Source of the DNA: Amoebophrya sp. A120 | Lineage: Eukaryota > Protista > Dinoflagellata | Length of the DNA stretch: 64,000 bases | Reading direction: 5' to 3' | Assembly: GCA_905178155.1 (NCBI GenBank) | Contig: CAJINV010000001.1 | Span: forward strand, 357,643-421,642 | In this document: positions 1 to 64,000 of the stretch, piece by piece | Numbering within the stretch: position 1 is the stretch's first letter | How the letters are laid out: each line of letters starts with the position of its first letter | Notes under the pieces: model-generated | What the model saw: only the letters and a program-made list of their open reading frames with translations | Databases searched by the model: none | Told to the model about the DNA's origin: nothing | Position numbers and translations under genes: made by a program

Positions 1-2191
1 GCAAAAACTTTGTCCCAGCGAGCTGGGCGTTCGTGAACAGGATCGCAGACACCACATGATAAATCGCGACACCGACGAGCGACCAGGGAGTTGGAAACAG
101 TAGGTCGTCGTCTTTGCGCCTCACCAGCTCTAGGGCCCGATCAATCTCCGCCAGATGTGCGGAATAGAACATTTCGTCGAAGTACTCTTCAATTATTCTG
201 GTACGCCTTTCCAGCAATGCCATGGTTTCGTTCAGCCCCCGCACGAAGGTGGCCCAGGACCTCTCTTCGCTTCCGATAGTTGTATTTTGACTGGCGAAGT
301 GGAAGTCAGAAGTGCTGCTATTATCATTTGGTTGAAAGCGACGCGCGTGCAAAGCGTCCCAAGCTGTGATCGAATTTGAGTAGTACTTCTCGTCCTCGTA
401 CGGCGGGTCATATACGTGCCCAGTGTCGTCACGAGGCGCGGCCCAGGAAACCCAACTGTTACGGGATCGGTCGAGCCTAGAAATTAAATTGTGACGCTCG
501 CCCGAGGTTCCGGAAAGCGGAGAGCGTTTGATCACCTCCGCGTACTTGCGCGCCAGCTCCACTGCCCGGCGCTCGTCGACTACGATGACAAACTTCTCCC
601 CCGCTTCAGTTCTGTTCAGCAGGGCCTCCTGTTCGGCGTCGTAGGAATCAGTGGGCACGCACTTTGGGTGCAGTAGTTCTCGGGGTTCCGCGCCTACTTC
701 GCGAGCTGCCGCAAGCGCAAGAACATCGCCATCCGCTGGAAAAATAGTTGGCGACGTCAACGAGCTTTTCCAGCTGCAATATTCACGACCTCCGGATTGT
801 TCTACCGCAGTGCTGTTACGCGTCGCATTTTCGCGGCTGTTATGATGATGTCCTGTGCTGTCTTCAGCTCCGCTCCGCGTCTCCTCACCGGGACCGGAGG
901 GCGGCCTCCTCTTCATTTGACAAGGACAGTCAGTCTGCCACTGCAAAACCTGCAGACTGATCGCTGAGCTTTTCGGTTTTTGTCGCGCGAGCTCTGCGTT
1001 GGCTTGCCGTAGGCGCTCCGCAATCTATGGCGATGGCAGAAACTTTTTGCTCAAAAACTTTTTTTTTTTGGCATGTAAATCACCCATCGTGAGAACTAGA
1101 TATGTTTTTTGTGGCGAATATGTCACCCATGAAAAAGGCGGATTTATATGTTTGTTGAGCTAGCTAGTCTGAAGGCAGGAACAGGTCGACGCTGGACGTC
1201 GGTTGCGTCGCGGATTCGGAACCGAATCCGTGGCCACATGAGCACCGGGGACCACCTTCCTCCTGCCTTCAGACTAGCTAGTTACATAGTATGCCGCCGT
1301 AGTGCCTTTATGTAAACAAGACCTGCCGGTAGCAGGTGGCACATACATAGCTTATGGCAAAATCATATGTGGAAAAAAAAAAAGTTTTTGAGCAAAAAGT
1401 TTCTGCCATCGCCATACAATCGGATTCGCGCTGATTACGTAGTCGCAGATCTCGTTCTTGCATATGGAAGACGAAAGCGCCGCACCCGATGAATTTCGTT
1501 TTTCGCCAAAAAGTACACCACTCAACTCCATCGGAGAAGAATCTCCTGCAATCTGTAGTTCTTCTCCTTCTTCGCTTCGGCTTCCATAATTGGGAGCAGC
1601 CGTACTAGAGGGCAGCATTCTCCCGGCTTGTACTCTTCCCGAAGATGTCTGACCTGCTCCGCCTTGCTGCTGCAAACCTGCTACACTTGTTGTCGCCTCG
1701 CCATGATTGTCGCCGGAGGTATGATCGACGGAGTGCGGCGACCATGCGCAGCCCACGTCTTGGTCTACGTCTTGGTCCTTCTCTTCCCGATTCGCATTTT
1801 CTGGAGCAGCAGAAGGCCCCCAAGTCGTTGAGCCGCCTGTGCCAACCGCGACACGCAGAAAACTTTGCGGAGTGGAGATCGGCAGCAGAGTTGCAAGAAC
1901 TGCAGGACCACCTTGCTCCTCGTGCCCCGGAGACGTTTCAGCCTCGTCACTGTCTGATGGATGTTCGATTTCTGCAGCTTCCCACGTCGATGAGGAGAAC
2001 GTGGCCGGTAAAGAACTGCTCGACTTCATCTGCGCGGCTCTTTCCTGCCTTACAGCAGCTTCAGCGAGATACCAACACTTCTGTGTCATCTCCAGTGGAA
2101 AAAGTACCAAAGTCGTGCGCTGCAAGAGACATAGAACGCCATAGTGCATGGAGGAGCGCGAGCCGCCCGCCCGTCTAAAAAACGAAATCAT
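1..2191 (-). CDS. Array gene copy D, 5' part (runs off window), hypothetical protein
   Basis: ATG at 2191. The ORF is joined in frame across element 1026-1416 to AERLRQANAEL. Region 1-~520 is diverged from copy B. Confidence 0.75.
1026..1416 (-). mobile_element. Introner element (TATGG-type), 391 bp, acting as intron
   Basis: ~40-bp TIR TATGGCGATGGCAGAAACTTTTTGCTCAAAAACTTTTTT. TSD CAATC at 1021-1025 and 1417-1421. TSD plus TIR create GT (1417)...AG (1025) on the minus strand, and removal is in frame. Confidence 0.93.
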
Positions 2192-3075
2192 CTCTCTGGA
2201 ACAATGGTCGCCGCACTTCTAGTTGCGACTAAAGCTGCACCGTACCAATTGGGATCCAGACGGACGTGAAGATATTGAAGATGGCATGATAGATTGTCAG
2301 TCTTATTTGTGTTTGTTTCTGATGCCCTTGCATAAGAAACGTCCTCGCGGACTACGACCCGCCGGTCGTGTCTATCCTTGGACGTTTGCAGCACCTTCGT
2401 GGTCACGACTATGCTAGTAATGCTCCTGCTTCCACAATGGCTATAATCTGAATATGTACGGAAAGACGACCCGAAGCGGATGACCTCGAACAAGCCTGCC
2501 TCCGACTCGTATCAGAAAATTTGCGCTCCATGTTCCTCTCTCGAAGAGCCTCGCACACGACGAGTGATCCGAGATCCTGCCACAAACGATCAACCTCGCA
2601 GCGATGGCGCGTAACTTACGATCGTTGTACTGTTGTAAAATAATCATAATTGAACAAGAAAACGAGGACTACTACATGCCAGCACGTAATATGACGAAAA
2701 ATATCACGAAAATATCACGAGGCTCCTGAAGAAATATCACGAAAATCCCCCTGGTCCCTATGCGCCTGATCTTCATACAAGATGCCCGACGAAATTCTAG
2801 CTGCTCGAATGAAAGTATCCAGAAGGATACTTCCGATAAACCCCTTCAAACTGCGGCGCATTAACGAGGAACAGCATTCACGACTTCGTTGCGTATCACA
2901 GCGCGGATTCGCGGAAAAATTGACGCAGCTGCAACATGCTCCGTTCTTGCGGATTTTTCCAGCTGCACAAGAACTGCTGCCCATTTTCTCAACAAGAGAA
3001 GACGACGGATCATGGAACAGTGTTGCTTGTGCGGCCGCTGCGGCTGATGAGTGAGGGTGACAACTACGACTAGAG

Positions 3076-4557
3076 CTAGTTGGTGGAAAAATCAATGGCG
3101 TGTCGAGTGTACCAGTCTGCGAGCAAATCGGCAGGAATCCACTCCTTTGCGCCGCGATTTGTAAAGAGGCTGAGCTTATCAAATGTAAAAGTGTCTGGGT
3201 CTGGAAGGATGTAACCTGTGATGCACATTTCAGAACACACAAAAAACTCTCATGCATAGGTAGCAAAAGCTGCCCATTTTCTGTCATTAAAGTGGGGGAC
3301 TTGTCATGCGGGTTCGGCATTGCGGAAGCTTCTCGAAACCTGTGATGCTAGAGCTTCCATGCCAGACCTTCTGTGTCATGCAGAAACAGCATGACTCTTC
3401 CAGACCCAGACATTTTTGCATTTGATAGAGCTCTTTGTCGGCCTCGGCAACCGTCATCACGACCAGCTTCAACGGCTCGGGTCGTTCCTCTGGCACCTCT
3501 TCTAGGTGGTCTCTGAACATTTCTGTTTCAACTTGCGGTGTCGAGTTTCGAAAATTATCCGCAGTGGTGTTCTTCTTATTACCTGCACGGCTGGGTAGCT
3601 TCCTGCTGTTGGCGACCAGGCGAACCGCCGCCCGGACGGCGTCTCTCACCTGCGCTACGTCCCCCTCGTCGACGGCCAGTATGCCGCGAATGTTCAATCG
3701 GTCGCTCCACTTTTCACAACGCATTAGCATGTGCATCTGGGTGTGGAAAAGCCGGCGCCACCAGCCCCTCAGGCCCGCGCCGAGCAATTCAAACCGCTCG
3801 CGGAAACTATTGCGCTGCGTCTCCGAACGGCTCGTCACGTCGACCACATCGGCCACAACCAAAACCGGCAGACGCCCCGGGCCGAGAGCGTGCTCGAAGT
3901 TCGCGACGGCGGTCGCATTCGCCTCGCGTTGGCTCCAACCGAACCAGCCCTTCCACCCGTGTGGAAGCCGGCCCGCGTTTTTGAGGGAGTACTCCTTCGC
4001 GGCGTCCCACATGCGCCCACTCTCTCCCTCGCCCGTGCACTCGTTCATTCGAAAAGAAAGGGGCGCCGCTGCGACAACGGTCGGGCGCACGTCTGTAGTC
4101 AGGTTGAACCATTGTTTTTGGGCGTCTGCCATCTGCACCCGCTCACCACCAAAGAAGTCGATGCCGTTTTATGCAAATAAAAATGAACTAGTGTTACTGC
4201 AGTTCTTACACACTGTGAGGCAGCAAGACACACAACCTCTGTCATGCCCGAAGTGCTTGATGCGCATCTCTTTCCATGCTGGCCAGGGGCGATTTCACTT
4301 ATGACCTCCGCATTGGTTGGTAATTGCAAGTTTGCTTTGGCACAGCGCAAATTTGTGTTGCCAAGTGTGACTGCAGCACTACTCTTTGTTCGCTTTCTCT
4401 TTGATACCTTGCGCTGCAAAAACATTGTCCCAGCGAGCTGGGCGTTCGTGAACAGGATCGCAGACACCACATGATAAATCGCGACACCGACGAGCGACCA
4501 GGGAGTTGGAAACAGTAGGTCGTCGTCTGTGCGCCTCACCAGCTCTAGGGCCCGATC
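3076..4557 (-). CDS. Array gene copy C, 3' part (5' part lost in gap)
   Basis: Identical to copy B. Removing elements 4170-4406 and 3177-3427 gives ...QRKGIDFFGGERVQMAD...DKELSLFTNRGAKEWIPADLLADWYTRHAIDFSTN*. Confidence 0.75.
3177..3427 (-). mobile_element. Introner element (TATCAAAT family), 251 bp
   Basis: TIR TATCAAATGTAAAAGTGTCTGGGTCTGGAAG / CTTCCAGACCCAGACATTTTTGCATTTGATA. Perfect TSD GAGCT. Removal restores the frame. Confidence 0.92.
4170..4406 (-). mobile_element. Degenerate introner element, 237 bp
   Basis: TAT...ATA ends with decayed TIR (shared GAAC and CTGCAGT blocks). Degenerate TSD CGTTT/CCTTG. Removal of the element plus 5 nt joins the 429-aa and 283-aa ORF frames. Confidence 0.75.
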
Positions 4558-4994
4558 NNNNNNNNNNNNNNNNNNNNNNNNNNNNNNNNNNNNNNNNNNN
4601 NNNNNNNNNNNNNNNNNNNNNNNNNNNNNNNNNNNNNNNNNNNNNNNNNNNNNNNNNNNNNNNNNNNNNNNNNNNNNNNNNNNNNNNNNNNNNNNNNNNN
4701 NNNNNNNNNNNNNNNNNNNNNNNNNNNNNNNNNNNNNNNNNNNNNNNNNNNNNNNNNNNNNNNNNNNNNNNNNNNNNNNNNNNNNNNNNNNNNNNNNNNN
4801 NNNNNNNNNNNNNNNNNNNNNNNNNNNNNNNNNNNNNNNNNNNNNNNNNNNNNNNNNNNNNNNNNNNNNNNNNNNNNNNNNNNNNNNNNNNNNNNNNNNN
4901 NNNNNNNNNNNNNNNNNNNNNNNNNNNNNNNNNNNNNNNNNNNNNNNNNNNNNNNNNNNNNNNNNNNNNNNNNNNNNNNNNNNNNNNNNNNNNN
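4558..4994. other. Assembly gap (437 N)
   Basis: Run of N. Confidence 1.
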
Positions 4995-5582
4995 GAACAA
5001 GCCTGCCTCCGACTCGTATCAGAAAATTTGCGCTCCATGTTCCTCTCTCGAAGAGCCTCGCACACGACGAGTGATCCGAGATCCTGCCACAAACGATCAA
5101 CCTCGCAGCGATGGCGCGTAACTTACGATCGTTGTACTGTTGTAAAATAATCATAATTGAACAAGAAAACGAGGACTACTACATGCCAGCACGTAATATG
5201 ACGAAAAATATCACGAAAATATCACGAGGCTCCTGAAGAAATATCACGAAAATCCCCCTGGTCCCTATGCGCCTGATCTTCATACAAGATGCCCGACGAA
5301 ATTCTAGCTGCTCGAATGAAAGTATCCAGAAGGATACTTCCGATAAACCCCTTCAAACTGCGGCGCATTAACGAGGAACAGCATTCACGACTTCGTTGCG
5401 TATCACAGCGCGGATTCGCGGAAAAATTGACGCAGCTGCAACATGCTCCGTTCTTGCGGATTTTTCCAGCTGCACAAGAACTGCTGCCCATTTTCTCAAC
5501 AAGAGAAGACGACGGATCATGGAACAGTGTTGCTTGTGCGGCCGCTGCGGCTGATGAGTGAGGGTGACAACTACGACTAGAG

Positions 5583-8500
5583 CTAGTTGGTGGAAAAATC
5601 AATGGCGTGTCGAGTGTACCAGTCTGCGAGCAAATCGGCAGGAATCCACTCCTTTGCGCCGCGATTTGTAAAGAGGCTGAGCTTATCAAATGTAAAAGTG
5701 TCTGGGTCTGGAAGGATGTAACCTGTGATGCACATTTCAGAACACACAAAAAACTCTCATGCATAGGTAGCAAAAGCTGCCCATTTTCTGTCATTAAAGT
5801 GGGGGACTTGTCATGCGGGTTCGGCATTGCGGAAGCTTCTCGAAACCTGTGATGCTAGAGCTTCCATGCCAGACCTTCTGTGTCATGCAGAAACAGCATG
5901 ACTCTTCCAGACCCAGACATTTTTGCATTTGATAGAGCTCTTTGTCGGCCTCGGCAACCGTCATCACGACCAGCTTCAACGGCTCGGGTCGTTCCTCTGG
6001 CACCTCTTCTAGGTGGTCTCTGAACATTTCTGTTTCAACTTGCGGTGTCGAGTTTCGAAAATTATCCGCAGTGGTGTTCTTCTTATTACCTGCACGGCTG
6101 GGTAGCTTCCTGCTGTTGGCGACCAGGCGAACCGCCGCCCGGACGGCGTCTCTCACCTGCGCTACGTCCCCCTCGTCGACGGCCAGTATGCCGCGAATGT
6201 TCAATCGGTCGCTCCACTTTTCACAACGCATTAGCATGTGCATCTGGGTGTGGAAAAGCCGGCGCCACCAGCCCCTCAGGCCCGCGCCGAGCAATTCAAA
6301 CCGCTCGCGGAAACTATTGCGCTGCGTCTCCGAACGGCTCGTCACGTCGACCACATCGGCCACAACCAAAACCGGCAGACGCCCCGGGCCGAGAGCGTGC
6401 TCGAAGTTCGCGACGGCGGTCGCATTCGCCTCGCGTTGGCTCCAACCGAACCAGCCCTTCCACCCGTGTGGAAGCCGGCCCGCGTTTTTGAGGGAGTACT
6501 CCTTCGCGGCGTCCCACATGCGCCCACTCTCTCCCTCGCCCGTGCACTCGTTCATTCGAAAAGAAAGGGGCGCCGCTGCGACAACGGTCGGGCGCACGTC
6601 TGTAGTCAGGTTGAACCATTGTTTTTGGGCGTCTGCCATCTGCACCCGCTCACCACCAAAGAAGTCGATGCCGTTTTATGCAAATAAAAATGAACTAGTG
6701 TTACTGCAGTTCTTACACACTGTGAGGCAGCAAGACACACAACCTCTGTCATGCCCGAAGTGCTTGATGCGCATCTCTTTCCATGCTGGCCAGGGGCGAT
6801 TTCACTTATGACCTCCGCATTGGTTGGTAATTGCAAGTTTGCTTTGGCACAGCGCAAATTTGTGTTGCCAAGTGTGACTGCAGCACTACTCTTTGTTCGC
6901 TTTCTCTTTGATACCTTGCGCTGCAAAAACATTGTCCCAGCGAGCTGGGCGTTCGTGAACAGGATCGCAGACACCACATGATAAATCGCGACACCGACGA
7001 GCGACCAGGGAGTTGGAAACAGTAGGTCGTCGTCTGTGCGCCTCACCAGCTCTAGGGCCCGATCGATCTCCGGCAGAGATGCGGAATGGAACATTTCGTC
7101 CAAGTACTCGTCATTCATTCTGGTACACCTTTCCAGCAATGCCGCGCTTTCGTTCACCACCCGGGCCAAGTCGGTTGCGTTCACCGCCCACCGGAACATG
7201 GTGGCCCAGGACCTCTCTTCGCTTCCGATAGTTGTATTTTGAGCGGCGAAGTGGAAGTCAGTGCTGCTATTATCGTTTGGTTGAAAGCGGCGCGCGTGCA
7301 AAGCGTCCCAAGATGTGATCGAATTTGCGTAGTACTTCTCGTCCTCGTACGGCGGGTCATATACGTGCCCAGTATCGTGACGACGCGCGGCCCAGGAAAC
7401 CCATTTGTTATCGCTTCGGTCGAGCCTAGAAATGAAATTTTGACGCGGGAGAGAGTCTCCGCCAAGTGGCGAGCGTTTGATCACCTCCGCGTACTTGCGC
7501 GCCAGCTCCACTGCCCGGCGCTCGTCGACTACGATGACAAACTTCTCCCCCGCTTCAGTTCTGTTCAGCAGGGCCTCCTGTTCGGCGTCGTAGGAATCAG
7601 TGGGCACGCACTTTGGTTGCAGTAGTTCTCGGGGTTCCGCGCCTACTTCGCGAGCTGCCGCAAGCGCAAGAACATCGCCATCCGCTGGAAAAATAGTTGG
7701 CGACGTCAACGAGCTTTTCCAGCTGCAATATTCACGACCTCCGGATTGTTCTACCGCAGTGCTGTTACGCGTCGCATTTTCGCGGCTGTTATGATGATGT
7801 CCTGTGCTGTCTTCAGCTCCGCTCCGCGTCTCCTCACCGGGACCGGAGGGCGGCCTCCTCTTCATTTGACAAGGACAGTCAGTCTGCCACTGCAAAACCT
7901 GCAGACTGATCGCTGAGCTTTTCGGTTTTTGTCGCGCGAGCTCTGCGTTGGCTTGCCGTAGGCGCTCCGCAATCTATGGCGATGGCAGAAACTTTTTGCT
8001 CAAAAACTTTTTTTTTTTGGCATGTAAATCACCCATCGTGAGAACTAGATATGTTTTTTGTGGCGAATATGTCACCCATGAAAAAGGCGGATTTATATGT
8101 TTGTTGAGCTAGCTAGTCTGAAGGCAGGAACAGGTCGACGCTGGACGTCGGTTGCGTCGCGGATTCGGAACCGAATCCGTGGCCACATGAGCACCGGGGA
8201 CCACCTTCCTCCTGCCTTCAGACTAGCTAGTTACATAGTATGCCGCCGTAGTGCCTTTATGTAAACAAGACCTGCCGGTAGCAGGTGGCACATACATAGC
8301 TTATGGCAAAATCATATGTGGAAAAAAAAAAAGTTTTTGAGCAAAAAGTTTCTGCCATCGCCATACAATCGGATTCGCGCTGATTACGTAGTCGCAGATC
8401 TCGTTCTTGCATATGGAAGACGAAAGCGCCGCACCCGATGAATTTCGTTTTTCGCCAAAAAGTACACCACTCAACTCCATCGGAGAAGAATCTCCTGCAA

Positions 8501-9140
8501 TCTGTAGTTCTTCTCCTTCTTCGCTTCGGCTTCCATAATTGGGAGCAGCCGTACTAGAGGGCAGCATTCTCCCGGCTTGTACTCTTCCCGAAGATGTCTG
8601 ACCTGCTCCGCCTTGCTGCTGCAAACCTGCTACACTTGTTGTCGCCTCGCCATGATTGTCGCCGGAGGTATGATCGACGGAGTGCGGCGACCATGCGCAG
8701 CCCACGTCTTGGTCTACGTCTTGGTCCTTCTCTTCCCGATTCGCATTTTCTGGAGCAGCAGAAGGCCCCCAAGTCGTTGAGCCGCCTGTGCCAACCGCGA
8801 CACGCAGAAAACTTTGCGGAGTGGAGATCGGCAGCAGAGTTGCAAGAACTGCAGGACCACCTTGCTCCTCGTGCCCCGGAGACGTTTCAGCCTCGTCACT
8901 GTCTGATGGATGTTCGATTTCTGCAGCTTCCCACGTCGATGAGGAGAACGTGGCCGGTAAAGAACTGCTCGACTTCATCTGCGCGGCTCTTTCCTGCCTT
9001 ACAGCAGCTTCAGCGAGATACCAACACTTCTGTGTCATCTCCAGTGGAAAAAGTACCAAAGTCGTGCGCTGCAAGAGACATAGAACGCCATAGTGCATGG
9101 AGGAGCGCGAGCCGCCCGCCCGTCTAAAAAACGAAATCAT
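5583..9140 (-). CDS. Array gene copy B, complete, 4 exons, ~890 aa hypothetical protein
   Basis: Exons ~9140-8367, ~7973-6914, ~6671-5935, ~5678-5583 join in frame after removing three TIR/TSD elements. Stop TAG at 5583-5585. Hydrophobic N-terminal segment, low-complexity linker, then an ordered-looking C-terminal region. Confidence 0.82.
5684..5934 (-). mobile_element. Introner element (TATCAAAT family), copy in unit B
   Basis: Same as 3177-3427, TSD GAGCT. Confidence 0.92.
6677..6913 (-). mobile_element. Degenerate introner element, copy in unit B
   Basis: Same as 4170-4406. Confidence 0.75.
7975..8365 (-). mobile_element. Introner element (TATGG-type), copy in unit B
   Basis: Same as 1026-1416, TSD CAATC. 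Confidence 0.93.
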
Positions 9141-10024
9141 CTCTCTGGAACAATGGTCGCCGCACTTCTAGTTGCGACTAAAGCTGCACCGTACCAATTG
9201 GGATCCAGACGGACGTGAAGATATTGAAGATGGCATGATAGATTGTCAGTCTTATTTGTGTTTGTTTCTGATGCCCTTGCATAAGAAACGTCCTCGCGGA
9301 CTACGACCCGCCGGTCGTGTCTATCCTTGGACGTTTGCAGCACCTTCGTGGTCACGACTATGCTAGTAATGCTCCTGCTTCCACAATGGCTATAATCTGA
9401 ATATGTACGGAAAGACGACCCGAAGCGGATGACCTCGAACAAGCCTGCCTCCGACTCGTATCAGAAAATTTGCGCTCCATGTTCCTCTCTCGAAGAGCCT
9501 CGCACACGACGAGTGATCCGAGATCCTGCCACAAACGATCAACCTCGCAGCGATGGCGCGTAACTTACGATCGTTGTACTGTTGTAAAATAATCATAATT
9601 GAACAAGAAAACGAGGACTACTACATGCCAGCACGTAATATGACGAAAAATATCACGAAAATATCACGAGGCTCCTGAAGAAATATCACGAAAATCCCCC
9701 TGGTCCCTATGCGCCTGATCTTCATACAAGATGCCCGACGAAATTCTAGCTGCTCGAATGAAAGTATCCAGAAGGATACTTCCGATAAACCCCTTCAAAC
9801 TGCGGCGCATTAACGAGGAACAGCATTCACGACTTCGTTGCGTATCACAGCGCGGATTCGCGGAAAAATTGACGCAGCTGCAACATGCTCCGTTCTTGCG
9901 GATTTTTCCAGCTGCACAAGAACTGCTGCCCATTTTCTCAACAAGAGAAGACGACGGATCATGGAACAGTGTTGCTTGTGCGGCCGCTGCGGCTGATGAG
10001 TGAGGGTGACAACTACGACTAGAG

Positions 10025-13000
10025 CTAGTTGGTGGAAAAATCAATGGCGTGTCGAGTGTACCAGTCTGCGAGCAAATCGGCAGGAATCCACTCCTTTGCG
10101 CCGCGATTTGTAAAGAGGCTGAGCTTATCAAATGTAAAAGTGTCTGGGTCTGGAAGGATGTAACCTGTGATGCACATTTCAGAACACACAAAAAACTCTC
10201 ATGCATAGGTAGCAAAAGCTGCCCATTTTCTGTCATTAAAGTGGGGGACTTGTCATGCGGGTTCGGCATTGCGGAAGCTTCTCGAAACCTGTGATGCTAG
10301 AGCTTCCATGCCAGACCTTCTGTGTCATGCAGAAACAGCATGACTCTTCCAGACCCAGACATTTTTGCATTTGATAGAGCTCTTTGTCGGCCTCGGCAAC
10401 CGTCATCACGACCAGCTTCAACGGCTCGGGTCGTTCCTCTGGCACCTCTTCTAGGTGGTCTCTGAACATTTCTGTTTCAACTTGCGGTGTCGAGTTTCGA
10501 AAATTATCCGCAGTGGTGTTCTTCTTATTACCTGCACGGCTGGGTAGCTTCCTGCTGTTGGCGACCAGGCGAACCGCCGCCCGGACGGCGTCTCTCACCT
10601 GCGCTACGTCCCCCTCGTCGACGGCCAGTATGCCGCGAATGTTCAATCGGTCGCTCCACTTTTCACAACGCATTAGCATGTGCATCTGGGTGTGGAAAAG
10701 CCGGCGCCACCAGCCCCTCAGGCCCGCGCCGAGCAATTCAAACCGCTCGCGGAAACTATTGCGCTGCGTCTCCGAACGGCTCGTCACGTCGACCACATCG
10801 GCCACAACCAAAACCGGCAGACGCCCCGGGCCGAGAGCGTGCTCGAAGTTCGCGACGGCGGTCGCATTCGCCTCGCGTTGGCTCCAACCGAACCAGCCCT
10901 TCCACCCGTGTGGAAGCCGGCCCGCGTTTTTGAGGGAGTACTCCTTCGCGGCGTCCCACATGCGCCCACTCTCTCCCTCGCCCGTGCACTCGTTCATTCG
11001 AAAAGAAAGGGGCGCCGCTGCGACAACGGTCGGGCGCACGTCTGTAGTCAGGTTGAACCATTGTTTTTGGGCGTCTGCCATCTGCACCCGCTCACCACCA
11101 AAGAAGTCGATGCCGTTTTATGCAAATAAAAATGAACTAGTGTTACTGCAGTTCTTACACACTGTGAGGCAGCAAGACACACAACCTCTGTCATGCCCGA
11201 AGTGCTTGATGCGCATCTCTTTCCATGCTGGCCAGGGGCGATTTCACTTATGACCTCCGCATTGGTTGGTAATTGCAAGTTTGCTTTGGCACAGCGCAAA
11301 TTTGTGTTGCCAAGTGTGACTGCAGCACTACTCTTTGTTCGCTTTCTCTTTGATACCTTGCGCTGCAAAAACATTGTCCCAGCGAGCTGGGCGTTCGTGA
11401 ACAGGATCGCAGACACCACATGATAAATCGCGACACCGACGAGCGACCAGGGAGTTGGAAACAGTAGGTCGTCGTCTGTGCGCCTCACCAGCTCTAGGGC
11501 CCGATCGATCTCCGGCAGAGATGCGGAATGGAACATTTCGTCCAAGTACTCGTCATTCATTCTGGTACACCTTTCCAGCAATGCCGCGCTTTCGTTCACC
11601 ACCCGGGCCAAGTCGGTTGCGTTCACCGCCCACCGGAACATGGTGGCCCAGGACCTCTCTTCGCTTCCGATAGTTGTATTTTGAGCGGCGAAGTGGAAGT
11701 CAGTGCTGCTATTATCGTTTGGTTGAAAGCGGCGCGCGTGCAAAGCGTCCCAAGATGTGATCGAATTTGCGTAGTACTTCTCGTCCTCGTACGGCGGGTC
11801 ATATACGTGCCCAGTATCGTGACGACGCGCGGCCCAGGAAACCCATTTGTTATCGCTTCGGTCGAGCCTAGAAATGAAATTTTGACGCGGGAGAGAGTCT
11901 CCGCCAAGTGGCGAGCGTTTGATCACCTCCGCGTACTTGCGCGCCAGCTCCACTGCCCGGCGCTCGTCGACTACGATGACAAACTTCTCCCCCGCTTCAG
12001 TTCTGTTCAGCAGGGCCTCCTGTTCGGCGTCGTAGGAATCAGTGGGCACGCACTTTGGTTGCAGTAGTTCTCGGGGTTCCGCGCCTACTTCGCGAGCTGC
12101 CGCAAGCGCAAGAAAATCGCCATCCGCTGGAAAAACACTTGGCGAGGTTAACGTCATTTTCCAGCCGCTGCAATATAATTCACGACCTCCGGATTGTTCT
12201 ACCGCAGTGCTGTTACGCGTCTCATTTTCGCGGCTGTTATGATGATGTCCTGTGTCTACAGCTCCGCTCCGCGTCTCTTCATCGCCGGAACCGGAGGGCA
12301 GCGGCCTCCTCTTCATTTGACAAGGACAGTCAGTCTGCCACTGCAAAACCTGCAGACTGATCGCTGAGCCTTTCGGTTTTTGTCGCGCGAGCAGCTCTGC
12401 GTTGGCTTGCCGTAGGCGCTCCGCCATCGGATTCGTATGGAAGCGTCAGGTTTGAAATTCTCAAAGTTGAAAAAAAAATCTAGGTATGGCGTTTTATATA
12501 GAACTCTTAATACAAAACTAACATAAGTATCTATTTGGCGTGTTTATCTAGCTAGTTCAAAACTGCGCCCGCGGATGCGTCACGCATCCGCGGGCGCAGT
12601 TTTGAGCTAGCTAGTTAATCATCTGATAAACGCCACATGCATGCACGCCATAAGTAGTGTATTATTAAGGTACCTTAAAATTTTTTTTCAACTTTGAGCA
12701 TTTCAATCCTGACATGCCCATAATTGGCGCTGATTACGTAGTCGCAGATCTCGTTCTTGCATATGGAAGACGAAAGCGCCGCACCCGATGAATTCCGTTT
12801 TTCGCCAAAAACTACACCACTCAACTCCATCAGCGAAGAATCTCCTGCAATCTGTAGTTCTTCTCCTTCTTCGCTTCCATGAGGAGCAGCCGTACTTCCC
12901 GACGGCAACATCCTCCCGGCTTGATGTACAACTCTTCCCGATGTCCGACCTACTCCGCCTTGCTGCTGCAAACCTGCTACGCTTGTTGTCGCCTCGCCAT

Positions 13001-13490
13001 GATCGTCGCCGGAGGCATGATCGACGGAGTGCAGCGACTCGTAGCCCAAGTCTTGGTCCACGTCTTGGTCCTTCTCTTCCCGATTCGCATTTTCTGGAGC
13101 AGCAGGAGGCTCCCAAGTCGTTGAGCCGCCTGGGCCAACCGCGACCCGCAGAAAACTTTGCGGAGTGGAGATCGGCAGCGGAATTGCAACTGCAGGACCA
13201 CCTTGCTCTTCTTGCGCCGGAAAAGTTTCAGCCTCATCACTGTCTGATGGCTGTTCGATCTCTCCTGCGCCTTCCCGCGTCGATGAGGAGAACGTGGCTG
13301 GTAAAGAACTGCTCGACTTCTGCGCGGCTCTTTCCTGCCGTACAGCAGCTTCAGCGAGATACCAACACTTCTGTTTCATCTCCAGTGGAAAAAGTACCAA
13401 ACTCGTACGTTGAAACAGACGTAGTAGAAAGCCATAGTACAACATGGAGAAGCGCGAGCAGCCGCCCGCTCGTCTAAAAAACAAAATCAT
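10025..13490 (-). CDS. Array gene copy A, complete, 4 exons, diverged 5' part
   Basis: The 271-aa and 459-aa ORFs are joined in frame (ISANPMAERL) by removing 12436-12722. Downstream introns are as in copy B. Stop at 10025. Confidence 0.82.
10126..10376 (-). mobile_element. Introner element (TATCAAAT family), copy in unit A
   Basis: Same as 3177-3427. Confidence 0.92.
11119..11355 (-). mobile_element. Degenerate introner element, copy in unit A
   Basis: Same as 4170-4406. Confidence 0.75.
12436..12722 (-). mobile_element. Introner element (TATGG-type, distinct from 1026-1416), 287 bp
   Basis: Imperfect ~43-bp TIR TATGGAAGCGTCAGGTTTGAAATTCTCAAAGTTGAAAAAAAAAT. TSD ATTCG/ATTGG. Absent from the paralogous copies. 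Central 67-bp palindrome. Confidence 0.9.
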
Positions 13491-13940
13491 CTCTCTGGAA
13501 CAATGGTCGCCGCACTTCTAGTTGCGACTAAAGCTGCACTGTACCAGTTGGGATCCAGACGGACGTGATGATGATGAAGAAGATGGCATGACTGTCAGTT
13601 TTATTTGTGTTTCTGATGGCCTTACACACGTAACGTCCTCCTCGCGGACTACGACTAGTGTGTCTATCCTTGGACGCTTACAGAACCTTAGTGGTCACGA
13701 CTATGCTAGTAATGCTCCTGCTTCCACAATGGCTCTAATCTGAATAAGTACGGAAAGACGACCCGAAGCGGACGACCTGGAACAAGCCTGCCTCCGACTC
13801 GTATCAGAAAATTTGCGCTCCATGTTCCTCTCTCGAAAGGCCTCGCAAACACCGAGTGATTCCAGATGATCCTGCCACAAACGATTAACCTCGTAGCGAT
13901 GGCGCGTAACTAACGATCGTTGTCGATACTGTTGTAAAAT

Positions 13941-14429
13941 GGGGCCCCCTAATGGGGAACCCTAAACCCTGAAACCTAAACCAAACCCGGGGAGATCCCG
14001 CCGCGACGGATGCCCATCTTGTCAAGTGCGATCCCTACATGCATAGTTTTTTGGAAAAGGAAAGCAAAAAGAGAAGGATGAAGCAAAAAAAATTGAGCGA
14101 GGCGAGCGAATCTCTCGGCGGCCTATGAAGGACAATCCAGTGGCCAACCGGAAGTCCAACACAGTAGGGCTTCAGCTGCGCTGGCTCTAAACCTGTACAG
14201 AGTACAGACCTACGTACGTATGCGCCACACCTTCTCTCATCCGAAGTCGGGACGCATCCGAACTCTAAGCAAAGCGAGAAAACGATAAGGCAAGCGAGGA
14301 GCGATCCAACTCGGGCATGCGAATCAGGTAGAAGAGAGAAACCGAAAAAGCGAGCTTTTCCGAGGACCGACAAAGCATCTCATCACTGTGCAAAAACTCA
14401 TATCCCTCATCACTGTGCAAAAACTCATA
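13941..14429. mobile_element. 489-bp retroposon-like insertion with 18-bp TSD
   Basis: Flanked by TCGATACTGTTGTAAAAT at 13923-13940 and 14430-14447. The paralogous site in the other units is empty. Telomere-like CCCTAAA repeats near one end and a 27-bp tandem duplication at the other. Confidence 0.8.
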
Positions 14430-14948
14430 TCGATACTGTTGTAAAATAATCATAATCAAACAAGAAAACGAAGACAACTACATGCCAGCACGTAATATCA
14501 CGAAATATCACGAAAATATCACGAGGCTCCTGACGAAATATCACGAAAATCCCCCTGGTCCCTATGCTCCTGATCTTCCTGCAAGATGCCCGACGAAATT
14601 CTAGCTGCTCGAAAGAAAGTATCCAGAAGGATACTTCCGATAAACCCCTTCAAACTGCGGCGCATTAACGAGGAACAGCATTCACGACTTCGTTGCGTAT
14701 CACAGCGCGGATTCGCGGAAACATCGGGTTTGAAGAGGTACTTAGCGACCACCAAAACGTAAAATATACTCAGCACGACTTCCACTCAAAAGATGTGGAG
14801 CTATCGCTTCCGGAAAAGAAAAAATAGAAGTAGAACTGACAAATGCCCGAGCTGTGTCTTTCTTGTCCCATGATCTTCAAATGCATATCTTATACCATCT
14901 TCATTTTTCTTGAGACGAAACTAAAGTGCGTCCCTGCAGTCGTGGCCC

Positions 14949-16416
14949 TCATAATTGTTCCCCCGTATCCCCGCCAATGACCTCTGTCCACATCTTCTCG
15001 CAGAATTCCGTGGCGGCGGTCTCGCGGTTTTCCCAGTCCGCCTTCATCGCCGACTCCAAAGTGGTCACTAGCCCGTCGCAGGTTCCCTTTGCGTCCGCCG
15101 GAGCTCCCGCGCACATCTTCTTGCCGTAGTCTGGGCCGGATTTCGCTTTGAACTGCAAATAATTTGAAGCAAGTGCTTTGTTTCTCATATTTGTTATGGG
15201 CACCATTGTGTTTTTTTTTTCAATGCTGTCTCACTAGAACCCGAGTGCCCAGATCATGTGCAGCTCCTTCGACAAATGAGCAGACTCGTATCTCTGATGT
15301 CTACCTCGAACTAGAAGACAAGCATCACCGTCATCATTTATCCTGCACTTGGGGGGGACGTGCGGAGGGGTTGATGGGGTTCAAGTTCACAATGAATAAA
15401 ACAAAGCTTTGTAACTCGTACCAACGACGGCCTGAGCACCCCATTTTTGCAGTCGACGTTGAAGAGAATCTGAAACACGCTTTTGAAGGCCTCTGCCTCG
15501 TTAATCTGCACTTCCTGGCACTTGCCCGCCCAGTCCTCCCACACCTCGTTTACAATGTCGCACTTGACCCAGAAAAACATGTTGTGCCCGGCCCCGTAGC
15601 TGCCTCCGTCCCGGCCGTCCAACGAGTACCCCTCAGCGCACTGGTATTGTGCGCCTTTCACCGGGTATACTGAGTAAAAACGTCCCCATACCATACTTAG
15701 TCAAGATCCGCTAGACAAATCAACCAGCTATGGTTGTTTCGCATGACAGGTTTGTCCTGGTAGTGTAAACCTGTTTAGCTAGTTCCGAAGCAGCACAGAT
15801 CTAGCATATCATGCTGATTCTAGCATCACAAATTCCAAAACACGACTCGAAGATGCAGATGGTTCTCATGAGGCTCCGCATGAGGAACTTTTTTGGCATG
15901 CAAATTTGCATCACAACTCTGGGGTGGGAACGTTTTGACTTCGGATACCGGGTCCGTGATGTTCGCAAACACCGCGTTGTGATTCTCCGGTCGGGGTGCC
16001 GGGCACCGGGGTTTCGGCACGCACCCGTACTCCTCGATGACCGTTTTGAAGTACCCCGCTTCCTGGCAAACCATCTTGGGCGGCTCGCCGACAAAGCCCT
16101 TCTGGCAGGCCAGTTGCAGTTCGTACCCCGGGTCAAACTCGTCCTTCCGCGTGTCGTCGCGGGGAATGTACGTGTTCTTGGGGAAAACGGTCGGCATAAT
16201 GCACTTGACGTCCTTGGTACTATGATGTGTCTCTTCGCGGCGACGGGCATTTGATATTTTTGAACTTGTACCGCTACGCTTGGAACTACCGAAAAACAAC
16301 CGGGAAGTCGACACAGAGGAGGTTCCAGAAGTCCTCGCAGAAACCTCCTGCGTCACAGCGAGGAACACCGTGAGGCGTCCAATTCTCCCCCGCGTCTCCC
16401 GACGCCGCCCCACCAT
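14949..16416 (-). CDS. Probable secreted protein with two Sushi/CCP-like modules and a C-terminal saposin-like helical module
   Basis: Motifs C..P.FPKN...F.PG...LACQKGFVG.P.KMVC and CPAPRPENH...YQCAEGYSLDG...C....W.....C. Introns 15666-15947 (introner) and ~15153-15439 (GT-AG) restore the frame. The start codon is uncertain. Confidence 0.65.
15666..15947 (-). mobile_element. Introner element, 282 bp, non-canonical intron
   Basis: TIR TATACTGAGTAAAAACGTCCCCA vs TATCCGAAGTCAAAACGTTCCCA. Perfect TSD CCGGG. Removal gives ITDPVKGAQYQC. Confidence 0.88.
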
Positions 16417-17113
16417 GATTGGAGGACCTCGACCGGAGGAAGTTCTCGCCTGTGGACTAAAATTTGGAACGGACGAGGAAATGGCAAGTTGTTGAGTTTC
16501 TGTCTCGAAGAAAAATTGTTGACCCTTCTCGAACAACAATCAAAAATTGTAGCATCAAACTGGTCACGGAAGATCTTCTTCTTTTTTCCCGAACAACGAC
16601 AGGCTGGAAAATTTGGCCAGTTGCTTCAGACTATGCGCGGCGAAGGGAATTCGTTCAATTTGTCGTTGAAATTTTCGTTCCAAGCAATGTGACTTGTTTC
16701 CCGGAGACAACGGGAAAGCAAAAGATAAAGATTTGCGGTGGCAATGTCCTCGACTGATGCTCACCGCAGAGCGCACCATGCGGAATCACACGAGAAAGGG
16801 GTAGGGAAAAGTCGCGCAAGACAACAGAAAGTGAGAAGATAAAACTACACATTGCAGCTGGTAGAATGATCTACAGAAAGATTAACATATGCTGTGCTGG
16901 GGGTAGAAAAATTCATCACTGAAGTAGACGTAGAGCAAGTTCACTTGCAAACCACTTCAAGAATACTTCGTATGTATATCGTGTAGAGGTACAACACGAG
17001 GTACGTTCAAGTTGATTGCATAGAAATACGCGCAATGGGACTAAAGTACTTCAAAAAGTAGTATGAAATTCACAGAGGCCGTGGCTATTTCCAGAACTTT
17101 CCTACTTTTCATT

Positions 17114-20100
17114 TTATGCATATTTCGCGTCTTTCGTGACAAACCACAAATTTAGCACAAACACCACGTACAGGACAGCGAAGACCGTTGTCGTGTTGCT
17201 ATCCAGCGTGTACTCTCGCACGGCAGCCCAGCCCACCAACAGGAGTAGCGTCCCCGCCATCCAGATCGTGCCGCACTCCAGGCCCGGGGAACGCAAGGGG
17301 ATCGTCACGACGCTTCCACTACTGGCGAAGACGTAGCACTTGAGGAACCAGGGCAGAGCCAACGCCACAAATGCATTCTGCACGTTTGACCCCAGCGCGT
17401 TCGCGATCGCCATGTTGCTCTTCCCGTCCTTGTATCAAATGCAAAAGTGTCTGGGTCTGGAAGATTCTGAGACTTGCCATGCATGTTTTGTATGACCCAG
17501 AATGTCTGTACTGCACGACCTAGCATCACAGATTTTTAGAGGGCTTCCTGATGCCTATTCCGCATTACAAATGCCCTCTCCACGTAGCACAGTCTGGGCT
17601 CCTCTTCCTGGTCATGCAATACAGATTTTTTTGGAGTCCAAAGATAGCATGACAAGTTTGGATCCTTCCAAACCCAGACATTTTTACAGTTGATACCTTG
17701 CTCGCCAAAAAAGAGGCCCACACGTTCGGCAAGGAGGTTCCCGCGGCACAGAGCGTGGCCCCCAGGAAGCCGACGGGGATTTGGTACGCTTTGGCCAGGT
17801 GCTGGACGGTGGAAACCATCAGGTTGGAGAAAATCCCGAGCCACAGCATGGACAACAAAAAGCACCAGTACCACCGGTGCTGGCGACTCGTCTCCTTCGG
17901 GTCGCACCAGCTCATGGTGATATCGTACAGAAAGTTGATCGGCGCTTCAAACACGAGCAGTAACTTCCGCGCGGTGCCGATGGTCTCCTCCTGCAAGTCG
18001 TTGGTTAAGTCCATCAAAGCGTCATTTGACATCACGCTCGCCCGCCGCCGCAACTTGGTGCTGGCGACGCGAGGAAGCATCTGCGGACTGGATTCGGTCG
18101 AGGAAGCGATCGACGACCGCAAAATCGGTACTACTGGTGGATTGTTATTCCTGTAACCGCTCAACACCTGGATTCGCTCCGGCGGGGCGTGTGCTGGTCT
18201 ACTGTTGCTATTCATTTTGTAGGTCGTAGTACCATTGTTGTATCTACTTTTTTCTTCAAGCGAAAGAAAGTTGTCGCCGCTCCCTGCGGTCGTGGTCCCT
18301 GAGGTAGTTATTTGCTGGCGACGTGCAAGTTGTGAAGAAGAACCGGGCCGGTTGTAGTAGTTACCGTCATCGCTACTGGCCGTAGTTCCGGATGTCGCGA
18401 GATTGGGGCCCTGCTGCATGTAGATCGGGAGATTGTACTTGAACGGTCCACCGCTGGTGCCCTGAGTTTGCGATGGTCTAGCTGGAAGTGGTTGTTGTGC
18501 GGTCATCTCAATACGAGCGGAAGTGGACCCCAGATGAACGTCGTGTTCTGACGGTGCCGAACCCCCTGCTCCACCAACAAATTGGCCCGCACCCTGCAGC
18601 TGCTGCCCCGGTGTAGTTGTAGTAATACTTCCCGGGCCCCCGATCTGACCCCCGATGCCGAAGGTCATCTGCGTTCTGCGCAGCTTGGCCTGCTCCTCCA
18701 ACTCGCACTCCACTGGCAACAGGTCGCGAATCAACCGCTCCTTGTCCTCGAAGCGCGCGAACTCCAGCACTAGCACGACTTTCTCGCCGTAGCTCCCTCG
18801 CACCTGCACTTGCACCTTACGGCTGCTGGGGTCCGCGTCTTTGAGGCAAATAATGTCATCGGAAGAAACCCCGGTGGTTTGGTGCCGTGCGTACGTCTTC
18901 GTATACTTTTTCGCCTGTTTCTTCGGACTCTGACTACCCGCTTGGTTGTGGTTGTTGTTTCTTTCCGTGTTCGGACTGATTTTTTCTGCTCCAGGAAAAA
19001 ACTGCTCCGGGGGAGGGGCCGTCTGATTGTATCGGTTGTACGGCTGAACATTATTTATTGCTGCCGTCGACAGGTTCTTATTTCCGCCATAATTGCTCTG
19101 TTCCGTGCTGGTGCGCGAAAATCCACCAGACAGCTGCTTTTGAAGGAGCGGCTGTTGCAAGGGATGATGTTTCGTAACCTTATTACTCTGTCGCTGTTGT
19201 CCACCACCAGTACCAGCCAAAGCCTGATACAGCATGCCGCCCTCGGTGGCGGTTCCAATACTGCTTCGCATCGTTCCGTCAGAGGACTCTGCTGACTGGC
19301 TCAGCTGCTTCTCCTTAAGATTGTAAAAACCTTGATTTTCCTGCTTTGCCGCTACTTCGAAGGGAACACTTATCCCGTTCGCTGCTCCTGGATAGGTACT
19401 GGTGTGGTGCAACATTGCGACGTGGTCACCACCACCACTAGCCTGGTAAGCCTCTATGCGCGGCATGTCTGGGATGTCGTCACTGTCCTTCCGTGAAGAG
19501 GCGGGCAGCGACGGGCTCCGGCGCTGGATCACACCAGTCGCATTGTCTTGCTTCCACACCCCACCAGGTCTGGTGCCATTCTGCGCAAGAAATGGCTTGT
19601 CGAAGTGCGCAGGACCTCCGGTCCACTTATTGTTCTGGTCCATCTGCGATTTGAGTTTCAGCTGTAAGCCGGTGATGAAAATCTTGCCGTCCTTCCGCAC
19701 GAGCAGGTGGTCGTGGAACCGACTGTCGTGGGAATCGATCATCCGATTCCGCCGGATCACCTTCACCCGCACGCGCGCGACCTCTGCGCCGTCCCGCAGC
19801 ATTTTGGGCGGGACTTGCTGCATCAAGGATTCTTGCCCGAATTCCGGCGAGGCCACGACGTGCTTCGCCCGTTGCAGCGGGCTGCTGTCGGTGCTACCAC
19901 CGCTCGTCGCCCCGCCGATGGAAGAGGGCGGCGGCCGAAGATACAGGGTGTTGCTGTAGTTGCTCTTGCTGTCGGCCGTGCTCTGGGATGAACTGCCGAA
20001 AAGCAATGGCGCAGTTAACGGAGCTACGGTGGCCGCGGTCGTCCTTTCCGATGGCGCTTGCTGTAGTCCAGCTGCCGGTTGGCTGCTGTAGGTTGAAGTT

Positions 20101-21839
20101 CTTGACGCGCGAGAAAGTGGGAGCTGCGGCAAAGGTGAATTCTTCACACTACTTCTTCGGATGGACGGCAACTGCAATGTGCTGAACGCTCCTCCGAGCG
20201 GAGGAGATGATGAATTCGTCTGCGCAATTATTTGTTCCCCGACTGCTGCTGCAGGAACTAAAGGAGGTTTGTTTTCCTTGTCTTGTTCCGTGAAAATTTC
20301 GCTCTGTTTCTGTTCCGGCGAGGCAGCTATTCCGAACAAGTTGTCGATGTCCGAGAGACCGGGGCGGTTCGCGGATTCCTGTCGGTTCTGCGCGAATGTG
20401 ACGGGGTCCTCGATGCTGCTGTCTACTGAGGCCTGGATGAACGATCCCTGCCGGCTGTCGTCCTTGCTGTTTAGCTCCTGCCTGTCGAACAATTCCTTAA
20501 ATTTCGCTTCCTTTTCCTGTTGCACATCAGTCGCGGTAGTTGTGACACCTGCGCGTTCACCTGCTCGCGCAGAAGCTGCGGAATTGTTGTTCGCTGCGCT
20601 CCCAGCATTCGCGTTCGACGTCGTCCCTAGAGCGAAATAGTTGAAGGCGGAGTCCTCGTTTGTTCCTCCCGCCGCCCCGGGTACAACGGCCAACGCTCCG
20701 CTCACATCTTGCGAGAGTGTCGGCGCGAGCACGAGCGTATCGAAGGATCCCGGGATGAAGGGCGCGGACGAGGTGAGTTGCTCGTTGATCTCCGTGATCT
20801 TGCTCAATTGCTTCGCGCGGAATTGTTCGAGACCACCCAACTGGTCTCCTCCGGCGGATGCTGGTCCTTCGGCGGAGGCAGTTCTGGAGCCGGCGTTGAG
20901 AATCTCCTCTTCCAGTTCCGCATTGTCGTCCTCCTCCGTGGTATCGTCCTCTGGGAAAAAATACGCCGTTGAGCCCACGCAAACCGCGTACAAAATCGCG
21001 CAGCTAAGCAAGACCCCGCTGTCGACTGCGCCCACTTCTCCCTTGAAGAAGAGATAAGCTAGTAGCACGATGGAGAGGGCGTAGAAGCCGCAATCGCGGC
21101 GAAAGGAGACCACCGAGAGCTCCAGGGGCATCTCCGGGCACGCGTACACCGCCGCGGCCACGATGGCCAGCAGGTTGAACACCTGCGTGCCGACCACCTG
21201 CGTGACCCCGACGTCCGAGGGAATCAGGAAGAGCGATACCAAATTCGTGATCAGCTCCGGGCCGTTGCACCCCAGAGCGAGGAGCGTCGCCCCGGCCACG
21301 TCCTCGGGAATGTCAAATTCCTCTACCACCACCTCGATGGCGGGCACCAGCCACTCGTCCGTGACGGAAACTTGGGCGTAGAAAATGTAAATCACGACCA
21401 GCCACCAAATCCAGCGCCCGTCCTCCTCGACGATCTTGATTTTCTCCTCCACTTCCTCATCCGTTCTTGCGCGGTTGTCGCTGTCTTCAGCCGGAGTTGA
21501 GGATGTCAAGAGGAGCTGCGCAAGGTCCTGCTGTTCCGAAGTCGTGGACGACTGTGATTGCTTTTCTGTGCTGTCATCAACATCTTCATCTGCTCCGGAG
21601 ATCTTGGCGCTTGTTGCAATAAGGAGAACTGCTGGGGGTCGCTTATTTGGTTCTACTACTTCAGTCGCGTTTGCAAGGGCTACGCTTTGACTTTCAGCAG
21701 GACCTGACGTTGCACCGCTGCTCGTGTCCGGATTTTTCATGGTCGCCGACGCGGCTCTCGCATGCTCCGGGCAGAGCACGAGTATGTTGCTAGCCGATGC
21801 CTGGATCAGCAGCAGAAACTTTCGTACAGCAGACAGCAT
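17114..21839 (-). CDS. Cation/Ca2+ exchanger, NCKX (SLC24)-like, with very long cytosolic loop
   Basis: Alpha-1 repeat DVAGATLLALGCNGPEL...GTQVFNLL. Alpha-2 repeat GATLCAAGTSLPN...ASKDGKSNMAIANALGSNVQN, reconstituted across the introner at 17433-17695. Confidence 0.92.
17433..17695 (-). mobile_element. Introner element (TATCAAAT family), 263 bp
   Basis: TIR TATCAAATGCAAAAGTGTCTGGGTCTGGAAG. Perfect TSD CCTTG. Forms a GT...AG intron that splits the conserved alpha-2 motif. Confidence 0.95.
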
Positions 21840-23031
21840 GTCCTCGTGGCTTGTTTACCAGTTCCCGGCGCTGACGGAGTGACGTCACAAGATCGCTTCC
21901 ACCTTGTTCCCAGGCTGGACTGTTGCTCGCGTGGTCCTTATGTTTCTTTCATGTTGAAGATTCATCTTGTCGCGTAGGCGTACTATTCTCAATACTTTGA
22001 ATAAACCTTGTCATACGATGAGGAAAATGAAAAGCCAAAATTTCCTGTAGTTTTGTTGTAAATAGAAGCTGTTTCCTGTTGTTCAGAAATTGCTCAAACG
22101 CTCGCTTTTCTTGTACATATTCTGCAGGAGCGGCTAGGGCATCGATACAAGTCAATGCTTGTCGAAAAATATAAACGGTTTACGGTTTTAGATTTCATAT
22201 ATCTTCTTTATGTTCAGGTGATTCGTCGAAGTCCGATCGATGAGCTTGTAGCTTTGAGCAGACCGAATTTCAAGATTTGGTAGTGATCTCAGGAAGGAAA
22301 GCCCGAACTGGCATTCGAGAAGCTTTTCTTGAGCTCCTCAGGTTGGAGCGTCACCGAGGATGCGGAAGCGCAAAGCTGTTGACCGATCCGTGCCTTAAAT
22401 GCCACATTCATCACATACATCTGATTTCAGCCTGACGGTGAAACAGAAACTTCCACATTACTTATTACATCGATCGGCGCACACCTGAAAGCAGCAACTA
22501 TTCTTGTTTTTCCGGCGCATGAACATCAGCTGTCGCAGCAGCGTGAAAGAATACACGACGACGCTGTCACGGCACTCTTCGTCCGCGAGACCTCCCAGCT
22601 GCAGTCGTGTGTACGAATGATGAATGAAAATCTTCTCATTGTCATTCTCCTGGCTAATATGATTTCTTTCCTTAGATTTTAGAGCGCAGTCAGTGGGTAA
22701 TGTCGTTGCGTGTGCGTAGAAATATCAAGAAGATGAATGGTCCTGCCTCAGCATGAACCACACGAAGTTGGCATTATCTATGTAGTTTCGTCGTTAGATT
22801 TAGGACGCGATCGTACAAGATCTTGATTGACACACATGACGCAGAAGAGGCGATAGTTGAGGACAGCACAGGACCGGCGTAGTTGCAACGACGTCGATTG
22901 AAGCTGAAGGACCAGCGTTTTTGTGAAACTTCATCACATAAAAATTCTTTAGATTTCATCGCGACCAGAGCTCCTTCGGGAAACAAGTCGGAGCTCTTGA
23001 AGCGCCTCCCGTCCTGCTTGCAGCCTCTGCC

Positions 23032-25868
23032 TCACGCCGCGGCCTCTTGCACGACCACCCGCAGGGTCTGTCTCCACGAGGCGGCACTGGGCGGCCCGCA
23101 CCGGGCGCCGTGGTAGCAACTCCGGAAAACGGCGACGCCTGGCGCCAGGGCGACAAATTTGAAGGCCACTTTCAGCACCGTGTGGCCCGGATGAAAGTTC
23201 AGGTCAAATTCGCGGTGCAGGTAGAAGACATCCTGTGCGACGACGTCTTCGCGGTCGATTGCAAAACGCCACTCGTTCTCTGTTTGTTTCCATAAGGGTG
23301 TTAGACTTAAAGAGCTGAAATGGAAAACAAGGCATAGGATTAGATAGCATGATGTGCTAAAAAGCGTATTATGATATTGCAAATGCAAGAGTGTTCATCG
23401 ATTCGTATCAATTATACCGTCAGCGACATCCTCAAGCTCGACGAACAGCACTGCATCTCCAACTGTCAAAGACAAATCCTCCGTAACGTTCGCGCTAATT
23501 TCCACCGTGTTCCCCGTGTGAAAACCGGCAACTTTTCGCGCGCTGAGCTCGTCTTGGTACCTGTAGATGTACAACCTTATAACAGCAACAGAGATCTTCA
23601 CTGACGATAGAAGGCCAAGGCAGAAAGAGAAACAGAAACACTGACTGCTGCAAACGTAAAAAGACCCCAACCAGTAAAGCCTTTACGTGGCCCCATGGCT
23701 CCCGGAAGCTTCGTGCTCCGCCTCTGCTTGCGCGTGGCGAAGCAAGTCTGGGACTGGCGGGTTTTCTTTTATGACAAAGCTACACGACGACGCCTCGCTG
23801 CCCTCCAGGCTGATCGCGGGGAACAGCGGGTAGCTCTTCGGGATGTCTGGGAGCGACCGCGCGTCGGCTGAAAACTTTCCGTTTATCCAAAACGAAAGCT
23901 TCGCTTGTGGCTGCGACGCGTCGAGCAAGACGCCGAGGGTATCTGTGATTTTTCACCACATGCTGCACAAAAGCCGTGACCGGCGTACTATTTTTAGGGG
24001 CTATTTTTATTGTCGAAAAAGAATGAATCAAGATAAGCCCCTGAGGAACCAATGACACGAGATGTTGAGACTTTGTTTTCGCCTTCCTCGAAAAACGTCA
24101 ACTGTACCTCCTGGCCTGAAGTGCCTACCCTGTGCCAAGGTGACGCAATGACCCTCGTTTTCCTCGACGGACTGATTGATGTTGATTCGTGTTTCCACAC
24201 CCCGCGGAACCACACCAAATTTGATATCCACGCCGGCAGTCTGAATTTCAATTTTCGGAGACCAAAATAAGGACCGAGCAACACTCTGCCTACTATAAAC
24301 CATAACCATTTCTATTCGCCAAGAGGAAGAGGAAGAGCAAAATCAAAAAGCATATGCATAAGGATAAGCACGACCACCTCAACCAATAAAAAGCCCTTCC
24401 AAGAAACCTGCTGTTGCGGCCCGGGCTCTGCTGTGTTCAGGAACTCCCAGTAGTGCTTCCCACTCGAAAAGCCTTTGACGCTGAGCAACATCCCAGTCCC
24501 CGTCCCCGACCTCACATAGGCCCCCGGCTCGGCCTCCAGAAACCCGCTGCGGTTCGCCCCAAGACAGGAAACGTCCACCACAAAGCACTGCGTGTTGTTA
24601 CACGCGTTAATATTAGCACCGTCCTGAAACTGCTGCATCGACGCCGCTTTGCTGCCGCTGCGACTGCCCGGGCGAGATCCGGTTTTGCTACCGGAAGACC
24701 GCTGTCTCGAGGCAGGTGCTGCTGCTGGGCCCTTGCTGCTGGAGGACGTGGACGTCGACGGTTGAAGATTTTGGTGCAGTTTCCCGGCTGTCGCAATCGT
24801 GCCGTGTGATGTCGTGCCGTCTTTAATACTGGTCGTTGTGCTCGCCTGCAGTTGCTGTGCGTGTTGCGTTTGTCCGGGTCGTGCGCCCGCGGCGTGATAC
24901 TGCCGCGTCCCGTTCGGCGTGCTGACCACCCGAATGGTGTGCGGCTGTTGCTGTTGCTGTATTTGCATCCCATTTGTATTCATCCCGGCTAAATGCGCCA
25001 TCGATTGGCTCTGGGTGAGCACATCCACGTGATGATCATTGGGCGTCGTATGGATTGCAAAAATGGGTTGGTCTGGAAGATTCCGAGACCTGTCATGCAG
25101 ATTTTCCATGATCCATGTCACCTGGAATGCAGGACCTAGCATGACAGATTCTGCGGGATCCCTATCATGCCTATCCTGCATGAGAAACTTCCTCTCAACT
25201 TCGTCAAAAGTGGGCAACTTTTGGAATTCATGCAACACAGATTTTTGCATGATCCAGAATTAGCATCACAAGCTCCAACTACCTTCCACCAGACCCAGAC
25301 ATTTTTACATTTGATACGTTGCATTAGACGACAAAACGGCCGCCTGCTGGTACTGCTGGTACGACCGCGGCGGAGGAGGGAAGTGCAGCGAGGCGACCGA
25401 CGCCGTGCCTGTCAGTTGTTGCGGCCCGGACGGCATGCGATAGTACTGGGGCGTGTAAGGCTGCGCAGATGTACTAGAGAGCAGATTGCTGCTGAAGCCC
25501 GCAGGCGTGCCCGCCGTACTACTGCTCACAGCAGTGGTAGCCTGCTGATGTTGTTGTCCAGGAGCTCCTGCACCATGGAGAAACTCACCCTGCGCCTGGA
25601 GCCACGAACTTTGGAGATGATGCGCAGTTGAGGTGGTGGAGTAGGGGGACGGGGTTGCGACGGCTACCGGCGGCTCGACCTTCATGTCGAAGATGGAGGC
25701 CCCGACGTTTTTGCTCGCGGCGGACCAATTCGTACCCCCCGCGCCGCCGAGACTCACCCGCAGCGCATCCGGCTGCAGCCCCACGGTCACGCCCTTCAGA
25801 GCCGGGGGGGCGGCCAGTAGCCGAGTGTTCATGCCGGACAAAGTGCCGGTGCTGCGGCTCCGCTGCAT
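23032..25868 (-). CDS. SPRY/B30.2-domain protein with low-complexity N-terminus and a C-terminal beta-rich (possibly chagasin/Ig-like) module
   Basis: SPRY motifs GFSSGKHYWEF, IKFGV, GDTLGVLLD, LSFWING and LFPAISL. Phase-compatible introns: 25049-25316 (introner), 24241-24407, 23943-24107, 23561-23686, 23280-23417. The start codon is uncertain. Confidence 0.78.
25049..25316 (-). mobile_element. Introner element (TATCAAAT family, one end decayed), 268 bp
   Basis: Right TIR CCAGACCCAGACATTTTTACATTTGATA. TSD CGTCG/CGTTG. Removal gives SSNATPNDHH in frame. Confidence 0.85.
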
Positions 25869-26594
25869 GGTGAATTCTTGGAGATATTTCTGGCAGGTTT
25901 CCACTTAGATTCTACTTCGGCTACTTTTTGAAGATGAGGAAAGGACTCAATGAGTCTTTTACTTACCCTATCGGAGAAAAGGGGGTTCTTCCAGCTGCGT
26001 AGGTAGAGATCCGTTTCTAATTCCACATAGGCACGACCACGATCAACAACCAGGTCGGGCATGTAGATGTACCTTACCTGTTCCTCGTTTGCTTTCTTTC
26101 GCAGTGATACGGATACCAGAAACGCTGCTGTAGACTCTTACCTTCCTTCCGCAGACCGACAAATCAAACTGAGAAAGGATGCCAACAAAAATGCAATCAC
26201 ACACACACGAAAACTACAATCAAGCATACAACGAAGATATCTTTCAGGACATGGACCAGCTGAGCTTGTCTACCAATCGCAAGCGGAATCGGATTCAAAA
26301 TCACAGAATTCGAACACGTAAGCAAGAGAACGACAGAAACACGTACTCGTGCCCCATTTGCAGGTCCAGGTGAAAGTGATGAACGAAAAAATGACCTCCT
26401 GCGTACAACAACATGAATGTAGAAAAAGAAGGGTAGCGAAAAATCATGTGTGTGCTGTAGACTTTAGCATTAGACAAAAGTTTAATTTGTTGAGTGCAAA
26501 AATTTCTACCACGCAAAATGCGGACTATGTAGTGCTACAGTGTAGTTGACTCTACTCCTGTGTAAAACTAAAACTTCGAAAAGCCGGGTACTAT

Positions 26595-28312
26595 TCAATC
26601 ATTCGACCTTAGGGATTCTATGTGGTGCACTACTTGCACCTTTCTGCTATCCTGAAAGACACTGGTAGAGAATGCGGCGGCTATGGGTCTCTTCGGGTAG
26701 AGCGCGTTTCTCTCTTTCAAACGGGTCAGGAACCCATACAGCCGCTCCGTCGTGTTGGCGTACTCGAAGCTGTAGGGTGGTCGCGAGAAGGCGTGGATAC
26801 CGGTGAGTGCGACTGCCTCCAGGAACCGCGGCCGGTTCAGGAGCGCGAGCTCGCTGCGGCACCCCGTCGCAGCCTTGTACTGCATCAAAACCTGGGGACG
26901 CTCGAGCAACGCCGGGTACACGCCGAGGGCCTTCATGCAGTTCAGGAACTGTTGGAAGTCCATCTTGTTCCGCCGGTCCTTGACCTGCACCTCGCCGTTG
27001 GCAAGGCCGTCGGTAATGGAGTAGGTGTTCATCTTGTACATGTTTTGGTCGGTGTCGTTCCGGATTTTCGCGACCCCTGTGACCATCTTGCGCACCAGCT
27101 TTTCTTTCAAGGATGTTGACGCAACTGTCTTTCGGCTTCTCCGGGTACTAGTCGTGTTGTGTACTATGCCCTCCTCATCTTGATCTTCCTCATCTTCGAG
27201 GACATTATAGTCCTCACTGTTCATGACTGCGTCGCAGACCGCTACCCGTTCCGCCCTTTTCCTCAGCCCAAGCGCCTGATTTTTCACTCCTGCGCCGCAG
27301 TTCGTTCGCAGCTTTTCCTCTTTATTGCGGGACGTGAACGCGACGAACAGGGTGATCAAAAAGTCCTTGAAGTGTAAAAGAACCTCCACATCGACCTCGT
27401 TTAGCCGTAGACTGTCGTCCGGCACGCAGGAAGTGGCGTACTCCGATTTTGGATAGCAGTGGAGTAACACATTCCGGAAAATCCGCTGCATGGTGCGATC
27501 CAGCATCGTGGAGGTGATTTTCTTCGAATAGACCGACGACGCAGTGGCCGCGGTCGGCGAAGGTTGTTGTAATGCGGAAGTTCGATCATGCGCCCTCAAG
27601 TCGCTTTCCGTTTTCTGCATCAGCGCGGCAGCGAGCCGGAGAGACAAGATCGCCAGAGCCTTGCAAAAAAGATCGAAAGACAACCGTAGCAAACCGGGAT
27701 CGCAGGTCGTTATCACCTTCGCGTGGATCAGATCCGCTTCTGCAATAGTCAGAAGCCCGGTGTTGGTCGACGCAGGGACGGGAGCAACAGTGGTTACTGC
27801 CTTATTGTTCCTGCCCTCTTTCCCACCAGCCTTTGAAGATGAACCCGGGGCTTCTCTTGGAGATCTCGGTGTAGAAGTCGATGATGATGAATTTGTATTT
27901 CCAAAGCTATTCCCGGCTACAACGTTCACGGTCGGCTTCTCAGCAACGAGGAGTCGCGCGTCCAAGAGCAGTTTGATCCACTTTTTGTTGCTCATCCACT
28001 CCGTGTTAACGCGGTCGCCCAGGTTGCAATACCGCTCGAAGACCTCCCGGAGGAGCGGCGCCATTTTGTCGTCAATCAGCAAGTCGCCCAGCAAAATGCG
28101 CTGCTCTTGGTCGGTGACGTGCGAGGTGCTGTGTGTCGCGAGCGAGTGCGTCAGGTACGCCTCCAGCCGTCGCTGGAACTCGGGATTGCTGCTCCGCGCC
28201 ACCGTCTCCGCGAAGAACGGCGCCTTCGTACCCCGGGCGAGGCGCATCGACTCCGAAAGATTCTGCGCCGACGGCGTGTGGGAGCACTGCATGAAGACGC
28301 TCAGGCGGTCAC
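26595..28312 (-). CDS. p25alpha/TPPP-like and EF-hand-like helical region, probably the last exon of the giant upstream gene
   Basis: FERYC...MSNKKWIKLLLDARL, EADLIHAKV...LSFDLFCKAL and MDFQQFLNCMK motifs. Phase-compatible GT-AG intron at 28313-28443. Confidence 0.65.
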
Positions 28313-28426
28313 CTGTTTTTCGTTTGGGAGATAAGATTGATAAAAAGATTTTCACTTAGAATTTGACACCACGCAAAGAAAAAGAAGAAGAACAAGTACA
28401 ACCTACAACATGCATAAATCAAAGTT

Positions 28427-31400
28427 TTAAAGTGATAAAGTACTCATGCGCTTGTTCCCCCGCCCAGCCGCAATGTCCTTTTTGTGCAGCAGCGTTACCA
28501 AACTCGCGGCCTTCGGTGTCGTTTGCAGATGCGCCTGCACCATAGACCAGCGCTGCGACTGCGGTAACTCGTAAAACGCGTGCAATCCGTTGACTTCCGT
28601 CAGCATCTCGCCCAGGCTCTTCCGTGGCTGCTGCGCGCTGTCAGGTGGAAGGTTGGTGTGCTGTGTGGACGGAGTGCGCGTCTCAGGCTCGCGTGCTGGA
28701 AGTGGTCCACCTCGGGGGACGGGCACTGGTTCTGTCGTGGCGATGCTGGTCGGTGGCGACCTGCGTCCGCCTCCACCGGGGATGTTGGTCAGGATCTCGG
28801 TAGCGGAAGTTTCCGAAAACAGAAACGGCTGTTTCTTTTGTTGAACGAGTTGAGCTTCTTGTTCCTCGTCTCTAGCAGTTGCTGTGTCTCCTTCTTCCAC
28901 CTCCTGCCGTTGTTGCAACACCGAACAAGCCGCACCACAATCCGCGTCTTCCATAGGCGAGAAGCTGAACACGAGGGAATCTTCCAAGTGGTTCAATGCT
29001 TCCTGCTCCACGGTGCCCGTGGACCCTCTTTCGTCCTCGTCGTCAACCGACGTGTCCATGGAGAAAACTCCGAATTGCGGCACCAAAGACCCCAGCTCGT
29101 CGTCAAAGCTGCTGGACGCGGATGACGAAGAGGACGCGAGTTCCGAGGAAACGCCTTGCTGGTGCTCGTTTTCGCACAAAATGTTCAACGTGTAGCGGTA
29201 TTTGCTGTGGCTAGAATGAGCGGCACCAATATCGGAAGATAGAGATACCGGTTCTGCAACATCGTTCCTTTCTTCATCCTCCACTTCCAGCGCCGTACAG
29301 TAGCCGCTTCCCTGGCGGGAGGAGCGGCAGGTGAATACGCTGTTGTAGCCGTCTTGCTCCTCCTCGTCGTCGAAAGTGCTAGGATAATAATCCTCGTCGT
29401 CCGAAGAGGAAGACTCACTCGTCGTGCTGTTGTAGTAGAGAAACGACGGCGAAGTTGTGGAGGTTTGTTCTGCTCCTCCACTAGAAGCACTAGACGCTCC
29501 TGACATCCCGGCTGCGTAGCTTCTCGTGGGTACCACCTCGCCTTCTTCCATTACTTTCTCCCCTCGCTCGGTCATGCGGAATTCACTCTTCCCGACCCGG
29601 GTGGTCCTCCGCTTCAGCGCTTCTTGCAGCCCGTCCGCCAGAGTGCCAGTGCGATCGCCGATCAACTGCATGCGTTTCTGCGTCGCCGTCCTCTTGAAGA
29701 TGGACCCGCGAGACGTGATCTTTCCGGCGCTCTGAAACATCACTTTGGCTTTCGGTTTTGCCGCGGGTTTTTCTTCTACTTGATTTATAGGCGTAGCCAT
29801 CGCAGCGGAGGATCTCGTCGTACTACTACTGCTCGGTAGAAGAAGTTCTTCCTCAACTAGTCCACTTCTCCGGCCCCCTCCATCCACCCGCTGCGCGAGC
29901 CCTTCGACCTCGTCTTGCAGCAACGCCGCGCGCGCGCCGAGGTCATCCAGCGAACCGCGGAACGGTTCCACTTCCAACGTAGTGGAATTGAATTTACGCA
30001 GGTTTTCTTCCAAACTCTGGGCGTCAAACAGCAGTTGATTCAGCTCCACGGCCGAGCTGCGGACGGCCTGCTTGACACTCTCCCGGTTTTCCTCGACAAT
30101 GTCGTCCGAGTCCAGAATCTTTTGCGCGATCTGGTTCTGCGCCTCCTCGAGGAGGGGCAGTAAAGCCTCGGCGTCCGCAAGGTTGCCGCTTTCCTCGGCT
30201 TCTTCGATGGCCTGCATCAGCTGCGAAAACCGGCGCATCGCCGGATCCTGCAGAACCCGCTGCAGGGCGGAGGTAGAGGTGGCAGCTTCTGGAGCGGCGA
30301 CGGACGGGGTGTACTGTTGTTCCGCCGGTTGTTCTTCAGCTGGAAGTTGCTGTAAAAAATCTTCACCATTAGTGACTACATCATAGCTGTTCTTGTCGGG
30401 GCTGGGCTGCTCTAATGTCTTTGTACTGATAGCTGTTTTGCGTTCTTCAGAGCTTTGCGTTTGCCTCGTTTGGGTGGAAAAGACCAGGTCAAAGTCCGTG
30501 TTCTGTGGATCGTCAAAAATTCCGAGTTGTAGTTCTTCAGGCCGCTGCTCATCCTGGTCCTCACGAGCCACATCATCCAGATTCCCGGTGTCAACAACAG
30601 CAACGGTTTTGTTTGTCCGCTGCGACTGCCACTTTCGCATCAGTTGCTCGTACATCTCGTCTTTGGTTAAGGGACGTCTAGCGGGCGTGTTGCTGCTTGC
30701 AGAAACATTGCTCGGCCGGGCTGGCGTCTTCGTGGGCGCAGGCTTTTCGACCACCTGCTGCAACCCGGGCGGGCGGTTTGGCTTTTGTGAATGCGCAGCG
30801 GCTGCGGCCTGTCGCGACTTTCGGACAACTTCGCTGAACGGCGGTGGTGAGGGTTCCGACGATGCGGGTTGCTGTGCCGAAGTAGGGGTCGTCGACCCGG
30901 ACGAGCCCGAAGTAGACGCTGCGCTCAACCGGTCGTTGATGTCCGCAAAAATGTTTTGGTTCCCCGCGCCAACCATCTTATCCGAGACCCTTGCCAATTT
31001 CTCGGCGTCGCCGACTCTACTTTCTGCGCTCCCTTTCAACGCAGCAGCGAGCTCCTGTTTTTCCTGGCTCTGCCGCCTCTGCTCCTCCTCGAGCGTCTTT
31101 CTCCTCGCGCGCTCTTCCGCCAGCGACTTCAGCCGCTCCACCTTCTGAGGAATGGTGAGTGTGGCCTCTTCGGCCGGGTCGAGTACTAGCGCCTCAGTTG
31201 TAGAGGTAGACATGGATGCTTTCTTGCTGCTCGAGGATTTTTTCGGCGGCTGCTGGCCTTTGTCGTCGACTGGAGGTGCGCTGTCCTGCGATGCCCCGAT
31301 TGAGTCCTTGCTCTTAGAGGAAGATCTTCTGGTGCCCGAAACTGGTGCCTGGCGCTCAACGACGTCCGTTGTAGCAGCATTCATTCGGGTTGTTGTATCT

Positions 31401-34400
31401 GCCGGCTCGTCTAGAAGAGTAGTCGTTGACTTCTTTGAAGTTTGTGGAGTTGTGGTAGTTCCAGGCCGACCTTCCAGATCCGCTCCCGTGCCACGCTTTT
31501 CACTCGATCCGCTTCCGCGCGAAGCGCTGGTGATATCCATCCTTTCCTCAACCGGTGCCGGAAAGCGTGACACATTTCGACTCGCCTTGGAACTTGTGTC
31601 GACATAAACATCGCCTTGAAGAGTTTGACTTGGAGCTGCAGTACTCCTACCTCTTGGTGTTGAAGATCTCGCCACACGACCTACCGCTGTCTGTTCCTCT
31701 CCTCTTCGCTTGTTGCCCGGAGATGAACTCCTGCCCGGCCGGGTCAAGCTCGACCCCCTCGGAGTGAGGATCTGCTCCTCGCTCCCACCGATCCGCACCG
31801 TTCTCTCAATGCTTGCCGTGCCACCCCGACTTGTTTTCGATGAACTGGTTTTTTTGCTCGGCGGCCGACGAAGGTCAATTTCACTACTGGACGTTGTGTC
31901 CTTCGAGTCCCTCAGATCTTCGTACGAGCTCCTGCTCGGCCGAGATCGCTCAACATCTGCCTGCGATGTCCCGCCACGCGTAGTTGTGTTGGACCTTTTG
32001 GTCCTGTCCGTGGTCTCTTCACTGCTCCCGCGGCTGGTTTTCCTTCGTAGAATGGAAATCGGTCCTGCCGGAGCGGTTTCGCGGTACATCGTGTCCGTCA
32101 TGGTTCTCTGTTTCACGACGACATGATCGGGAACTACATCCATCGGTTGTATGACCACACGTTGTTGTTCTTCCCCGCCTCTACTTCTAGCCTGGGCGCT
32201 CGCTGGTCGTCTACTCTGGCTTGCTGTCACACTGCCTCCGGGCGACGTTGTTACAGACCCAGAAGCAGCATCGTCGCGCGACCGAACCGAAACAGGATAA
32301 AGCGGCTGTTCCGATTGGTGTCCCATCCTTTGAGAGGACGACGCCGCCCGTAGTGGTGGAGCGGACAAATTCCGAACTACTTTCACCGAGGGTTTGGAAT
32401 ACAGTCCGCTATCATCCTCCGCATTGAACTCCGTGTTTCTTTCCTTATGGTTTTTCACCGCTTCCGGCGTCCGCGCAACCCGCGCGTAGTATTTCGACGC
32501 TTTCTGCTGCCTCGTTTGCGCACTCGTCGGTTTGTTAGATCCGAACGCAGGTTTGATCTTGGGCGATCTCCCTGGCGAAGAAAGCGGCGACTTTGTAGCT
32601 CCTGCACCCGCCACCTGTTTTGGCATGCTCAACTCCATCAATCGGGGGGAAAGCTGCGGCGTAGTTACGGACGGGGGTTCCTGCTGTATCGAAGAATCGA
32701 CTTCAATGGAAGTGGTGTCAAAATCGACGTCTTCGAGGTTCATCTTTCCGGTGCTTGCTTGGGTTGTTCCGAGCAGCTGCCGCAAAGGATATCTCTCCGT
32801 GCCCAAATCCACCGGCGATTGGATCGGCAAAGACCGGGCTGGCGACCGGGAAGCTGCTCTCAATTTCGATTTCCTTTTCAAGCTCGGCCTTTGTTCTCCA
32901 CCAGCCGCAGCAGCTTCGACCTCTTCCACACGGAAGTCCACCACGGCCGGGGTTCTCCGGCTTCTCCCCCGAGTTGTAGACGTTGCAGTTCTTGGCGCTG
33001 CTGTCTGACGCGACGTCGTTCTTGCGGAGGAGAAGATCTGGCGACTCGGCGGAATCATCGCCGCTGCACCTCCCGGCGCCCCCGGCGGTCGCACGAGTCG
33101 CAGGTCCGCTGTCAAGTCTTCCTCCTCATTTGCAGCCCCCCTGCTGCGGACTCGCACGACCGGCGAGAGGCTGGCCCGCTTCGAAGTCGCCGGGGTGAGG
33201 GAGCGTGAAGTTACGCCTCGTCGTCCCCGCGGCGTAGCACTTCTGGAGCGATCCGGACTGGAGGGGAGACGAATGCCGCTGACCATGCTGACCTCGCTGT
33301 TCTCACTGTGCGCGGAACGGTCCCGTTTCCGCGAGGAGGCCGTGTGCGTCAACAAGCGTTCCTGCGCGGAAAGCTCCCGCAGTTCCGAACGAATGTGATC
33401 CTTGTTTCTCGTCTCAGGAGAGGAGACACGAACGGATGGACTTCTGGACGTCGCCAGTGGCCGCGTAGAAGTGTCACCCCGACTAGCGCCGGCCCTTCCT
33501 TTGCCGCGGATCGTCTTCTTCTTGGACGAAGGCCGGAAGGATTTCTTTTTCTTCCTCGGAAAAACAGCGGTCGAGACTTTATTTTCGTGCGACTCTCCGG
33601 TCGCTCTTCGAGGGGATGGAGATGATTTTACCACCGAAGACGAGCTACTTTTCCCCCTCAGTGTCCTTTTCCATGAACCAGATCGCTTCTCCTTCTGTTC
33701 GTCTTCCCGCAACTGTGCGTCAACCTGCTGCAGAACGTCGGATAAAGCCGCACGCTTTTTCGATGCTTTCCGCGGGGTACTTTTCAGTGGAGTCACGCTG
33801 CCCGGCGGAGTAGTGACAACTGCTGGCGGCGTGACTGAGCGCGATGCCGTTCTCATACCGCCTTTCGCGCTTGTTGTCCGCACCGACGGGGGTGCCAGAA
33901 CTCGCTGCGGAGTGGATTTGCTGTAGGAGTCCTGCTCGCGGTCTGGTGTTGATGTTGTGCTCTTCTTCTTGCGCTCCTGCAGATCCGTTGCAACATCTTT
34001 CACCATTGTAGTATGCTCTCGAGGAAGTTCCCCAATAGGATCTACCGGATCCAAGCTGGCTACGCGCCGGCTCGCCGCCACGTCGACGTTTGTGCTTCGC
34101 GGCGTGCTGACCGTTCGGGTGGAAATCGGGGTTGCCGTTCCCATCTGCAACAAATTCGTTGACAGCGGCTTGATGCCCTGTTGCTGCACCCACTTGTGAT
34201 AGGAGAGGGTGGATGGCTGCTGCTGTGTTGATACTCCTGATCGCTTATCCTTACCGGCTTCTGCTCTTGCTTGTTTATTCGCCGTGGTCTCACCAATTTT
34301 CGTCTCCATCTCAAACCTACTAGTATCGGAGGACCCCGACGCGCTGGCAACGTCGTCCGACGAGGTTCCTCCGCCAACATTTTTATCGCGGCTGGAAGGA

Positions 34401-37400
34401 AGCTGCACGGGCTGGACTACCGGCGCAGTCAGCTGCGGTGGAGTCATCTGCTTGTTCGTCGGCATCACCTTCGTGTCCAATCGCTCCACGACAACTGGTG
34501 GCTGGGATGTCTGCTTCTTGGGTTGTGATGAAGATGCTTTTGCTCGTGGTTCTTGTTCCTCGTCTCCCACCTCAGAGGCGATGAGCGAAGCCGTCGCGAC
34601 AGGTTCCTCGAACCCGGATTCTAGCGTCGTGAGCGAAGACGTGGGAGCGGCGGCAGCGGCGGCCGACTGCGGCTCTACGTTGATCGAGAAGGAAGATCTT
34701 TCTTGCTTTGAAGATGACCTCTTGTTTTCCTCGTTTCTCGTATTCACTGGCGCCGGCGAGGGGGCCCGCGGAGTGGACAGAAACTGGCGCATCATATGCG
34801 CCTGTGGCGACAGAACTTTCAGATCTACCTTTTCTTGCTCGGCAAGGCTGCTCTCCACGCCGACCACCCCGGTGATTCGCGCAGTATCAAGAACCCCGGC
34901 ACGACGTAATGTAGTTTCTCCTCGCCCACTCTGGTGGTCCCGTGTCACTTTTAACACCGATGGAGTTGTAAGTCCGGGGAAAGCGTAGGAAGGTTTCTCA
35001 ACAGCAGCTGAGGACATGTTGCTCGTCCTGGCCATCGCAGAAGTCGTGGTCAGAGAAGCTACAACCGGTGGTTGCAGCGACAATGCTCTTCCACTGTTCC
35101 GGGTGTCGTTGATGTTGACACCCGGCAATGACAAAGTGATCCGTGGCGACCAGACTTCCGTCGCCCGCAATGTGGTGTCGCGACTTGGGGTGATTGCGCG
35201 CGGCGGGGTCGCTAGCCCAAGGTTGATCCGCGCCTTCGACTTGTGCTCTTCAATGATACTGATGATCTCCTGCTTTCGTTGCGAAAACTTGTTCCCTGAC
35301 TTCTTTTGCGCCGCTCGGAGAAACTCCTCTCTTGGCGGAGGATCTAGCTGCGTAGAGGCTCCGGACACCGAAAAAGTAGCGCTGTTCTTTGAGGCAGAAC
35401 TCATATTTGTTCGCTCGCTGACTTTAGTGCCAGTTGCAACTCGCGACGCGCGGGTTGAAAGCAATCGGCCCATCGTCGCCGGCTGCTGAAGTTTTCTTTC
35501 GAAATCCGGTGCGATTTTGAGCAGCTGTGGAGACACTAAAGGCTTTTTCGGGGGCATGGTTTGAGAACGGAACCTGCTGTCTGGCACGGCGTCGTTCACA
35601 CCTGGCCGCTCTTCAGAACTACTGCTGTCGGTAACGACAAGCGACTTCTTGAACAGCTGCGCAGGGACGAAGGGCTTCTTTTCAGACGGCCGTTGTTCTG
35701 GCGACGATCTCTTCCTTACACTGCTATCTCTCTGTTGCTTCTCCGACGCGGGTCGTTCTTCGGCACTGCTGTTGCCAGAAGTAGAGGACTGAGGCTTCTT
35801 GAAGACGAATTGCGACGCCGCGAAAGACTTCTTCGGTGGGGGCTGAGATTTCGATTTGGTGCTGCGATTCTCCTGCCTTGCAACTACTTGTTCGACCGGT
35901 TCCATGTCGGAGCTGCTGTCAGAGCCTACAACTTGTGATTTATTCTTGAGGAACTTCTGTGCCGTACTAGTTGCAGCTACTGGCTTTGTCGCGCGCGATG
36001 GGGATGATCTTGCGCTGCTGCTTGCGGGTCTTGTTCCTGCAACCACCACCTCCTCAGAGCTGCTGTCGGTCGAGGGAGCCTGCCTTGCGGGTTTTTGTTT
36101 CGGCTTCTCTGCTTTCCGCTCCACAGAGTCCTCCAATAACAACGTGCTTCTGTCGTCCTTTTTACTCGTGCGTCTGGGCTGCTGTATTAAACTCGCGGGA
36201 GAGGCGAATCTGCTGGCCGGGAGGTTCATCTTGGCGAGAACTTCCGCAACCATGTTATCGGAAGAAGAAGAGGAAACTTCATGATCCTTTTCGATCGGTG
36301 TGACGAAGGGGATGCGTTCCTCGGCTTGCTTTCTGTTGCTAGTAGTGTCTTCTGTCGCCGTACTTCCTTTCGGCTTCGTTGCAGTTGGCACAAATCCGCT
36401 ACGGTAAATCTGGGCTCTCTCCTTCTCCGCGTCTCGCTGCGCCCGGGCGTAATCGATAGACTGCACCTGCAGGGAAGGAGCACGGAGCCCATGAGCATCT
36501 TCTGATGTTGAAGATGAAGATTCACTTTCATCAATCGCGCGTGCCCCCGGCCGCACTTGCTGCAAAAACTGCTTAGCGCGCGGGAAGTCGCTATCGGAGG
36601 CGGGCATGATCGTCGGTTTCTTCTCTATCGGCTTGTTTGCAACTTCGCTCTTCGGAACGTCAGAACCGCGTGAAGATTTTAATGATTCTTGGCCAATGGA
36701 CGCACCTGCAACATCAAGCGAAGCAGTCGCATCTCCTCGCAGCGAGTATCTCGCTGTCGTCTGAAGCCGGCGCGGCGTTGTGACGTTATTGTTCTCTATC
36801 GGAGCAGGTGCGGTCGTGTCTCGCTCCTGCGAGCTTCCACTCCGCAATTTTGGAACTCTCAGTGAAGCAGCAGCGCCGCGTTCCTGATACACCGTTTGTT
36901 CTATTTGCGGCGAAGTAGTTTTTGCAGAATCCAGAGCCGGCGCTTTCTGCTGGTCTTTGTTCCCATTGCCAACAGTTGTACCCGGACGGCGCATGTCGGG
37001 CGGAGACGGCGGCGCGGACGCGGTGAAGAAGTCCCGGACTCCAGACTGCTTCTTCCCCGTATCAGTCACCACGCCTGTTGGCGGTGGCGGACTTGTTCCC
37101 CTGTCTTTGAATTGTGATGTGCTCTGGAGGCGGTGACTTGAGGTAAATCTGTCTTCCTCCGTAACACTCGTGACCACGACGAGGGCAGGTGACATAGGAT
37201 CCTGCTTCGCCACGGCACTGGTTTGCCTACTGACACTGGCGGACGGCGTTGGTCTCCCTGAAGATGCCGGTTGCTGTACGGGTAAACTGGTCGAGGGGAA
37301 CAAAGCCGCGCCCGAGGATTTTTTCGTCTCTGGCTTCACCACTTCATCTTCCGCAGCTGACGTGTCTGTATCTTCGATGGTGGCACCAGGACCTCGCAGG

Positions 37401-40400
37401 TCGCGCAAAAACTCCTGTGCGCGGCTGTATTTTTTCTCCGGCTTGTTTGACAATGCTGATAGAGCTCCTACGGGTGCGTCAACATACTCCTGTCGTCCAG
37501 CCGCGGGTGGGGAAGACGAACTTAAGACCTTGGTGATTGGTTCTTTTCTCATCTGCATCTCCCCCAATGCCGATCCTGCAGTGGAGGTCGCACTCGCGGC
37601 TAGTACCCGCGTTGGGTCGCGGCGCTGTGCGCCGAAAAATGCGTCCTCGCTCGAAACACCTTTTGGAAGAGCCGTACTGGGTTGCGAGTCTGTCAATCTG
37701 CCGTCTGTGCTACGCAGAACGCGCGGACTGCTTGCGCCGAGCGCTAGAGAGCCTGTAATCATGTCCTGCTCGGATGCTTGCTTTCTTGAGGCGGAAGCTG
37801 CAAGAACGGAAGCAGCCTTGGTGGGCTGCTGAGGTGGGGATAGTGGCACGACCTTCATCTGTTTTGTCAATGTCGAATCGGAGGCTACCTTCTCAACGGG
37901 TTCTTGTGCCCCCGCCTGCGCTCGGACAAAGGACTGCCGCTCCTGCGCCAGCGTCGGACTCGGAGTGAACATAGAAGGAACCTTGTATTCGAGGTTAATA
38001 CCCGCAGAAGTTTCTCTGGCGGCCCCAAAAGCGGCCCGCTGGTCTTCAACTTCTGCCGCCGCTGCGAAGCTCGAAGAGAGATCGGTATTCATGCCGGAGG
38101 TGCGGCTGGCACGCGCCGGAAGGGCTGCCGCAGAAGAAGTACTCTTCAATCTATTCGGTTTCTCTCCATACACTGGAACCCTTTCTTCCTCGTAGTCCAT
38201 GATGATAGTCTCGTGCGTCCCACTGATTCCGTCCTTGTTGCCGCCTTTTGCCAGCTGTTGCAGCCATGTAGACCGACCGTCGAGAGTTTTACGATCCATC
38301 CGCTGGCCACCCGGCGCGATTGAAATGTCCGTCTGGACAGCAATGTGCGCCGCAACGGCAAAATTATTTCTGCTGTCTGCTGACGAGGCATGATCTTCTA
38401 CACCGCTGACACGCATCATGCGCGTGGACGATGAGCCCAAACCCCGGAGCGATTTTTCGGCGGCGGAGTCCCGCACAGCAGCTTCAGCAAGCTTTTTCGT
38501 GAGTGTCTCGAGCGTGGCCTCTTTCGACACCGCCGCCCGGATGTCGTCCAAGTTCGGCACCTGTGTATGCGTGATGGACAGACGAAAACGCGAGGGCTCT
38601 TCCTCTGCAGCGGCCTCTATCCGCTTTTTCGTCACAGCAAGCGCGGACTTAGTCTTCTCGCCGGGTTGTACCAGTGCAGTCCCCCGGGTCTGCATCGGGG
38701 GACTAAGTTTTCGCACTTCGAACCGGGCATCGTCCGTTTCCGCGTGCCGCAGCACCGCACCCGGCAAAAAGCCGACTGGGCGCGCAGAGGGTGTGTAGGG
38801 AGCAAAGGTGGATGCCGCGGGCGTCGGCTTACTGGTGTTTGGCGAGCTGGTACTGCAGTCCTCGGGAGAGCTGATTGTTCCCGCCTGTAGTTCCCCGACA
38901 AGAAGCTGGGGGGCAGCGAACCCGTGGTCCAACACGACCTGACGAGGGGTCCCGATCGGCGAGGCACTGAACAGAAAAGACGCGGAGAGTGGCTGGTGCT
39001 CTGGTCCGGCGGGGATTAGTTGGGCCCCTGGAGCAGAAGCAAGAACAGCTGAAGGCTGATCAGACGTAGCTACAGTTTCATCCTGCCGCGTTTCATCCTC
39101 CTGCCGCTTTTCATCCACAACTTCTTCAACTGGCCGCTGGACGAGGGCTTCTTGCTGCAGATCCTCTGTCTTACCGCCTTTCGGAATAAACGCTGCTGCT
39201 GCAATATTCGCGGTTTGATGTTGTTCCACGCTGCCCTCCTGCTGATCACCCAGATCAGGCTTTATTTTACCGGCCACATCACTCGAAAACGGAAGAACCC
39301 CTACTGGCACAGCTTCGCCCACAACATTCGTTGGTGGCAGGCGCGTGGGCCTCGGCGCCGGGCTCCGCGAGGTCCGCGTTGTGTAGCAGCGTGCGGTGGG
39401 CAACTGTCGGCTCATCGCGTAGCCTGGATGCAGGACGCTCCGGTAACTCAAGTCCTCATCCTCCGTGTTCGCCGAGTAATTGTTCGGAATCAGTGTCACC
39501 GTGTTGGCCTTCGAACTCATGCGGCCGTAGGCCTCCGCTTGCAGGTCCTTTGTGGACAACCGGGGTGGCGACACCGCCGGCGCCCGAATCCAGGGTGGCG
39601 TGAGGCCCTTGGAACGCGCACGACTTTCACTATCGGAGAGATGATCGTTACTGTTCCTCTCGTCCGCGGGAGCACTGTTGAGGAGGACGTCTCCGAAAAA
39701 GCTGGGCGGGTGGGCCGGTCGCACGGAGACTCTCTGCAAATCTAGGTCCTGCGAAAGCATCAATGGGGCTTCTATGGCGTCGATGGGACGGAGCTCGGAT
39801 CGGGAATTTGTTGGTTTCTCGACCCGCGTCCGTGACGTGCAAATATGCGACGTCGCGACGTCCCGCACTGTCGGTTTTAAGTGAAGAGACTCTCCGCCAA
39901 CCTTTTTCCAGCTGTAGTAGTTATACCTGGGCGGGGAAAGGGATTTCGACTTTGATGTGAGGGTCTCGGATTCTACTCCTGCGCTAGTATCCTTTTGTTG
40001 TTGTTCCTTATCATCGAACGGAATAATTGCATCCCGGTAGCTATGTTTGCTGCGAAACATCCCCGGCATGCTCACATTGCGCGCGCCGGTCGGGCCGCCG
40101 GGAAAGAACTCCGTCGAGGAGGTCCTTTGCCAGCTCTCGGTCTGCGCGAGAAATCTCTCGCGCGGCGAGGGCGACTGAAGCTGGAATTGCAACCTCTGCA
40201 GCTTGTGCGCTTCGTCTACCTCCGCGGGGGGAAACTGCAGACCGTAGTTTTTCACCAATCGTGCGGTAGCTTCCCACTCCGGGTGCTTTTTCCGCTGCGC
40301 TTTCCAAAATTGCTCTGGGTTATTTTTCACAGACTCTTCGGACGAGGAAGCGGCGGCCGCAGCAGCAGCGTCGTTGGCGGCGTTCGATGTCATGCCAAGA

Positions 40401-40756
40401 CCGATAAGCGAGCGCAGCCAGTCCATGGCGCCACCCGGACACGGCTCGTCTCGGCTGTTCTCTCTATTGTCCGCTTGCGATTGCGAATGATCATCTGCAT
40501 GTTGATCGGATGGTGCTGTAGTTCCGGTGCAATCATAAACATTTGGATTTGTTCCATCACCTCTGTAGTAGAGTTGGTCATATGTCGTTCCCGCGGTATT
40601 CAATTCCTCGAATTGGTTAGTAGAATAGGGACCACTTTCTGGATATGGGCGCTCCCACTGCCAATGAGTCTCGCAAACTTCCTTGTCTTGTTCCGAATCC
40701 TCTTCATATCCGGGCCCGGGGGGGTCATTCGAGAATAAACCGTTCCAGAGCTTCAT
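28427..40756 (-). CDS. Giant (4109 aa) S/T/P/R-rich intrinsically disordered protein, uninterrupted ORF
   Basis: 12.3-kb stop-free ORF from ATG 40756. Low complexity with coiled-coil and acidic patches. Confidence 0.85.
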   Translation of the reverse strand: MKLWNGLFSNDPPGPGYEEDSEQDKEVCETHWQWERPYPESGPYSTNQFEELNTAGTTYDQLYYRGDGTNPNVYDCTGTTAPSDQHADDHSQSQADNRENSRDEPCPGGAMDWLRSLIGLGMTSNAANDAAAAAAASSSEESVKNNPEQFWKAQRKKHPEWEATARLVKNYGLQFPPAEVDEAHKLQRLQFQLQSPSPRERFLAQTESWQRTSSTEFFPGGPTGARNVSMPGMFRSKHSYRDAIIPFDDKEQQQKDTSAGVESETLTSKSKSLSPPRYNYYSWKKVGGESLHLKPTVRDVATSHICTSRTRVEKPTNSRSELRPIDAIEAPLMLSQDLDLQRVSVRPAHPPSFFGDVLLNSAPADERNSNDHLSDSESRARSKGLTPPWIRAPAVSPPRLSTKDLQAEAYGRMSSKANTVTLIPNNYSANTEDEDLSYRSVLHPGYAMSRQLPTARCYTTRTSRSPAPRPTRLPPTNVVGEAVPVGVLPFSSDVAGKIKPDLGDQQEGSVEQHQTANIAAAAFIPKGGKTEDLQQEALVQRPVEEVVDEKRQEDETRQDETVATSDQPSAVLASAPGAQLIPAGPEHQPLSASFLFSASPIGTPRQVVLDHGFAAPQLLVGELQAGTISSPEDCSTSSPNTSKPTPAASTFAPYTPSARPVGFLPGAVLRHAETDDARFEVRKLSPPMQTRGTALVQPGEKTKSALAVTKKRIEAAAEEEPSRFRLSITHTQVPNLDDIRAAVSKEATLETLTKKLAEAAVRDSAAEKSLRGLGSSSTRMMRVSGVEDHASSADSRNNFAVAAHIAVQTDISIAPGGQRMDRKTLDGRSTWLQQLAKGGNKDGISGTHETIIMDYEEERVPVYGEKPNRLKSTSSAAALPARASRTSGMNTDLSSSFAAAAEVEDQRAAFGAARETSAGINLEYKVPSMFTPSPTLAQERQSFVRAQAGAQEPVEKVASDSTLTKQMKVVPLSPPQQPTKAASVLAASASRKQASEQDMITGSLALGASSPRVLRSTDGRLTDSQPSTALPKGVSSEDAFFGAQRRDPTRVLAASATSTAGSALGEMQMRKEPITKVLSSSSPPAAGRQEYVDAPVGALSALSNKPEKKYSRAQEFLRDLRGPGATIEDTDTSAAEDEVVKPETKKSSGAALFPSTSLPVQQPASSGRPTPSASVSRQTSAVAKQDPMSPALVVVTSVTEEDRFTSSHRLQSTSQFKDRGTSPPPPTGVVTDTGKKQSGVRDFFTASAPPSPPDMRRPGTTVGNGNKDQQKAPALDSAKTTSPQIEQTVYQERGAAASLRVPKLRSGSSQERDTTAPAPIENNNVTTPRRLQTTARYSLRGDATASLDVAGASIGQESLKSSRGSDVPKSEVANKPIEKKPTIMPASDSDFPRAKQFLQQVRPGARAIDESESSSSTSEDAHGLRAPSLQVQSIDYARAQRDAEKERAQIYRSGFVPTATKPKGSTATEDTTSNRKQAEERIPFVTPIEKDHEVSSSSSDNMVAEVLAKMNLPASRFASPASLIQQPRRTSKKDDRSTLLLEDSVERKAEKPKQKPARQAPSTDSSSEEVVVAGTRPASSSARSSPSRATKPVAATSTAQKFLKNKSQVVGSDSSSDMEPVEQVVARQENRSTKSKSQPPPKKSFAASQFVFKKPQSSTSGNSSAEERPASEKQQRDSSVRKRSSPEQRPSEKKPFVPAQLFKKSLVVTDSSSSEERPGVNDAVPDSRFRSQTMPPKKPLVSPQLLKIAPDFERKLQQPATMGRLLSTRASRVATGTKVSERTNMSSASKNSATFSVSGASTQLDPPPREEFLRAAQKKSGNKFSQRKQEIISIIEEHKSKARINLGLATPPRAITPSRDTTLRATEVWSPRITLSLPGVNINDTRNSGRALSLQPPVVASLTTTSAMARTSNMSSAAVEKPSYAFPGLTTPSVLKVTRDHQSGRGETTLRRAGVLDTARITGVVGVESSLAEQEKVDLKVLSPQAHMMRQFLSTPRAPSPAPVNTRNEENKRSSSKQERSSFSINVEPQSAAAAAAPTSSLTTLESGFEEPVATASLIASEVGDEEQEPRAKASSSQPKKQTSQPPVVVERLDTKVMPTNKQMTPPQLTAPVVQPVQLPSSRDKNVGGGTSSDDVASASGSSDTSRFEMETKIGETTANKQARAEAGKDKRSGVSTQQQPSTLSYHKWVQQQGIKPLSTNLLQMGTATPISTRTVSTPRSTNVDVAASRRVASLDPVDPIGELPREHTTMVKDVATDLQERKKKSTTSTPDREQDSYSKSTPQRVLAPPSVRTTSAKGGMRTASRSVTPPAVVTTPPGSVTPLKSTPRKASKKRAALSDVLQQVDAQLREDEQKEKRSGSWKRTLRGKSSSSSVVKSSPSPRRATGESHENKVSTAVFPRKKKKSFRPSSKKKTIRGKGRAGASRGDTSTRPLATSRSPSVRVSSPETRNKDHIRSELRELSAQERLLTHTASSRKRDRSAHSENSEVSMVSGIRLPSSPDRSRSATPRGRRGVTSRSLTPATSKRASLSPVVRVRSRGAANEEEDLTADLRLVRPPGAPGGAAAMIPPSRQIFSSARTTSRQTAAPRTATSTTRGRSRRTPAVVDFRVEEVEAAAAGGEQRPSLKRKSKLRAASRSPARSLPIQSPVDLGTERYPLRQLLGTTQASTGKMNLEDVDFDTTSIEVDSSIQQEPPSVTTPQLSPRLMELSMPKQVAGAGATKSPLSSPGRSPKIKPAFGSNKPTSAQTRQQKASKYYARVARTPEAVKNHKERNTEFNAEDDSGLYSKPSVKVVRNLSAPPLRAASSSQRMGHQSEQPLYPVSVRSRDDAASGSVTTSPGGSVTASQSRRPASAQARSRGGEEQQRVVIQPMDVVPDHVVVKQRTMTDTMYRETAPAGPISILRRKTSRGSSEETTDRTKRSNTTTRGGTSQADVERSRPSRSSYEDLRDSKDTTSSSEIDLRRPPSKKTSSSKTSRGGTASIERTVRIGGSEEQILTPRGSSLTRPGRSSSPGNKRRGEEQTAVGRVARSSTPRGRSTAAPSQTLQGDVYVDTSSKASRNVSRFPAPVEERMDITSASRGSGSSEKRGTGADLEGRPGTTTTPQTSKKSTTTLLDEPADTTTRMNAATTDVVERQAPVSGTRRSSSKSKDSIGASQDSAPPVDDKGQQPPKKSSSSKKASMSTSTTEALVLDPAEEATLTIPQKVERLKSLAEERARRKTLEEEQRRQSQEKQELAAALKGSAESRVGDAEKLARVSDKMVGAGNQNIFADINDRLSAASTSGSSGSTTPTSAQQPASSEPSPPPFSEVVRKSRQAAAAAHSQKPNRPPGLQQVVEKPAPTKTPARPSNVSASSNTPARRPLTKDEMYEQLMRKWQSQRTNKTVAVVDTGNLDDVAREDQDEQRPEELQLGIFDDPQNTDFDLVFSTQTRQTQSSEERKTAISTKTLEQPSPDKNSYDVVTNGEDFLQQLPAEEQPAEQQYTPSVAAPEAATSTSALQRVLQDPAMRRFSQLMQAIEEAEESGNLADAEALLPLLEEAQNQIAQKILDSDDIVEENRESVKQAVRSSAVELNQLLFDAQSLEENLRKFNSTTLEVEPFRGSLDDLGARAALLQDEVEGLAQRVDGGGRRSGLVEEELLLPSSSSTTRSSAAMATPINQVEEKPAAKPKAKVMFQSAGKITSRGSIFKRTATQKRMQLIGDRTGTLADGLQEALKRRTTRVGKSEFRMTERGEKVMEEGEVVPTRSYAAGMSGASSASSGGAEQTSTTSPSFLYYNSTTSESSSSDDEDYYPSTFDDEEEQDGYNSVFTCRSSRQGSGYCTALEVEDEERNDVAEPVSLSSDIGAAHSSHSKYRYTLNILCENEHQQGVSSELASSSSSASSSFDDELGSLVPQFGVFSMDTSVDDEDERGSTGTVEQEALNHLEDSLVFSFSPMEDADCGAACSVLQQRQEVEEGDTATARDEEQEAQLVQQKKQPFLFSETSATEILTNIPGGGGRRSPPTSIATTEPVPVPRGGPLPAREPETRTPSTQHTNLPPDSAQQPRKSLGEMLTEVNGLHAFYELPQSQRWSMVQAHLQTTPKAASLVTLLHKKDIAAGRGNKRMSTLSL

Positions 40757-41967
40757 CTTCCGCTGCTAGTGAGTTGTTGTTGGGATTCTGATGGAATATA
40801 GCGCTGGCTTAGGTCAACAAGCAAAATGGGGGACAATTACGCTTAGGTTACTTACTTGCTTAGGCAGGATATTACAATTACATTCAATCAGAGACAGAGT
40901 GTCAGAAGATCAAGATTTTGATTTAGATTTACAAATACTTCGGGTTCGTAAAATACAATTCAGCACAAGCTTCTTCGGTTCGTAAAATACAAATTTAGCA
41001 CTCAATTCGACCACAGATTCGATCTGCCGCACCAGGAAGGCGGCTCCTTTCGGAGTAAAATGACCATTCGCGGATATTTTTATGGGGGGGAACCAAAAGG
41101 GAAACGACGCACTGGGTCGAAGCAATACGATGCGGATGCCATCTGATAGATACTATCACGAGGAGCGCCAAAAGAGCGTAGAACTTCTACGTCTGCACAT
41201 TTAAAGCCATGAAGAAACGACGAGGCTTTGCACGATCACGAGAGGACGAAGTGAGAGAACAAAATGACACGGTGACTTTTCAAATTATGGAACGAAACCG
41301 ATTCCGAACGCAAAAAGCGATTGGTGCACTCACCTTGCTGACTTTATCTTGAAGAAGATGTAGATAGGAAGACGACGGACGAAATAAGCTGACGAGATGG
41401 CAGAGGACTTTATTGCTTCGCTGTCGTGACCAAGTACGATGTACATGAACGACGATCGCATACTAGAGAATTCTGCAATGGGACGGGTCAACCGAGAGCG
41501 AACAAAACAAGAACGGCGACTAGCACAAGTTGTGTTCACTGCACGAGGACACCTGCAGCTTGGCTTTCATGATTCTTGGCGAAACCGGGAGGAAAGAATG
41601 AGAACTATCTGAGAACGCCAGAACATCGGGATCGAGCTACACAAGTACAACTATTGGGTGCAGCATCAAATTAACATTAAGTCAATTCCTTTACAATTAC
41701 AAATCTGAAAGAATAGGATGTTACGTCAACGTCGCGTTGAAGATTTTGGTATGGCGATTGGATAATCCCTGTCGTTGGGTGCGAACTCTAAGTGGTCGGT
41801 GGAATGGGTATTAAACTAAGTATAACTCCTATTGCTGAGCAGGGGCAGTTAAAATTTTGCAACAGGGAGGAAAATCGTCCACGCCGAATATTTTTTTGAC
41901 AACTTTCATACTTTCCAAAGCTGTCGCGATTTGGGAAGTCGCCCAACGCCCAACGGCCAACGGCCAA

Positions 41968-42972
41968 AAATATTTTGCGGCTCGAAATAGAAATACTTTG
42001 CAGCTCGAAATATTTTCCAGCTCGCAAGATTTTCCAGCTCGAATATTTTCCAGCTCGGAATATTTCCCAGCTCGGAATATTTCCCAGCTCGAAATATTTC
42101 CCAGCTCGAAATGTTTGACAGCTCGAAATATTTCCCAGCTCGAAACATTTTCCAGCTCGAACTATTTTCCCGCTCGAACTATTTTCCAGCTCGAAAAATT
42201 TTCCAGCTCGAAAAATTTTCCAGCTCGAAATATTTCCCAGCTCGCAATATTTTCCCGCTCGAAATATTTTCCAGCTCGGAATATTTTCCAGCTCGAAATA
42301 TTTTCCGGCTCGAAATATTTGCCGGCTCGAAATATTTTCCAGCTCGAAATATTTGCCGGCTCGAAATATTTCCCAGCTCGAAATATTTCCCAGCTCGAAA
42401 TATTTTACAGCTCGAAATATTTCCCAGCTCGAAATATTTCCCAGCTCGAAATATTTTCAAGCTCGCAACATTTCCAGCTCGGAATATTTTCCGGCTCGCA
42501 ATATTTTCCAGCTCGCAATATTTTCCAGCTCGAAATATTTTCCGGCTCGAAATATTTTCCGGCTCGAAATATTTCTCAGCTCGAAACGTTTTCCAGCTCG
42601 AAATATTTTCCAGCTCGAAATATTTTCCAGCTCGAAATATTTTCCAGCTCGAAATATTTCCCAGCTCGAAATATTTTCCAGCTCGAAATATTTTCCAGCT
42701 CGAAATATTTCCCAGCTCGAAATATTTCCCAGCGCGAAATATTAATTTCCCAGCTCACAACATTTTACAGCTCGAAATATTTCCCGGCTCGAAACATTTC
42801 CCAGCTCGAAACATTTACCGGCTCGAACTATTTTCCAGCTCGAAATATTTCCCAGCGCGAAACATTTTCCGGCTCGAACTATTTCCCAGCTCGAAATATT
42901 TTCCAGCTCGAAAACTTTTTCAGCTCGAAAAATTTTCCAGCTCGAAATATTTCCCGGCTCGAAATATTTTTC
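41968..42972. repeat. 17-bp minisatellite (CAGCTCGAAATATTTTC), roughly 55-60 copies
   Basis: Direct reading. The 17-aa periodicity in all three plus-strand frames reflects the 17-bp unit. Confidence 0.97.
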
Positions 42973-43144
42973 GCAACGCAAAATATTCTGCAGGGTCGCT
43001 CGGATCTGCGCGATCGCGTGGCACCTCCTTACTGCAACCCCGAAGGAAAAAAAAACTTCAGCTGATCGCGCGTCCGAGGAGAGCAACGCGATCCACCAGG
43101 CAGCTGAAGACCGAAGGCGGCGAGCGCTGTACATGGATTGCCAC

Positions 43145-43640
43145 CTATCCTACTGGGAAATCTTTCCCCTGGGTAGCCAGAATTGCTGTGCTAAGCACAG
43201 CAATTCGGGGAATTTTTCCTCCCCGAGCCAGTACCTTCCCGCTATCCCAATACCCCCTCACTATCCTGATACCCTCCCAGTACCCTACTGGGACATCTTT
43301 CCCCTGGGTAGCCAGAATTGCTGCGCTAAACACTGCAACTCGGGGAAAACAAACAGAACTCTCCCACCCCGAACCCGTACGCTCCCACTATCCCAATATC
43401 CCCCCACTATCCTGATACCCTCCCAATACCCTACCGGGAAATCTTCCCCCTGGGTAGCCAGAATTGCTGTGCTAAACACAGCAACTCGGGGAAAACAAAC
43501 AAAATCCTTCCTCCCCGAAGCCGTGCTCTCCCATTATCCTGATGCCCCCTCATTATCCTGATACCCTTCCAGTCCCCTTATGGGAAATCTTTCCTCTGGG
43601 TAGCCAGCATTGCTGTGCTAAACACAGCAACTCGGGCAAA
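43145..43640. repeat. ~135-147-bp tandem repeat, ~3.5 copies, each with a TTGCTGTG..CACAGCAA-type hairpin
   Basis: GGGAAATCTTTCCCCTGGGTAGCCAGAATTGCTGTGCTAA recurs at ~43151, 43286, 43432 and 43579. Confidence 0.92.
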
Positions 43641-44924
43641 AAAGCAAACTTTTCCCAGCCTCTTCAGCTGGAAATCCAGCTGATTTCCAGATTGATAGAA
43701 ATGGAACAGGCCTCTTCAGCTGGAAATCCAGCTGGAAACACTTTGAACAGGCCAGGTGGGAAATGCATTGAAAAGGCGTCTGCAGCTGCGTTTCCAGGTG
43801 GAAATGCGCTGCGACAGATGCCTATTCCAAATTTTTCCAGCTGGATTTCCAGCAGAGAATGCATTGCAAACGTCTGCTGCCGTCTGGGGAACGCCGCCGG
43901 CGGCCAAGCACCAGGCGAGCAGCTGCCCACCACCCTCCCCCGGCGCCCTCCCTCTGTTCGCGAAGGGAAAATCGCGCCCCAGCGCCAGGGTTGCACGCGA
44001 GCAGCTGCCCACCACCCTGCCCCGGCGCCCTCCCACCCTCTGTTCACGAAAAGGCCGGTAGAGGGCGCCACCGTCCGCCGTCTCTGTCTTGGAGGGTGCG
44101 CGCGAGGGAAACAGGCGGGGGCGAAACAGACTGCATGCGGGCTAACACGGGGGGCGCCGATGTTGTCCGGGGGTGCTAGGGGAGGGTGGTGGGACCCTGC
44201 GCCTGGGGGGCAATGAATGCCCCGCCCCGGCGCCCGTCTTCCATCGATCCACGCGCGCGGCAGGGGCCCCAACGCGCCCCCGTTCTGCAAAGCTGCGCGC
44301 GGGAGAAGGGCGAGGGGGCACCAAGGCGCACAGGGGCGGGGAACACAGGCAGGCGGCACGAACGGGCCACACCACAAACATGCGGGCGGGGCGTCACGCG
44401 AAAGCGCCTCGAATGGCGCCGACTGTTCCCCTGCTTCCTTCCCCCGCCGACTGGCGGCCGCCCTTTGCCGCGCTTTGCGTTGTTGCTTGGGCCTAAGGCT
44501 TGCCGCCACGCAAACGCGCGCCCAGTGCGGACGGGGTCCTCGCGCTCGCACAACGACGGGAACCACGGGCGCCATGGCGCTCCGCCTTCGTTCTTTCAGC
44601 AAGAAGCGGCGCAGATGCCTGGCCCCGCCCTGCTTCAAAAATTTTTTCCCTTGCCCCTCTGGCGTTTTTCTTTCCCCCCCGTCCACTCGTTCGCCCTCCC
44701 ACTGCGCGACATAAGTTGCGGCCTTGTAGGTGCTCGATTCATCAGCTTCAGCTGTCAAATCTGCAACGAAAATCCATTTGCAAATGAAATGCTTTCGCGT
44801 ATCGACCGCACCTGGTAGAGGGGAGCAACTATGTGATGTGTAGGAATATTTCGCTTGAGCTTGAGTTTCAAAGCTAAGGCTACAAGCGTACGCCAACAAA
44901 CGCGTTTTTTTTATTGCTTCAGGT

Positions 44925-47900
44925 TCACCCGCCCGCACGCGTGATTGCAATGACCCTTTCCACCGTCTTTCCGAACTGTTTCCCGGAAAGCCCCGTGCTG
45001 CCCTTGTGGTCTCTCACAATTGTTGCAGTTCCTCCCGGTCCGTGCAAAACGTGGTGGGAGCCACGAACATTCAACTTCAACTGCGTTTTGGCTGCCATGC
45101 CTGATTCACTTTCTACATTCTCCACCGTAAGAAGGCCACTTTTACTAAGCAGATGGAGTCCGCGCTTCGTCTGACGGGTCGTCACGCGCTTCTGCGCGAC
45201 TATGTCCCACACAGCCTTCCCTTTGCGCGGCAAGCATTCATCTCTAATGCTGGCGGAACCACCACTTTTCTTTCCGCGCCTCTTCGCATTCGCAGCGGGC
45301 ATGCTGCGCGTCGACGAAACTGAACTCTTCGGGGGCTCGTCCAGGTCGTCAATATCAAGCCCTGCGCCGCGGCAAGACCGCCGGAACGCTTCATCGGCGG
45401 ACAGTTCATGCTCTGCTTCCCACGTTTTGCGAAAGTGTTCTGCCCGTTCCCGAGCAGAGTTCACTTTGAACGCGCCGGCTCGACCTCGGGTCTTCACTTT
45501 TTCCTTGCGTGCTTGCGGCTGCTCTTGGCCGTAGTCAAGATCGAGCTCCAGGTTTTCATCATCAACTCGAAGTGAGGCGGGCTCCCCTTCTCGGAGCAGT
45601 GCCGCCACGTCTGCCTGGAGCTTTTCCGAGTCCGGCCCGAGGAGACAACCACTTTTGTCATTCTCCAACACCGCGAGAAGGGCTTTCGGGTCGTCCAGTC
45701 CTATCAACGCCGCTTGTGCTATCTGCTCGGCTGACAAGTCACTACAATTTGTCCCATCCTGCGTGTCGGACCAAAATTCCTCTACCAAATATCGGTCAAT
45801 TGCATCCTCAGGCGCCGCTGGAGCAAAGGGCACGCGTCCAGTTATGCACCTGCGACCCTTTTCTGAGACACCAAGGAGGTCGTTCTCGGACAGGTACGAG
45901 TCGATGGCATCGATGATTTGCTGATCGTGCGGCGTGAAGTCGCCCAAGGCCATCCAAGTATCCGGCGCAGCGGCATGCGCAGCTGTATTTTCATCATAAG
46001 ACGATGAATCGGAGCCCGAAAAAACAGCGCCAAAGAGTGCGCGCTTCTTCCGCCGCCCAAGTTGCTCTAACCAGTGCATGCGTCGCAAGTTCCACCTTCG
46101 GTGGATATCGCTTGGAAACGTGCTTGGAGGCTTTCCCACCAGCAATCCCGTGGTATGGCGCATGCCGAAAAACTCGATCTCCGCCGCGGAGTTGGGTCGA
46201 TCCAAAAAATGTCCGCGCAACCCGTCACCCCGCAGGTTTCCGACGAGGGCAATCCCGACTTCCCTCGCGGCATCCTCATAGCTCATTTGAGGCAAATTCT
46301 CCGCGGCACGATATGTGTTCCATTCCTCCATACTACGTGATCGCTCCACGTGAACTCGGCCTTCATCCACGTATTTTGCGAAGTCGACAATCTCGAGGGC
46401 AATAAAGGGACGCGTGTCGATCTGCGCGAGAGATGGAGTGTGCAGTTTCTGACTCACCCAAAATCCCCGCACGACTTTTGTGGCATCATCATCCGTGGCT
46501 GGCGCAGCTGTGTAGCGAGGCTGAAAACAACTTCCATCAGGATTCGTTATTGCCATTTCCATCTTCTTTCCTGGCCACGTAAGAGCGCTCGAGTTCATTC
46601 CTTCTGCTGGGTTGAGTACGTTCAGACGTGGCACAGCGGCGTCGGTGAACAAAAAGCTATTGCAGTGACTCGAACCTCCAGCACAAGAAAATGCGGGGTA
46701 CAGCAATATGGTGACGACAGGCAAGCCGTCGTCCCAAAATAGGTACAACCAGCTGTCCAGCTCGTAGGTGTTGGAGCCGCGAGTGGGACTCAAATACGGC
46801 CGAAGCGACGAACAGCGCCACGGGAGACACAGTGTCTCCTGTCTGCACATGATAGCTGGCGCTGCCTGCGCAAAGAAGGACACCGCGAGGGATTGCAGGG
46901 CAGCCCAATTCCAATCATCAACAACGTTGAAGATCCATCCTACGTGAAACAGTTGACGGCGGGTTTCTTCGGACTCCCGTAGCCAATCCTCACACTTTGC
47001 GCCCGCAAGATGCACACGTTGAAACGGAACAACGCGACGCTCGAAAATCGCCTGCAGGGAAGTGTCGATACTGGGCCGCCTGGTTAGCTCCCCGAACTGG
47101 CTGTGGACCAGTGGGTTCGCCGGGTCTTGATCGCCGGAATTCACCTTGAAAAACTTGTCCTTGTCTAGAAAATTGGCGAGCTCAGCATTTCTGTCCTGGG
47201 TGTAGCATGCCACACACGCTTGACCATCTTGCTTGAATGGGATTCCCGGAATTGCACCCGAGCCTTCTTTTGCCACCGGCGCGAGTGCAACGCGTGAATC
47301 CGACGCGGTCAGCGGCCTGTGAAACGGCCCAGGCTTCGTCATGACGCTCGACTGCGCGCTGTTTGCCGATTGCTTTTCTCCCCCTTGGAGCTGCGTCAGC
47401 TTTTCACAGCCTGCAGAAGTATGAATCCGAATCGTAGTTAGAAACAAGTTCCGTCCGTCTCTCTGTTTCTCATCTATTTTCATCAGTATCTATTTGAACG
47501 AGTCATTGAATAAACACCCAACAGTCAAGAAGAATTATACTCATCGGGTCAGAAGTGCGAGCCACATCCTCAAACGCAGGCACAGCCGCAATGAGCTCCA
47601 TGCGCCCCCGCTCCGGCTGGGGGTGGGGCTCGCCTCTCTGCTCCACAGTAGGATCGACTTGAGCAGTCCCGCTCTTCAGAACGTCACCAAGTTGTAAGCA
47701 GAGCAGTCTTAGGTTTTTCGGCAAGATGCCCACCCGCTTGTCGTTCAACTGGGGAATGCGAATGGTTACCTTCTCTGCATTGTCTGGAAATGTCAGAGCG
47801 TCGACAAATGCTCCGCGTCCATTCAACTCTTCTGCCTTTCCAAGCGAGTGAATTTCGACAAAATCATTTTTGTGAAGTCGTTCCTCCTTGCCATTTGCGG

Positions 47901-48890
47901 CAAGCGAGGACTTAACCAAAACTTCCGGCATGGGCTCGTCAGACGACCTTGCAGCCACGACTTCTTCGAACACATCGTTTTTCCTCTCCGCACGCGGGAA
48001 GGCCTGGCCTTCGCCCAGAAGTGGGATGTGAAGCATCTCAAGGGAACCTAAAATTTTTAAGGGTAGGGTAAGGCTTGATGAAGCTGCAAACCCAAACCGA
48101 CCCCAATGAAAAGATTTCATGGGCATGCACCGTCCAACAACATATGGATGATTTCACACCAATGTCACATTGTGCATGTACTTACACAGGAAAAGTTATA
48201 TCCAACTCGGGAGACGGGAGTATGTCGTTTCAAAAAGTTCATACTGTTGCCGAGCAGCCTGATATCCCTGACCAGCATATGCTTGGTTCGACAAAATCCC
48301 AGCTCTGCGAATGTGACAGTGTCATCTTGGCTCTCGACGGTTATACGCGGACGTGGCGAAACGGGTGCGTCGAGATTCGGAAACGTTTCCAAATACGGCT
48401 CGTTGATATTCACAATCTCGAACACCACAACAACCCGCGGCTCGACAAAATTCGACATCTTTGTTTTTTCGATGTTGATTATTCCATCCATCATCCCGTT
48501 TCTTCTGAACCAGGAATCAAGCTTTTTCGCCGTGAGCGATTTCAGATCATCCGGAACGCCGGCCAGTGGAGCTTTGTGGTCTGCGAGACGGCGAGCAGTG
48601 CGACCTGTAGCAACTAGACACCGCATGTGACCATCATAGATTATCATCGATTCCTCACTTGCCGTGCTCTTCAGCAGGGAGGCGCGCTTTGCCGGATCTG
48701 ACAGCTCGTCGCTGAGCCACAAATGCCGGATCAGGCACTTGTCATTGAAAGCCAACAATTTTTTCCCGTCGTCGTCGTCCTTCACCGTTTCTCTAAACTC
48801 AGCGGCGTACTTTTTCTTCAATGCGGCCTTAACCCGTTCGGGACTAGCCAGGTAGTCCTTCCATCTGCGCTCGATCGAAAGCACTACCAT
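44925..48890 (-). CDS. HicA-like-domain family paralog 1 (probably 3 exons)
   Basis: The 264-, 207- and 852-aa ORFs are collinear with the N-terminal, SH3-like and C-terminal parts of paralogs 2 and 3. Phase-compatible GT-AG introns at 48048-48244 and 47411-47540. C-terminus LNVRGSHHVLHGPGGTATIVRDH. Confidence 0.72.
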
Positions 48891-49632
48891 TTTGGTCTTC
48901 TTAATGGCTTCACTTTCAGTATTGATGTGCATGTATGAAAATGAAGCAAATGCAATCACTTTACTACAGTGTACCGCGTGCCCGCATTCAACATCAATTT
49001 TAGGGAAAAAAATTTCGATTGTAAGTGGATAAGGAAAAAAACTGTGTGCATTTCAGTCACCGATTTTGCTTATGTGTGCAGACCTGAAAACGTCAGAAGC
49101 GGTTCTGCGCTACTTCAGAACGAGGACTGTCCTTGCAAGAAAATTCTACCGTTGTCAAAAACGCTGAAGAGGAAAAGTTAAAACTTGAAGCAAAGAGCAC
49201 TCACGTGCTTTGGAGAAAATACTCTAGCCAACAACTTCCACGTGCTAGAGTGCGAAGACCATTCAAGATACGACCTGAAAGTCACAGCATCATGATAGTC
49301 CGGTAATAGGCGACTTGCTTGCAGAAATGATCTCCCAGATTACCGGCATAGACATAGAAAGTTGTTTTCTAATCTCTTCATCCGGTGGAAAAGATCTATC
49401 CAAAAATGTCAAAAGAGACAACACAGTAAGAACCGTGAGGTTGGAACATTCATAGATACATTATGCGCACCGGCTTGCCGTCATTAGAACCAACATGATG
49501 CTGATGGTTGGCTCTTCAGTTCTACATTTGTAAATACTCTCCTGACGGGGCGGTGGTTTTGTAGTTGGCAGGGCAAAAAAGTCTATTGACCTTTGACTTC
49601 GTTTGTGCACAACTACAAGGCACGTCTCGCCT

Positions 49633-52600
49633 TCAGAGGGAAGCCGTACCCCGAGTTCTCTCGCTGACTTCCACCACTCTCTCCATCGTCTGCACAAACT
49701 GCTTCCCCGTCAGCGGTGCCGTCCCCCGGTGGTCGCGCACCATGGTCGCGGATCCCCCCGGCCCGTGCAAAACCTGGTGCGATCCCCGCGTGTTCAGGCG
49801 CAGCTTTTTCACCCCGGTTTCCGGATCCGCGTCAATCCCAACAAGACCCGCCTTGCACAACAGGTTCAGTCCGCGCTTCGTCTGCCGCCACCGCATCCGC
49901 TTCTGCGCCAGTACGCCGACGACCGCACGAGCACGCTGCAGGCGGTGTTCGGTCATGGCAGTAAAGGAACTCCTATCAATGTCATCTACGTCATCATCGT
50001 CCAGACAGCTCGCGGTTGTCTCTTTACTGGCAACCGATTTCGTCTCCTCCAACCGGAAGCCGCCCTTCCGGGCGGACCGCTCGATCGCCTCGTCCGCCGT
50101 CGTTTCGTTCTCGGCTTCCCACGCTTCGCGGAACTGCCGGGCCCGGTCACGCGCGGACTGCAGATTGAATTTCCCGGCTTCTCCGCGAGTCTTCTCCTTC
50201 TTCTTCGGCATTAACCAGGAGGTCAAACCGGAGTACGAAGCGGCCGCTTCTTGACTTTCTGCTGGTGTCGTTGCTCCTTGTTGGTGCAGAAGAGTTGCAA
50301 CTTCGGCTTGTGCCGCTTCCATGCCCGGACCGAAAGCGCACCCCTGCGTCTTGTCCGCGAAAACCTCCTGGAGCGCCTCGGGGTCATCGCATCCAACCAG
50401 AGCGGCCTCGAGCAGCTCCTCCGCGGTCAGATCGTCGCCCGACGTCGGAGTCGGGCTGGTGGGGGCTCCGTCGCTGTCATCTCGATGTTCCTGCCAGAAT
50501 TTGTCCTCCAGGTACTTGTCCATAGCGTCCTCTGGTTGGGGCAGAGCAAACGGAATCTGTCCCGCGATGCAGCGCCGGTTTTTTGCACACACTCCGACGA
50601 GGCCATTCTCAAAGAGATACGCTTCAATAGCGTCGATCACCTGTTGGTCGTAGGGAGAAGAATCGCCCCGCGTAATCCAGTGTGACCCGGAGGACGCGTG
50701 TGCCGGCCCACGGAAAACGGCATTGGCGGCTGCGCCGTGAAACACGGCGCCAAAACACGCGCGCTTTTTTTGCTCGCCCAGACGTGTCAGCCAGTGCATG
50801 CGCTTCAGGTTCCAGCAGTTCTTCTTGTCATCAGCAACGAGGTCGCCTTTCTTATCGCGCGCGCCGTAGAGTTCTCGCTCTTCCGCTGTGTCCGGGCGGT
50901 CCAAAAACTGCTTTCGCAGTCCCGTCCGCAGCTGCTGCCCCCCAAAAAGCGATTGCGCAATTGACCTTTCTGCGCCGTCCTCTCCAAAGCACGCTGCCAT
51001 GGGGCCCAGCTGCTCTGCCATCTGTTGAACTTTCTCGGCTCCGTCCGCAAGGTAGTGCTGGAAGTCAATGATTTCGACAGCAAGGAACGAAGTGGTTTCG
51101 ACTTGGACCAGATTCGGCGCGCAATGCTGCCGGGAAATCCAGAAGCCGCGCGGAATGGTGGCTCTAGGATCGTCTTGTGCAGCCGACGTGCTAGGTTGAT
51201 TCTTATTTGCCGGTTTGCTTTTATTTCCCTTCTTGTTTCTCGTTGCCGGCGAAACCGGGTGCGGCTGTGCTTTCGGCAAGGCCTGGTCTCGCACGTCATA
51301 ACTGGGCACCACTGTGGAATGCAACCAATTTGATGCTAGGTTGCGACAGTCGATAAGATTGGGTCTAATGAACGGTATCACAACAGGGCGGCCGTCGTCC
51401 CAGAAAAAGTACAACCACTCGTCGTGGATTGTGCTCCGATTCGCATGAATGGCCCACGGCAAGCACAGGGCCTCGCGGGCGGCGACCACTTCCGGGGCAG
51501 CCTGCGCGAAGAATGACACAGCGAGTTTCTGCAGGAGCGGCTCCACGCATTGTTCAGCCGCAGAGGTGTCGCCGCGGAGATGTTGCATCAGATATCCCAC
51601 GTGAAATAGGGCGCGCCGGGTGCTCTCTCGTTCTATCAGCCAGTGGTCGCAGTTGACGCCCGGGCGGTGGACATGCAGAAACGGCTTGATCCTGCGGTTC
51701 ACGATTGAGACAAGCGTTGCGTTTACACTAGTTCGCCTTGTCAAAGAACCGACGTGCTGTGTGTACAAACTATCATTCGGGTCGGCGCCAAAACTCGCAT
51801 TGTAATGCTTTGCGCGCTTCTTTGTCTTCGTGTGAAGAACATCCATCAGTTTGGCATGGTGTTTTGCATCAAAACATTCCATGAATTCCACTACCAAATT
51901 GCGGTCGTACGAACTCGAGTCCTTGCCCTCGAAACCGGTCGGCTGCTTTTCGTCCACCGCTTCGGCCTCTGCTGCGATGCCGCTTTTCTTCAACTCGTCA
52001 AGCGTCTGCTTTGCTTGTTTGAGAACGTTTGTGAGCTGCTTCCTGGCTTTGCCTTGCACAGCGTTGTCGGAAGAGGTGGAAACTCCTTCAGCGGATTGCG
52101 CGACCTGACTCGGCGGAGCAAAAATGATCTTCTTCTCGAGCAGCGCTTCCGCAACAGCGATTTCCTTTCCGAGCGATTTTGCGTCGCCGGATTCACGACC
52201 GGCCCGCAGCGCGATCACCAGTTCCCCTGCTAATTCTGCATAATCCGTATCGTCAACAACATGATCGTTTTGTGCGCCAGATGCAGCTGAAGCGGTCGCT
52301 CCACTCCCAGCACCACTGTTGGGAGAAAATTCATCCATGATGATCTCTTCCCGTACTAGCTTGAGGTTTTCAGGCAAAATGCCCAATTTTGCATTTCGCA
52401 GTGTCGGCACCCGAATCGTGAGCTTCCCAGGCTGTTCCGGATGTTTCACACTCTCGACAAAAGCTAGCTTCCCGTTGAACTTCGCCATGTGCTTGTTGGT
52501 TTCCGCGCAGAACGAGTGAATCTCCACGAGGTCGCCTTTGCCCAGCGGTCCGAAGTCGCGGCAGGCTTCGATCTCTTCAGTACGTTCGAAATCTGGCAAG

Positions 52601-53373
52601 GCAAGTTGCGCAAGCGACGGCGTCAGCGCAACTAATCTGTTCCGTTCCTCTTCCTCGTCGGAACTGTCTGGCTCCATCCGGACGTTTTCGGTTTGTTTGA
52701 CGACAATCATGTGCTTCGTACGACAGAACCCCAGCGAAGCGAACGTAGTTGTCGCGTCTTTTCTTTCCAGGGTGATGCGTGGTCGTGGCGCGGTGGGCGC
52801 GTCGTGGGTTGGCAATATGTCCACGTACGGCTCATCCAGGCTGGCGATCTCGTAGGCTACCGGTTTCAAATCTACGTGGCGTGTGGCCTCAAATCCGCGC
52901 GCCATGGAAAACGGGTCTCCAAAACGCATGAACCTCATCGAGTGCCGGTACCAGCGGTCCAACTGTTTCGCGGTCAGCACTTCCAAGTCGAACTTGCCGC
53001 TTATTGTATCAAGAGCAAGTTCTCGGGCGCCGGGCAGAAAAATATTGATGCTGAAGTAGCACCCTGTTTCGAGCAGGAAGCGCTGGTTATCGGCAAAGAG
53101 AATAATGGTGTTTTTCGCTGCAGTTTTCTTCAACAACGGAAGGACATTCGCTGGGTCCTTCAGCTGTTCGCAGCAAGCTTTCACCTCGAACTCCCTCTTC
53201 ATCGCTTTCAGCTCTTCCGGTTCTTCCGGAAGGTTCTCTTCGTCCATGCTGGTATCCTGCAGCATCGTCATATCGTCCAGCTTTCCCATGACCAAGCGCG
53301 GAGGGCCGTCCGGGAACCTGAGCCCCTGCTTTTTCAAGAACGCGGTCATCTCCTTCTGCCTGCTTGAAGCCAT
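49633..53373 (-). CDS. HicA-like-domain family paralog 2, intronless, 1246 aa
   Basis: Long ATG-initiated ORF sharing blocks with paralogs 1 and 3 (EPYVD...PRPR.TL...TF.SLGFCRT.HM, FFAQA.P, WNLKRMHWL, RGSH.VLHGPGG). Confidence 0.88.
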   Translation of the reverse strand: MASSRQKEMTAFLKKQGLRFPDGPPRLVMGKLDDMTMLQDTSMDEENLPEEPEELKAMKREFEVKACCEQLKDPANVLPLLKKTAAKNTIILFADNQRFLLETGCYFSINIFLPGARELALDTISGKFDLEVLTAKQLDRWYRHSMRFMRFGDPFSMARGFEATRHVDLKPVAYEIASLDEPYVDILPTHDAPTAPRPRITLERKDATTTFASLGFCRTKHMIVVKQTENVRMEPDSSDEEEERNRLVALTPSLAQLALPDFERTEEIEACRDFGPLGKGDLVEIHSFCAETNKHMAKFNGKLAFVESVKHPEQPGKLTIRVPTLRNAKLGILPENLKLVREEIIMDEFSPNSGAGSGATASAASGAQNDHVVDDTDYAELAGELVIALRAGRESGDAKSLGKEIAVAEALLEKKIIFAPPSQVAQSAEGVSTSSDNAVQGKARKQLTNVLKQAKQTLDELKKSGIAAEAEAVDEKQPTGFEGKDSSSYDRNLVVEFMECFDAKHHAKLMDVLHTKTKKRAKHYNASFGADPNDSLYTQHVGSLTRRTSVNATLVSIVNRRIKPFLHVHRPGVNCDHWLIERESTRRALFHVGYLMQHLRGDTSAAEQCVEPLLQKLAVSFFAQAAPEVVAAREALCLPWAIHANRSTIHDEWLYFFWDDGRPVVIPFIRPNLIDCRNLASNWLHSTVVPSYDVRDQALPKAQPHPVSPATRNKKGNKSKPANKNQPSTSAAQDDPRATIPRGFWISRQHCAPNLVQVETTSFLAVEIIDFQHYLADGAEKVQQMAEQLGPMAACFGEDGAERSIAQSLFGGQQLRTGLRKQFLDRPDTAEERELYGARDKKGDLVADDKKNCWNLKRMHWLTRLGEQKKRACFGAVFHGAAANAVFRGPAHASSGSHWITRGDSSPYDQQVIDAIEAYLFENGLVGVCAKNRRCIAGQIPFALPQPEDAMDKYLEDKFWQEHRDDSDGAPTSPTPTSGDDLTAEELLEAALVGCDDPEALQEVFADKTQGCAFGPGMEAAQAEVATLLHQQGATTPAESQEAAASYSGLTSWLMPKKKEKTRGEAGKFNLQSARDRARQFREAWEAENETTADEAIERSARKGGFRLEETKSVASKETTASCLDDDDVDDIDRSSFTAMTEHRLQRARAVVGVLAQKRMRWRQTKRGLNLLCKAGLVGIDADPETGVKKLRLNTRGSHQVLHGPGGSATMVRDHRGTAPLTGKQFVQTMERVVEVSERTRGTASL

Positions 53374-53692
53374 CTTCGTGTCCGGCGGTGTGTATTGTGT
53401 GCAAGGACAACGGGCGCTGAAAATTCTGTAAGAAAAAAAAAAAGTAAGAGGACTACGTAAAAAAAAACTTCTCGTAAAAACGCCTTATTTGAACTTGGAA
53501 TAGGATAAATGCAACAATTTTCTCTCAACGAGATAAGCCACTTTGGGTTAGAAATGTAGGCCATCGACGGGAGTCCGCCCGTGAACAAGAAGAGAAAAGT
53601 CGGTTTCCGGGCCTGCAGGAGACAGATAGAAAATGTGATAGGGGGCACATTTTTGCACTAGCATGATGGATACACTACAAAACCAAATGACA

Positions 53693-55321
53693 TATAGAGA
53701 CGAAAAAGGTGATCTTCAGCAGTGTTCTTATCCCTAAAGGAATTCGCAGCATACCGTCGGGATTTGCCCTGTTTTTTGCGCCAACGCAGGCGCTGCAGCT
53801 TTTATGGTCGCGCCTGCGTAGGAGTGCTGTTGCCTTCCCTGGTGGGTTTTTTCACGCGGCCCAGGCGTCTTTCTAGAGGAACCAACAGGCACGCTAGCAC
53901 CCCGGCGAGCCTAGACATAGACTAAAGAGGCCCCCCCACTGCGCAGATCGACGCGCCCCGCGGGCACTAGCAACACACCCACCCGGCGCAGGCGGGCATC
54001 TTTTCCGCGGCCCCGAGCCCGACGTACTCGCGACCCAAAAAAGGCCGCAAGCCGGCTCGTGCAGACTTGGCGCGCAGGCCCCTCGAGACCTCTTGGAACT
54101 CTTCAAGCGCGCCCCCATCTCTCACCCGCCGCCCCAATCACTCACCGTTGGCACCGGACCGCTTTCGCGGCCGTGGTGGACGCACTTGCAGAAGACCCGA
54201 AAAGCTTCCCGCCTGGTGTTCGTTTAAACGCTCAAAAAAGATAGATAAGAACGCCTACTGCAACGACCTGTGATTGATGTTTTGGCACGAAACAGAGTTG
54301 GAGCTTCTGCGCCGAATGTTCCCGCTCTCGAAGACTGCTGCTCTTATCCTCCACGCCATGCATAGATAAGAACACGTTTGTAACGACCAGAAATTGGTGG
54401 CTGGCACGAAGCAGAATGACATCTTCTGCGCCAGATGTTCCCGTTCTCGCAAAAGTGCTGTTCTTATCCTCCAAATGGTGCATAGATAAGAACACGTTTG
54501 TAACGACCTAAAAGTGGTGTTCTTATCTATGCACGAACAGGAGGGATAAGAACAGCACTTTTGAGAGAACGGGAACATCTGGAGGAGCAGCTTCAATTCT
54601 GATCCAATTACCCTACTGCAGGTTGGAAGCTGGAGAGCGACATTCCGACACTGCTGCCCAGTCGTGGTGGTCCTCGCGGGGAGGGGAAGCATTACGCGAA
54701 GTTGACGGCTATCCGAAGGCAGCTGGCTTTTTCGAAGTTGGTGAGGGGGGGCCTGCCGTTGCCAGCATTTTACGACGTTCGCCCCCACTGGTCTGCGCGG
54801 CTGGCTTATCCGGGTGTTCTCTTCCGCGATAAGCCAGCGCCCCATCGGTCCTAATTTAGGACCGATGGCACGGCGCAGGCAACAAAGACAACACCGCAGG
54901 GGCTAGCATCTGCTATCTGACACAAAGAGAGACGAATGGGCCCGCACACTGCCGCGGCCCGGTGCGACCGCCGGCGTAGCCCCGGCTTGGGGGGGATCTT
55001 TGGGGAAAAAAAGAGCCCCTCCAAGCTGGGGCATCAGCTCGCGCCCAGGCGCGCGAACTTGGACGCAGTGGCTGGCGGTTATTCTGTCAGCGCGCAGCGC
55101 GTTCCCTGGCGCATGCGCTGGGGCTGCGCTAAGCACGAAAGCGCGACCCTCTGGAGGATGCGCGGCGAAGGCTTTGGATAGCCCTGGGCGGTCTCGCTTT
55201 TGTTGGCCTCAGACACGCCAGGCCTCGCCTAGAATGAAAAAAACTCACGAATCGCGACGGTATGGCGCGATTTCTCTTAGGGATAAGAACACGCGGGAAG
55301 ATCACCTTTTTCATCTCTATA
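53693..55321. mobile_element. 1629-bp non-autonomous TIR (foldback-like) DNA element with TAT...ATA ends
   Basis: ~85-bp imperfect TIR TATAGAGAYGAAAAAGGTGATCTTC...GTGTTCTTATCCCTAA. Perfect TSD TGACA at 53688-53692 and 55322-55326. Internal ~120-bp repeats and a central palindrome. No transposase ORF. Confidence 0.9.
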
Positions 55322-55921
55322 TGACAACCCTAAAAGTTTCAATACATGCTGTCAGACAGACTTACAACACGAATAAAGTCAGTGTATGTGCATGTACAAA
55401 TACAATTGCAATCACAAAATTGTAGATCTTCACCTTGAAGATGACCTTTTTCAATCTTTTCCCTCTACGAGGAGCTACCAAAGATAGGATTAGAAACTCC
55501 ACCTCGCTGCTTTCAATTTCATCTGAACGAAGAAGCAAACAAATCGAAATCATGCGATGGATTGTGCTCATACTTGAAAGCCCTTCTACAAATCAGCGTT
55601 GTTTTTGTCGCTCAACATACCCTTCTGACGAAGTCAATGACTACATAGCTCCGCCCAATCGAATCCGAGCATCACGACTGCTACACTGATCTTGACGAGA
55701 CGATTGTGATTGTGCCGGACCTTGTTACGCAGACGTAACGAGAGCCATCGCAAGAATGCGCAGTCCAGTACCAATCATTTTTCGTGGCCTTGCGTCACGG
55801 ACCACAACATCTTTCGCCACTGCTCGAACAGATGAATTATGCTATTGCGAGTGGAGGTGTTGGTTCAATTTCAAGAATGGGGGCACACAGCAAACAAATC
55901 GATTCATTAGTTGTAGGTTCT

Positions 55922-58900
55922 TCAACTACCGCCGATTTTTGACTGATCTGAATCTACACCAATTTCAGCGACTTTTTTCATACTCTCCACGAACTGTCTC
56001 CCCGTAAGCGGTGCGCTTCCTTTGTGATCCCTCACCAAAGTTGCGGCGCCTCCAGGTCCATGGAGAATCTGATGCGACCCGCGGGTGTTCAGACGCAACT
56101 GCTTGACACCGGACTCGGGATCGGTATCAATCCCAATCACTCCCACCCTTCGCAAAAGATGCAGCCCACGCTTCGTCTGCCGCCACTTCATTCGCTTCTG
56201 CGCAAGCACGTTGAGTACCGCCCGAACGCGTTCCAGGCGATCATCTTCAATGTAGTTACTGCTGCCAGCCCCATCCGCGGAGCCAAGACCACTCGGAGCC
56301 GTGTCTACAACTTTACTCGCTCCTGCAGATGAATTCGCATCCACCCAACGCAGACCGCATTTGCGCACAGACCGCCCCGTTGCTTCATCAGCGTCTTCTC
56401 CGTTATTCTCTTCCCAGGCTTCCCGAAATTTCCGTGCGCGATCGCGAGCGGTGTGAAGGTTGAATTTTCCGGCTTCACCACGAGTTTTAATCTTTGCTTT
56501 TGGCACCAAATGCTCCGCCGCCTGCACGTGAAGGTCCCGCAGCTTGTCATCGAGCCCTTGCTTGATCAGTGCAGCCGCCTCGGTCTGCAAACAGTCCAGC
56601 TCCGGGCCGAAGAGGCTCTGACTGCAGTCACCTAGCACTTGTTCCAGGGCCTCCGGATCGTCCCAGCCTATCAGGGCGGCCTGCACGAGCTCGGCGGCAT
56701 TCAGATCCTCTGCGCCGACCGTCCTTGATGCGGGTGCGCCATCGTCATCGATGTCGCTCCAAAAAAGGTTCTCCAAGTATTTGTCCATCGGGTCTTCTGG
56801 GACTGGCAGGGCAAACGGAATGTGGCCAGTGATGCAGCGTCGATTTTGGTCCACGAAACCGAGAAGAGAATTCTGAACCAGGTACTCCTCGAGCGCCGTA
56901 ATAATTTGTTGGTCCAGCGGTGTGGAGTCCCCGAGCACAATCCATTGCGGTGACGCCGACGCATGGGGATGAAACGCGTGAGAGAAGCCCGGGGCAGAAG
57001 AACAAGGACCGCAACTACCGGCACCGTGGAACAAAGCACCGAAGCACGCGCGCTGCCGACGCTCGCCCATAGCCGTAAGCCAATGCATCCGCTTCAAATT
57101 CCATCCAACATCGTAGTCGGTTTTGTCCAGAAGCGCGCCGTTTTCGTCGCGTTTACCGAAGAAAGCGATCTCCTCTGCCGTGTTAGTGCGGGAAAGGAAT
57201 TGCTTCCGCATGCCGGAGACTTCGTTGCGGTTTCCAAAAAGGATGTGCGCCTGCGCGAAATGGTACTGATGGTTTGATAGGTCGGCAATAATCTCGGCAT
57301 GTAGCTGTTCCTTCTCTGTTTCGGACAGCGGGCCTTCTCTCTCCTCCAGCCGCTTGGCCGCGGTCCCGAGGACAGACAACATTTTACAATTTCTCTTGCC
57401 AGCCGTAATAAACTCCTGAAAGTCCACGACTTCAACGGCTAGAAAGGAACCGGTCTCAATCTCGACAAAACTTTGCTGGAAAGGTTTGATTGACGCCAGG
57501 AATCCACAGAGAACTGTATCATCGCACAGAGGATCATCGTCGTGTTTCTGGTGCTTTTTCTTCTTCTTCTTTCCGACACCCGCATCGACGGTCATGCTCC
57601 TATTTCCAACATCATACAAGGGGACGCGGTCCGTGTGGAGAAACTTGTGCATGTCCTGTCGAGCACTGCTCCAGCATTGCGTATCCTTATCGGAGGACGA
57701 GGGCGTAGGCAATTGCATGAACGTTACAATTGGGCCGGACGACGGATGCCAGAACAGATAAAGCCAGCTTTCATCTGTTCCTTCTCGCGAGGAGTACACT
57801 GAACACGGAACACACCACTGCAGACGGTCCGCGATGACGTCCGGCACCGCTTGAGCGAAAAAAGATACGGCAAGCGCGCGGAGGAGGAACAAACGGCGGC
57901 CCGCTTTGTCGTGTTTCGGTTCTCGCCCCAAAAACTCAAAGAGCCAACCAATCTGAAATAGGATGCGCCTCGTCTCTTCGTTCTCGAGCAGAAAGTCATC
58001 GCAAGTCGACCCAGGAACGTGAATATGCTTGAAACGGCGCACGCATCGCAGCAGCACCGTCGATAACGAGTGCGCAAGACTTTTTTGCGTTGTCATCTTT
58101 CCGAGACTGCCCGGAACCAACGACGATATCCGAGAACTTTTCGTGTCGGGGAGCTTGCACTGTCTTCGGAGTCTGCGACATTCATCCTCATCCTTTTCTC
58201 TTCGATCGCGTACATCCGCGATGAACTGAAGTAACTGGTCATGCCGCTCTTCTGTGTAGCAGTTTTTGTAAGTCGACAGTCGGGCTACTCGACTGTCACG
58301 ACCTGAAACAGCTTCGTCTTGTTTATTTTCGCACTCGCTTGGCTTCTCGGACGCCAAAACAATCCGGTGTTCAGCAAAATGGACTGCCTTCTTTAACTGG
58401 TTCCGCACTTTTCCCCGCAGGAAATAGTTCGTCTCGTTTTCTGTTGTAGAGCTAGCTGCCGTGACCCCCGGATCGCTGGGATCTTTCGCCCCAACGCAAC
58501 GCCGGTTTAGCAGCTCTTTTGCCCGAGTTACTGCGCTTCGCAACTTGTTGCGCGCGTCGGAAGCGGCGGTGCCGTTGTCGTGCGCGGCCCTCAGTTTATC
58601 AAGTAACTCGGAGGCTGCTGCCCGGGCGTCCTCTGCGCCACCGGCGTCGGCGCCGGTCTCTACCGCCAGTGCTGCCAGAAGCTCGTCATCGTGCTCAAAG
58701 AACGGGCAGTCGTCCAGCCGCCGCACGTCATGCACGGAGAATGTCCGCCGAAGGTTGTTGAGTAGCGGAATTTTTACATCAACGAAGGACTCGCCGTCCG
58801 AAGAGATCTGCACATCCTCAACGATGGCACGTTTCCCATTGAACTTGATCGCGTCCTCTTGGTCTGCACCATCGTTGCAAATGCGAATCTCCACGACATC

Positions 58901-59743
58901 AAGCCGCATGATCAATGGCTGGAAATTCGACGCAAGAGAGACAGCTGAACTTCGCGGTGAAGATGCGGGAGTGTCGTGCACCATCAATTTGTCAATTTCC
59001 GCTACACGTGAAGATATGTACTTCTGCTTTTCGTGGCTATGGACCCGTTGGTTGACGATTATCATATGCTGCGTTCGGCAGAAGCCCAAGGACGTGAAAG
59101 TTGATTTCGTATCGCTCGCTAAGAGGGTCCTACGCGGCCGCGGCGGACATGGGGCGTCTCCAAAAGGAAAAATGTCGACATAGGGCTCGTCAAGGTTCGC
59201 TATTTCGTACTCGCCCGTGGACACGAGTTCTTCTTCAGGTCCCTCCACGCCAGCAACCGACCACCCACTGGCCAATTCCTCGAATGTATTTTTCACCCAC
59301 TTGTCCAAAGTGTGAGCAGTTAAACAATGAGCTTCATCCTGCGAAGAAAAAATGTGCCGAGATTCGTGCTCCGGCTGTCCTCCTGCTTCTTCTTCTCGAG
59401 GTGGGTTTCGAGATGGTATGAAGTGCTCACCAGTGGGAATCAGGAAGCGCTGATTGTAAGCGAAAATCACAATTGTGTGCTTCTCCTTTGTCTTTTCCAA
59501 AAGAGAAATCATTTTCCTTTTCGCCGAGACTTTCAACTCTTCACAAAAGCATTGCTTTTCTAGCTCCTTTTGTGCGAGTTTCTTCGCTTGCTTTTCTAGT
59601 TCCTCCTGTGCGAATTTCTCCGCCAATGCCGGCGTGTTGAGCACAATCGTCGCCACTTGTTGGGCTAACAAGTCCTGACTCGGTGTCTGTGATGCCATTC
59701 TGACTGCTGTCAAACCATCTGCTTCATCTTCAATACTAGACAT
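55922..59743 (-). CDS. HicA-like-domain family paralog 3, intronless, 1273 aa
   Basis: Long ATG-initiated ORF with the same block order. C-terminus LRLNTRGSHQILHGPGGAATLVRDH. Confidence 0.88.
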   Translation of the reverse strand: MSSIEDEADGLTAVRMASQTPSQDLLAQQVATIVLNTPALAEKFAQEELEKQAKKLAQKELEKQCFCEELKVSAKRKMISLLEKTKEKHTIVIFAYNQRFLIPTGEHFIPSRNPPREEEAGGQPEHESRHIFSSQDEAHCLTAHTLDKWVKNTFEELASGWSVAGVEGPEEELVSTGEYEIANLDEPYVDIFPFGDAPCPPRPRRTLLASDTKSTFTSLGFCRTQHMIIVNQRVHSHEKQKYISSRVAEIDKLMVHDTPASSPRSSAVSLASNFQPLIMRLDVVEIRICNDGADQEDAIKFNGKRAIVEDVQISSDGESFVDVKIPLLNNLRRTFSVHDVRRLDDCPFFEHDDELLAALAVETGADAGGAEDARAAASELLDKLRAAHDNGTAASDARNKLRSAVTRAKELLNRRCVGAKDPSDPGVTAASSTTENETNYFLRGKVRNQLKKAVHFAEHRIVLASEKPSECENKQDEAVSGRDSRVARLSTYKNCYTEERHDQLLQFIADVRDRREKDEDECRRLRRQCKLPDTKSSRISSLVPGSLGKMTTQKSLAHSLSTVLLRCVRRFKHIHVPGSTCDDFLLENEETRRILFQIGWLFEFLGREPKHDKAGRRLFLLRALAVSFFAQAVPDVIADRLQWCVPCSVYSSREGTDESWLYLFWHPSSGPIVTFMQLPTPSSSDKDTQCWSSARQDMHKFLHTDRVPLYDVGNRSMTVDAGVGKKKKKKHQKHDDDPLCDDTVLCGFLASIKPFQQSFVEIETGSFLAVEVVDFQEFITAGKRNCKMLSVLGTAAKRLEEREGPLSETEKEQLHAEIIADLSNHQYHFAQAHILFGNRNEVSGMRKQFLSRTNTAEEIAFFGKRDENGALLDKTDYDVGWNLKRMHWLTAMGERRQRACFGALFHGAGSCGPCSSAPGFSHAFHPHASASPQWIVLGDSTPLDQQIITALEEYLVQNSLLGFVDQNRRCITGHIPFALPVPEDPMDKYLENLFWSDIDDDGAPASRTVGAEDLNAAELVQAALIGWDDPEALEQVLGDCSQSLFGPELDCLQTEAAALIKQGLDDKLRDLHVQAAEHLVPKAKIKTRGEAGKFNLHTARDRARKFREAWEENNGEDADEATGRSVRKCGLRWVDANSSAGASKVVDTAPSGLGSADGAGSSNYIEDDRLERVRAVLNVLAQKRMKWRQTKRGLHLLRRVGVIGIDTDPESGVKQLRLNTRGSHQILHGPGGAATLVRDHKGSAPLTGRQFVESMKKVAEIGVDSDQSKIGGS

Positions 59744-60476
59744 TATGCATCTAAACCCGAACCCATCTCAAGTACCTAATTACCGACCGAGCCACGTCCT
59801 TCGATGTAAGGATGGCGACCAAGGAGACCAACGAAGAGGGAAATCAAAGACCATGAACCGTTTCAAATTCCTGCAACACACACTCTCAATCAGTCGCACG
59901 CTGCGAGGACTGAAAAGCAGAACAAAAGAGAAAAATAGTGATAAAGCAAAGGCAAACGAGTACGAGAACAGAATTATTATGGATTCACACAGAATGAGAC
60001 ACAGACAATCTGTTTCGCTATAAAATAATGATGATCATATCTTTTTCCTGCTCCATTCTGAAAGAATACAACAAAGAAAATGTTAACCCCAAAGATTTGA
60101 TTACATCTAGTGAGGAAATACTTAAATTGTGGACAAAAACATGACCATCACAAACACAATATTCGAGATCTTCAACTTTTGAGAACGAAAAAAAACTGCA
60201 TGTAAAAGTAAGTGCAAATCATAATCAAAATCAAGCGCGCTATTCTACAAACCGTGTACATACAAGCCTTACGTTGGTCACTCATGCCTCTGAGAATGAG
60301 TTTGATGCCTAGCCCTAGTACGTAGTACGCCTAGGTACCTCAACCACCGGAATAGAAAAAACAACCTGAACCTGATCAAACAAATTTGTAAAAATTGAAT
60401 CCTGAATAAAAACACTAGATAGAAGAAATTCGAATCCACATCTCATCAACTTCCATTTTGAATTTTCAACACTACA

Positions 60477-63400
60477 TCACATCTTGTTAATCGTACTTCT
60501 CCTCGGCGCTGGTGCGGACATGGCAAGTAAATTGTCCCCGTCCAGCAAGCCGTTGTCCGTTCGCGAAAACAATCGCTGCAACCGATGGGACGTTCGCGCG
60601 GCTTTGAAAACTCGATCCCCGTCTCCTTTCACTACGTCTTCCTCTCCATCCGCCTGTGTCTCCTCATCTCCATTTACCGGAAGAGATGTTGTCAACGTGT
60701 TCGAAGTTGTAGCATCTCCGTTCGTGTAGTTCCCACCATACGGCCCGCCCCCGACCAGATGCGCGAAGATGTTCGGCACTTCTTGTTCCTCGGTTTCATC
60801 TGCAAAATCCACGCTTTTTTTCGACATCAACGACGCCCCACTCGTTTTGTTCGGCACCGGCGCGGGTGGCCCCGCTCGGGGCGTCACGCTGCTGACATCC
60901 GTCGGGGAACTCACCGCGGCGAGCTGCTGCTCTTGTTCCGACCCAGTGGCGCTGGAGTTGTCGACAACCCGAGCGGTGGATCTTTTCCTGTTTTCCTGCG
61001 GGTCCACCATGGAACTAACGCCGCTTTTCAGCGCATTCTTTCCCGTGTTCGTAGAACGCGAAAAGCGGTTTCCTGTGACCCCTTTCACCATCTTCTGCAG
61101 CAACATCTGACTCTGCCGCTTCTTACTAACCGGGACTGTTGACCCACTGATGGCAGAAGCGGCGCCAGCGGTCGAGGCTTTGGAATTGCTGTTCAGGTTT
61201 TGCGCTCCTGGTTGTGTTCCATTTACAGCTCCACCCGTAGTTCCAGGATAGTCTGTATTGTCGTTAACACGCGAATTCGGATTGTAGTACCCGCCATTGT
61301 TGTAATTCGATTCGCTCAAGGCCGTGTCCTTACTGGCCCGCTTGCTCTGTAACACTTTCACCTGCATGATCCGGTCGAATTCCTTCTGTTCCTCTGGCTG
61401 CATGAAATGGTACAATGCGTGTAATGATTCCATGTGGTGGTGTTTGTGTTCCGTCTGCATGGACTTGCGAAGATGGTGGTGACTGTGGTGCTGTTTCCCG
61501 AAGCGTTTCGCGACCGCGCCCTGGACCTCCGGGTGCTGCGGGTGCTTCTTGTCACTGTCTAAATAGCTGCTGGTGTTATCAATACTAGAGCTCGAAGAGG
61601 ACTCGGAGCCAGATTGCTGGGACGAGGATTCTCCGGACAGAGGGGACGAATCCGGCTTATTGTAGTTCCGACTGCTCGCGTTTCTGGAGGATGACGACCC
61701 TCCGGTGTTGTTTCTTTCGTCCCGGGAGGAGTTTCTATCCTGCTGTTGAACCCTCGGACTACTCTTCGACGAGCTGCTGCGGGGCGACTTGATGTTCGCA
61801 CTAGCCCTAGAAGTCTCTTTTTTCGACTTCCTCCCCTCAGCCTTCCCTTTCGAAGCGGTCGCTGCACTATCCGTCTGCAAATCGATGCCAAGTTCGAAAA
61901 AGGTGGAGAATCTCTGCCCCATACCTTCCTCCGGCACAGAAATGTTGTCGTTATTCTCCGTGGTCTTGCTCGATCGTTCGCTCGCGGCCAATAACTGTTG
62001 TCTGGAGGAGCGGGCGGCGGCAGCGGACAGAGTGGTCTGAAGCTGTTTCTTCGGAGGAGCGACGGCACTGGTATCGGCCTTTCCAGCGCCTGATTGCGCA
62101 GTTGTACTACCACCTTGTGGCAACTTCAACGCGGTCGCGGGCATTCCGCCCGTGATCTGCGTGAACAGTTCTCCCGGCGTCACATCCGGATCGTATTGTC
62201 CCAAAACATCCCGCAACTGCGTCTTTCCAACGCCCTGGCTGAACCCCCCGACGAGCTGCGACACGCCGAGGAAGTCCCCGAGTGAAGGACTCACGATCGG
62301 GACCTTTTTCGCCGGAGAGACACTACCACTGCTCACAGGTAAAGAAATCTGGGCCAGCGGCTGCCCGTTGCTCTTCGCCATCTTCGGCGGTGTGGAGCCC
62401 GCGCGCTTCAACACTTTCCGGCTTTGCGAAAACTGCTTGTCGGCCAGATTCTTGGGGATCTGCGCACCCGCGAGAACATTTGTCGACGGCGCCCGCGGCG
62501 TCCTCGGAGTAATGACCTGGAACGGCACCACGCTCTTGGCTTCGCGCTTCTTGCGCTCCTCCTCCTGCAACTCGCGGAATTCCTGCTGCAATTCGTCCAA
62601 ACCTCGCAAAGGCCCGACTTGCAGCGGGTCCCCCGGCCGACTCGTCGTGCGGATCTCCTGCGCTGCGGCTGCAGAAGACACACCGCCGCCTGATTTCCCA
62701 AACGGTTTCTTCGCCTTCCTCCCCGCATCTACGCCGGACGCCGACAGGCGCGGCGACACCACGTTCATTTTCTGCCACGCGCCCGACTGCCGAGCAGAGG
62801 GAGATGATCCAACGCTGAGGAACGGAACGGCAGCCGCCCGCATAGGGCTGCTGGTTGTACCAACACTTGGAGACCGCGACCTCGTCTCCGGTGCGACCGT
62901 GCCAACTGTCGCAACCCTGTACTCCAGTTCCTTCAACAACTTCGCGATTTCCTCCTTCTTCACTTTCTCCTCCGCCGTCGGAATCGCTTTTCCCGCAGCG
63001 GACAAATCATCCAAAGCCGCTTTCACCGACTTCACCAGCTGCATGGCCCCCGCAGCCTGCCGGCCCCCGACGAACGCCGGAGGGGGAGTCGAAATCCCGC
63101 GCGGCGTTGGCAAATCGGAAATCCGCAGAAAGTCCAGCCCATCACCGAGGTTCAAGGCCGCCTCCTGCGTCCCCGGCGGGCAAAACGCCTCGACCGCGAC
63201 AGACAGACCGATTCTCGGGCCGGTTTTCCGGTGTCCGTTCTTCAAACCGTGGTAGAAGGCCGTCGCGGGGTCGAACAAACCCGTCTCCACCTGCGCGGCG
63301 GGGACCAAAGAAAGCCACAACGGTGCAGAGTCCTTCCCCGCCTTCGTCGTTCGTGCGGAATGCTTTAAGGAGATGATCGCAACGTACTCCATTTCATCGC

Positions 63401-64000
63401 CGTCCTGCGATTGTGTTTGATCCAATTCGAATTGTTCCTTCTCTGATTCCCCGTAGAATTTGAACTTGATATCGTCCTCTGTGATCGGCTTTCTCCGCAG
63501 CCGGAGCTTCACGAACTCATCCCGGGTAGCGAAACGGAGGGAGGAAGTAGAACCCGTTTGAGCAGCGGTAGACCCCCCGAACTTTTGCTCTCTGTACTCT
63601 TCCGTTTTATTCAAATCGCGGCCGGCTTGGTCGACGATGTGCGGGTGGTAGCCGATCAGCGTCTCGTACTTGTTGTTCTCCTGCAGGCCCTCCAAACCAG
63701 ATAGTTTCAAATCCACCACGTACATCGGATCCGACCTTTTCTGCCCGGGGGGCACGACCTTCTGCCCCGCTTTCGCCTTCGGCGAGGCCACCGCCGCGAC
63801 GACCGGCTGGATCTGCATGGTTTGCAGCTGTTTGGACCGCTTCACCTCCGGGCCCTGGAGCTGCACGGGTTCGATCCCCACTTCGACGTTGCCGACACCT
63901 GCGGAGAATTTGAACTTCTTCCCGTCGGTGGAGTTGGTTTTCTCCACAACCGTCGGCTGCGTCAACCCCACCATGTCCGCCACCTCGTGCATCGATCTCT
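60477..64000 (-). CDS. Large, mostly low-complexity hypothetical protein, probably 5'-partial
   Basis: ORF of at least 1171 aa reaching the window edge. Short beta-rich ordered segment near its N-terminus. Confidence 0.75.
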   Translation of the reverse strand, partial: RSMHEVADMVGLTQPTVVEKTNSTDGKKFKFSAGVGNVEVGIEPVQLQGPEVKRSKQLQTMQIQPVVAAVASPKAKAGQKVVPPGQKRSDPMYVVDLKLSGLEGLQENNKYETLIGYHPHIVDQAGRDLNKTEEYREQKFGGSTAAQTGSTSSLRFATRDEFVKLRLRRKPITEDDIKFKFYGESEKEQFELDQTQSQDGDEMEYVAIISLKHSARTTKAGKDSAPLWLSLVPAAQVETGLFDPATAFYHGLKNGHRKTGPRIGLSVAVEAFCPPGTQEAALNLGDGLDFLRISDLPTPRGISTPPPAFVGGRQAAGAMQLVKSVKAALDDLSAAGKAIPTAEEKVKKEEIAKLLKELEYRVATVGTVAPETRSRSPSVGTTSSPMRAAAVPFLSVGSSPSARQSGAWQKMNVVSPRLSASGVDAGRKAKKPFGKSGGGVSSAAAAQEIRTTSRPGDPLQVGPLRGLDELQQEFRELQEEERKKREAKSVVPFQVITPRTPRAPSTNVLAGAQIPKNLADKQFSQSRKVLKRAGSTPPKMAKSNGQPLAQISLPVSSGSVSPAKKVPIVSPSLGDFLGVSQLVGGFSQGVGKTQLRDVLGQYDPDVTPGELFTQITGGMPATALKLPQGGSTTAQSGAGKADTSAVAPPKKQLQTTLSAAAARSSRQQLLAASERSSKTTENNDNISVPEEGMGQRFSTFFELGIDLQTDSAATASKGKAEGRKSKKETSRASANIKSPRSSSSKSSPRVQQQDRNSSRDERNNTGGSSSSRNASSRNYNKPDSSPLSGESSSQQSGSESSSSSSIDNTSSYLDSDKKHPQHPEVQGAVAKRFGKQHHSHHHLRKSMQTEHKHHHMESLHALYHFMQPEEQKEFDRIMQVKVLQSKRASKDTALSESNYNNGGYYNPNSRVNDNTDYPGTTGGAVNGTQPGAQNLNSNSKASTAGAASAISGSTVPVSKKRQSQMLLQKMVKGVTGNRFSRSTNTGKNALKSGVSSMVDPQENRKRSTARVVDNSSATGSEQEQQLAAVSSPTDVSSVTPRAGPPAPVPNKTSGASLMSKKSVDFADETEEQEVPNIFAHLVGGGPYGGNYTNGDATTSNTLTTSLPVNGDEETQADGEEDVVKGDGDRVFKAARTSHRLQRLFSRTDNGLLDGDNLLAMSAPAPRRSTINKM

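Follow-up and report, generated by a model that had tools for sequence, protein, structure and literature searches.

TAT…ATA introners in exons of Amoebophrya sp. A120 are removed together with exactly one copy of their target site duplication

The window analysed here, a 64,000-nt stretch of the Amoebophrya sp. A120 genome, carries tandem copies of a gene, among them copy B (5583-9140, minus strand, 887 aa, no Pfam match) and copy C (10025-13490, minus strand, 891 aa), and a gene encoding an NCKX-type Na/Ca exchanger (17114-21839, minus strand, 1485 aa, Pfam PF01699). Minus-strand coding exons are interrupted by seven TAT…ATA elements, each flanked by a 5-bp target site duplication (TSD) that is imperfect at three of them (4170, 12436, and 25049). 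E1026 (1026-1416, 391 bp) has a 44-bp perfect terminal inverted repeat (TIR), a TSD of CAATC/CAATC, and an inferred intron of 1022-1417 with GT..TT ends; an identical copy (7975-8365) lies in copy B. E3177 (3177-3427, 251 bp, TSD GAGCT/GAGCT; inferred intron 3173-3428, CT..CT) recurs in copies B and C (5684-5934 and 10126-10376), as does E4170 (4170-4406, 237 bp, degenerate TIR, TSD CGTTT/CCTTG; inferred intron 4166-4407, GT..AC), whose copies lie at 6677-6913 and 11119-11355. E12436 (12436-12722, 287 bp, TSD ATTCG/ATTGG; inferred intron 12432-12723, TT..AA) is found in copy C. The remaining elements are E15666 (15666-15947, 282 bp, TSD CCGGG/CCGGG; its intron spans 15662-15948, GT..CG, if cut at the inferred register), E17433 (17433-17695, 263 bp, TSD CCTTG/CCTTG; intron 17429-17696, GT..AG), which interrupts the alpha-2 repeat of the NCKX gene, and E25049 (25049-25316, 268 bp, TSD CGTCG/CGTTG; its intron, likewise placed by the inferred register, spans 25045-25317, GT..AC).

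All seven insertions had been named in the original prediction, and all are present. A blind scan of the window for TAT..ATA termini and TSDs (TIR of at least 13/20, length up to 500 bp) returned nine matches, comprising six of the seven elements and three tandem duplicates, versus none in each of ten dinucleotide shuffles; E4170, with its degenerate TIR and a TSD carrying two mismatches, was placed by hand. The elements represent approximately five families, and E3177, E17433, and E25049 are about 70% alike, with E3177 inserted in the opposite orientation to its two relatives. A larger TAT..ATA element (53693-55321, strand unassigned, 1629 bp, TSD TGACA, TIR of approximately 72-90 nt) lies upstream of the ORF at 49633-53484, and its two ORFs gave no Pfam match. 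A candidate at 16971-17122 was dropped due to its weak TIR and an RNA contig that reads straight across it with no joint, while two further candidates (44800-46107 and 59015-60421), which coincide with long open frames, were attributed to chance. An Rfam search of the window and a viral-contig scan each gave no matches.

Removal of the elements was followed in RNA using a single run of assembled contigs (X2), the source of every RNA joint reported here, which was judged to be RNA from its five GT-AG joints; three raw-read runs (X9, X10, and X11) yielded 4, 0, and 0 reads, respectively. In addition to these five GT-AG introns, X2 contains four introner joints, covering four of the seven junctions (one of them, 4170, through a paralogous copy), and each skips exactly the element plus 5 nt. 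The joints are 15659->15947 at E15666 (287 nt skipped), 17427->17696 at E17433 (268 nt), 25043->25317 at E25049 (273 nt, with the letter of the upstream TSD kept), and, for the E4170 type, 11113->11356 (242 nt, 1-nt ambiguity), where the contig derives from a paralogous copy carrying eight other letters. Spliced RNA had been proposed as the check on these junctions, and all four that are covered pass it.

At the junctions where X2 gives no joint, element+5 removal is supported by paralog alignment (1026, 3177, 12436), with protein homology setting the value at 1026, 3177, and 4170 and an empty paralogous site as the evidence at 12436. The E1026 site is empty in paralogous copy C and the E12436 site is empty in copies A and B; the two insertion points lie 7 bp apart between the paralogs, each site being empty in the other. 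Gene models of the tandem copies with element+5 removed align to their paralogs without gaps, and the corresponding NCKX model is 100% identical to A120 protein P0007, which bears out the expectation that excising the element with one TSD restores the frame, NCKX signature included. Just 33 codons remain at 3177 once element+5 is taken out, and the frame alone is indecisive; here it is the conserved C-terminus, appearing only with element+5, that decides, and a GC-AG alternative is ruled out by paralog alignment. The conserved RKG at 4170 is retained with element+5. At 1026, P0001 and the paralogs are gap-free at NPIAE, and the GT-AG option would require element+2 and add a residue (NPIIAERL) absent from P0001 and three paralogs. 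Of the two elements initially thought to have GT-AG ends, 17433 does by its RNA joint, while 1026 reads GT..TT, leaving GT-AG at one of seven elements; the non-canonical ends assigned to 15666, 25049, 3177, and 12436 hold. The GT-AG alternative close to the 15666 cut would break the frame and differs from the RNA joint. The window elements are thus cut out with exactly one TSD copy, whatever its letters, according to RNA contigs at four junctions and protein homology elsewhere.

A hairpin between direct repeats is a classic setting for reverse-transcriptase template switching, and joints of this kind could arise as such artefacts or from transcripts of element-free alleles or paralogs; the eight other letters in the 11113 contig fit the latter. 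We consider this reading very improbable. The X2 exons between 14,100 and 26,000 show zero substitutions against the window, and at 15666, 17433, and 25049 the RNA therefore comes from the strain of the window itself. Moreover, an in-frame stop occurs within the element in 42 of the 43 listed copies of the family sampled below, and conserved proteins, NCKX among them, require the elements to be removed exactly.

To the three related window elements corresponds one young family, collected from a second assembly by exact TIR match and comprising at least 151 loci. Among the copies listed, the exact flanking repeat is 5 nt in 98 of 114 (13 have 2 nt, and one each has 3, 4, and 7 nt). The frame offset equals +5 (mod 3) in 43 of the 49 listed copies flanked by coding sequence, compared with a maximum of 33 in 10,000 permutations, and in 73 of 112 when all scored copies listed are counted; other offsets account for 6/49 coding-flanked and 33/63 poorly scored copies among those listed. 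With a TIR, a TSD of fixed length, an empty site, and no coding capacity, the elements have the properties of MITEs, or non-autonomous TIR DNA transposons.

The original prediction held that splice sites are borrowed from the TSD. In Micromonas, Aureococcus, and Florenciella, introners do co-opt GT/AG-like signals in this manner, followed by selection and ordinary or relaxed spliceosomal splicing, and some observations are consistent with the same in A120: G at +1 occurs in five of seven window elements, all reading GT (Fisher p=0.02 versus the 10/43 of the listed family copies), a direct repeat/inverted repeat organisation is found in 15% of canonical A120 introns (Farhat et al., PMC7789003), and 17 of the 43 listed copies have some in-frame GT-AG inside -10..+12 nt. 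However, the listed copies show only background frequencies of the TSD letters where the cut falls (G at +1 in 10/43, p=0.41; AG in 5/43, p=0.23), ends at the inferred register are GT-AG in 1/43, no nearby in-frame GT-AG pair exists in 26/43, and GT-AG/GC-AG alternatives go unused at 15666 (RNA) and at 1026 and 3177 (homology). Orientation relative to the host gene is likewise balanced (23 same, 19 opposite, 1 unclear among the 43 copies listed). This family therefore has neither a letter preference at the cut nor an orientation bias, and the borrowing of splice sites as recognition signals is not supported. Co-option is improbable overall and largely refuted already for the 3177/17433/25049 family; a weak G+1 preference may exist in some families.

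The imperfect TSDs, as had been anticipated, allow the cut to be localised. RNA joints at 11119 and 25049 retain the upstream TSD letters at positions 1-4, and at 11113->11356 at most one upstream TSD base falls inside the intron. Conversely, A120 protein P0008 gives a 41-aa match to locus L131 only if at least one upstream TSD base lies in the intron, thereby taking the downstream letter at position 5. A protein search with the exon of a further locus (L074) found a sole match, the same contig's own ORF call. Bounded in this way by two loci, one being a paralogous-copy RNA contig whose own DNA is unseen and the other an annotated protein set against another assembly's DNA, the cut likely falls at one fixed register that adds 1 nt upstream and 4 nt downstream of the inverted repeat to the intron (N-UAU…AUA-NNNN). 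It could alternatively be supposed that any position inside the TSD is used and that the two loci agree on -1/+4 by coincidence, given that perfect TSDs cannot reveal the cut and that these two loci alone bound it; the legend of Fig. 3 in Farhat et al. (PMC7789003) also terms the splice sites variable relative to the hairpin. The agreement of the joints at 11119 and 25049 with L131/P0008, together with T at +2 in all nine top A120 classes of Table S4 of the same study (which may reflect aligner choices), makes such variability quite improbable.

Overall, the best explanation, to which we assign a probability of roughly 0.5, is that these are non-autonomous TIR introners removed as element+5 by a modified, hairpin-measuring U2-type spliceosome. 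An introner enters an exon with a 5-bp target duplication, and the element plus five extra bases leaves the RNA, most likely through cuts that lie 1 nt upstream and 4 nt downstream of a predicted terminal hairpin; the spliceosome would measure from this hairpin rather than read GT-AG. For 38 of the 43 listed family copies, the predicted probability of terminal pairing exceeds 0.5, and the hairpin presumably forms in vivo; the structure-defined splicing suggested at the outset is plausible. Terminal pairing is not predicted for E4170 (P<=0.01) and reaches only approximately 0.3 for E12436, both of which nonetheless appear to be removed. At the -1/+4 register, the TIR would supply an invariant U+2 and A+3 to the donor, like canonical A120 donors (those of the window read GTAC, GTAT, GTAA, GTAC, and GTTT), leaving donor +1 and the acceptor dinucleotide free. 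The branch point would be an invariant A, either 5 or 7 nt upstream of the 3' cut (-5 or -7), although its pairing within the stem is awkward for a spliceosomal route. In A120, almost the full set of spliceosomal proteins has been found, together with U2, U4, U5, and U6, while U1 has not (Farhat et al., PMC7789003); in Amoebophrya strain Kv, U1 is present and introns are canonical. A spliceosome without U1 that measures from the hairpin is the leading candidate for the machinery, at about even odds.

The same geometry could instead be handled by a non-spliceosomal, structure-specific endonuclease and an RNA ligase, as proposed for the nonconventional introns of euglenids, with release of circles. 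The unconstrained +1 and acceptor dinucleotide and the function of elements in both orientations suit such a route, an RNase III-plus-ligase pathway has been proposed for diplonemids, and the Euglena signature (5'-N3CDG…CH'GN5-6|R) is alike in shape, its stem carrying an overhang that is short on the 5' side and longer on the 3' side, with circles reported there. Against it, the invariant U+2/A+3 agrees with the canonical donors of the window, the first exon base has no purine bias (21 of 43 listed copies) unlike in Euglena, and the absence of U1 tracks with these introns across strains. We regard this route as the main rival, possible but less probable than the spliceosome. Excision through two nested GT-AG steps, as in stwintrons, was set aside on inspection, its second step still being non-canonical.

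With their TAT-starting TIR of at least 8-20 nt (degenerate in E4170), border direct repeat of 5 bp, removal as introns, occurrence as a repeated family (that of 3177/17433/25049), and A120 host, the window elements are members of the introner class that Farhat et al. 2021 (PMC7789003) described, in agreement with the original assignment. That study gives inverted repeats starting with TAT, direct repeats of 3-5 nt (5 bp in the legend of Fig. S19), and a mean non-canonical intron of about 240 nt, and the ends it reports include GT-AC, GT-CG, and similar. In that study, repeat length and border position are left variable or unknown, whereas in one family here the TSD is strictly 5 bp, removal is exactly +5, and the -1/+4 register is likely fixed. 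Euglenid nonconventional introns (PMC12501133; PMC11282704) share the terminal stem, an overhang that is shorter at the 5' than at the 3' side, and direct repeats that make borders slidable, but have N3/N5-6 overhangs, CDG/CHG motifs, and an exonic purine, while A120 elements have N1/N4 overhangs and UAU/AUA (N1-UAU…AUA-N4); full-length circles have been shown in euglenids only. Non-canonical introns of Fritillaria borealis (bioRxiv 10.1101/2025.08.15.670264; PMC11282704) likewise originate from MITEs with TIR and TSD and have non-GT-AG ends at genome scale, but they prefer AG-AC/AG-AT ends, U1 is conserved, and dependence on the U2 spliceosome has been shown, whereas the A120 elements have free ends, U1 has not been detected in A120, and a U2 requirement is only proposed. 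The Micromonas, Aureococcus, and Florenciella introners (PMC9860276, PMC11282704) are also non-autonomous DNA transposons acting as introns, leaving the mRNA unchanged in most families, but co-opt a real GT/GC or AG from the TSD or insertion site. A120 elements need none: U2-type GT/GC-AG ends are limited to one of seven window elements and one of 43 listed family copies, and the TSDs of the listed copies lack GT/GC or AG enrichment, with the window's G+1 (5/7) a partial exception.

While the class is already published, what is sharper here is the removal rule. A120 removes tens of thousands of non-GT-AG introns, and a search of the openly readable literature on Amoebophrya and Syndiniales found no paper fixing either register or machinery. 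We think it rather probable that A120 has a sequence-blind route that reads nothing but the UAU/AUA hairpin at the element's ends, whichever way the element is inserted, and undoes the 5-bp duplication by fixed -1/+4 cuts. The catalyst would be either a spliceosome that lacks U1 and uses the hairpin as a ruler, or a second machine, non-spliceosomal and convergent with that of euglenids. A fixed register would mean corrections to both splice-site tables and gene models, and fixed distances from the hairpin make the splicing machinery testable. If true, any TAT…ATA element inserted in any exon would be silent at once, and a fixed, sequence-blind, orientation-free register would explain genome-wide invasion of exons without lucky target sites.

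A blind scan for TAT…ATA terminal inverted repeat (TIR) pairs with a 5-nt flanking repeat recovered six of the seven originally predicted exon-interrupting insertions (1026-1416, 3177-3427, 12436-12722, 15666-15947, 17433-17695 and 25049-25316, minus strand) plus three tandem duplicates, making nine hits at TIR >=13/20 and <=500 bp; shuffled controls gave 0 in 10/10. The seventh, E4170 (4170-4406, minus strand), with a decayed TIR and two mismatches in its 5-bp target-site duplication (TSD), was placed by hand. All seven lie in minus-strand coding exons. Those at 3177, 17433 and 25049 form one family with about 70% mutual likeness, and blastn found no similarity of the other four to this family or to one another. 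A 1629-bp TAT…ATA element (53693-55321), with a perfect TSD (TGACA), a long TIR, internal palindromes and no Pfam match, sits upstream of an ORF of 1283 codons, apparently in a non-coding region. Elsewhere the window contains a satellite array (17-bp) together with a tandem repeat of 146 bp (about 41900-43000 and 43146-43647), an unbroken 4112-codon minus-strand ORF without Pfam match (28427-40765), and several other introner-free ORFs of >1200 codons.

Positions 1-14700 are an array in which a 4442-bp unit is repeated in tandem (at least four partial or whole copies, N gap at 4558-4994), and its gene encodes an 887-891-aa product without Pfam match; because this array hosts them, the elements at 1026, 3177 and 4170 occur repeatedly. 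The assembly shows no differences between the 3' halves of the array copies, whereas further variants occur in P0001, a database paralog of the array gene, and in one contig of X2, a run of assembled contigs judged to be RNA; some collapse or conversion is therefore likely. Paralogous copies show the elements to be insertions: the sites of E1026 and E12436 are separated by 7 bp, each copy having an empty site where the other carries its element, and minus element and one TSD the sites yield 59-nt sequences differing by one base. The intergenic region of tandem copy C carries a retroposon-like insertion of about 505 bp (about 13925-14447), bounded by a direct repeat (about 16-17 bp) and containing, close to one of its ends, a short tandem repeat; loose ends of X2 suggest further copies.

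Four runs were compared over 9900-26000, of which three raw-read runs yielded 0-4 reads. The X2 contigs contained five GT-AG introns (15153-15421, 23280-23417, 23561-23686, 23943-24107 and 24241-24407) and four introner joints skipping 242, 287, 268 and 273 nt, each exactly the element plus one TSD copy (element+5); the contig with the 242-nt joint has eight other letters, agreeing with P0001. RNA junctions, proposed earlier as the check on removal of the element with one TSD, thus bear this out at four elements. Within that stretch no joint spans 10126 (equivalent to 3177) or 12436, and 1026/7975 lie beyond it, so the sites lacking a joint (1026, 3177 and 12436) were decided by homology. At 1026, NP[IL]AE is gap-free in P0001 and three paralogs, against which the GT-AG intron originally proposed there adds a residue and was rejected. 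At 3177, only +5 gives the C-terminus that is conserved across the four paralogs, and a GC-AG alternative (+6) fails to produce it. The NCKX signature is restored as foreseen, the host protein modelled without element+5 agreeing at every residue with P0007, a protein that its source assigns to Amoebophrya sp. A120.

At least 151 loci match an exact 24-nt TIR pattern of the 3177/17433/25049 family, and the matches listed all fall in a single assembly (JACKZZ01 contigs). This assembly probably comes from an identical or very closely related strain, as the exons at locus L131 and an A120 protein agree along 41 aa. The matches listed comprise 137 distinct elements, 114 with a good partner TIR ending in ATA; an exact 5-nt repeat flanks 98 of these 114, other lengths accounting for 0-1 each (3, 4, 6, 7, 8 nt) and 13 (2 nt). 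The two TIR arms of a single element, among these matches, often fall into different subfamilies, mismatching at positions 4, 5, 7, 10 and 15 with positions 1-3 paired in 98-99%, which suggests recombination between copies; L042 and L070 (about 480-500 bp) are possibly nested. When 112 of the listed elements were scored with a codon model trained with the window's ORFs, 49 had coding-like sequence on both flanks, and 43 of these join at +5 mod 3 (10,000 permutations: mean 18.6, maximum 33), a test blind to +5 versus +2 versus +8; the 63 dropped rows divide 30, 19 and 14, and an in-frame stop lies inside 42/43.

Among the matches listed, these 43 copies have G at intron +1 in 10 (background 29.5%, p=0.41), AG at the 3' end in 5 (p=0.23) and GT-AG in 1; 26 lack any in-frame GT-AG between -10 and +12 nt, and 23 are oriented with transcription, 19 against and 1 unclearly. 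The TSD supplies position, not signal, contrary to the proposal that splice sites are borrowed from it, and given background letters and both orientations any required signal likely sits in the symmetric TIR. Counting against this are G at +1 in 5/7 window elements versus 10/43 family copies among the matches listed (p=0.02) and the DR/IR structure reported for 15% of canonical A120 introns (Farhat et al. 2021, PMC7789003); a shift towards GT-AG may thus occur in older families or in others. The 43 listed copies show a bias in intron phase (24/10/9; p=0.007 by chi-square), towards phase 0 if the cut is placed at -1/+4, 1 nt before and 4 nt after the inverted repeat; a weak preference for palindromic R-N-Y targets, in step with codon structure, may be the cause.

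Imperfect TSDs, as anticipated, help to localise the cut. If the intron takes u bases from the upstream TSD copy and 5-u from the downstream one, the joint 11113->11356 permits u=0 or 1 and that at 25049 u=0-3; at L131, whose two copies of the TSD disagree at position 5, a residue in A120 protein P0008 fits u>=1 only. Provided that a single register holds, u=1 (N-UAU…AUA-NNNN) is therefore likely, from two loci each with a caveat. T is second in all nine leading A120 classes of Table S4 (PMC7789003), where aligner bias is possible.

End pairing is predicted (first three pairs P>0.5) in 38/43 family copies among the matches listed and in 5/7 window elements, being weak in E12436 and absent in E4170. 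At u=1 the TIR provides U+2 and A+3, matching four of the five canonical donors in X2 contigs (GTAC, GTAT, GTAA, GTAC, GTTT), and leaves +1 and the acceptor free. Nearly the full set of spliceosomal proteins is reported from A120, along with U2, U4, U5 and U6, with U1 snRNA undetected (PMC7789003); strain Kv possesses U1 and its introns are mainly canonical (PMC12005148), and Fritillaria requires the U2 spliceosome for MITE-derived non-canonical introns (bioRxiv 2025.08.15.670264). Together these lead us to favour, at roughly even odds, a U1-less spliceosome that would be positioned by the hairpin; its branch point is predicted to be the A that is invariant at -5 or -7. The chief rival is a nuclease/ligase route resembling the one proposed for euglenids and diplonemids; their introns share a similar stem-and-overhang shape but carry other motifs than the A120 elements (PMC12501133, PMC12621601; review PMC11282704), and we consider this route less likely.

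The class was, as originally noted, already described: Farhat et al. 2021 (PMC7789003) report A120 introners with IRs starting TAT and direct repeats of 3-5 nt, and border positions variable or unknown relative to the hairpin, and the window elements are members. They do not match the TSD-co-opting introner types described in PMC9860276; A120 TIR introners with integrase-like ORFs are noted in PMC12130899. The rule below was not found stated in the texts that searches of the Amoebophrya/Syndiniales literature listed, and figures or subscription papers may contain it. The finding is thus real and concerns a known class in the genome of its original description, to which it adds a strict rule: a 5-bp TSD, exact +5 removal, either orientation, no letter preference and, likely, a -1/+4 cut.

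Follow-up and report, generated by a model that had tools for sequence, protein, structure and literature searches.

The stretch of 64,000 nucleotides of the Amoebophrya sp. A120 genome analysed here, referred to as the window, possesses seven distinct TAT...ATA elements with 5-bp target site duplications (TSDs): A, C, H and the elements starting at 3177, 15666, 17433 and 25049. Duplicates at 5684, 7975 and 10126, a weak candidate at 16971-17122 and long low-scoring TAT..ATA pairs were left out of the counts. Except H, all these elements (6/7) interrupt minus-strand frames, and leaving out the element along with 5 nt joined long stop-free runs in five of the six; the element at 3177 joins 245 and 33 codons. 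Pfam matched one of 17 frames, the minus-strand Na/Ca exchanger gene at 17568-21854 (PF01699), which is split by the element at 17433, and no transposase was identified. At 28430-40765 the minus strand carries a stop-free frame of 4112 codons, which showed no Pfam match. The window also contains an array of about 1 kb made of a 17-bp unit at 41968-42998, beyond which other repeats, both inverted and direct, lie at 43146-44200.

Element A (1026-1416) is a 391-bp TAT...ATA introner of the non-autonomous terminal inverted repeat (TIR) type situated in a minus-strand gene, where 265 and 342 stop-free codons are joined once the element and 5 nt are left out. It is flanked by the duplication CAATC (1021-1025 and 1417-1421) and bounded by a perfect 44-bp TIR, with the left copy at 1026-1069 on the plus strand and the right copy at 1373-1416 on the minus strand. 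Inside the TIRs lie two spacers of almost equal length, 90 nt on the left (1070-1159) and 91 nt on the right (1282-1372), which are not complementary to each other (z=0.24). They enclose a perfect 21-bp inverted repeat, whose left arm (1160-1180, plus strand) starts with a CTAGCTAG box and is the same in a second copy described below, and whose right arm (1261-1281, minus strand) ends with the box. The centre is occupied by the hairpin CGCGGATTCGG-AA-CCGAATCCGTG (1209-1232), 41 nt away from each box, with a stem of 9 bp (1211-1219/1222-1230) or 11 bp counting one G.T pair. Both the inner repeat and the hairpin are placed at an offset of -0.5 from the element midpoint. The first-pass annotation had described exactly this concentric anatomy, and its coordinates were correct.

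Positions 1040-1402 of A were matched without differences by a 363-nt DNA contig, from a run which is possibly the window's own source. By the rough measure of contig depth (27-33, compared with 21-29 in paralogue-specific contigs), the interior of A seems to be low-copy. An identical second copy of A at 7975-8365 is likely an assembly duplicate. It lies in a duplicated block, 669-4557 being identical to a block 6949 nt downstream, and the N gap at 4558-4994 is flanked on both sides by 2070 identical nucleotides (2488-4557 and 4995-7064). This duplication is likely a scaffolding duplicate within a tandem gene array.

Element C (12436-12722) is a 287-bp introner in a paralogous exon, 7 bp from the site of A, with the TSD ATTCG/ATTGG. 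In two paralogues, the same exon received independent insertions of related but differing introners, 7 bp apart (1021-1428 and 12424-12727). The core of C (12548-12614) is composed of CTAGCTAG boxes around a palindrome with 33-bp arms and the hairpin CGCGGATGCGT-C-ACGCATCCGCG, 14 nt from each box. The arms (12548-12580/12582-12614) pair at 32 of 33 positions with one T.G pair, and the centre at 12581 has an offset of +2 from the midpoint; the earlier description of this palindrome holds. The spacers of C are 65 and 61 nt long and show no mirror complementarity (z 0.19). In the window CTAGCTAG occurs at six sites, all within A, its duplicate at 7975-8365, and C.

The sequences show a relationship between A and C: the two cores align (z=5.65), the spacers barely do so, and both cores have in common the CTAGCTAG boxes and the hairpin CGCGGAT[T/G]CG. 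The hairpin stems differ by double changes which preserve pairing (T-A to G-C, and G-C to T-A beside the loop). The distance from box to hairpin is 41/41 in A and 14/14 in C, so that length differences are mirrored on both sides. These mirrored differences, along with those of the spacers (90/91 against 65/61), suggest that the two halves changed together, as expected from arm-to-arm copying. The TIR of C belongs to a high-copy family with many different flanks, most of whose relatives have another interior, and C therefore looks chimeric.

Element H (53693-55321) is 1629 bp long with an imperfect TIR of about 85 bp and the TSD TGACA. It is situated between two ORFs, and its two open frames showed no Pfam match. 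The inner arms are at offsets of -0.5 and -1, which bears out the first-pass annotation that the 1.6-kb element has the same concentric property, and there is no CTAGCTAG box. The centred palindrome (54412-54601) carries copies of the TIR motif GTTCTTATC; all eight matches to this motif in the window are inside H, in both the TIR and the core. The spacers of 634 and 635 nt are unrelated (mirror z=0.81). A 120-bp tandem repeat (81-84% identity) includes the left arm of the palindrome and has no complete mirror on the right, and the centring of H therefore appears younger than the 120-bp duplication. Centring to 1 nt despite this one-sided repeat may hint that the central position was actively set or selected. 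H also holds off-centre hairpins at 54800-54868.

The concentric layout of A, C and H is confirmed. The number of centred paired bases was 30 in A, 32 in C and 38 in H, and no shuffled interior attained as many (0/300, 0/300 and 0/100, respectively). The chance that a randomly placed core lies so near the midpoint was 0.011 for A, 0.039 for C and 0.0024 for H; the values for A and C are not independent because the two elements are related. A centred inner inverted repeat was absent from four of the seven distinct window elements and from two of the three elements of a metagenome contig, so overall six of the ten elements examined have no centred core. The four in the window served as controls: the high-copy 251-bp introner at 3177-3427 with copies at 5684 and 10126, the 282-bp introner at 15666-15947, the 263-bp introner at 17433-17695 in the Na/Ca exchanger gene, and the 268-bp introner at 25049-25316. 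The family of 3177-3427, without a core, is the highest-copy family. Decayed mirror similarity past the TIR was observed in the 17433 element (z 4.6-5.0).

These four elements look related by their letters and share repeated GCAT[GC]AC motifs, possibly binding sites; the motif has 14 matches in 3371 nt of element DNA and 13 in 53680 nt of other DNA. The TIR pattern of the 3177 family had no matches in viral contigs or in contigs of prokaryote genomes.

A metagenome collection was scanned with a pattern of the features common to A and C, and gave one match, in the contig L001. This match, 386 bp long, is a full copy of A with 93% identity; it lies in another gene, its TSD is CTTTT, and its orientation to the host frame is opposite to that of A in the window. 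A complete second copy in another gene, with another TSD and in opposite orientation, indicates that the core travels together with the element. When the two copies were compared, no changes were seen in the 64 positions of the inner stems, 3 among the 121 of the entire core and 15 among the 175 of the outer spacers (Fisher p=0.013 for stems against spacers and p=0.045 for the whole core against spacers). The stem of the A hairpin is unchanged in the second copy and its loop is changed. If the arms are assumed to change in concert, the absence of changes in 32 pairs has P=0.057, and constraint on the core is therefore only moderately supported in this comparison of two A copies and one C. A 5-nt deletion in the second copy shifts its core to an offset of 3.5 nt, so exact centring is not obligatory. 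The contig L001 contains further complete TAT...ATA introners without a centred core at 1526-1788 and 2049-2226, and another one, cut by the contig end, at 6533-6574. The exon beside A and C has CGGATTCG, which resembles the hairpin arm; the insertion site in L001 lacks it, and the idea of a target guide was dropped as coincidence.

Evidence on splicing came from joints in assembled contigs. The joint 12434-12727 skips 292 nt, corresponding to the element and one duplication, and was found in both of two putative RNA runs (one sample) and in neither of two DNA runs (one sample). A putative RNA run had no coverage of the interior of A or of the intergenic bins 2310-2845, both of which are covered by a DNA run, and the interior of C was also at zero depth in putative RNA. 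The contigs do not fully separate the A and C paralogues. The joined contigs have one difference more than listed, for which position 12425 is the sole candidate in the stretch, so that the joint is probably that of the A paralogue, from which A and 5 nt were precisely cut out. Whichever paralogue it is, an interrupted allele is restored without GT-AG ends in these putative RNA contigs. The joint of 3177 occurs in a DNA run too and is therefore no evidence of splicing. Among raw RNA reads of 2026, one run gave 94 reads, all partial and all on the 3177 family, and another run gave none. The core is likely dispensable for splicing. A general requirement of the structure for excision, as had been proposed, is unlikely, since six of the ten elements have no core and five of these six restore a long frame when removed.

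The explanation favoured here, with somewhat better than even confidence, is that A and C are non-autonomous TIR transposon-introns in which template switching made the halves mirror images of each other and later decay spared only the constrained motifs. As the second locus shows, the unit inserts as a whole, core included, at sites unrelated to one another and in both orientations. Mobilisation would depend on a transposase acting in trans, probably of the integrase type. In transcripts the element and one duplication would be removed exactly with non-GT-AG ends, as seen for the paralogue pair in the putative RNA contigs. Template switching during gap repair or replication would produce one half as a mirror copy of its partner and so place everything on the central diagonal. 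The spacers would then decay, and the TIRs, the CTAGCTAG boxes and the CGCGGAT-CG hairpin would be kept by constraint along with local arm-to-arm correction; these kept parts are likely protein-binding sites. In simulations, decay of a perfect palindrome gave a median length difference of 3-14 nt, and the match observed in A, C and the second A copy was reached without strain (P 0.06-0.23 for A and 0.2-0.7 for C). The decayed mirror similarity of the 17433 element beyond its TIR also speaks for this reading. H is fitted poorly: after decay of the similarity, a length match as close as its own had P 0.01-0.09. Remaining mirror similarity was sought in the spacers of all three elements and not found, so that there is no direct trace of the palindromic ancestor.

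Selection on the midpoint itself would be another route to the same layout. Cruciforms can occupy the apex of DNA loops. The core might thus be a functional organiser, acting as a cruciform, a bend or a protein-binding site at the loop apex and uniting the TIRs for transposition; equality of arm length would matter and arm sequence would not, by analogy with the central gyrase site of phage Mu. This reading is considerably less likely than the favoured one. Equal-length non-complementary spacers in two unrelated lineages (90/91 and 65/61 in one, 634/635 in the other) would be expected from it, as would the centring of H despite the one-sided tandem repeat, the recurrence of the TIR motif GTTCTTATC in the H core and the persistence of core motifs from A to C while the spacers barely align. 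In the available description of Mu, the position of the central site is the best for replication (PMC10052514). Against such a role, the second A copy transposed or persisted at an offset of 3.5 after its 5-nt deletion, the highest-copy families have no core whereas the A interior looks low-copy, and only three lineages are involved, picked after the fact. The case leans on one element, H, which was itself chosen in this way. The broader generalisation, that some eukaryotic transposon-introns form a subclass with a palindromic site maintained at the exact midpoint as a geometric organiser, pinning the loop apex so that the ends meet, is by the same analogy conceivable but rather doubtful.

It is unlikely that the core is an old separate palindromic MITE which inserted halfway along an introner, with CTAGCTAG (8 bp) or CTAG (4 bp) as its target, and has co-travelled since. 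The two CTAGCTAG boxes are readable as a target duplication, and C, with a high-copy TIR and a different interior, looks chimeric. Independent nested MITEs had been named in the first-pass annotation as the reading that would undo its claim; the CTAGCTAG cores were found only inside elements, never outside them in the window, and the second A copy, the sole metagenome match and a complete element, moved with its core. Neither free cores nor empty host elements were found in the window, the metagenome scan or the contigs at about 80-85% identity or with exact patterns. Among viral contigs a loose core pattern had 41 matches, none with the hairpin or a second box. The DNA runs contained no joint skipping the C core, and one extra core-bearing contig also has the C TIR, a weak case with a side of 22 nt. 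Nesting also leaves the central target unexplained, as well as H, which has no box. Helitrons start with TC and end with CTAG. The core was read in this way too, and its flanks were unsuited.

It was also proposed in the first-pass annotation that the whole element folds as one rod, as RNA or single-stranded DNA, required for splicing or priming foldback replication. The stems are conserved and folding energies were far below those of shuffled sequences (z -13.8 to -15.4), but such low energies are already expected from the TIR and core stems alone. The TIR-to-core spacers are equal in length but non-complementary, and the A, C and H elements are therefore not one rod; no spacer pairs across the centre, and the predicted RNA and DNA folds are multibranched. 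The lack of a core in six of ten elements also counts against it, as does the lack of matches to Rfam 15 at the gathering score in the window and L001. No strand-switch joint was found at the centre of A or C, either in one joint list, which is complete, or among 15 of the 34 joints of the other. The TIRs and 5-bp TSDs point to staggered-cut, cut-and-paste integration by an integrase or transposase, and hairpin-primed replication is unsupported. Helitrons and other rolling-circle elements have asymmetric ends and are not known to make target duplications. A Helitron or other hairpin-primed identity does not fit the 5-bp TSDs and symmetric TIRs, and the one-rod fold is very improbable as a whole. 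That the palindromes are artefacts of assembly or sequencing is scarcely credible, since despite the likely scaffolding duplicate nearby and the contig ends falling at the C palindrome centre (12581), the 363-nt DNA contig equals 1040-1402 and the core recurs in an independent, diverged copy at a separate locus, which largely refutes an artefact for A.

A and C fit the known introners of Amoebophrya A120. In the main account of these introners they are non-canonical introns of co-oriented genes with terminal inverted repeats starting with TAT, short direct repeats at the borders, a predicted stem-loop and no coding capacity (Farhat et al. 2021, PMC7789003). The window elements likewise have a TIR beginning with TAT, and the border repeats of 3-5 nt described there correspond to CAATC/CAATC, ATTCG/ATTGG, TGACA/TGACA and, in L001, CTTTT/CTTTT (PMC7789003). 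Non-canonical splice ends, in putative RNA, and repetition at unrelated loci are also shared by A and C. The motif TAT, 7 nt and at least three A, given as a family trend (PMC7789003), was found in five of the seven window elements including H, whereas A and C have no A-run at position 11. In the parts of the Amoebophrya introner literature covered (the text and supplement text of PMC7789003, PMC12130899 and PMC2955051, figures aside), no description of centred inner cores with unrelated equal-length spacers was found, and neither CTAGCTAG nor the TIR strings were found in the searched supplements (part of PMC12130899 and PMC9860276).

Palindromic introners are known as such. In one supplementary table, 3 of 58 A120 families are labelled palindromic, along with 30 rows in other species (Gozashti et al. 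2025, PMC12130899, sd07); in 19 of the 56 rows seen an automated TIR call takes up 85% or more of the element's length, a figure that may exaggerate the real symmetry. As far as these entries go, the families are full hairpins or plain TIR elements, unlike the alternating mirrored blocks observed here (PMC12130899). Fully palindromic introner families are thus already catalogued; the present elements differ from them by mirrored blocks that alternate with unrelated equal-length spacers. The A120 family fam38 is listed with '5-bp TSD, TA/TA termini' and classed as Ginger, and fam86 is listed at 1619 bp with a TIR of 84 and simple repeats; H resembles fam86 in size and TIR length, a likeness not drawn from sequence (PMC12130899).

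The template switching preferred here has precedents in other systems. Switching from TIR to TIR in gap repair was proposed for the MITE Goblin of Aedes and for whole-hairpin MITEs, which are likewise non-autonomous TIR elements with mirrored halves; they differ in not being introns, and no conserved central core is described for them in the sections consulted (PMC3814204). Polymerase switching is also said to homogenise the arms of inverted repeats (PMC13100816). The foldback-MITE combination of TIR and TSD without a transposase ORF was found here too. A whole-hairpin foldback MITE was rejected as an identity, as the halves are not complementary over most of their length. The hairpin MITEs named above would have TA target duplications, as Tc1/mariner elements do, in contrast to the 5 bp of the introners here. 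In the fungal family Hypoxylaceae, sister stwintrons are repeated introns with long terminal symmetry and two CTAG-containing palindromes (WTTCTAGAAA) about 100 nt apart, and in the portion of the report used symmetry is dispensable for splicing and linked to proliferation; they differ in having canonical U2 splice sites and no target duplication, and the likeness is one of description (PMC8469720). In phage Mu a strong central gyrase site similarly helps to unite the transposon ends, but Mu is a 38-kb autonomous bacterial phage and the gyrase site is not a palindrome, so the parallel is an analogy only (PMC10052514, as far as consulted).

Introner mobility and splicing without GT-AG ends are given as open questions in the main account of the A120 introners (PMC7789003, in the text covered). 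The present elements show that an inner core can travel with the element and stay conserved, yet be absent from most neighbours. Accordingly, the termini are the place to look for the basis of splicing, and the core the place to look for that of mobility. Should the midpoint turn out to be under selection, such a geometric rule would be unusual among eukaryotic transposons; an organiser of this kind would explain equal-length unrelated arms of up to 634 nt, offer a handle on introner mobility and form a miniature counterpart of the Mu site. If centring was instead inherited from foldback copying, the concentric layout would be a record of how these introns are born.

Follow-up and report, generated by a model that had tools for sequence, protein, structure and literature searches.

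The closest described relatives of the elements considered here are the introners of Amoebophrya, whose strain A120 carries 29,850 repeated introns in 1,954 families, as given in the part of the paper available to us (Farhat et al. 2021, PMC7789003). According to the same partial text, these introners have TAT inverted ends, direct repeats of 3-5 nt at their borders, a hairpin and a removal that does not follow GT-AG, in all of which they resemble the elements described below, and U1 snRNA was not detected in Amoebophrya (PMC7789003). Nearby introns in related genes are usually ascribed to sliding or to annotation error. In fungi, new introner-like elements lying at distances of 1, 3 and 8 nt from the position of another intron were interpreted, in the sections at hand, as parallel gain and not as sliding (Collemare et al. 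2015, PMC4457414); for Micromonas introners, and for the Daphnia gains cited there, the accessible text describes insertions into homologous codons in unmatched phase and suggests hot spots, the cases being too few for statistics (Simmons et al. 2015, PMC4540971). The MITE-type introners of Aureococcus and Polarella, as far as the excerpted sources go, are likewise similar to the present elements in inverted ends, target duplications and DNA-transposon origin (PMC9860276; bioRxiv 10.1101/2020.10.14.339549), and insertion biases of introners are covered in the first of these two texts. Does the nearness of two introns in sister genes then record one insertion or two, and, if two, what does it say about the site?

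The window, i.e. the whole stretch of 64,000 nt from strain A120 that was analysed, contains copies of one gene, designated A, B and D, each interrupted by an element of the introner type (Table 1). We consider it probable that two related introners of Amoebophrya type were inserted independently into two real copies of this gene, the one in copy A being likely spliced out exactly. Much of the original prediction is borne out by the letters themselves: copies B and D carry a 391-bp element with a CAATC duplication (coordinates and the repeats on both sides agree), copy A carries a different element of 287 bp and lacks that of B (coordinates and sequence agree), and both elements have TATGG ends, A/T tracts and a core bounded by CTAGCTAG. 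Two details had to be amended. The duplication of element A, proposed as ATTCG, reads so on the left and ATTGG on the right (4/5 match), a synonymous mismatch (Ala is encoded by GCG in B and by GCC in A); and the reconstructed 12-nt empty site is literally found in B/D only (1417-1428, 8366-8377), copy A having CCATC, not CAATC. The sequence to the right of B and D is CAATCGGATTCG, and element A is placed after the ATTCG of the same stretch; the two target sites start 7 nt apart, and copies B and D in turn are without the element of A. The predicted folds of elements A and D reach z = -12.3 and z = -13.3, respectively, with a predicted hairpin that joins the borders. A pattern describing the arm motifs matches only six places in the 64 kb, which are these arms (shuffled mean 0.01), the pattern itself having been derived from the six arms that it matches.

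Table 1. Positions of the elements, their target sites and the gene copies in the window
Feature	Position	Strand	Remarks
Element A	12436..12722	.	287-nt TATGG…CCATA introner; imperfect terminal inverted repeats, 37/44
Element A core	12541-12621		Palindromic; bounded by CTAGCTAG
Left target-site copy of element A	12431..12435	+	ATTCG; at least the last two letters leave with the intron
Right target-site copy of element A	12723..12727	+	ATTGG; retained in mRNA
Empty counterpart in copy A of B's target site	12424..12428	+	CCATC; Met vs Ile in B
Element B	1026..1416	.	391-nt TATGG…CCATA; perfect 44-nt inverted repeats (44/44)
CAATC duplication flanking element B	1021-1025, 1417-1421		Perfect
Element D	7975..8365	.	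391 nt, equal to element B; CAATC on both sides; probably assembly duplicate
Old degenerate TAT…ATA element	11119..11355	.	237 nt; duplication 3/5; skipped as 242 nt
TATCAA-family element	10126..10376 (also 3177-3427, 5684-5934)	.	251 nt, GAGCT duplicated; length of skip 256 nt
Gene copy A, exon 1	12723..13490	-	Border can shift by at most 3 nt
Gene copy A, exon 2	11356..12430	-	
Gene copy A, exon 3	10377..11113	-	
Gene copy A, exon 4 to stop	10025..10120	-	891 codons in total
Gene copy B	1..2191	-	Exon 1, element B, most of exon 2; remainder beyond the window
Copy D and flanks	4995..11506	.	A-identical to 7672, B-unit-identical from 7618
Assembly gap	4558..4994		437 N

How many of these copies are real? 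Positions 669-4557 are identical to 7618-11506 (3,889 nt) and positions 4995-7672 to 9437-12114 (2,678 nt), and the two identity stretches overlap at 7618-7672, which leaves copy D without a private letter, an exact chimera of A and B. In run X1, taken as probable DNA from its behaviour, B/D-specific contigs have depths of 37.1, 38.1 and 46 (mean 40.4, n = 3 among the contigs listed) and A-specific contigs of 34.5-44.3 (mean 38.9, n = 5 among the contigs listed); these means leave out the shared contigs, namely one common to A and D (49), another present in all three copies (70.3) and a third that is partly shared (61.5), and part of exon 3 has a depth of 39.7 though it is triplicated in the assembly, all on the understanding that contig depth is not equal to copy number. 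Identity blocks and X1 depth fit one B-type copy, against the earlier view of B and D as separate copies. The locus likely holds two real gene copies, and copy D is probably an assembly artefact, the alternative being a very recent unequal crossover; in either case B and D represent one insertion, so that two insertion events have to be explained and not three. The whole of 669-11506 is likely a misassembled tandem array, with exons 3-4 in three identical copies, a run of N and the chimeric D, and a remnant at 14434-14724, which resembles the 3' flank of the gene at 96%, may come from a further copy. The real pair falls below the class of 185 tandem duplicates with at least 95% protein identity that the available text gives for A120 (PMC7789003).

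Unspliced, the frame of copy A stops at codon 280. Contigs of runs X2, X3 and X6, which are probable RNA by a software guess and come from one study (X2 and X3 from one sample), follow A up to 12430 with 0, 0 and 1 other letters, respectively, and then have 155 nt left over; bin depths for X2 and X3 amount to 5 bases before and 101 bases after element A, and a restart at 12723 gives an overlap of exactly 30 nt with the next A-type contig at 12848. From the piece lengths and bin depths we infer a skip of 292 nt, comprising element A and one duplication and restoring the frame; element A is thus likely spliced exactly, as a non-canonical intron. The mismatch between its duplications confines the cut to four registers (TA..AT, TT..AA, AT..GA and AA..CG on the coding strand), none of which is GT-AG, and this limit should be useful for the question of how Amoebophrya splices non-canonical introns. 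An in-frame GT-AG intron of 319 nt around A (12419-12737) was also considered, and was rejected as the contigs reach 12430 and restart at 12723. Run X1 has no joint across element A among the joints listed. No contig contains the spliced junction of B, although contigs do cover B-type exon 1 (at depths of 6.6 and 7.4); in the deposited protein P0001 (887 aa), the B/D junction is that of exact removal and differs from the GT-AG form, which would have 888 aa. On paper, element B/D could also be cut as a 393-nt GT-AG intron (7974-8366), adding one Ile in frame, from which the P0001 model differs. Taken together in a model, a transposase acting in trans (presumed, as none was seen) would make a 5-bp staggered cut into which a non-coding TAT…ATA element would be inserted; pairing of the inverted ends is predicted to bring the two duplications together in the transcript, upon which element and one duplication (292 nt for A) would be removed and the original reading frame would be back.

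The gene carries two further elements. At the older of these the RNA-type contigs halt at 11113 with 122 nt left, which fits a restart at 11356; on a presumed assignment, this element is likely common to the B-type copy. Its ends have decayed and it is still skipped as element plus 5 nt, which suggests that exact removal outlasts repeat decay. At the TATCAA element, runs X2, X3 and X6 have a joint from 10120 to 10377, as does X1; the element is likely absent from the B-type copy, as indicated by a single X1 joint, one side of which is 25 nt long. X1 also has an empty form of the TATCAA site, probably from the other paralog, and its summed depth at the ends of this element, above 100,000, points to a very large family. 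In the window as a whole there are seven element sites, which are the 13 rows of a scan minus three identical repeats (of B and the TATCAA element) and four weak rows (1147-1349, 8096-8298, 24002-24269 and 44800-46107), plus the old element. The elements span 237-391 nt, and their 5-nt repeats are perfect at 4/7 sites, match at 4/5 letters at two and at 3/5 at one, so that the seven sites display the MITE features of shortness, inverted ends and 5-nt duplications; the target sequence starts with C and ends with C or G at 5/7 sites. TAT…ATA elements with perfect 5-bp duplications lie at 15666-15947 (CCGGG) and 17433-17695 (CCTTG), and one at 25049-25316 (duplication CGTCG/CGTTG), with TATGG at one end and TATCAA at the other, connects the two types of end. 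In X1, four contigs from elsewhere in the genome have adjacent elements 24-36 nt apart.

The host is an orphan gene of 887-891 aa; the joined exons indicated by the contigs comprise 891 codons in A and 887 in D. A search with the protein of exon 2 gave 4 matches among 7,992 longer proteins scored and 0 among 7,996 scored proteins of 253-805 aa, the matches being P0001, which agrees with exon 1 of B/D and with exon 2 of D, and three relatives named Amoebophrya sp. A120, at 33-35%. None of these four family proteins has a Pfam match, and the insertion site lies within a block conserved in all four. P0001 follows D to residue 604, has the Lys of B at 605 and then a tail 94% like exon 3 of the window; judged by these letters, the gene model was probably pieced together from more than one copy. 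An Rfam scan of 7900-14500 returned 0 matches. Upstream of copy A, an insert at 13935-14430 contains telomere-like CCCTAAA words and reaches a summed X1 depth of 930, with a 27-nt direct repeat at 14379-14431. Farther along, all long frames between 17565 and 63998 are on the minus strand, in line with the genes in one direction described in the accessible part of PMC7789003. They include a Na/Ca exchanger (17565-21854), a frame of 4,112 codons without Pfam match (28427-40765) and three mutually related frames (44925-47489, 49633-53484 and 55922-59767); 1/18 frames of the window has a Pfam match. An array of about 58 copies of a 17-nt unit at 41990-43648 is followed by about 3 copies of a 146-nt repeat, and the 1.6 kb at 53688-55326, in which inverted arms of 90 nt are 80% complementary and a repeat of 120 nt lies inside, are possibly a larger transposon.

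Could the elements of A and B nevertheless be one orthologous insertion whose borders drifted, or an intron that slid? Both have the TATGG ends and the core motifs, and their global alignment beats 200/200 shuffles, but their arms are alike at only 16/30 and 20/30 letters, their best interior local match is 14 nt and their lengths differ by 104 nt, so that the interiors are unalignable whereas the exons around them are 93-94% alike (52/746 and 60/1,019 aligned letters differ); moreover, two separate target duplications are present. The old, presumably shared element, being alignable, shows how an orthologous element looks at this locus: an X1 variant contig over it has, out of 263, only 1 differing letter and 10 gap letters. 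Membership of different families is indicated by X1 depth as well, which in A's end bins is 8,071-15,361 at 92% likeness vs 122 in A's core, and at 95% likeness 659 and 195 vs 28 and 72 for B's end bins; the ends of A are thus matched by many other X1 contigs, those of B without excess. Drift or sliding is extremely unlikely on this comparison, and the original prediction comes through the end-to-end alignment that could have overturned it. Hardly more credit is due to the idea that copy A or its element was misassembled, for which one may point to a locus otherwise misassembled (N gap, chimeric D): an X1 contig (12395-12581) crosses the left junction of A without mismatch at single-copy depth (44.3), bridging the left junction, the right one being absent among the DNA pieces listed, and the A-type RNA-like contigs join the flanks exactly, so that this check, too, leaves the prediction in place. 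Arm and core motifs put both elements into the same superfamily, which makes related transposases plausible and hence excision with local reinsertion, or replacement through gap repair, conceivable in principle. Yet a hop of one element would keep its sequence, and the elements differ throughout, while for a replacement one meets a difference in sequence, site and duplication alike. From work on P elements, gap-repair replacement is expected to keep site and duplication. That B has a perfect duplication of its own, at a new site, speaks for fresh insertion rather than repair replacement; either course is very improbable, and the excision and local reinsertion of one element, offered originally, has to be given up. 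Independent insertion, which we consider probable, has two gains as its shortest history, and a reading as turnover would require a loss. Such a loss would have occurred if element A had been in the gene before its duplication and had then been lost exactly from the B lineage, by mRNA-templated repair or joining between the duplications, B being inserted 7 nt away thereafter. The mismatched duplication and 37/44 arms of A, next to the perfect ones of B, speak for this order, A's imperfect duplication suggesting that A may be as old as the gene duplication, and B's site reads ATTCG, in a clean single copy. Against it, one event more is needed, no footprint is seen in B, and both arms of A match many other contigs, so that arm asymmetry is probably characteristic of the family and cannot serve as a clock, for which reason the dating of A from arm decay was dropped. 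Loss followed by gain is therefore an unlikely history, if one to keep in view. The search for outgroup DNA came back empty: the A-family arm pattern had 0 matches in metagenome contigs, and an alignment-based search there confirmed 0 of 209 pattern matches; in viral contigs, 50 loci had one match each and none had both arms, which was taken as chance, and the TATCAA pattern had 0 matches.

What, then, is the significance of the 7 nt? Over 2,661 coding bases, B's element would land no more than 7 nt from an A-only element with a probability of 0.58% if there is one such element, or of 1.1% if there are two, the second being the TATCAA element; about 100 informative gene pairs would yield one such case by chance. 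The original prediction of independent hits on a hotspot thus stands for its two different introners at near-identical positions, the hotspot itself being only possible; at 0.6-1.1% per pair, so close a spacing is uncommon, and insertions that are 'independent' may yet not be 'unbiased'. One case cannot decide between chance in an introner-rich genome and a local target preference, and the case would be important only if there is a genome-wide excess of such pairs. Perhaps, within independent insertion, the 12-nt stretch forms a micro-hotspot that would attract the transposase via a hairpin or its likeness to the core. With B's site in the middle of windows of 24 and 30 nt, the empty site ranks in the top 1.2-1.8% for folding, the predicted hairpin has B's target in its loop (CAAT) and A's in a 3-nt bulge (TTC), the site 8-mer CGGATTCG recurs in the core of B and, with one mismatch, in that of A, and words shared with the cores are matched by 0.2-0.3% of windows, compared with 1.2-2.6% for whole-element words. 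However, the fold and word tests were both picked after looking, with A's site in the middle the fold is unremarkable in windows of 24 and 30 nt (20-38%) and ranks at 5-6% in those of 40 nt, and of the five other sites none is in the best 5% of folds at any of four window sizes or has an unusually long word shared with its own element (lowest P 0.06). Such a micro-hotspot is decidedly unlikely. Improbable as well is the broader model in which TAT…ATA introners would be aimed by DNA shape, the loop and the bulge of one core-like hairpin being colonised repeatedly; if it were true, near-position pairs would arise predictably, without sliding and without a splice-site requirement.

Set beside the known systems, element A has the tested features of Amoebophrya introner elements. 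It differs from the published description, as far as the accessible text of PMC7789003 reaches, in inverted ends of 44 nt here vs 8-20 nt there, and the commonest A120 end motif, a descriptive one (TAT, seven letters, at least three A), is not that of elements A and B, whose letters 11-13 are TCA or GCA, but is that of the TATCAA family, with AAA at letters 11-13. Intron positions were compared between strains in that text and are compared between paralogs here. Aureococcus and Polarella introners, in the passages available, recruit GT/GC/GA and AG borders, supplied by the element or by its duplication, and element A has none of these pairs; neither PMC12130899 nor the Polarella preprint has a near-position paralog case in the portions at hand, and the literature searched, subscription papers lying outside it, contains no report of near-position introners between Amoebophrya paralogs. 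The Micromonas comparison was made between isolates, and inverted ends or 5-bp duplications are not shown in the part of PMC4540971 at hand. In the fungal case, as given in the available text of PMC4457414, the partner was an ordinary intron and the species were distant, whereas here each partner can be recognised as an element, the two genes are young paralogs in a single genome, and, unlike there, target duplications fix the sites to the base. Near-position parallel gain is already published for fungi and Micromonas, and the present pair, whose non-orthologous introns are no more than 15 nt from each other, probably adds a clean case from young paralogs, with both sites fixed to the base and occupied by two different elements.

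Follow-up and report, generated by a model that had tools for sequence, protein, structure and literature searches.

Large proteins of the dinoflagellate Amoebophrya that end in a predicted HicA-like domain

HicA is a small toxin of bacteria, archaea, and phage. Why should three large proteins, encoded side by side in the genome of the algal parasite Amoebophrya sp. A120, end in a domain that resembles it? The three genes are co-oriented neighbors on the minus strand of the stretch of DNA analyzed here (64 kb; the window):

55922-59743, minus strand: gene A, a single open frame of 1273 aa, no intron needed
49633-53373, minus strand: gene B, a single open reading frame of 1246 aa
44925-48932, minus strand: gene C, exons 48245-48932, 47541-48047, and 44925-47410, 1226 aa when spliced
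48048-48244, minus strand: intron 1 of gene C, 197 nt, GT..AG, joint found in runs X3 and X4
47411-47540, minus strand: intron 2 of gene C, 130 nt, GT..AG, joint found in run X3

An earlier note on this DNA had described three diverged paralogs of about 1,200 aa, and the lengths agree, with a pairwise protein identity of 35-39%, although gene C fits only after splicing; the peptide quoted in that note is located in gene B. Unspliced, gene C consists of three separate frames, and once spliced it has no internal stop (1212 aa if counted from the next ATG). Neither intron joint is present in the DNA-like run X1. The labels RNA-like and DNA-like are software guesses, none of the data sets listed as containing the sequence is recorded as RNA, and it is the intron joints that argue for RNA. 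Gene B is covered without differences by one 4031-nt contig of the RNA-like run X5 (49575-53605), transcripts of genes B and C are found in all four RNA-like runs, and gene A is represented in these runs by short pieces only, mostly at its 3' end. In X1, a single contig spans 44702-53722 with 0 differences, depth is flat at 42-43, and contigs are unbroken across all three genes, indicating that the copies are not an assembly artifact.

The tail is the best-conserved part of these proteins, as the earlier note had stated: 42 of 80 residues are identical in A, B, and C in the top window of that length, against 34 of 80 in the best window elsewhere. The full tail motif occurs exactly three times in the six-frame translation of the window:

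55958-56197, minus strand: HicA-like domain of gene A, GSH codons at 56072-56080
49663-49902, minus strand: HicA-like domain of gene B, residues 1158-1237, predicted alpha-beta-beta-beta-alpha
44940-45197, minus strand: HicA-like domain of gene C, GSH codons at 45054-45062, weak Pfam HicA_toxin match (E = 0.1)

Gene conversion was considered as a source of this conservation and rejected: silent identity is 39% in the tail, where 32% is expected, and 27% elsewhere, equal to the expected 27%. Judged from these comparisons, any small excess of this kind could not explain conservation across a whole family.

How far does the family reach? The last 707 residues of gene B, used as a query, led to a fourth paralog in A120. 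A profile of the four paralogs, searched against 1.84 billion proteins, then recovered 34 representatives (E ≤ 0.001), and the matches of 31 extend to the tail; most were recovered through the tail, so that bodies with other tails could be missed. Beyond the four paralogs, they include three more A120 proteins, six proteins of AT5.2, and one cluster (6 members) of Durusdinium trenchii, a coral photosymbiont carrying a full-length member; Amoebophrya has at least 7 copies in A120 and 6 records in AT5.2. A few short relatives sit on contigs of <1.1 kb and may be fragments. One locus (L002) holds a lone copy amid ordinary co-oriented eukaryotic genes (WD40-like and cyclic-nucleotide-binding-like, by eye). 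In a tree of 24 rows, genes A, B, and C, the fourth paralog, and one AT5.2 protein form one clade (100/100), and three A120/AT5.2 pairs are starred, with deep branches lacking resolution. The clade and the starred pairs imply that the family is older than the split of A120 and AT5.2 and that the cluster is a local expansion. The tandem expansion seen by the earlier note is thus real, although the cluster is younger than the family and covers just a part of its range.

In Durusdinium trenchii, near-identical copies (P0016 and P0039-P0043) lie on two scaffolds. An 823-aa product is called on unannotated contigs too, a hint that the gene has almost no introns although the genome is rich in them, and one gene model joins a family member to reverse-transcriptase-like sequence. 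No viral or prokaryotic home of the family emerged from pattern matches in viral contigs (35 stretches) or genome contigs (34 stretches); the best phage tblastn match lay antisense to tail-region genes and was discarded as chance. An Atlas search with the Durusdinium protein gave no usable match. Word-index searches missed most known family members, and blanks from them are weak.

An alignment of 18 members shares motifs along its whole length at 20-40% identity. Within it, R1163, G1197-S1198-H1199, H1203, T1210, V1212, and H1215 (gene B numbering) are invariant in all 18; GSH is kept in 30 of the 31 tails, and this near-invariant R/GSH/H/T/H cluster is restricted to the basic tail. Three proteins of AT5.2 and A120 (P0014, P0025, and P0033) were left out of the alignment by eye, since they seem alike only in the last 170-250 residues: a helical and HicA-like end follows a seemingly different N-terminal body, which suggests from sequence that they carry a second body type. 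P0025 also has weak helix-turn-helix matches (E = 0.04-0.09).

Does the tail fold like HicA? The model predicted from 16 sequences (pLDDT 87) places helices at 27-39 and 88-102 and strands at 56-61, 64-69, and 72-77, i.e., the alpha-beta-beta-beta-alpha order of a dsRBD-like topology that the earlier note had expected. HHalign puts the GSH of the tails onto the GSH of HicA. Superposition on solved HicA gives low scores (Z of 3.3-4.3, rmsd of ~3 Å). The Pfam HicA_toxin gathering score of 27 bits is not reached by gene C (13.1 bits) or the best relative (19.2 bits), and genes A and B have no match to this profile. Pfam, PHROGs, and NCBIfam returned nothing usable for the full-length proteins, PDB sequence searches with four alignments gave no matches, and there was no reciprocal match to bacterial HicA. 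A HicA-like fold with a catalytic-type histidine kept is supported by several moderate lines that agree, none decisive alone. By prediction, the tail very probably adopts a HicA/dsRBD-like fold.

We infer that H1199 and H1215 lie next to each other at the sheet edge and form the putative site, in which H1199 would be catalytic by analogy with His24 of Burkholderia HicA; there, Gly22 and His24 are needed for toxicity, according to the available text of PMC11594946. The tail is probably an active, His-dependent RNase. The earlier note named GSH and a downstream H as invariant; GSH and two further histidines are so in A, B, and C, but the nearer of the two does not occupy the "HP" position of HicA: it stands at +4 from the GSH histidine, whereas +4 is a histidine in 0 of 56 HicA sequences and +5 (the "HP" His) in 30 of 56 (four wrongly oriented rows having been removed from 60).

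Compared with HicA of type II HicAB (PF07927 and COG1724; PDB 6G26, 6HPB, and 5YRZ), the tail shares the predicted order of elements, a basic surface, G-S-H at the first hairpin, and a late His after strand 3. It differs in having one more helix ahead of the domain, an insertion that follows helix 1, the extra invariant His at +4, Arg or Lys in place of Pro, and scores under the Pfam cutoff. HicA is a single domain of 50-100 residues with an adjacent or fused HicB, whereas the tail is fused to a body of 700-1100 residues without HicB. Unlike HicA, the family is encoded in the nuclear genomes of eukaryotes, and spliceosomal introns interrupt one of its genes. Hence, it resembles HicA by prediction, yet it is not a member of HicAB, failing on size, antitoxin, and Pfam score.

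What, then, does the long body contribute? In the full-length model, which is of mixed quality (pLDDT 64, pTM 0.44), three parts can be told apart, with a low-confidence beta segment between the first and the second:

52687-53109, minus strand: N-terminal domain of gene B, residues ~89-229, family-wide, predicted beta-beta-alpha-beta-beta-beta
51985-52251, minus strand: predicted three-helix bundle of gene B, residues ~375-463, an arrangement common in proteins and without a specific match
50100-51900, minus strand: core of gene B, residues ~490-1090, conserved, alpha/beta and helical, with an invariant "RA..W" helix at its end

The N-terminal domain has no match in PDB sequences or Pfam; we take its order of elements to resemble a ubiquitin-like beta-grasp. 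Conserved core columns are mostly hydrophobic, Gly, or Pro, a composition closer to that of a scaffold or sensor than to that of an enzyme. Foldseek found no matches for the full-length model, and in a wider fold search the generic three-helix bundle took the matches, meaning that the core was barely probed and no new fold is demonstrated. A variable loop of gene A includes a Lys-rich stretch with six Lys (57543-57573, minus strand), and basic patches at the same place in gene B and other paralogs could be nuclear-localization signals.

The earlier note saw no HicB-like open reading frame nearby, and a 72-row HicB profile run against six frames of the window agrees (best E = 0.82). An internal HicB-like antitoxin domain was ruled out, the best probability being 2.5% for 40 windows of the family alignment against the HicB profile. 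Free HicA halts growth, and HicB acts by masking the catalytic His, as the available text of PMC11594946 describes; because of this, a cell that makes a HicA-like protein without HicB likely restrains it in cis. By analogy, restraint in cis is likely the simplest use for the body.

We tentatively favor intracellular proteins of the dinoflagellate lineage in which a HicA-descended RNase tail is joined to a body acting as a switch, for cell-autonomous defense or arrest. The tail would be a likely divergent descendant of bacterial HicA, whose own GSH histidine is predicted to mediate RNA cleavage by the tail; the body would likely be the switch, in the role that the antitoxin has in bacteria, keeping the tail inactive until a trigger. 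The job of these proteins may be to counter viruses or other invaders, by defense or growth arrest, and not to attack a host. Such a module would fit the scattered occurrence, the growth in copy number, and the pairing of a variable body with a fixed, putatively catalytic tail. Possible but doubtful is a fuller history, in which an early ancestor of the dinoflagellate lineage captured a bacterial HicA and made it a one-chain sensor-RNase, the antitoxin being replaced by a new regulatory body of ~1000 residues; this innate-immunity or suicide nuclease would have been kept in parasites and coral symbionts and would still be expanding.

Three other explanations have to be weighed. The tail could bind or trim a specific RNA in decay, processing, or translation control, as part of a domesticated protein of RNA metabolism with a routine job and no role in defense. 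The three starred sister pairs, which look like old, vertically kept paralogs, the presence of B and C transcripts in every RNA-like run, and the single copy among ordinary genes at L002 speak for this; a patchy range (34 representatives in 1.84 billion, a single core dinoflagellate being named among them), the seven or more copies in A120, and local tandem growth with neighbors at 35-39% identity speak against it, and we consider it rather unlikely. Convergence of a small fold, with the three invariant histidines forming a metal- or ligand-binding site devoid of nuclease activity, would account for the low Z and ~3-Å rmsd, for a histidine at a position that HicA does not use, and for the missing reciprocal match. 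It is distinctly unlikely, since sequence profile, predicted topology, motif position, and language-model features agree on the HicA family.

The parasite effector proposed by the earlier note is weakened. Here the parasite would release the RNase, perhaps after cleavage, and host RNA would be destroyed during digestion of the cell and nucleus. Expansion in Amoebophrya (7 copies in A120, 6 records in AT5.2) and digestion of the host nucleus (PMC6176090, available text) are in its favor, as is the use of HicA domains as C-terminal warheads of bacterial polymorphic toxins, namely S8-PTS BetaH toxins and an RHS toxin (PMC9424270, available text). By simple hydropathy, rather than a trained predictor, A, B, and C show no signal-peptide-like leader or membrane-like hydrophobic stretch, and most full-length relatives lack a hydrophobic leader; a member occurs in a nonparasitic photosymbiont, and the tail is uniform in all copies rather than varied. 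We regard this explanation as unlikely. Polymorphic toxins and the family share a HicA-type domain at the extreme C terminus of a large protein, but the toxin domains are ~50% identical to toxin-antitoxin HicA, secreted, and accompanied by immunity genes (PMC9424270, available text). The family domain is far diverged, constant across members, and without a secretion signal (hydropathy) or a neighboring HicB-like immunity gene.

Crinkler/CR-type conflict proteins of eukaryotes have a ubiquitin-like header, C-terminal toxin-type domains that are interchangeable on one body, and lineage-specific expansion, and they need no classical signal peptide. Set against this general description, the family is similar in its header domain, possibly ubiquitin-like, its toxin-type C terminus, and its lineage-specific expansion; unlike them, it has no detected NTPase or known CR toxin domain. 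HicA is not known to be among the CR toxin domains. Some large fungal proteins may likewise carry a HicA-like domain at their end; in that case, Amoebophrya and its relatives would not be the only eukaryotes with one, though the family still looks undescribed.

The family is apparently undescribed. A literature search found no paper on a eukaryotic HicA-like domain, including the available text of PMC11594946, PMC9424270, and PMC2701414, although the 2006 HicAB paper could mention eukaryotic homologs; the main text, as available, of two Amoebophrya papers (PMC7789003 and PMC6176090) does not mention toxins or ribonucleases. In Amoebophrya, no function is assigned to about 60% of the proteins (PMC7789003, available text). 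If our preferred reading is true, the family would add an instance of eukaryotes adopting a toxin-antitoxin enzyme, with HicA as the conserved functional end of a large protein and no HicB. It would also give dinoflagellates a specific candidate for defense at the RNA level, and the body may contain a new fold.

Between genes A and B lies a 1.64-kb noncoding element (53688-55326) whose terminal inverted repeats measure 90 nt and are 80% complementary, and which has inner repeats as well; its depth of 200-420 in X1, against 42 for unique DNA, marks it as multicopy and MITE-like. Tandem arrays follow downstream of gene C at 41990-42970 (17-bp unit × 57.6) and 43221-43648 (146-bp unit × 2.9), and there the flank near 44500-44730 is also high-copy. 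A near-identical block of two or three genes is repeated across 1-13500, with a 293-aa frame at ~3.3, 5.8, and 10.2 kb, a 288-aa frame at ~1.4, 8.3, and 12.7 kb, and an N gap near 4.5-5 kb; from its sequence, it may be either a recent tandem duplication or an assembly repeat. An open frame of 4112 codons (28427-40765, minus strand) is of low complexity, rich in Ser, Thr, Pro, and Arg, and has no Pfam match. In a frame of 1429 codons (17565-21854, minus strand), a very long low-complexity loop splits a sequence that, by eye, we take to resemble a Na/Ca-K exchanger.

Follow-up and report, generated by a model that had tools for sequence, protein, structure and literature searches.

We analysed a 64,000-nucleotide stretch of the Amoebophrya sp. 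A120 genome, here called the window, following up an earlier note that had described an intergenic 1.6-kb relative of the introners between the second and third of a set of 'HicA-like' paralogs. Three paralogs of 852-1273 aa lie on the minus strand (44925-47483, 49633-53373 and 55922-59743), each with a short C-terminal domain, and the element is indeed placed between paralogs 2 and 3 (Table 1). The label 'HicA-like' is weak: the Pfam family HicA_toxin matched one of the three C-terminal pieces, with 13.1 bits (E 0.11) against a cut-off of 27. From an RNA-like run, a contig of paralog 2 begins at 53605, which leaves 88 bp to the element, and the stop codon of paralog 3 lies 596 bp past the right target-site duplication (TSD). 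On the minus strand, a pyrimidine tract within 53605-53640 runs up to a CAG near 53613. Trans-splicing might use this CAG, about 80 bp from the element, as its acceptor, in which case the element would sit in an outron or promoter region.

Table 1. Coordinates (positions in the window) of the element, its parts and the two flanking genes.
Feature	Position	Strand	Remarks
Flanking gene, paralog 2	49633..53373	-	1246 aa; Pfam families: none at E<=0.01
Left TSD copy, TGACA	53688..53692	.	basis: sequence
Element proper	53693..55321	.	1629 bp; TAT..ATA ends; non-coding
Left terminal inverted repeat (TIR)	53693..53777	+	85 bp; starts TAT-N7-AAAAA
Motif GTGTTCTTATC in left TIR	53722-53732
Decayed piece of third 120-bp unit	54214..54282	+	motif at 54244-54254
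120-bp unit 1	54283..54401	+	CTTATC-N16-GATAAG at 54343-54370
120-bp unit 2	54402..54519	+	CTTATC-N16-GATAAG at 54463-54490
Central palindrome (unit 2 plus inverted partial unit)	54430..54583	.	CTTATC-N17-GATAAG at 54522-54550
227-bp segment, in about 2 copies only	54605..54831	.	contig depth 44.4 against 24 in the flanks; joints in run X4
Second hairpin	54842..54868	.	13-bp perfect arms; position 54866 differs in the commoner variant
Right TIR	55238..55321	-	84 bp; motif copy at 55282-55292
Right TSD copy, TGACA	55322..55326	.	basis: sequence
Flanking gene, paralog 3	55922..59743	-	1273 aa; Pfam families: none at E<=0.01

The TAT..ATA ends and the 5-bp TSD attributed to the element are both present. 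The span previously given, 53688-55326, marks the correct region and includes both TGACA copies, which lie outside the element proper. The two TIRs align with one gap and are identical at 19 of the 20 outermost positions and at 61 of the 72 outermost. The sixth flanking base differs, both here and in the small elements described below. Reading the ends as TG..CA, with these letters taken from the TSD, was rejected, as no duplication lies outside them. The boundary is fixed independently by contigs of public sequencing runs: a 78-nt contig at depth 78.8 begins exactly at 53693, and the contig of the unique left flank ends at 53722, 30 nt within the element.

Six independent small TAT..ATA elements of 251-391 bp lie elsewhere in the window, at 1026, 3177, 12436, 15666, 17433 and 25049. 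Their 5-bp duplications are perfect in four cases and agree in 4/5 letters in the other two, so that with the long element five of seven are perfect and two of seven have 4/5 letters; near-identical duplicates at 5684, 7975 and 10126 belong to a segmental repeat and were left out of the count of seven. In that region (1-14724), blocks are repeated at 98-100% identity around a 437-N run (4558-4994), with more copies at 88-96%, owing to either tandem duplication or an assembly artefact; through this repeat the 251-bp element is present three times and the 391-bp one twice. The long element had been put at about six times the length of the intronic ones; it is longer, by a measured ratio of 4.2-6.5. 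Its kinship with them holds for the end signature and does not extend to alignable sequence: nothing outside the long element matched it in the window by blastn (word 7, E<1), and past TAT-N7-AAA the small introners do not share its TIR. One of the small elements, of 263 bp (17433-17695), interrupts a sodium/calcium exchanger gene (17565-21839, minus strand; PF01699, E 1.7e-23).

No transposase or integrase family of Pfam matched any of the 17 stop-to-stop frames of at least 60 aa in the long element (E<=1). A coding role was rejected, given that the 196-aa ORF at 54255-54845 has no Pfam match and that the frames yielded only one weak match to DUF3649 (E 0.012), below the cut-off. Four Rfam matches, all to miRNA hairpin families and far under the gathering scores, were also rejected. 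Excision of each small element together with one TSD leaves a long minus-strand frame (6/6), whereas the same operation on the long element opens none (best 17+32 codons). The long element is therefore intergenic, as had been proposed. The RNA-like run X4 provides neither cover nor a joint across it, and the copy at 53693-55321 is not an intron.

Further copies were sought in contigs from six of twelve listed public runs (X1, X3, X4, X7, X9 and X10) mapped on the element, in which summed depth is not a true copy number; X9 contributes just 253 nt and X10 no reads. In run X1, 125 contigs matched; the flanks have depths of 23.9 and 24.0, and the summed depth at single inner sites (54005, 54187 and 54866) reaches 317-350, about 13-15 times that of the flanks. 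This would correspond to roughly 13-15 related copies. As X1 may be the source sample of the window, the figure speaks for the copies within this genome and adds no independent support. Foreign sequence adjoins the exact left end in two contigs before 53693 (run X3, from the same sample as X1) and in one before 53694 (X7). More foreign flanks occur in a 3534-nt contig of X1 and in two contigs behind 55321 in X4. The element is thus mobile and multicopy, with copies at other insertion sites; a single copy, which the earlier note had named as evidence against its reading, is not what the flanks and the raised depth indicate. No joint across an empty site appeared in the runs mapped, of which the sole DNA-like one over the junctions may be the source sample, and no transposon-circle joint was seen in the contigs, which drop rare forms.

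The commoner variant of the element, read from collapsed contigs of two runs, differs from the copy here in 58 of about 643 letters of the left-centre part (about 9%). It carries a 5-bp deletion at 54153 and a 22-bp deletion at 55005, and 245 other letters replace the 227-bp segment. With its left end taken as colinear from X7 (53694-54080, no gaps), its reconstructed length is 1629-5+18-22 = 1620 bp. One X1 contig, at depth 24.1, joins 53990 to 54564 with only 22 letters on the short side, possibly from a copy that lacks the central array.

Run X4, whose type is only guessed as RNA, covers the flanking genes but leaves the intergenic sequence on either side of the element uncovered. One of its contigs, 1380 nt long, represents the commoner variant and has a depth of 237, compared with 18.5 for the neighbouring gene; a 35-nt TIR contig reaches 426. 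X7 adds a piece of 998 nt (depth 5.3) that is attached to a foreign flank. Some other copy probably lies inside transcripts, of which the contigs give neither level, strand nor locus. Transcription would be expected of copies that serve as introns or form part of a UTR. In X4, foreign sequence is also joined to the final 35 nt of the right TIR (55287-55321), and this joint falls at an AG inside the motif; either splicing into the TIR or truncation of a copy may account for it. The long contig of this run begins with 29 foreign letters at 53957.

Introners of A120 have been described in detail. According to the text of Farhat et al. (2021; PMC7789003), their inverted repeats consist of TAT, seven variable bases and at least three A, direct repeats of 3-5 nt lie at their borders, and they were likened to MITEs; no transposase was found there in A120, in a survey restricted to introns of 40-1000 bp. 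Both ends of the long element fit TAT-N7-AAA as the motif is worded in that text, and the border repeats, the MITE-like character and the lack of a transposase are shared as well. The element differs in its length of 1.6 kb, in its much longer TIR and in not being an intron.

Most A120 families are classed as TIR DNA elements in the tables of Gozashti et al. (2025; PMC12130899). Among the 58 A120 rows, only fam86 fits in having a similar length and such a TIR. Its entry (supplementary file 8, row 598) gives 1619 bp, a TIR of 84 and satellites found, the class TIR DNA with superfamily unknown, and four copies with intron splice sites, the copy count being read from column 5 because the splice-site tallies sum to it. 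The likeness covers length (1629 bp here, 1620 bp in the commoner variant), TIR length (84-85), an internal satellite (the 120-bp repeat) and non-coding character. The listed copies are intronic, whereas the copy here is intergenic and 10 bp longer; the automated TSD call for fam86 is 4 bp (score 0.67) against 5 bp here, and its row mentions no palindrome (PMC12130899). We consider it likely that the element belongs to fam86, a match made on dimensions (length, TIR length, satellite) and not on sequence. The terminal 8-mer of the element is absent from all 14 supplementary files of that paper.

A second listed family, fam38, has 5-bp TSDs, TA/TA termini and integrase-like ORFs, and was tentatively called Ginger-like, though, by the text, it is without the ends expected of Ginger (PMC12130899). 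The element here shares the 5-bp TSD and TA/TA termini with fam38, which is distinct in its length (about 808 bp), its TIR of 49-53 and its ORFs homologous to Copia/Gypsy integrase, of which the long element has no coding remnant. The value of the long element as bait for an autonomous relative, suggested earlier, is consequently limited: it carries no coding remnant, and its TIR past TAT-N7-AAA is unlike that of the small introners. For finding the transposase, fam38 is the better bait. Intergenic copies of introner families have already been recovered (PMC9860276). Given the probable membership in fam86, the element is likely an intergenic introner copy and not a bridge between two kinds of element. 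The proposed link between introners and DNA transposition stands in so far as this is a TIR element of the introner class; the link itself is already in print (PMC7789003; PMC12130899).

The TIRs of 85 and 84 bp, the TSD, the lack of a transposase and the dispersed copies fit a non-autonomous, MITE-like TIR DNA transposon. The locus probably holds such a transposon of the A120 introner class, likely of fam86, that landed between two genes and not in an exon. A transposase encoded elsewhere would act in trans on the TIRs, where, by analogy, it probably binds GTGTTCTTATC, an 11-bp motif 30-40 bp inside each end. The ends would be joined to the target with a 5-nt stagger, repair giving TGACA twice; phage Mu also makes 5-bp duplications. 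The element might leave its site by cut-and-paste or as an IS3-type copy-out circle, the circle being the form in which IS3-type transposition proceeds. Copies landing in exons would be spliced as non-canonical introns.

The TA..TA ends together with fam38 point to an integrase-like enzyme. The leading candidate is a DDE enzyme of the IS3/IS481/Ginger group, an assignment that we regard as about evenly balanced. Ginger2/TDD elements end in TG..CA, in contrast to TA..TA here, and filing the element under Ginger2 was excluded on its ends, as filing under IS3EU was on its TSD. IS3EU/GingerRoot elements share TA..TA termini and TIRs with the element and have TSDs of 6 bp against 5 bp here, whereas the 4-5 bp reported for Ginger2/TDD agree with ours (PMC10045372). 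Scans with the TIR gave no match in viral contigs, none in prokaryote genomes and two in metagenomes; the latter were rejected as chance matches of 22-24 nt in contigs of 37-38% GC, with no further similarity.

Copies of a TIR motif recur in the interior of the element. With at most one mismatch, GATAAGAACAC occurs eight times in the 64 kb (0.70 expected); all eight matches fall within the element, two in the TIRs and six internally. Of inverted pairs of the form CTTATC-N16/17-GATAAG, for which 0.01 are expected, the window has four, each of them inside the element. A 120-bp period spans 54283-54519 (2.0 copies, 82% matches). The recurrence of the TIR motif in both orientations and in repeats of about 120 bp, noticed earlier, is thereby borne out, as are a palindrome of about 150 bp at the centre and a hairpin near 54842-54868. 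In the central stem, 54430-54496 pairs with 54517-54583 around a loop of about 21 nt (54497-54516), with weaker pairing out to 54412/54601. Its predicted fold has -115.9 kcal/mol (z -18.3 against 40 dinucleotide shuffles). A further hairpin (54800-54838) lies mostly inside the 227-bp segment and has its CTTATC-N17-GATAAG at 54805-54833.

The best palindrome centre, 54506.5, is 0.5 bp from the midpoint of the element (54507.0), which agrees with the centring claimed in the earlier note; 0.1% of candidate centres lie as near. Among the seven independent elements, a significant inner palindrome was found in four (three of the six small ones and the long one) and none in the other three. The scores are 21, 33, 13 and 42 against shuffle maxima of 12, 10, 11 and 13 (30 shuffles per element, five for the long one), and the offsets from the midpoint are -0.5, 2, 1 and -0.5 bp, all four within 2 bp. 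The small elements, aligned to their own mirror, look like decayed whole-length palindromes, and several A120 families are marked in the published table as palindromic or as having a TIR near full length (PMC12130899). Centring in three small elements and the palindromic A120 families together suggest that it is a property of the class; since the palindrome is common to three of six small elements, the long element is not singled out. The small elements concerned, all intronic, are 1026-1416, 12436-12722 and 17433-17695. The first two have unrelated TIRs but have in common a GCTAGCTAG-type motif that borders the inner palindrome.

We somewhat favour the view that the centring is inherited symmetry of the class and not a special function. 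Within the paired part, the inverted unit and its neighbour, unit 2, agree at 38/40 and 18/18 positions, against 33/40 and 17/18 between units 1 and 2; beyond the stem, agreement with unit 2 falls to 12/18. This closeness to the neighbour inside the stem only fits recent inversion or hairpin conversion. The inner arms lack mirror similarity (33/200 shuffles score as high), and of eight windows one reaches 9/200. A fold-back of the whole element was rejected on this ground, and equal arm lengths without mirror similarity are awkward for a plain decayed fold-back. Under inherited symmetry, the motif-bearing 120-bp unit would have undergone duplication, and the former fold-back axis would hold an inverted partial unit that hairpin-driven conversion keeps like its neighbour.

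Alternatively, the central palindrome may be a working part. Its paired TIR motifs would either be bound by transposase or, at the apex of a DNA loop, adopt a cruciform or bent shape; both ends would be brought into register, and selection would keep the arms equally long, as with the central gyrase site of phage Mu. We consider this unlikely. It would explain why the centre lies so near the midpoint even though arms of 450-600 bp share no detectable similarity, and it accords with the four CTTATC-N16/17-GATAAG pairs confined to the element. The central strong gyrase site of Mu (PMC10052514) is a precedent for a position-dependent site in mid-transposon, by analogy only and with no homology claimed: in Mu, gyrase binds the site, and its position in the middle has been demonstrated to be important. 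The halves of the commoner variant measure 808.5 and 810.5 bp against 813.5 and 814.5 bp here, balanced within 1 bp after changes of -5, +18 and -22; however, two of the eight sign combinations of these three indel sizes give the same balance, so that this is no test, and the variant, besides being read from collapsed contigs, seems to carry an extra partial repeat right of centre. Moreover, three of the seven elements exist as insertions without a significant inner palindrome, the X1 contig joining 53990 to 54564 (22 letters on the short side) may come from a copy lacking the centre, and no protein is known to bind the palindrome. In its widest form, this alternative would have the TAT..ATA introner transposons of Amoebophrya with 5-bp TSDs built around a position-fixed central palindrome that bears copies of the end motif and at which an undescribed integrase-like transposase pairs the ends. 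This would be a eukaryotic counterpart of the central Mu site and the reason why these elements fold into spliceable hairpins; we find it similarly unlikely.

It is very improbable that the class spreads through RNA, a route on which DNA breaks would be filled by copying hairpin intron RNA or the cDNA made from it, and which the symmetry would serve. The depth of the commoner-variant contig in X4 relative to the neighbouring gene, the very stable fold of the centre and the precedent of internally symmetrical fungal introns (PMC8469720) would be in keeping with such a route. Those fungal introns are described as lacking TSDs, in contrast to the duplications found here in all seven elements; the sharp TAT..ATA ends, the lack of a poly(A) tail and the intergenic insertion also speak against it, and X4, besides being only guessed as RNA, shows neither level nor strand. 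A nested second small element at the centre, or a chance local inversion of the satellite, is hardly credible and largely refuted: tandem units with internal inverted motifs invert easily and the centring was picked after the fact, but no TAT..ATA ends with a duplication surround the palindrome, its units run on leftward as a direct array, few candidate centres lie as near the midpoint, and the centring recurs in three other elements.

Inherited symmetry remains our preferred account. The element adds one copy to a class that is already known, and its family is probably among those listed. Its own contribution is small: a 1.6-kb member that lies between genes with a clean 5-bp TSD, and midpoint centring of the inner palindrome in all four elements of the window where that palindrome is significant. 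A literature search, thin on subscription journals, found no description of midpoint centring in Amoebophrya introners. A working centre would be the sole novel angle of the element. If arm length were under selection, it would supply a testable cis requirement for the enzyme moving A120 introners, for which PMC7789003 found no transposase and PMC12130899 points to integrase-like ORFs.

Two other features of the window lie apart from the element. An uninterrupted 4109-aa ORF on the minus strand (28427-40756) matches no Pfam family. At 41968-43660, a 17-bp satellite runs for about 1 kb and is followed by a repeat of longer period.
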